Source: an uncultured virus (IMG/VR IMGVR_UViG_3300046507_000599)
Taxonomy: Duplodnaviria; Heunggongvirae; Uroviricota; Caudoviricetes
Strand: one strand, 5' to 3'
IMG/VR virus record: IMGVR_UViG_3300046507_000599
Length of the DNA stretch: 20,000 bases
The position numbers and the translations under genes are program-made. Below the pieces are notes generated by a model. That model saw only the letters and a list, made by a program, of their open reading frames with translations. It searched no databases and was not told the origin of the DNA. Below, one piece after another: positions 1 through 20,000 of this stretch. Every line of letters begins with the position of its first letter. Positions within the stretch are counted from its first letter, which is position 1.

Positions 1-32
1 CCGGCGTGAGGCTGGTGAAGGTGGCAGCATGA
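1..32 (+). CDS. C-terminal end of YqaJ-type exonuclease protein of prophage A (partial)
   Basis: Reads GVRLVKVAA*, identical to the C-terminus of 10090-11382; ATGA overlap with the next gene. Confidence 0.8.
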   Translation, partial: GVRLVKVAA

Positions 33-274
33 TCAGCAATCACCTCAACCTCGTCGAGCAGCACCGTTCGGATGCCGAATCGATCTCTGAACAAATCGCG
101 CAGTACCTGGCCACCGGCGGGCGGATCGACCAACTGAAGAGCCCGCCGCGCAATCCGCTGCCACCGCCCCGCTCGAAGAAAATAGACCCTGAAACGGTCC
201 TCAAGCGGCGGCGGCCGAAGCCGATATCGGCCGCCGACCGCAAGACTCTGCGCAAAATGGCGGACTCGATATGA
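29..274 (+). CDS. Conserved phage hypothetical protein (basic C-terminus)
   Basis: Coupled start/stop overlaps on both sides; homolog at 11379-11621 shares DPETVLKRR..PKPISAADR..LRKMAD. Confidence 0.8.
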   Translation: MISNHLNLVEQHRSDAESISEQIAQYLATGGRIDQLKSPPRNPLPPPRSKKIDPETVLKRRRPKPISAADRKTLRKMADSI

Positions 275-735
275 AGTCGAAACGAAAACCCAACAACGGC
301 TTCGCCCGGGCTGAACGCAGCTGCCGGGCGCTGCTGCGCACCAACCACGTCGCGGTGGTGAACATCGACCCCAGCGGCAGCCAGATCATGGCGAACTGGA
401 AGAGCTGCCGACAGATCCGCAGTCTGGCGATCGCCAACGCTATTTTCGATTTCTCGTATCGCTGGACGATCTACATCGGCGCCATGTGTCGCGACGAGCG
501 CGGCGCTGAGTACATCAAGTCGGTCGAGATCTCGCCAGAGGGCATCTGCAAGGTCGAGCGCCTGACCGATGCGATCGAGCATTACTATCTGGAGCTGCGC
601 AACAGCTGTAACCCGACCCATATGGTGGCGTCAGGCTGGATCGCCATTCCGGACGAAGTTTCGATGGATGAAGCCGAAGCCGCGAAGCTGTTCTACGCCG
701 CCGGCGCCTGGCATCAGGTGAAGGTAGCTGCGTGA
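271..735 (+). CDS. Conserved phage hypothetical protein
   Basis: 154 aa; near-identical homolog at 11618-12082 with many synonymous changes. Confidence 0.88.
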   Translation: MKSKRKPNNGFARAERSCRALLRTNHVAVVNIDPSGSQIMANWKSCRQIRSLAIANAIFDFSYRWTIYIGAMCRDERGAEYIKSVEISPEGICKVERLTDAIEHYYLELRNSCNPTHMVASGWIAIPDEVSMDEAEAAKLFYAAGAWHQVKVAA

Positions 736-810
736 GACGTTCCAGACCCCAACAACGCAAACGACAGACCTGGCTGGACTTGCCGGCCAGCGGAATTGAA
801 GAGGTAGGCC

Positions 811-1125
811 ATGGCCAAGACTGGACAAGAGCGATCTGCGAAGGCCGCACTGAAGCGGATCGAGTTCGACGAAAAGGAGCTGCGGCACAGGCTAAGGCTG
901 GGCACCCGGCAGAAGCTTGAAGAGTTGATGGCTTGGAACGATATCGACGAGATCAGCGAAGCAATCCAGAACCTGATCCTGAACGCCCATGCCCTGGGCC
1001 CGACCCTCTCCTATCAGACAATCGAATGTCCGCGCCACAAAATCACAGTTAGCGAAAACGTGGCGCGGATAATTCAAGCTGCTGGCCAGCGCCAGGCCGC
1101 ACGACTAGATGTCGAAGAAACTTAA
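811..1125 (+). CDS. Phage hypothetical protein, possible small DNA-binding protein
   Basis: RBS GAGGTAGG before the ATG; positional and distant homolog at 12158-12541 (shared QNL(I/L)xN). Confidence 0.75.
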   Translation: MAKTGQERSAKAALKRIEFDEKELRHRLRLGTRQKLEELMAWNDIDEISEAIQNLILNAHALGPTLSYQTIECPRHKITVSENVARIIQAAGQRQAARLDVEET

Positions 1126-1253
1126 TCATGCAGCGTGACACCTGACACGCCAGCTTTTTGCATCTCGCCAAGACTAGCGCATCGGTTCAAAGCGACAAGC
1201 ATCGCGGAGTTGAAACGTAATCCCGGCGACGATTTAGAGGCCCCAACAGCTTT

Positions 1254-1532
1254 TTAAAGTTTCTCTTTTACGTAAGGAAGCATGAGATGCAGGGCGGTGT
1301 CTTTCAGCTCACCGAACACCGCTTCGTCAACCTGGTCTAGTCGAAGATTGAACGAGGTTTCATGACCGCGAGCTCGGCCGTTTAAGTCCCAACTGATTTC
1401 AGGCTGCTCGCCTCCAACCAGAGGCACATATCCTACGAGCGTGTCAGTGCTTGCGGGATCAATACCATTGATTATCGCAGTGTGTCCGTTGCTGACTTTA
1501 ATTTCGATCGGCTTGATCGGGATGATCGGCAT
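1254..1532 (-). CDS. Accessory hypothetical protein (92 aa, MPIIPIKPIE...)
   Basis: Lies within ORF 1254-1703; ATG at 1532 is preceded by GGAG; the upstream extension overlaps a + strand leader. Confidence 0.6.
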   Translation of the reverse strand: MPIIPIKPIEIKVSNGHTAIINGIDPASTDTLVGYVPLVGGEQPEISWDLNGRARGHETSFNLRLDQVDEAVFGELKDTALHLMLPYVKEKL

Positions 1533-1718
1533 TTCACAACTCCATCTGTCACCGGCCCCATCGCCGGTCACCCGTAATACCCCAAACCAAACCAAATTGC
1601 CACCACCGGTCACGGAAGTGGGGGCGCCTGACTGGAGGTATCCACGAGTCACAAGCGCGCGATCGCCGAGGATTAAAACATGAGTCGAATTAGTAAAAAT
1701 CAATTAAAAATCTAAATT

Positions 1719-2621
1719 TCAATCACCCTTGTTAGCTTCAGACTTGTTAAAAAAAGCATTATCTCCAAACATTTCAAGATCATACCTAAAGGCCGCAATT
1801 GTTTCCGACGCCGCTGCTCGCTCGGGGTCATTGCGAAGTGACTTTTCTACTAGACTGTGTTGAGATGAGTTCATCTTGCCATACAGCTCAGATACTTCTC
1901 GTGCCTTACCGAACAGATACTGCGCAAATCCATCTGGCCAATAATAATTCGTAGGCGAAATCTTACCACCCTTAATAGAAACCCGACTTACTCGCATCTT
2001 ATTTGCCTGACTATGCTTGGCAAGTCCAAGCACTATGAATCTTGGTAATTTCGTGTACACCATAATCTCACCGTTCGTACTCACAAGTATATCCATATGC
2101 ATATTTCTTAGCAGGTAACGATTTATGTTCACAGGCACGCTTGCGTTAGTGGATTCTATGGGCTCCAGCGGAAAAAGATGCTGCTCATAAATTCCTGGGG
2201 TATTTGTCTTTCCAAGCAGAAAATCAGCAAGCCCCCTCAAAATAGATACTTCTGTATCGTTCTGTTGATCGCAAACTCTGGGATTCTTCTCGCGCATATA
2301 GCTAAGAGTGCGCCAACTCAAAGATGCGCAAAACTTTAAAAGCCATCCCTCATAACTAGCAGTATCATTCTCATTCTTTACGAACGGATAAAATATCTTA
2401 TTGGCAAACTCTCGCTCCCAGCCTGAGAAAAGCTGTTCGCAGCTTCCGCACAACCAATAGTCCTTAGCAATGTCTTGTGCCCGCCTATTAATATTTTCAC
2501 TTAGACGAATGTATCCAGTTGCAGACGTTTCCTTAACCCATTTGCCCACAAACTTTGGAATAAAGTGACTTAGCTTAAGCTCACCAGACACTCCGCATAA
2601 CTTGCATTCTCCTTGAGCCAT
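1719..2621 (-). CDS. Accessory HNH/His-Me-finger-like nuclease domain protein
   Basis: N-terminal CKLC...SHFIPK...LCGSCE pattern typical of zinc-binding HNH-like domains; AT-rich; antisense to the backbone. Confidence 0.65.
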   Translation of the reverse strand: MAQGECKLCGVSGELKLSHFIPKFVGKWVKETSATGYIRLSENINRRAQDIAKDYWLCGSCEQLFSGWEREFANKIFYPFVKNENDTASYEGWLLKFCASLSWRTLSYMREKNPRVCDQQNDTEVSILRGLADFLLGKTNTPGIYEQHLFPLEPIESTNASVPVNINRYLLRNMHMDILVSTNGEIMVYTKLPRFIVLGLAKHSQANKMRVSRVSIKGGKISPTNYYWPDGFAQYLFGKAREVSELYGKMNSSQHSLVEKSLRNDPERAAASETIAAFRYDLEMFGDNAFFNKSEANKGD

Positions 2622-2711
2622 GACTCACCCACTCTTTTATAGTCGAACTACTAATACCCCACTTCTACGAATCACGCCAGCCGGCGAGGCAATCGGCTGT
2701 CTGGAGCAATT

Positions 2712-3581
2712 ATGAATCCCTACCTGATCACCGGCCCGGCCCAGATCGGCATCAGTGGTGGTCGCACCAGCGGGCACATGGTCTACCAGATCCTCGAAGC
2801 GCACGGCGGTACCATGCCGCCAGATGTACACCTGTTCTTTCAGAACACCGGCAAGGAGCGCGAGGAAACGCTGATCTTTATCGATCAGATCGCCAAGCGC
2901 TGGAAAGTGAACATCGTATGGATGGAATGGTGCCGGGTTTATGGCCAGCCGGACGACGCGCCCTGGTACAAGCTGGTGGACTTCGAAACGGCCAGCCGCA
3001 ACGGCGAACCATTCACCATGATGCTCGAGTATTACGCCGGATACCGGAAGGCAGAGAAAAACCTGCCTCCGGTGCTGCCGAACTTCTCGAACAACATGTG
3101 CACCGCGTATTTGAAGGTGAAGATCGGCGAGAAACACATGCGCGCTTTGGGCTACACCGAGTGGGATTGCGTCGTCGGCATCCGGTACGACGAACCGAAG
3201 CGCTACCACCGCATGATGGCGGCCAACGATCGAGGCGGCACCCGATGGGACAACGTCTGCCCCTCCTACACCGCCGGCATCACCAAGGAGGATGTCGGTT
3301 CGTTCTGGTCGAACCAGCCCTTCGATCTGGGACTGGATTCCGACTTCGGCAACTGCGATCTGTGCTGGAAGAAAAACGAAGGCAAGTTGATCAAGACCAT
3401 CATGGATGATCCGTCGCGGGTAATCTGGTGGTCAGGAACAGAGGAACGATTCGGCCAGGTGTTCCGGCAGGACCGTGCAGATTACAAAACCATGGGCTGG
3501 TCTGCCGAGCAACGCTCCCGGCAGACCGATTTTGATTTCGAATACCTAGCCGAAGATATCGACTGCTTCTGTGGCGACTAG
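2712..3581 (+). CDS. Phosphoadenosine phosphosulfate reductase-family (PP-loop) protein
   Basis: ISGGRTSG PP-loop, FQNTGKE, CTAYLK, GIRYDE, NCDLC and terminal CFCGD; GGAG RBS. Confidence 0.82.
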   Translation: MNPYLITGPAQIGISGGRTSGHMVYQILEAHGGTMPPDVHLFFQNTGKEREETLIFIDQIAKRWKVNIVWMEWCRVYGQPDDAPWYKLVDFETASRNGEPFTMMLEYYAGYRKAEKNLPPVLPNFSNNMCTAYLKVKIGEKHMRALGYTEWDCVVGIRYDEPKRYHRMMAANDRGGTRWDNVCPSYTAGITKEDVGSFWSNQPFDLGLDSDFGNCDLCWKKNEGKLIKTIMDDPSRVIWWSGTEERFGQVFRQDRADYKTMGWSAEQRSRQTDFDFEYLAEDIDCFCGD

Positions 3582-4003
3582 CCCTTCCAGGCAGAAACAA
3601 GACCAGTCAAGGCACCGATGATGCCCACGGTTATGCCAAACCAGTAGGTCACTTTTTCCCTAGCTTGCTTGTTGGCTTCCCACAGATGAGCCTTCACATG
3701 CTTTATGCCGTTCTCGGACAGGTAAAGGATGGGCTCGAGCGGAATTGGATAATCCCATTCGATTCGATCATACATTGAAGGATCGGACTTACTTGGAAGC
3801 GGAACGGCTGCCATCTTCGCTTTGTGTTCGTAATACTTCGAGTGGATCTGATCTAAGCGGCGCCAAGCATGATCGAGATCAGTGTAATAGGAACTAGTGA
3901 AGCCGCCCTCTGGGTCGGGATCGGGATTCGGGTCGTACTCCTCCATCTTTGCGATCACGTGCTCTTGGCGCCATAACGCAAGTCGGTACTCAAAAAAATT
4001 CAA
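3578..4003 (-). CDS. Accessory protein with C-terminal transmembrane helix
   Basis: 141-aa ORF ending in YWFGITVGIIGALTGLVSAW; stop overlaps the convergent gene. Confidence 0.65.
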   Translation of the reverse strand: MNFFEYRLALWRQEHVIAKMEEYDPNPDPDPEGGFTSSYYTDLDHAWRRLDQIHSKYYEHKAKMAAVPLPSKSDPSMYDRIEWDYPIPLEPILYLSENGIKHVKAHLWEANKQAREKVTYWFGITVGIIGALTGLVSAWKG

Positions 4004-4054
4004 CTCTATAAGCCTCCGAAAATTTCGGCAGAACTATACGTCTGGGAACCCCCT

Positions 4055-4978
4055 ATGCCTACAGCAATCGATTTGTTCGCCGGACTCGGCGGATGGTCCA
4101 CCGGTGCCCGCAACGCTGGCGTCGAAGTTATTTGGGCAGCCAACCACTGGCCGGTCGCGGTCGAATGGCACAGCGCCAACCACCCGGAAGCCATTCACAT
4201 CTGCCAAGATCTGCATCAAGCGGACTGGTCGAAGGTGCCCGCTCACGACATCATGCTCGCGTCACCCTGCTGTCAGGGCCATTCGAAAGCTCGGGGCAAG
4301 AAGTCAGGCAATGCGCAGCATGACGCATCCCGCTCGACAGCATGGGCAGTTGTGTCCGCCGCCGAGTTCCACAAGCCCGAAGTAGTGCTGGTCGAGAATG
4401 TCGAAGAGTTCACGGACTGGGCGTTGTATCCAGCCTGGTCACAGGCCATGGCAGCGCTGGGCTACATGATTGCGCCGCACGTAGTCGACTGCGCCGACCT
4501 CGGCGTGCCACAGCACCGAGTTCGCCTATTTCTGGTCTGCACCCGCAGCAAATCGCCGCTGATGCTCGAACTGCACCGGCGCCAGCACGTTCCCGCCGCC
4601 AGTTTCCTGGAGTTCAACGATGGGCGCTGGTCACCAATCGAGAAACCGGGACGTGCACAGGCCACCCTCGACCGGGTTCGCAATGGTAGAGAGCGATTCG
4701 GCGATCAGTTCATCATGCCCTACTACGGCAAGGGCTCAGGGCTAACCGGTCGCGATATCAACCGTCCGATCGGCACCATCACAACGCTGGATCGCTGGGC
4801 GCTGGTTCGCGGCGATGAAATGCGGATGTTGTCGGCAAACGAGGCGCTCGCAGCAATGTCGTTTCCCAAAGAGACCCTTCGTCCCGACAACCACCGACTG
4901 ACCATGCACATGGCCGGCAACGCTGTGCCGCCGCTCGCTGGGCAGCGGATAATCGAAGCTCTATTCGAAGCGGCATGA
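4055..4978 (+). CDS. DNA (cytosine-5) methyltransferase
   Basis: Motif I DLFAGLGG, catalytic SPCCQ, ENV, QHRVR and C-terminal GNAV. Confidence 0.93.
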   Translation: MPTAIDLFAGLGGWSTGARNAGVEVIWAANHWPVAVEWHSANHPEAIHICQDLHQADWSKVPAHDIMLASPCCQGHSKARGKKSGNAQHDASRSTAWAVVSAAEFHKPEVVLVENVEEFTDWALYPAWSQAMAALGYMIAPHVVDCADLGVPQHRVRLFLVCTRSKSPLMLELHRRQHVPAASFLEFNDGRWSPIEKPGRAQATLDRVRNGRERFGDQFIMPYYGKGSGLTGRDINRPIGTITTLDRWALVRGDEMRMLSANEALAAMSFPKETLRPDNHRLTMHMAGNAVPPLAGQRIIEALFEAA

Positions 4979-4987
4979 CGCAATAAA

Positions 4988-5236
4988 TTATCGCGTAGAT
5001 ATCAGTTGGTTCCGATTTGCATCAAACGTCGACAAGAGCGGTGCAGGATCGGAAATCCTGTTTATAGCTACCCAGGCTCGAGTGCGCTCCACATCGAACG
5101 ACTGCTTTAGCCCGGACATAGAATCGACCAGTGTTCTTGAAATCCGATATCGGCCGCAGTCCACACAATTGCGCTCATGCCAATCGCCACCAGACTCGTA
5201 GGTTACCGCGGGCTCTTTGCAAATTAGGCAAGCCAT
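4988..5236 (-). CDS. Small zinc-ribbon protein (CxxC...CxxC)
   Basis: CLIC and CVDC; GGAG RBS; near-identical copy at 15600-15848. Confidence 0.7.
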   Translation of the reverse strand: MACLICKEPAVTYESGGDWHERNCVDCGRYRISRTLVDSMSGLKQSFDVERTRAWVAINRISDPAPLLSTFDANRNQLISTR

Positions 5237-5326
5237 CTATACCACTCCTTGTAAATGACACTTCAACTGTAGCTGACCCCTCAACAACCTCCACCGCCCG
5301 GGCATGCCCCGGCATAGGTATCCGTC

Positions 5327-5983
5327 ATGCCCACAGAAAACCGTATCGACTGTCCAGCACTGCACAAGCGCAGCAAAAGCTACCCGTTCGGCGACCGCGT
5401 GCCGCGCACGGTGAAGATGTTCACGACCGTCGTGGCTGATCCGATGCCGGGAATTACATCCGCTCTCTTGCAGGGTGATGGCCCGATCTGCCCTGAAGGC
5501 CAAATCTTTCCCGTATGGACCAACAGCCACGGCGCGGTAGCGGCTGTGCTGCCAGATGGCAAGCATCTTGGTCTGCGCCCTGCTGAGTTCGAGGTCGAGA
5601 CCTGGCATGATCTTGCGCCGGCGCCAGCGTCAGGCGTCACGCTTCAGGCCGACCGGGAAAACCGTATCTACTTGGCTGGACCGATGACGGGAATCAAGGA
5701 CTTCAATTTCCCAGCCTTCAATACGATGGCAGCCAAGCTCCGCGCCCGAGGCTACACCGTCGCAAACCCGACTGAGCATGGTGTCGTTGAAGGCGCCAAA
5801 TGGGGCGACTACATGGCTTACGACCTGACGCGTCTGGGCTTGTGCGGAATGGTCGCCCTTCTGCCGAACTGGGAAGAATCAAAGTGCGCTCGCCTCGAAG
5901 TGCATATAGCCGAGCAGCTCGGTATGGCCATCGTGGATGCCCATGATCTGGTATCGATGCCGGAATTACGCCGCGATGCCTGA
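5327..5983 (+). CDS. DUF4406-domain protein with extra N-terminal domain
   Basis: C-terminal RIYLAGPMTG..FNFPAF..NP..LPNWEESK.ARLE matches the standalone gene at 16534-16857. Confidence 0.8.
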   Translation: MPTENRIDCPALHKRSKSYPFGDRVPRTVKMFTTVVADPMPGITSALLQGDGPICPEGQIFPVWTNSHGAVAAVLPDGKHLGLRPAEFEVETWHDLAPAPASGVTLQADRENRIYLAGPMTGIKDFNFPAFNTMAAKLRARGYTVANPTEHGVVEGAKWGDYMAYDLTRLGLCGMVALLPNWEESKCARLEVHIAEQLGMAIVDAHDLVSMPELRRDA

Positions 5984-6009
5984 AGCAGCCGCTCTGTACC
6001 GTAATACAG

Positions 6010-6663
6010 CTATTTGACCAATCGGAGGTAAGGCCGCTCTTTCGGCCCTAAGAGAAATTCTTCCTTGGTCGCAGCAAGAAGTTTCGATAATTTTTGAAGG
6101 TAGATGGAGCAAAGCTCATCCGTACTCAGATCCCTGAGTTCCTGCGGAATATTCTCTGGCAAGCTATGGAAAACTTGGCGGACCTCTCCAATAGATTTGG
6201 GGATACTGACGTAGTACTTAATCGATTCACCACCACCCAAGTCCATCTCCCATCCAGATCCACCGTTCTGATCACCCATGAAAAATGATGTGGATTCGAA
6301 CGGCGGCTTTTCTAACTTTGCTAAGTCATTGCCGTTGAGACTGTGGATCGTTGCTGATACAGAAACATCTAAGCGCCCCTGCTTTTCCAGATTGTTTCTG
6401 GCCTCGACGAAATAACGCATAAGAGGATCGGCACGCATTTGATCTTGAAATGGTGCGTACCAGCTATTGAATCTGGACTCACCAACAATGGATCGCAGAT
6501 TTTGTATAACAAATGTCACGGATCTTCCGAAGACCAAGACGTTCCTCAAGCCCGCTGATCGCGCTGAGGGATCGCCACTTTTGAGAACATTAAGTCCAAA
6601 ATAGGCGGTATCGAGCACTTGCTCGGCACGCTTGATCGCGAGATGTGTCAACTCTGCATCCAT
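6010..6663 (-). CDS. Accessory hypothetical protein (217 aa)
   Basis: Long AT-rich antisense ORF filling the gap between backbone genes. Confidence 0.75.
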   Translation of the reverse strand: MDAELTHLAIKRAEQVLDTAYFGLNVLKSGDPSARSAGLRNVLVFGRSVTFVIQNLRSIVGESRFNSWYAPFQDQMRADPLMRYFVEARNNLEKQGRLDVSVSATIHSLNGNDLAKLEKPPFESTSFFMGDQNGGSGWEMDLGGGESIKYYVSIPKSIGEVRQVFHSLPENIPQELRDLSTDELCSIYLQKLSKLLAATKEEFLLGPKERPYLRLVK

Positions 6664-6777
6664 TTTTTTGGCCAGCCTTTTCCTAGGATTTACGAATGTA
6701 ACCCCGGAATTGAAAGGCTAAAAGAAAAAACCTCCCCTCCCCCTTCAAAGTCAGCCGCTATAGCGGCAGGAACCCCT

Positions 6778-7272
6778 ATGGTCGATGCAAACATTCACAA
6801 CTCGTTGAACACGCTCACGGCAAGCCAGATGGCCAAGCTGCTGGTGATGCATTACGGAATCGATAAGTTCGACTACAAGTACGACAGCCTAGGCGATGCA
6901 CCAAATGGCCTCGTTACGCTTGAAGATTTGGCGTCCATGTCCGGCGAGGATCTGGATCAGCTTTACGAGGAGAGTTCGCACGATGATGCGGTGAACGAGG
7001 TGCGTTACAGCGCAGTAAACTCCCCCGGAATCCCGAGTTGGTGCCACTACAGTTGGGAGCGCAACTACGAGGTCGAGGTGAAGGCCTTCATCCTGCCCGA
7101 TGGCCGTGCTCTTGCTTTTTGTGAGATGAGCGGCGGCGGCAAGCATGCCGAGCCAGACGCCTACCCTTGGGTTGAAGAGGCCAAATTCATCAAGTTCTCT
7201 TGCGTCGAAGAGCGCGTCATCAAGACTTACAAATTTGAGGATATTCCAGAAGCCTCAGAGGTGACGCCATGA
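6778..7272 (+). CDS. Phage hypothetical protein (acidic)
   Basis: ATG 6778 follows a hairpin leader and AGGA RBS; the ORF-track extension upstream overlaps the antisense gene. Confidence 0.72.
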   Translation: MVDANIHNSLNTLTASQMAKLLVMHYGIDKFDYKYDSLGDAPNGLVTLEDLASMSGEDLDQLYEESSHDDAVNEVRYSAVNSPGIPSWCHYSWERNYEVEVKAFILPDGRALAFCEMSGGGKHAEPDAYPWVEEAKFIKFSCVEERVIKTYKFEDIPEASEVTP

Positions 7273-7325
7273 TCTTCGCCCCGCTCTACATGGCCTACCT
7301 CATCTACAAGGGGCCGTGGCGATGA
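7269..7325 (+). CDS. Putative 18-aa coupled peptide MIFAPLYMAYLIYKGPWR
   Basis: ATGA overlaps with both neighbours; GAGGTG RBS just upstream. Confidence 0.5.
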   Translation: MIFAPLYMAYLIYKGPWR

Positions 7326-7828
7326 CCGGAATGATCGGCGCCCGCGCGGTGCCGCCGAAGCACAAGAGCGTCGAGTGGTATACGCCGGCCTGGATCTTCG
7401 ACCGGCTGGGATTGCAGTTTGACCTCGACCCATCCAGCCCGCACGACTACGTAACGGCGGTACCAGCGAAGACGAAGTACACGATCTTCGATGACGGCCT
7501 GTCGAAGGAATGGTCGGGCCGGGTGTGGATGAACCCACCATACGGCCCCGACACAGGGTTCTGGATGCGCCGCCTGATTGCTCATGGCAACGGCATTGCG
7601 CTGGTGTTCAGCCGCACGGATGCCGAGTGGTTTCAGGAAGCAATGGCCAGTGCATCGTCGACCCTGTTGATCAGGGGTCGGATTGCCTTTGTGCCCGGCC
7701 ACGAAAACAGCCACAAGAAAGGCCGATCAGGTGCTGGCAGCGCGATGTTTGCCTTCGGCGATGAATGCGCGATCGCGCTACAGAGCCTGGCGGATCTCGG
7801 AGTTCTGGTTCCCCGAATCGCCGACTGA
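7322..7828 (+). CDS. Phage DNA N6-adenine methyltransferase (phage Dam family)
   Basis: EWYTP, FDLDP, WMNPPY, RTD..WF and RGRIAF motifs; start could be 7322 or 7331. Confidence 0.88.
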   Translation: MTGMIGARAVPPKHKSVEWYTPAWIFDRLGLQFDLDPSSPHDYVTAVPAKTKYTIFDDGLSKEWSGRVWMNPPYGPDTGFWMRRLIAHGNGIALVFSRTDAEWFQEAMASASSTLLIRGRIAFVPGHENSHKKGRSGAGSAMFAFGDECAIALQSLADLGVLVPRIAD

Positions 7829-7895
7829 CCTGTCTTCGATGTAACCCCTCCCCCAACTCAACAGCCTGCCGGTGTGCGGCGGGCGAGGATTCGTT

Positions 7896-8255
7896 ATGTC
7901 CGATTTTCAAACCGAAACCACGCCCACCGCGCGCAAGCAGCACAAGTGCGGCGAGTGCTACGGCCTGATTGAGCCGGGCCAGAAATACCAGCTTGTGTCT
8001 GGCTGCTGGGATGGACGCATGGATTCCTGCAAAACCTGCATGCCCTGCCTCGAAGCGCGCGTCTGGGCGATCGCTCAGCCCGAGTGGATGGGTGATGGCG
8101 AGCACCTCTACTACTTCGGCCGGCTCGACGAGGACTTGGCCGACTTGGCTCAAGAAATCAGGTCGCAAGATGGCCGGCGGTTCCGGACTTATCGATTACA
8201 ACTGCTCATGGCTCGACGCAGAAACGCAGCTCAGGCACGTCGCCAAGCTGCATAA
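7896..8255 (+). CDS. Phage hypothetical protein with Cys pairs (likely Zn-binding)
   Basis: GAGG RBS; ARKQHKCGEC...KTCMPC. Confidence 0.75.
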   Translation: MSDFQTETTPTARKQHKCGECYGLIEPGQKYQLVSGCWDGRMDSCKTCMPCLEARVWAIAQPEWMGDGEHLYYFGRLDEDLADLAQEIRSQDGRRFRTYRLQLLMARRRNAAQARRQAA

Positions 8256-8300
8256 CCCATCCCACCTTCTGCCGCCACGCGCGGCATGGAGCAATACCTC

Positions 8301-8543
8301 ATGGAAACCGAAATCCTCTCTGACGAGGAGCTGGCCGAACTCACCGGCTACAAGGCCAGGGCCTACCAACGCCGCTGGCTAATTGATCGCCAGTGGGTGT
8401 TCGTCGAAAGCCGCGGCAAACGTCCACTGGTGGGTCGGATGTATGCCCGCATGAAGCTGGGCATGATCAGCCCGACCATTGCCGATCCAAACCCGCCGCC
8501 GGCCGCGCCGGCATGGACGCCAGACTATTCGCGAGTGAACTGA
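8301..8543 (+). CDS. DUF4224-family excisionase-like protein
   Basis: LSDEELAELTGYK...QRRWL...GKRPLV; directly upstream of the integrase; GGAG RBS. Confidence 0.82.
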   Translation: METEILSDEELAELTGYKARAYQRRWLIDRQWVFVESRGKRPLVGRMYARMKLGMISPTIADPNPPPAAPAWTPDYSRVN

Positions 8544-8544
8544 T

Positions 8545-9594
8545 ATGCGCCCCCGCAAGACCGAGCACCAGCACCTTCCCCCTCGGATGTACAAGCGCTC
8601 ACGGAAGCGCAAAAACGGTAGTACATGGACCGCGTATTACTACCGCGACCTGCTCGGCAACGACATCCCTCTGGGCAAGGATCTTGACAAGGCCAGGCTG
8701 AAGTGGGCCGAGCTCGAAGCCAAGGAAAAGCCCCTCGACCTGCGCACCATGAAGGGAATCTTCGACCGGTACATTCGTGATGTGGTGCCAAAGAAAGCAC
8801 CGCGCACGCAGAAGGACAACTTGGCGGAAATCAAGCAGCTTCGGCCGATGTTCGATAGCGCGCCGATCGACTCGATCACGCCAGCAACGATTGCTGGCTA
8901 CCGAGACGCAAGATCGGCGAAGGTCCGGGCGAACCGTGAGATCGCTACCCTCTCCCACATTTTCAACATTGCCCGGGAGTGGGGGCTAACGACGAAGGAA
9001 AACCCCTGCCAAGGTGTGCGCAAGAACAAGGAGACGCCGAGGGACTATTACGCGAATGATGTGGTTTGGGAGGCGGTTTACAAGAAGGCAGCTCAGGAGC
9101 TGAAGGAAGCGATGGACCTAGCCTATCTGACCGGGCAAAGGCCGGCAGATGTGCTGGTTATGCGGAAGGATGATGTTGAAGGCGGATATCTGACTGTTCA
9201 GCAGAACAAGACGCACAAGAAGCTGCGCATTCAGATGACGACCGCCGGAGAGGCGAACAGCCTGGGAGTTTTGATCGCGGCGATCACAGAACGAAACGCC
9301 GCGCACGTTTCGTGTTACCTGATCATCAACCGGAGCGGTAAACGGATGACTGCGACGATGCTGAGGAAGCGATGGGACGCGGCGCGAGAGAAGGCGAAAC
9401 TGGAAGCTCTTGAGCAGGGAGACGAGCTGCTGGCTAAGCGGATCGGTGAATTCCAGTTCCGGGATATTCGGCCGAAAGCGGCGTCGGAAATCAGCGATGT
9501 TGGTGACGCTAGCCTGTTGCTCGGGCACACAAAAGGCGACATTACTGAGCGGGTTTATCGCCGTGTCGGCGCGATCGCCAAACCCTCAAAATAG
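8545..9594 (+). CDS. int: Tyrosine recombinase/phage integrase
   Basis: LTGQRPAD (Arg), QQNKT (Lys), FRDIR, LLGH and RVYRR (Tyr); adjacent to att. Confidence 0.95.
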   Translation: MRPRKTEHQHLPPRMYKRSRKRKNGSTWTAYYYRDLLGNDIPLGKDLDKARLKWAELEAKEKPLDLRTMKGIFDRYIRDVVPKKAPRTQKDNLAEIKQLRPMFDSAPIDSITPATIAGYRDARSAKVRANREIATLSHIFNIAREWGLTTKENPCQGVRKNKETPRDYYANDVVWEAVYKKAAQELKEAMDLAYLTGQRPADVLVMRKDDVEGGYLTVQQNKTHKKLRIQMTTAGEANSLGVLIAAITERNAAHVSCYLIINRSGKRMTATMLRKRWDAAREKAKLEALEQGDELLAKRIGEFQFRDIRPKAASEISDVGDASLLLGHTKGDITERVYRRVGAIAKPSK

Positions 9595-9606
9595 ACAAAA
9601 AAATGC

Positions 9607-9720
9607 GTTCCATAACTCGAAACACGCCCCTTGTAGAATGCGGTCTGTAGAGGTGCTGCTAAACAAAAGTATTGGAACGAAAAAACGTCTGACGCCGCGT
9701 ATTCGGCGGCTTTCCATAGC
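9607..9720. promoter_or_regulatory. Candidate integrase arm-type sites (GTTCCATAAC-like repeats)
   Basis: GTTCCATAAC ~9607, inverted GTTCCAATA ~9670-9678, TTCCATAGC ~9712; all three recur in B at ~19397, ~19460 and ~19497. Confidence 0.45.
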
Positions 9721-9779
9721 GGTCTTGAAAACCGTCGACTGTAACAGGTCCATGAGTTCGAATCCCATCGCCTCCGCCA
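9719..9779 (+). repeat. att site: 3' fragment of tRNA-Ser(UGA), junction of A and B
   Basis: Anticodon arm GCGGT-CTTGAAA-ACCGT, long variable arm, GTTCGAATC T-loop and GCCA end; no 5' acceptor strand or D-arm. Confidence 0.9.
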
Positions 9780-9789
9780 TATTTGGTAC

Positions 9790-9821
9790 CGACAAAGCCC
9801 TGATTATTCAGGGCTTTGTCG
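9790..9821 (+). terminator. Intrinsic terminator-like hairpin after the tRNA 3' end
   Basis: 14-bp perfect stem CGACAAAGCCCTGA / TCAGGGCTTTGTCG with TTAT loop, followed by TTTCT. Confidence 0.8.
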
Positions 9822-9946
9822 TTTCTGGGGTTTGAGGTTTCCACCGCGCTGGTTTAGGCGTTACAAAATTTTCTGCTTTTTCTCCTTTCTCCGGCGTCCT
9901 GCCAAACGCAAAAAATTCTTCACGTAACACGGTGCTACGCTGGGTT

Positions 9947-11382
9947 GGACACGAAGCCGAGGCACTTGCTCGGCCGATTCTAGAAGGACGAATTGGCGAG
10001 GACCTGTTTCCCGTCGTCGGCACCGAAGGTGATCACTGGCATCCCTCGATGGCTGCACAATCCTCGGCGACGCACTGTTCGAACACAAAATGTGGAACGA
10101 GCAGCTCGCCGCCGAGGTTCACGCCGGCAACCTTGATGCGCACTACTACTGGCATCTCGAACAGCAGCTGCTGGTGAGCGGCGCCGAGAAGGTAATCTTC
10201 GTCTGCTCCGACGGTACCGAAGAAAACTTCGTTTCGATGGAATACACGCCGGTGCCGGGCCGGACTGCAACACTCGTAGCAGGCTGGAAACAGTTCCAAG
10301 CCGACCTACTGGACTTCACTCCCGCCGAGGTCGTGCCGGAGGCCGTCGGCAAAACGCCGGAATCATTGCCAGCGCTGCGCATCGAAGTTACCGGCATGGT
10401 AACCGCCAGCAACCTGGAGCAATTCAAAGCTCACTCCCTCGCTGTTTTCGGCTCGATCAACACCGAGCTGCAAACGGATCAGCACTTCGCCGACGCAGAA
10501 AAAGCGCTCAAGTGGTGCGGTGATGTCGAGGAGCGTCTGGAAGCTGCCAAGCAGCACGCGATGAGCCAAACCGAAAGCATCGACGCACTGTTCAAGACGA
10601 TCGATGACATCGCGGCGGAGGCACGGCGCAAGCGCCTAGAGCTGAACAGTTTGGTAAAAGCCCGCAAGCTCAGCATCCGTGAAGACATCGTCATGGATGC
10701 GGCCAAGGCACTGCAGGCCCACATTGACCAGATCAACGCTTCACTGGGCGGCAAAGCGCGTATGCCGGCGGTGCCTGCGGATTTCGCCGGAGCCATCAAA
10801 GGCAAGAAGACGATCAGCAGCTTGCGCGACTCTGCCGACTCCGAACTGGCGCGAGCGAAGATCGCTGCAAGCCAAATCGGCGACAGCATCCGGAGTAACT
10901 TGGCCAGCCTGGACGAACTCGCCGCCGACTACCTTTTCCTCTTCAACGATACGCAGCAATTGGTGATGAAGGCGGACGACGACCTGATCGCGCTGATCAA
11001 GGTGCGTATTTCGGAACACCAGAAGGCGGAGGAGCAGAAAGCCGAAGCGCAGCGTGAACAGATCCGTCAGGAGGAGCTGATGCGAATCGAGGACGAGGCG
11101 AACCCCAACACACCGTTTGAGCCTGCGCCAGTCGCAAGCCCGGCGCCGGTGAGAGCCTCCTCACCGATTCAGCCTGCATCGAAGCCAGCGACCACAACCG
11201 CGGTGCCGGCGAACCTGCAAGCTGAGGTGTTCGATCTGGAAGAGCTGATCAAGGCAGTTGCCTACGGCCAGGCGCCTATCTCGGTACTGACCGTCAGCTG
11301 GGAAACCCTCGACGCACTGGTCGCCGAACAAGGCGCCAAGTTCAGCATGGCGGGCGTGAGGCTGGTCAAGGTGGCCGCATGA
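9947..11382 (+). pseudogene. YqaJ-like phage exonuclease with long helical C-terminal region; 5'-truncated and frameshifted
   Basis: GHEAEALARP...GTEGD (9947-10033) shifts frame at ~10034 into LASLDG...FEHKMW (motifs II/III); no start or N-terminus; the 10090-11382 part is open. Confidence 0.8.
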
Positions 11383-11621
11383 TCAGCCTGAACCTCAACG
11401 CAGTTCGTGAAAAGCAGACTGAGTCGGAACGGATCGCCGCTGCGATGGCTGACTTTTGGGCGCATCCCGGCGGCAGCTTCAAAGAGTTGCCGCCGGCTCG
11501 CATGAAGCCAAGGCCTGCGCGGCGGGACTGGGTAGATCCCGAAACGGTCCTCAAGCGGCGCCCGAAACCGATATCGGCCGCTGACCGCAGGGCTCTGCGC
11601 AAAATGGCGGATGCGATATGA
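11379..11621 (+). CDS. Conserved phage hypothetical protein (homolog of 29-274)
   Basis: ATGA overlaps; shared C-terminal half. Confidence 0.8.
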   Translation: MISLNLNAVREKQTESERIAAAMADFWAHPGGSFKELPPARMKPRPARRDWVDPETVLKRRPKPISAADRRALRKMADAI

Positions 11622-12082
11622 AGTCGAAGCGCAAACCCAACAACGGTTTCGCCCGGGCTGAACGCAGTTGCCGGGCGCTGCTGCGTACCAACCACGTCGC
11701 GGTGGTGAACATCGATCCCAGCGGCAGCCAGATCATGGCGAACTGGAAGAGCTGCCGACAGATCCGCAGTCTAGCGATCGCCAATGCAATCTTCGACTTC
11801 TCCTACCGCTGGACGATCTACATCGGCGCCATGTGTCGCGACGAGCGCGGCGCCGAGTACATCAAGTCGGTGGAGATCTCGCCCGAGGGCATCTTCAAGG
11901 TCGAGCACCTGACCGATGCCATCGAACATTACTACCTGGAGCTGCGCAACAGCGCGAACCCGACCCATCTGATCGCATCAGGTTGGATCGCCATTCCCGA
12001 CGAGATCTCGTTGGATGAAGCCCTGGCCGCAAAGCTGTTCTACGCCGCCGGCGCTTGGCATCAGGTGAAGGTTGCAGCGTGA
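11618..12082 (+). CDS. Conserved phage hypothetical protein (homolog of 271-735)
   Basis: Near-identical 154-aa protein. Confidence 0.88.
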   Translation: MKSKRKPNNGFARAERSCRALLRTNHVAVVNIDPSGSQIMANWKSCRQIRSLAIANAIFDFSYRWTIYIGAMCRDERGAEYIKSVEISPEGIFKVEHLTDAIEHYYLELRNSANPTHLIASGWIAIPDEISLDEALAAKLFYAAGAWHQVKVAA

Positions 12083-12157
12083 GACGTTTTCGCACCCAAC
12101 AACGCAAACGACAGACCTGGCTGGACTTGCCGGCCAGCGGAATTGAAGAGGTAGGCC

Positions 12158-12541
12158 ATGGCCAAGGAAAAGGAACTGACGGAGGAAGCCAAGAAGCAGC
12201 GCAGGAAGCGCGAGAAGGCAGCAGCAAAGGACGCTGCATTGGGCGTCGAGAAGTTTACGGTTGAAGTGGCCGGCGTGTTCAAGCCAGACCTCAAGCGGGT
12301 CATGGCCGCCCACGGTTTCAACAACCAGCAGGAGGTATATCAGAATCTGCTGCGGAACCTGATCGCCGCTGACTTCGAAACCCAGGCAAAGATGCTGAAA
12401 TGTGTCACGACACCTTTTATTGTTACCGAAAAGGGGTTGCGACATCTGAGGGATGCCGGGCTGCGACAACTTGTGAAGAATCCTGGCGAACCGGAGGACG
12501 AAATCTTTGAACAGAACATCAATAGTGAAGCTGACAAATAA
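12158..12541 (+). CDS. Phage hypothetical protein (slot alternative of 811-1125)
   Basis: Same leader and ATGGCCAAG start as 811; basic N-terminus. Confidence 0.78.
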   Translation: MAKEKELTEEAKKQRRKREKAAAKDAALGVEKFTVEVAGVFKPDLKRVMAAHGFNNQQEVYQNLLRNLIAADFETQAKMLKCVTTPFIVTEKGLRHLRDAGLRQLVKNPGEPEDEIFEQNINSEADK

Positions 12542-12564
12542 CAATCCGCGTATTGAACGATCTG

Positions 12565-13509
12565 TTATTCAGCCGCAAATATTATTCCTTCAATCATTTG
12601 GAGCGGTCTATTTAAATCGAGTCGCCAACCACTTAAATTAGGAGCCCGCGATTGAGCTTCATACTTGACCAGGGTTTCCGAGCAAAAGTCAACAGCAGGC
12701 AGCACAGTATCAAAAACGCTATACATTGTTTTTAGTTCTTCGCCCCGCGTTTGAATTTTGCACTCACCAAAAATGCTCAACTTCCCAAAATTGTCGGACG
12801 CTTCTTGAAATTCCTGAAAGACCCATTCCCTTTCACTGCGCAAAGAGCATTTGGCCACTGAGCCGTCCGACAACTTAAATTCCGCCATGTGCAACAAAAG
12901 ACAAAATGAGATGAGAATTTTCGATCTGTAAGCGTTCAGATCATGTTCATTAAATTGTATTTCAGTTTTTCTCAGCACCTCGAATAAATCATTCATAAAC
13001 TCATCTGAACTGAATACTGGCTCAACCTTAATGAACCGCAACAAATAGACTATCAAATCAAGCTTTGCTTGACTAACGCCTTCCTTTATCATGCAGACAT
13101 TTTTTACCTTATCCTCTTTACATATATTATCAACAATAGACCCTAGCTTTTGAGCAGAACATTTCAGCTTATATTTTAAGTCTTCCTCAGAGCATTTTTT
13201 TACCTGATACCTTAGCAGCCTCTTAACATATAAGGGGAAACCTTTAATATCTAGAGATTGGCTACCGTCTGCCAGAAAGTCATTGAAAAATTTGAGACTA
13301 AGATAAAATGAGTCTATTGATTCATTTGTCAAACCGCGATCACGGGTATCTTTGTGAGCGACGAAATCCGCCGCTTCCCTGAACACCTTGTGATCTCCAG
13401 CGTACGCCCTCAATCGCATAAAAAGCATTTCGACATCAAGCTCATCAAAATTGCCGCTGGAAATTTTATCGATAGTTTTCTGAGCTTTGATTCTTTCAAT
13501 TAGTTTCAA
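12565..13509 (-). CDS. Accessory hypothetical protein (~314 aa)
   Basis: Long AT-rich antisense ORF; likely TTG start at 13509 after GGAG (ORF track extends to 13542). Confidence 0.75.
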   Translation of the reverse strand: MKLIERIKAQKTIDKISSGNFDELDVEMLFMRLRAYAGDHKVFREAADFVAHKDTRDRGLTNESIDSFYLSLKFFNDFLADGSQSLDIKGFPLYVKRLLRYQVKKCSEEDLKYKLKCSAQKLGSIVDNICKEDKVKNVCMIKEGVSQAKLDLIVYLLRFIKVEPVFSSDEFMNDLFEVLRKTEIQFNEHDLNAYRSKILISFCLLLHMAEFKLSDGSVAKCSLRSEREWVFQEFQEASDNFGKLSIFGECKIQTRGEELKTMYSVFDTVLPAVDFCSETLVKYEAQSRAPNLSGWRLDLNRPLQMIEGIIFAAE

Positions 13510-13610
13510 GACTAACTCCAGCGTCTTTCTGATACGACACAAATACCCCCCTCCTACGAATCACGCCAGCCAACGGGGATCTTCGTTGCGAATCGAGTAA
13601 TTTTCCGAAT

Positions 13611-14276
13611 TTACGAGCCCTTGGTGTCTTGTCGCTGGAACTTTTTCGAGAGTTTTGGAAACAACAATCCGCTACCAAACCCAAGATCATTTTTTGTATC
13701 AACCCAAGCATGTTCAAGTTCTGCTCTCAGTAAGTCGCGATATTCTTTTATCTTTAGTAGAGGCTTTTCGGTTGGACTTTGGTATGCCACCTTAATTGCG
13801 ATTCGATTGGCGTCACCACCAAATTTTATTATTTTTCTAGAGCGATCATCGTCTCGACTTAGAAGAAGATTAACTCTTGCTCGAAGCTGCGACATCCTAG
13901 AGCATGCTTTGTAGTATTCATCAGAACCTTTGAAGCCCGTCTGCTTCGAGTTCATATTGACAACGTAAGTCATCAAAGATATCAACTCCGCTGCCGCCTC
14001 TCTAAGCTCTGCCATCCAATGATGCCTAAAATTGCTTAAATTGCCCCGAATTTGGTTTTTCTGAACCCCGACCGTTAACCAAGCCACTAAGATTGCAACT
14101 ACTACCCCAGCTCCAGCAGGGATAACGGTTGCCCAATCTGTGTCCGAATCCATATGTACATATATCGGTAATTCTTTCGAACCCACATGAACTTCATTGC
14201 CGACTTGCTTACCCAGCACTTGCCCGTCATATTTGATATCAGCGGCGTTAAGTTCGAATGATTTAGGTAGATCCAT
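13611..14276 (-). CDS. Accessory single-pass membrane protein (~221 aa)
   Basis: AT-rich antisense ORF with hydrophobic WATVIPAGAGVVVAILVAWLTVGV; start uncertain (14276 or 14324). Confidence 0.7.
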   Translation of the reverse strand: MDLPKSFELNAADIKYDGQVLGKQVGNEVHVGSKELPIYVHMDSDTDWATVIPAGAGVVVAILVAWLTVGVQKNQIRGNLSNFRHHWMAELREAAAELISLMTYVVNMNSKQTGFKGSDEYYKACSRMSQLRARVNLLLSRDDDRSRKIIKFGGDANRIAIKVAYQSPTEKPLLKIKEYRDLLRAELEHAWVDTKNDLGFGSGLLFPKLSKKFQRQDTKGS

Positions 14277-14313
14277 ATCGTAATCAGAGTCCAAATTTAA
14301 AAGGATATACCAT

Positions 14314-14418
14314 ATGGCCATCACTTACGGAAGCATCTGCTCCGGCATTGAGGCGGCAACACTTGCATGGAAGCCGCTCGGCATGCGCATGCGCATGCCC
14401 CGTTTCGACGGGATCTGA
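14314..14418 (+). pseudogene. N-terminal stub of a second C5-cytosine methyltransferase
   Basis: AAGGA RBS then MAITYGSICSGIEAATLAWKPLG (motif I of a phage Dcm subfamily); collapses into a (GCATGC)x3 repeat and stops after 34 aa. Confidence 0.7.
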
Positions 14419-14481
14419 ATGGGCCTTCTCCTCCAAGAGAAGACCCAACGTATCAGCCAAATTTTACATCGCTACCGCCGA

Positions 14482-14565
14482 TCATCCTGGCCAAAGCCGG
14501 AGCAATGCAGCAATCAACGCCAAAACTGCGATCAACACGTCAAGCCATTCACATACCTGCGCCAT
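14482..14565 (-). CDS. 27-aa hydrophobic peptide MAQVCEWLDVLIAVLALIAALLRLWPG (type I toxin-like)
   Basis: GAGGTG RBS just upstream of the ATG; single hydrophobic helix; fills an otherwise empty gap. Confidence 0.6.
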   Translation of the reverse strand: MAQVCEWLDVLIAVLALIAALLRLWPG

Positions 14566-14666
14566 CCCACACCTCAATAGTTGTTTGGACTCCTTGCGTA
14601 GGGAGATGGCGAACGCGAACACATAAATTTATTCAACCGTTCGTAAAGGCCCGGAAAGGATCCCGC

Positions 14667-15590
14667 ATGCTCACAACAATTGACTTTTTTTCTGGTTTCG
14701 GCGGTTGGACGCGCGGCGGCAAGGACGCCGGGCTCAATGTCTTATGGGCTGCCAACCACTGGCCTGAGGCTGTTGAGTGGCACACCCGCAACAACCCGGA
14801 GACCATCCACGCTTGTCAGGATTTGCACCAGGCGAACTGGGCCGATGTGCCGAAGCACGACGTTATGCTCGCCTCACCATGCTGCCAAGGGCACACGAAG
14901 GCTCGCGGCAAAGCTGCCAGCAACCCTCAGCACGACAACTCGCGATCGACAACGTGGGCACCGGCGCAAAACGCGGAGGTCAACCGGCCGGAGTTCGCGG
15001 TGATCGAGAACGTACCGGAGTTCATGGACTGGATTCTCTACCCCGCATGGGCTGACGCGATGCAGCGGCTTGGCTACGCACTGGCGCCGCACATCGTGGA
15101 CTGCGCCGACCTCGGCGTGCCGCAGCACCGCGTGCGCTTGTTCATGGTGTGCTCGCGCAGCAAGGCGCCGTTGCACTTGCAACTCCCCGGCTACCGGCAC
15201 GTGCCCGCCCGCGAGATTATCGACTTCGACGCCGGCAAGTGGTCGCCGATCAACAAGCCAGGCCGCGCCGCCTCGACGCTGATCCGGGTGAAGAATGGCA
15301 GCGAGCGCTTTGGCGATCGTTTCGTCATGCCCTACTACGGATCTGGCTCCGGCCTCACCGGCCGCAGTCTAGACCGCCCGATTGGCACCATCACAACGCT
15401 GGATCGCTGGGCGCTGGTTCGCGGCGATGAAATGCGGATGTTGTCGGCAAGCGAGGCGCTCGCAGCAATGTCGTTTCCCAAAGAGACCCTTCGTCCCGAC
15501 AACCACCGACTGACCATGCACATGGCCGGCAACGCTGTGCCGCCGCTAGCTGGGCAGCGGATAATCGAAGCTCTATTCGAAGCAGCATGA
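14667..15590 (+). CDS. DNA (cytosine-5) methyltransferase (homolog of 4055-4978)
   Basis: AAGGA RBS at the ATG 14667; same 307-aa length; DFFSGFGG, SPCCQ, ENV, QHRVR, GNAV. Confidence 0.92.
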   Translation: MLTTIDFFSGFGGWTRGGKDAGLNVLWAANHWPEAVEWHTRNNPETIHACQDLHQANWADVPKHDVMLASPCCQGHTKARGKAASNPQHDNSRSTTWAPAQNAEVNRPEFAVIENVPEFMDWILYPAWADAMQRLGYALAPHIVDCADLGVPQHRVRLFMVCSRSKAPLHLQLPGYRHVPAREIIDFDAGKWSPINKPGRAASTLIRVKNGSERFGDRFVMPYYGSGSGLTGRSLDRPIGTITTLDRWALVRGDEMRMLSASEALAAMSFPKETLRPDNHRLTMHMAGNAVPPLAGQRIIEALFEAA

Positions 15591-15599
15591 CGCAATAAA

Positions 15600-15848
15600 T
15601 TATCGCGTAGATATCAGTTGGTTCCGATTTGCATCAAACGTCGACAAGAGCGGTGCAGGATCGGAAATCCTGTTCATAGCTACCCAGGCTCGAGTGCGCT
15701 CCACATCTAACGACTGCTTTAGCCCGGACATAGAATCGACCAGTGTTCTTGAAATCCGATATCGGCCGCAGTCCACACAATTGCGCTCATGCCAATCGCC
15801 ACCAGACTCGTAGGTTACCGCGGACTCTTTGCAAATTAGGCAAGCCAT
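15600..15848 (-). CDS. Small zinc-ribbon protein (copy of 4988-5236)
   Basis: 3 aa differences from the copy in A. Confidence 0.7.
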   Translation of the reverse strand: MACLICKESAVTYESGGDWHERNCVDCGRYRISRTLVDSMSGLKQSLDVERTRAWVAMNRISDPAPLLSTFDANRNQLISTR

Positions 15849-15952
15849 CTATACCACTCCTTGTAAATGACACTTCAACTGTAGCTGATCCCTCAACAAC
15901 CTCCACCGCCCGAGCATGCCCCGGCATAGGACGCCCCATACCCACAGAAAAG

Positions 15953-16537
15953 ATGAAGGCCTATCACGTTGGTGAAGGCTCCGAAGGTGAGCACATCATC
16001 ACGTTCGCAACCAACAGCGCCACGGCGCGCCGCGAGGGCGGCAATGAACTGAACCTGACCTTCGAAGAGGTGGAATTCTGCCGGCGCGCGCCTTGGGCTG
16101 ACGAGTTTGTCGGTCAGCGGTTCATCCCGGCCAAGGCGTACCACGCCAATGGCTGGTGGCTGTACTGCAACAACTGTGGGACTGAGCTCTACGAGGATGC
16201 CGAAAACGATGACGGCCATCCGCTCACGATCATCTACGACGGCCGGCACGCTTACTGCGATCAGGACTGCAAAGACTCGCGCGACAAGCTGATCGCCGAT
16301 GCGAATGCCAAGGGCGAAGCCTTCAAGGCGAAGGTGCTGGCCGAGCGTCCGGACCTCACTTTCGACAACTTCAAAATCGGCTATCCGTGGATTGTCATGT
16401 CCGCCACGTTCAAATTTCCGGGCTGCCAGTACGGTGGGTCGGTCAACGACCAGGAGGACAGCGGCGATCTGACCTGGTACGTGGCCCAAGGCGACAAGGC
16501 GGCTTGGGACTTCTACCAGCAGGAGCGTGCAGCATGA
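15953..16537 (+). CDS. Phage hypothetical protein with Cys motifs
   Basis: CNNC and CDQDC; ATGA overlap with the next gene; ancestral start at 15938 appears mutated to ATA. Confidence 0.72.
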   Translation: MKAYHVGEGSEGEHIITFATNSATARREGGNELNLTFEEVEFCRRAPWADEFVGQRFIPAKAYHANGWWLYCNNCGTELYEDAENDDGHPLTIIYDGRHAYCDQDCKDSRDKLIADANAKGEAFKAKVLAERPDLTFDNFKIGYPWIVMSATFKFPGCQYGGSVNDQEDSGDLTWYVAQGDKAAWDFYQQERAA

Positions 16538-16857
16538 AGCGCATCTACCTCAGCGGCCCTATGACTGGCCTGCCAGAACTGAACTTCCCCGCGTTCCACG
16601 CGATGACCACCCAGCTCCGCGCCGCCGGCCATGCTGTCACCAACCCGGCTGAGTTGAACCCCGACGGCGGAAGCTGGACCGACTGCATGCGCCGCGACAT
16701 TGCCGCGCTGATGGACTGCGACACCGTGGCGAGGCTTCCTGGCTGGCACACCTCGAAAGGCGCCCAGCTGGAAGTCCTGATCGCCGAACACCTCGGCATG
16801 ACGGTTGTGAATGCCCATGATCTGGTTTCGATGGAGATTGCACGATACGTGACATAA
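16534..16857 (+). CDS. DUF4406 domain protein
   Basis: MKRIYLSGPMTGLPELNFPAF...NPAE...LPGWHTSKGAQLE. Confidence 0.85.
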   Translation: MKRIYLSGPMTGLPELNFPAFHAMTTQLRAAGHAVTNPAELNPDGGSWTDCMRRDIAALMDCDTVARLPGWHTSKGAQLEVLIAEHLGMTVVNAHDLVSMEIARYVT

Positions 16858-16889
16858 AAACGCCGCAAGGATTTAAATCCCTCGCGGCG
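16856..16889 (-). terminator. Intrinsic terminator for the antisense cargo gene
   Basis: Minus strand CGCCGCGAGGGATTTAAATCCTTGCGGCG followed by TTTTT. Confidence 0.65.
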
Positions 16890-16919
16890 CGAGTTGTTGA
16901 TTGCCTATGAATACTTTTG

Positions 16920-17435
16920 TTATGCGGAAAAGTAGTCAATTACTTCGGCAACTGTTTCTTTTGTCAGAACCGACTTATTCGGCCCAGAGCCTTTTTGTGC
17001 GCATTCAAACTTATAACTCGCCAATTTTGCATTTTCCGCCTCTTCAGTTAGGAGACGAAGATCTTCTTCTAAGAGCTGAGTCGCATCACCGCTGCGCACT
17101 AATGACCTCTCGGGCATACCAGTGAAACGTGGAAGAACTCGAACATCGTTCTTCTTGCTGTCAATCAATACGCCAAACCCATGATAGACGCCAATATAGC
17201 GTTCTTCAGCGCTAGGCAAGACGAGTGCTATTTTTAAGTCTTTGTATTGACCCTCTGCACCGGCGGCTGTTTTGGTAACTACGAAATCATTAACCTCTAA
17301 GTAACTCATAAAGTTACTCAGCACTTCTTCATTGATTTGATTTCGAAAACCTTCGTGCAACTCTCCAACCTTCTTAGCAGCAGAGTCCACTTGCTCCCGC
17401 ACTTCAGCCAATTTTTTTGCTTGCTGTAACGACAT
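16920..17435 (-). CDS. Accessory hypothetical protein with coiled-coil N-terminus
   Basis: GGAG RBS before ATG 17435; AT-rich; has its own terminator. Confidence 0.75.
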   Translation of the reverse strand: MSLQQAKKLAEVREQVDSAAKKVGELHEGFRNQINEEVLSNFMSYLEVNDFVVTKTAAGAEGQYKDLKIALVLPSAEERYIGVYHGFGVLIDSKKNDVRVLPRFTGMPERSLVRSGDATQLLEEDLRLLTEEAENAKLASYKFECAQKGSGPNKSVLTKETVAEVIDYFSA

Positions 17436-17548
17436 GCTCTGTTCTCCGTGATGAACGCGCGCCAATCATAATGGCTATCTGATTCTGCACCATTCACCGA
17501 CCCAAACCAACCTACCAGCCTGCCGGTGTACGGCGGGCGAGGATTCGT

Positions 17549-18244
17549 ATGTCTGATCAAAAACACCAACTGCGCGAAGTGGCTATCGAATCGATCTCGG
17601 ATATCGCCCAACACCTGCCGCTCGATTGCCAGATGTTTGTGATCGTCTGCCGGCCGGGCAAAGCCGACTTCGATCTGGTGCTGCCTTCGCCCGAGGTGAA
17701 CTTGAATAACGCGCTCGACGCTCTGCGCCGCCAAGGCCTGAGCATCGACGGCGATAACGCCTACAAGCGCGATCTGCTGGACGCTGTGATCGGCGCACTG
17801 GCACTCGGCGCGCAGAACAGTAATCCGCCACCGACTGGACATTGTGGCCAGCGCTTCTGGGATATCGGTCGCGAAGAGCGCGGACTGCACGAAGAGTTGG
17901 TCGCCGCGCTGAAACTCAACCGCGCGAACCTGCGCGCCTGCCAAGCAACCATCCATCTCGCTGGCGGATTCGCTCCCGCCTACGTGGACGACGCCCAAGC
18001 TGCAATGGCGGTCGCCGACGCAGTCCTGGCCAAGGCCGGCGCATACCCCTTCACCACCTTCTGCCGCCACGCGCGGCATGGAGCAACACAATGGAAACTG
18101 AAATTCTCTCCGACGAAGAGCTGGCCGAACTCACCGGCTACAAGGCCCGCGCTTACCAGCGCCGCTGGCTCATTGATCGCCAGTGGGTGTTCGTCGAAAG
18201 CTGCGGAAAGCGCCCGCTGGTGGGTCGCATGTACGCCCGCATGA
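17549..18244 (+). CDS. Phage hypothetical protein; natural end probably ~18046, with read-through after stop loss
   Basis: GAGG RBS; GCA-TAC-CCC at 18041-18049 aligns with GCA-TAA-CCC at 8250-8258 in A. Confidence 0.68.
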   Translation: MSDQKHQLREVAIESISDIAQHLPLDCQMFVIVCRPGKADFDLVLPSPEVNLNNALDALRRQGLSIDGDNAYKRDLLDAVIGALALGAQNSNPPPTGHCGQRFWDIGREERGLHEELVAALKLNRANLRACQATIHLAGGFAPAYVDDAQAAMAVADAVLAKAGAYPFTTFCRHARHGATQWKLKFSPTKSWPNSPATRPALTSAAGSLIASGCSSKAAESARWWVACTPA

Positions 18245-18333
18245 AGCTGGGCATGATCAGCCCCACTATTGCCGATCCGAATCCGCCGCCGGCCGCGCCG
18301 GTGTGGACGCCAGACTATTCGCAGGTGAACTGA
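18091..18333 (+). CDS. DUF4224-family excisionase-like protein (copy of 8301-8543)
   Basis: 80 aa, 3 substitutions relative to A; GGAG RBS. Confidence 0.82.
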   Translation: METEILSDEELAELTGYKARAYQRRWLIDRQWVFVESCGKRPLVGRMYARMKLGMISPTIADPNPPPAAPVWTPDYSQVN

Positions 18334-18334
18334 T

Positions 18335-19384
18335 ATGCGCCCCCGCAAGACCGAGCACCAGCACCTTCCCCCTCGGATGTACAAGCGCTCACGCAAGCGC
18401 AAAAACGGTAGTACCTGGACCGCGTATTACTACCGCGACCTGCTTGGCAATGACATCCCTCTGGGCAAGGATCTCGACAAGGCCAGGCTGAAATGGGCCG
18501 AGCTCGAAGCCAAGGAAAAGCCCCTCGACCTGCGCACCATGAAGGGAATCTTCGACCGGTACATTCGTGATGTGGTGCCAAAGAAAGCGCCGCGCACGCA
18601 GAAGGACAACTTGGCGGAAATCAAGCAGCTCCGGCCGATGTTCGACAGCGCCCCAATCGACTCGATCACACCAGCAACTATTGCTGGCTACCGAGACGCT
18701 CGATCGGCAAAGGTCCGGGCGAACCGTGAGATCGCCACCCTCTCCCACATTTTCAATATCGCCCGGGAGTGGGGGCTGACGATTAAGGAAACCCCCTGCC
18801 AAGGCGTGCGCAAGAACAAGGAGACGCCGAGGGACTATTACGCGAATGATGTGGTTTGGGAGGCGGTTTACAAGAAGGCAGCTCAGGAGCTGAAGGAAGC
18901 GATGGACCTGGCCTATCTGACCGGGCAAAGGCCGGCAGATGTGCTGGTTATGCGGAAGGATGATGTTGAAGGCGGATATCTGACTGTTCAGCAGAACAAG
19001 ACGCACAAGAAGCTGCGCATTCAAATGACGACCGCCGGAGAAGCGAACAGCCTGGGCATTCTGATCGAGGCGATCACAGAGCGAAACGCTGCCCACGTTT
19101 CGAGCTACCTGATTATCAACCGGAGCGGTAAACGGATGACTGCGACGATGCTGAGGAAGCGATGGGACGCGGCGCGAGAGAAGGCAAAACTGGAAGCTCT
19201 TGAGCTGGGAGACGAGCTGCTGGCTAAGCGGATCGGTGAATTCCAGTTCCGGGATATTCGGCCGAAAGCGGCGTCGGAAATCAGCGATGTTGGTGACGCC
19301 AGCCTGTTGCTCGGGCACACAAAAGGCGACATTACTGAGCGGGTTTATCGCCGCGTTGGTGCCATCGCGAAACCATCGAAATAG
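18335..19384 (+). CDS. int: Tyrosine recombinase/phage integrase
   Basis: 349 aa, 6 substitutions relative to the A copy; catalytic motifs intact. Confidence 0.95.
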   Translation: MRPRKTEHQHLPPRMYKRSRKRKNGSTWTAYYYRDLLGNDIPLGKDLDKARLKWAELEAKEKPLDLRTMKGIFDRYIRDVVPKKAPRTQKDNLAEIKQLRPMFDSAPIDSITPATIAGYRDARSAKVRANREIATLSHIFNIAREWGLTIKETPCQGVRKNKETPRDYYANDVVWEAVYKKAAQELKEAMDLAYLTGQRPADVLVMRKDDVEGGYLTVQQNKTHKKLRIQMTTAGEANSLGILIEAITERNAAHVSSYLIINRSGKRMTATMLRKRWDAAREKAKLEALELGDELLAKRIGEFQFRDIRPKAASEISDVGDASLLLGHTKGDITERVYRRVGAIAKPSK

Positions 19385-19504
19385 GCCGAAAAAGAGTTCC
19401 ATAACCCGAAAGGCGCCCCTTGTAGAATGCGGTCTGTAGAGGTGCTGCAAAACAAAAGTATTGGAACGAAAAAACGTCTGAGGCCGCGTATTCGGCTTCC
19501 CATA

Positions 19505-19565
19505 ACGGTCTTGAAAACCGTCGACTGTAACAGGTCCATGAGTTCGAATCCCATCGCCTCCGCCA
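19505..19565 (+). repeat. attR: 3' fragment of tRNA-Ser(UGA)
   Basis: ACGGT-CTTGAAA-ACCGT...GTTCGAATCCCATCGCCTCCGCCA; matches 9719-9779 at 60 of 61 positions. Confidence 0.9.
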
Positions 19566-19573
19566 TCTTATGT

Positions 19574-19607
19574 ACGACAAAGCCCTGATTATTCAGGGCT
19601 TTGTCGT
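19574..19607 (+). terminator. Terminator-like hairpin after the tRNA 3' end
   Basis: 15-bp perfect stem with TTAT loop; same sequence as 9790-9821. Confidence 0.8.
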
Positions 19608-19832
19608 TTCTGGCGTCCTGAAAAATTTCTGTCGTGCCAATAGGTTCAGTGCGCTGACGTCACGAAAAACAGCTCACCGGCTTTGCGCTGCGAGCTCGTA
19701 CGCTTTGAAAATCTTCTCTGCGGCGCCGTATCACAATTCAACGGCCAGAGAATGAACATACGTTCATCGAAAACATGACTCGATGCGTCTAGGCTGCGGG
19801 TTCCGACATAGTGACTACAGGAGTAACCCACC

Positions 19833-19994
19833 ATGTTCTCGCACGAAAGCGTCCCGCTCATCATCATCTTTGTCATCATGCTCATAGGCGTGCTTACGGC
19901 CTTTTTGCACCCGGTGCATGCGCTCTTTAGCTGGCTTCGGAGGCGCAGGGAAAGATCGACCGTCAAGATCGCAAAAGACATGAACTCGCGCTGA
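19833..19994 (+). CDS. 53-aa small membrane protein outside the prophages
   Basis: AGGAG RBS; MFSHESVPLIIIFVIMLIGVLTAFLHPVHALFSWLRRRRER..., a TM helix followed by a basic patch. Confidence 0.6.
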   Translation: MFSHESVPLIIIFVIMLIGVLTAFLHPVHALFSWLRRRRERSTVKIAKDMNSR

Positions 19995-20000
19995 ATTCTT

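Follow-up and report, generated by a model that had tools for sequence, protein, structure and literature searches.

Short intergenic leaders bound slots for single antisense genes in the integrase arms of a lambdoid Pseudomonas prophage

Two integrase arms and their antisense genes

The window, that is, the whole 20,000-nucleotide stretch of DNA analysed here, consists of two integrase arms (A and B) of a P. fluorescens-group lambdoid prophage, arranged in tandem. The backbone features are as follows.

2712..3581, plus strand: PAPS-reductase-like gene (phrog_424, E 5e-36)
4055..4978, plus strand: C5 DNA methyltransferase gene of arm A (PF00145, E 2e-39)
5327..5983, plus strand: DUF4406 gene
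8301..9594, plus strand: DUF4224 excisionase and tyrosine integrase genes of arm A
9720..9831, plus strand: right attachment-site-like repeat with the 3' part of a tRNA and a terminator hairpin, found again at 19506-19616
9943..11382, plus strand: arm B, beginning abruptly within a RecE-like exonuclease gene (phrog_7655 positions 113-549)
14314..14400, plus strand: stub of a second methyltransferase gene
14667..15590, plus strand: C5 methyltransferase gene of arm B, its 3' end near-identical to that of arm A
18100..19384, plus strand: excisionase and integrase genes of arm B, the integrase 98% identical to that of arm A

The tRNA fragment in the repeat at 9720..9831 was read by eye as Ser; ARAGORN found no whole tRNA there, the Rfam search of the window yielded nothing beyond a weak tRNA match, and the sole integrases are those of the phage. 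Arm B is a deletion remnant of a prophage arm with its junction at about 9943-9946, although this junction may instead reflect a chimeric assembly. In its backbone there are a deletion and a stub, and one start and one stop have been lost, yet the cargo there is still full-length; the stretch 14389-14655 matched nothing. Over 4800-5299, a stretch that takes in the end of the methyltransferase gene, cargo A4 and the start of leader d, the two arms share 98-100% identity, beside only 60-73% over 4045-4699, which indicates a recent block exchange between them.

The minus strand of these arms carries eight genes, referred to below as cargo, and a second copy of one of them.

1254..1532, minus strand: cargo A1, 92 aa, GC 0.50, no family
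1719..2621, minus strand: cargo A2, 300 aa, GC 0.43, putative N-terminal zinc-binding HNH-like domain, large widespread family
3578..4003, minus strand: cargo A3, 141 aa, GC 0.50, one C-terminal hydrophobic segment, family in 6 arms
4988..5236, minus strand: cargo A4, 82 aa, GC 0.51, two CxxC pairs, recurrent small family with 23 genes in the arms
6010..6663, minus strand: cargo A5, 217 aa, GC 0.47, PF26900 family, predicted HEPN-like helical bundle with a beta insert
12565..13509, minus strand: cargo B1, 314 aa, GC 0.40, conserved N-terminal E-x2-D-x-V-A-H-x3-R motif
13611..14276, minus strand: cargo B2, 221 aa, GC 0.43, one hydrophobic segment, no family
15600..15848, minus strand: copy of cargo A4 with 3 amino-acid changes and zero synonymous changes
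16920..17435, minus strand: cargo B3, 171 aa, GC 0.44, small family (named members from Pseudomonas), facing leader c (17507-17546)

All eight are real, mutually unrelated genes. The nine reading frames are open up to these stops, as the first-pass annotation had it, and the eight proteins fall into eight separate clusters. An independent composition-based caller picked all eight and missed the copy at 15600-15848, whose twin at 4988-5236 scored 6.0 against a threshold of 6. The same caller preferred longer starts for 12565-13509 and 13611-14276; the TTG start at 13509 is nevertheless supported, because homologues begin MK there, and the 221-aa form starting at 14276 has an entry in the protein collection and aligns over its whole length with two 77% homologues. 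Compared with homologues, synonymous change far exceeds non-synonymous change in seven of the eight; no homologue pair of 3578-4003 passed the filter for this comparison, and its product matches phrog_19471 over the full length (E 5.6e-27). Antisense genes of at least 70 aa occur at 0.49 per kb in the arms versus 0.06 per kb in the upstream 4 kb of the same operon, a density in the arms above chance. The genes had been called mostly AT-rich, which is true of five (GC 0.40-0.47) but not of 1254-1532, 3578-4003 and 4988-5236 (0.50-0.51); the backbone lies at 0.53-0.63.

Single-gene modules divided by short conserved leaders

Short conserved intergenic leaders, rather than the cargo, define the slots that hold these genes, and the operon is shown to be a series of single-gene modules divided by a few conserved leaders of 35-90 nt that are common to many unrelated backbone genes. 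The leaders in the window are given below.

1533..1640: leader f, a conserved intergenic element whose minus strand carries promoter-like hexamers, a hairpin and a Shine-Dalgarno (SD) sequence leading into the start of A1
2650..2692: leader a, the AATACCCC leader
5285..5320: leader d, 66 copies, antisense gene at left in 32
6735..6770: leader b, 75 copies, antisense gene at left in 45
7853..7892: leader c, its arm A slot without cargo
8262..8292: leader e, before the excisionase gene, slot empty
13537..13581: shortened copy of leader a, between B1 and B2

Related arms were collected as 108 sequences, from which five without a called anchor gene and six duplicates were removed to leave 97. Leader f is found in 34 copies in 34 arms, 26 of them with an antisense gene at left (21 families), and leader a in 76 copies in 71 arms, with an antisense left neighbour in 62 (41 families) and 35 different right-hand neighbours. 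For leaders a and f together, 88 of 110 copies have an antisense gene on the left, compared with 19 of 137 for leaders c and e, and the slot after phrog_5439 is occupied by an antisense gene in 82 of 93 arms (56 families). Of 302 antisense genes, only 140 lie within 250 nt of one of the window leaders, and such a leader also follows 187 of 603 sense genes. When the 95 relatives were counted over each part, 31-65 covered the leaders, 0-3 the cargo DNA and about 3-21 the adjoining variable backbone genes. Cargo is thus absent or replaced at the same place in relatives, the presence/absence pattern of a prophage moron; close homologues of A1 occupy the same slot in two other phages. Within the window, six of the eight cargo starts lie directly left of a long conserved leader, in agreement with the earlier remark that most start just upstream of one; of the other two, the start at 4003 faces a short leader and that at 14276 the 87-nt methyltransferase stub. 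Right of leader f, a backbone gene that has lost its start survives as a short remnant reaching to about 1660. Since cargo families move between slots, the 'fixed positions' of the first-pass annotation belong to the leaders, not to the genes. Likewise, 6010-6663 and 16920-17435, proposed to share an equivalent slot, do both follow DUF4406 but adjoin different leaders and different next genes.

The leaders also have a conserved face on the cargo side. An SD sequence and an ORF start lie 28-55 nt downstream of the AATACCCC motif in 82 of 113 non-redundant copies, against 9 of 278 for the control (among the matches listed). The cargo behind this motif belongs to at least 51 families, 22 of them absent from the first 97 arms, with which the motif-scan loci partly overlap. 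On the cargo side of leaders a and f the spacing to the start is near-constant, a hairpin is conserved, and an SD sequence is present in 56 of 61 cases. The putative -10 elements of both lack the last T, and neither was flagged by a promoter scan that returned 7 sites versus 10.5 expected. Only A3 among the eight has a sigma-70-like site (4061-4033) directly upstream, and only B3 is followed by a clear terminator, a strong one at 16890-16860 on the minus strand. A sigma-54 promoter was rejected on a spacing misfit judged by eye. An RsmA-type site in the cargo-side hairpin loop was set aside as the loop varies between GGA and GGG.

Defence content of the cargo pool and candidate functions

The 97 arms yielded 146 antisense families, of which seven were dropped as possibly outside the arm. 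The remaining 139, 88 of them seen once, give a Chao1 estimate of about 281, and a complete arm holds on average 3.4 antisense genes of at least 70 aa. The proposed library of single-gene cassettes in hotspots is therefore well supported, and larger than had been suggested. Defence-type domains were assigned by our own classification to 10 of 139 slot families (nine with PADLOC effector-type hits plus putAbiC; about 7%, pooled over slots) versus 2 of 139 sense families (p=0.035), after methyltransferase, PAPS reductase, homing-type HNH and HTH hits had been removed by hand and with one family labelled solely by a Pfam scan that skipped the sense control. Generic ABC ATPase, RT, SEC-C, TPR and small methyltransferase hits were not scored as defence. 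Raw PADLOC hits are rarer in antisense (12/146) than in sense families (24/139). A hydrophobic segment is encoded by 56 of 146 antisense families as against 6 of 139 sense families. The slot labels comprise DUF2971/PDC-S31 (3), SLATT_5, RelA/SpoT PDC-S33, NucC-like DUF6602, FRG PDC-S15, DUF4145/PD-T7-4 and a weak CBASS-effector match; several (PDC-S) denote candidate defence systems, and putAbiC matched 4 of the 10 members tested from a family of 11 genes. A published rule calls a locus a defence hotspot once it has 50 or more cargo families and 3% or more of them match defence databases (bioRxiv 10.1101/2024.10.15.618418); here there are 139 families and about 7%, pooled over slots in our classification.

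The label of candidate defence genes, applied earlier to all eight, is supported for the pool and, by fold or neighbourhood, for 6010-6663 and 1719-2621, but no significant defence-profile hit was found among the eight. Pfam, PADLOC and NCBIfam profile searches of the eight proteins gave no match (PADLOC 2.0: none at E<=0.001), apart from a sub-threshold match of the 82-aa protein (4988-5236) to a methyltransferase C-terminal profile (E 0.002). PDB sequence searches with three cargo alignments returned nothing significant.

Cargo A5 (6010-6663) is predicted to be a HEPN-like homodimer. The best structure match of its model (pLDDT 88.5) is the HEPN protein 4nqf, with Z 9.8 (rmsd 3.9, 122 aligned), a value within the ordinary helical-bundle range and followed at rank 2 by the non-HEPN p130Cas (Z 8.9). 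Further HEPN chains, among them 1ufb, 8xdj, Csm6 and AbiV, stand in the top 50; Foldseek of the model against the PDB found no match. As in the HEPN superfamily (PMC3710099), the model has a helical bundle with R then N at a helix end and a symmetric, here predicted, dimer with the motif loop in the interface; A5 differs in an invariant K in place of the catalytic H, a beta-sheet insert and no HEPN profile match. In 78 sequences, R89 and K94 of the R89-N90-x3-K94 motif are invariant and N90 nearly so, and the R-x4-6-H motif is absent, with no conserved His. The same source mentions H-less HEPN families with a second His (PMC3710099), which was not seen in these 78 sequences. The homodimer scored 0.62 against 0.11 for the best control, with residues 92-97 in the interface and contacts agreeing at >=96% between runs (pLDDT >=85); 20 of 30 solved pairs attain the mark used, as does 1 of 23 single chains, and the score may reflect resemblance to solved HEPN dimers. 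Defence-specific neighbours occur in 5 of 34 loci by PADLOC and 7 of 34 with Pfam, as raw counts uncorrected for random neighbourhoods. A helicase-plus-HEPN pairing at four alphaproteobacterial loci was discarded, as two were checked and proved to be uvrB and the others were assumed so from the same length and hits.

For cargo A2 (1719-2621), an alignment of 85 sequences points to an HNH-like domain: C6, C9, H19, D50, C61 and E62 are invariant, C58 nearly so, and the zinc-binding CxxC pairs flank a conserved His. We take these Cys and His residues to be the HNH core. Profiles match few members of the family (HNH_5 5/85, HNH_2 4/85, best E 4e-4); among Atlas neighbours, a putative HNH name occurs at 0.98 and HNH_5 on 13% of the 0.93 cluster, and a sequence search of the PDB with the family gave no match. 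Defence co-localisation of homologues, a check suggested at the outset, was seen for A2, where 3 of 10 loci adjoin Shedu plus Ppl, a TIR effector and PDC-M51A, but was sparse for A5 and for B1 (1/18 loci by PADLOC, again a raw count).

The confident model of B1 (12565-13509) showed no fold match against 48,161 chains compared whole, not as single domains (best Z 4.4); Foldseek found nothing in the PDB or BFVD, and the best Atlas value was only 0.79. An assignment of B1 to HEPN by eye is unsupported, given this Z and no profile likeness to 6010-6663. The 82-aa A4 family was present in one of five genomes checked, there inside a prophage only, so a chromosomal origin is not supported.

Because the slot pool of related phages includes known anti-phage types, several of the eight are plausible candidate phage-defence genes. 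In our judgement, 6010-6663 probably acts against phages, and for 1719-2621 the balance tips just slightly the same way. The case for 12565-13509 falls somewhat short of even and that for 13611-14276 a little further short; such a role is unlikely for 3578-4003 and 16920-17435 alike, quite unlikely for 1254-1532 and still more so for 4988-5236.

Interpretation and comparison with known systems

Taken together, these are probably moron hotspots in the early (recombination-to-integrase) operon of lambdoid Pseudomonas phages, filled from a mixed and partly defensive pool. With the early operon repressed, the leader would direct transcription leftward, and the lysogen would then make the cargo. 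Homologous recombination carried out by the phage recombinase, with leaders or flanking genes as the paired sequences, may exchange the modules, whereas the arrival of new cargo may be rare, illegitimate and frequently marked by stubs of backbone genes. A fair share of the larger AT-rich genes could guard the lysogen against other phages, by nuclease-type abortive infection (6010-6663 as a dimeric HEPN-like RNase, 1719-2621 as an HNH-like DNase) or at the membrane (13611-14276, 3578-4003), while the small recurrent genes probably serve some other role. A bolder version strikes us as rather unlikely: leaders a and f would be portable two-way plug-ins, with the backbone SD on one strand and, on the opposite one, a promoter, a 5' hairpin and a platform with an SD, capturing promoterless genes that are then shuffled by short-homology recombination, and the pool would comprise upwards of about 280 single-gene anti-phage factors, most of them unknown, including an R-N-x3-K HEPN-like RNase and a 314-aa protein of unrecognised fold.

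The cargo might instead be expressed morons that mostly modify the host or its general fitness (membrane, receptor, stress, regulation, lysis-lysogeny tuning), among which a defence minority has drifted in. About 93% of the 139 slot families lack a defence label, 38% of the antisense families encode a hydrophobic segment, and eight small, recurrent families, unlabelled by Pfam in those tested, account for 109 of 362 antisense genes; moreover, A5 homologues often stand alone beside housekeeping genes (uvrB, ribonucleotide reductase, RNase G, hisF). Yet membrane morons often work by superinfection exclusion too, and most of the labelled in-arm families are conflict domains. In a P4 hotspot, 6 of 8 loci of unknown type proved protective (PMC13586616). 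We give this reading a limited chance.

Neutral insertion is a further possibility, in which the slots are merely tolerated sites at module boundaries where antisense insertion leaves the early operon undisturbed, cargo is near-neutral and largely silent, and leaders owe their conservation solely to a part in translating or processing backbone mRNA. All leader copies found are in backbone orientation, many directly after a sense gene without cargo, and the promoter hexamers are poor. The conserved cargo side described above, purifying selection on the cargo families, the intact cargo of decayed arm B and the lack of cargo in most of the upstream part of the operon make it improbable. That some cargo consists of selfish toxins or of anti-defence genes, for prophage stability or lytic growth, seems highly improbable: HEPN, RelA/SpoT and PIN are toxin domains as well and the sense strand of the arms is rich in methyltransferases, but genes of the lytic phase ought to lie on the operon strand, and the cargo is solitary, without a constant partner.

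The leader motif offers a search handle for candidate anti-phage genes independent of homology. In environmental Pseudomonas, prophages protect but few of the genes have been assigned (PMC12894663); the slot genes form a ready test set, and the cultured relative PseuP_222 (OP626800), a lambdoid siphophage whose integrase arm carries leader f along with six hypothetical antisense genes, supplies a phage-host pair. The main text of the PseuP_222 paper (PMC10305613) contains none of the words 'moron', 'opposite' and 'defense'. Among mostly open-access main texts we found no paper describing leader-bounded slots; the PseuP_222 and phiAH14a supplements and Brenes and Laub 2025 may bear on this. The general concept of moron hotspots is already known, which limits the surprise.

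P2 and P4 hotspots are few per element and often multi-gene, and the P4 one adjoins cos, with genes in either orientation. They resemble the present slots in placing variable loci between conserved flanks, with known and unknown defence genes and rapid swapping, and in that defective elements retain the cargo (there, defence genes). The slots described here differ in their large number, in holding mostly one gene each, on the antisense strand, and in having short leaders as boundaries, with a known-defence share of only about 7%. Lambdoid morons are, as summarised in PMC3029335, extra ORFs with their own promoter and terminator, whereas a clear terminator follows only one of our eight. The mechanism proposed there for lambdoid mosaicism, exchange at short conserved boundary sequences, is likened to ours, and the leader slots are an unusually clear case for it; unlike in that model, one leader precedes up to 35 right-hand genes and also provides a cargo-side hairpin. 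A similar arrangement is that of terI (TERi) in Listeria comK prophages, a defence gene that likewise lies on the opposite strand in the early lytic module. It is transcribed in lysogeny from its own promoter; 96% of 149 prophages have kept this promoter, and five unrelated genes alternate behind it (bioRxiv 10.1101/2025.02.27.640495). The likeness claimed is one of arrangement only, and unlike terI, each arm here has several slot types, with at least 51 families behind a single leader.

Antisense genes and slots in the early arms

A phage early arm occurs twice in tandem in the window (A and B). Both arms close with a DUF4224 excisionase and a tyrosine integrase, followed by the 3' portion of a tRNA and its terminator. 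Named relatives are all Pseudomonas (26/26), the fluorescens group predominating, and the cultured lambdoid siphophage PseuP_222 shares this layout. All nine minus-strand ORFs of the first-pass annotation are present; an independent gene caller finds eight, which fall in eight different clusters:

1254-1532, minus strand: small gene
1719-2621, minus strand: zinc-binding, HNH-like N-terminus, with weak HNH matches
3578-4003, minus strand: one hydrophobic segment
4988-5236, minus strand: small gene (82 aa), with a second copy at 15600-15848
6010-6663, minus strand: HEPN-like candidate
12565-13509, minus strand: 29 homologues; modelled with confidence, structural comparison giving no fold match
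13611-14276, minus strand: one hydrophobic segment
16920-17435, minus strand: small family (n=13) with its own terminator

Purifying selection is seen in seven of these eight families. The description of the genes as mostly AT-rich holds clearly for five, whereas three lie near 50% GC.

We compared 106 related loci and the two window arms, giving 97 non-duplicate arms, 71 of them complete. Antisense genes (n=362) have a median GC of 0.50 and sense genes (n=641) a GC of 0.60, and antisense gene density within the arms is eight times that of the 4 kb upstream. Antisense families of at least 70 aa number 146, with 139 found within an arm and 88 singletons (Chao1 ~281). The slot after phrog_5439 carries an antisense gene in 82 of 93 arms, with 56 families represented. 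What stays in place is a set of short intergenic leaders, shared much more widely among the relatives than the variable genes that flank them. Each combines a C-rich tract with a GC hairpin and a Shine-Dalgarno sequence (SD) serving the next backbone gene. The earlier hotspot reading comes out strengthened.

Cargo also moves between places. Members of the 1719-2621 family immediately follow phrog_5439 in four phages and precede a methyltransferase in two, and the 12565-13509 family also occurs, again in antisense orientation, in a different phage type's baseplate region. In seven loci (L149, L205-L210) these homologues are antisense between baseplate genes, the gpV and gpJ sides having been checked in L149; this site is a second moron slot.

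Small ORFs were noted alongside. A hydrophobic 18-codon mini-ORF at 7269-7325 (plus strand) overlaps the stop of the previous gene and the start of the next; it has 39 copies in 39 arms, with 19 different genes on its right, and may be a coding linker. A second mini-ORF of ~26 codons has the same role in 21 arms. At 14482-14565 (minus strand), a hydrophobic 27-codon ORF lies within the stretch 14389-14655, whose remainder has no matches, and is possibly a cargo remnant or a small membrane peptide.

A proposed cargo-side platform in leaders a and f

Leaders a (2650..2692) and f (1533..1640) differ in sequence but have in common a minus-strand GGGGTATT with TGGC equally spaced upstream. It is usually followed by a CCGGCATGG(A/G)GCCGG hairpin (a regular expression finds it in 30/61 and 11/24 copies), then by an SD (56/61) and the cargo start. 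An antisense gene lies on the left in 88 of 110 copies of leaders a and f; with leaders c and e this holds for 19 of 137. A scan of IMG/VR anchored on the motif gave at least 113 non-redundant copies, overlapping the first arm set in part; among the copies listed, 82 of 113 have an SD and an ORF start 28-55 nt downstream, while the same rule within backbone genes is satisfied in 9 of 278. The ORFs behind the scanned motif represent at least 51 families, 22 of them new relative to the first set. In the window, the full hairpin form stands at 1532, and the spacing without the hairpin at 2621 and 13509. We infer that the platform is a promoter; a promoter scan of the window did not flag the a/f site, whose putative -10 lacks its last T.

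Exchange between arms and decay of arm B

Over 4800-5299 the two arms share 98-100% identity, a figure that falls to 60-73% in the upstream portion of the methyltransferase whose end lies in this block. Three amino-acid differences separate the two 82-aa cargo copies, with zero synonymous changes. This jump in identity, with the near-identical copies, shows a recent homologous block exchange that took the cargo gene along. The swapping would be done by a phage recombinase; exchange at boundary sequences has been proposed before (PMC3029335). Backbone stubs adjoining cargo (~1644-1660 and 14314-14400) suggest illegitimate insertion of new cargo.

Arm B begins abruptly at ~9945, within a RecE-like gene; the simplest reading is an older same-site prophage whose left part is missing. 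Its backbone is damaged (methyltransferase stub at 14314-14400, start lost at 15938, stop lost at 18044), yet its antisense genes are all full length. The integrases at 8545-9594 and 18335-19384 are both open and 98% identical (dN/dS 0.045), though the left part of arm B is gone. DNA past the first att repeat (9832-9946) is similar to post-att DNA in two other loci (L041, L047) and leads into the mid-recE junction with no evident microhomology at the join. Past the second att repeat lies one further ORF:

19833-19994, plus strand: 53-aa ORF with a hydrophobic N-terminus; weak Pfam matches only

Defence candidates within a mixed gene pool

Searches of the eight cargo proteins against Pfam, NCBIfam and PADLOC, the last proposed earlier as a check on each ORF, returned no labels; four have PHROG matches at E<=1e-4, all to families of unknown function. 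The 6010-6663 protein has 99 homologues, 98 with PF26900, scattered across several phyla. In structural comparison its confident model comes out closest to a HEPN protein (Z 9.8, rmsd 3.9, 122 aligned), with non-HEPN bundles scoring nearly as high. A homodimer is predicted with a score of 0.62 against 0.11 for the best control, a mark reached by 20/30 solved pairs and 1/23 single chains; contacts agree at >=96% between runs with pLDDT >=85, and the interface includes residues 92-97. The motif is R-N-x3-K; the protein may act like a HEPN RNase, but the HEPN motif test failed. In five loci (L113, L127, L129, L133, L136), homologues are solitary insertions set against the 3' end of a neighbouring gene, which is uvrB (checked in two) or encodes a ribonucleotide reductase. 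The 1719-2621 family counts 1,795 representatives at E<=0.001 and occurs on Bacillota and haloarchaeal plasmids as well.

As to co-localisation with defence genes, such neighbours occur in 3/10 loci for the 1719 family and, counting up to five nearest genes of at least 160 aa per locus, in 5/34 by PADLOC (7 when Pfam is added) for the 6010 family, but by PADLOC in only 1/18 (Fic) for the 12565 family, which also neighbours Schlafen AlbA_2 (two loci), DUF4238 (one locus) and integron-sized integrases (two loci). Eight defence genes is an overstatement: there is real support for two, another three or four are plausible candidates, and the small ones are doubtful.

Across the arms, PADLOC matches 12/146 antisense and 24/139 sense family representatives, the latter chiefly methyltransferases, PAPS reductases and homing-type nucleases. 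Effector-type labels alone, by our own classification, which sets aside methyltransferase, PAPS reductase, homing-type HNH and HTH hits, leaves out the conflict-like Pfam labels PIN_12, DUF4238 and DUF5677 and includes one antisense family labelled by a Pfam scan applied to the antisense side only, number 10/139 antisense against 2/139 sense (p=0.035). Hydrophobic segments (crude Kyte-Doolittle rule) occur in 56/146 antisense versus 6/139 sense families, and a set of eight small recurrent families accounts for 109 of the 362 antisense genes. The slot gene pool is, on this evidence, mixed.

On the sense strand, highly variable orphan DNA methyltransferases and PAPS-reductase-like genes (2712-3581, 4055-4978, 7322-7828, 14667-15590 and in related arms) suggest a hotspot for anti-restriction or DNA modification, interspersed among the antisense slots. 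A small backbone gene (29-274 and 11379-11621, plus strand) could be a phage transcription modulator; below the cutoff, its copy at 29-274 matches the RNA-polymerase-binding domain of SutA (E 1.5e-5).

A search of the accessible literature found no description of these leader-bounded slots. Hotspots are more mixed in content than islands according to the iLund4u study. The P2 and P4 hotspots serve as the general model, and the Listeria terI locus (bioRxiv 10.1101/2025.02.27.640495) is the nearest precedent.
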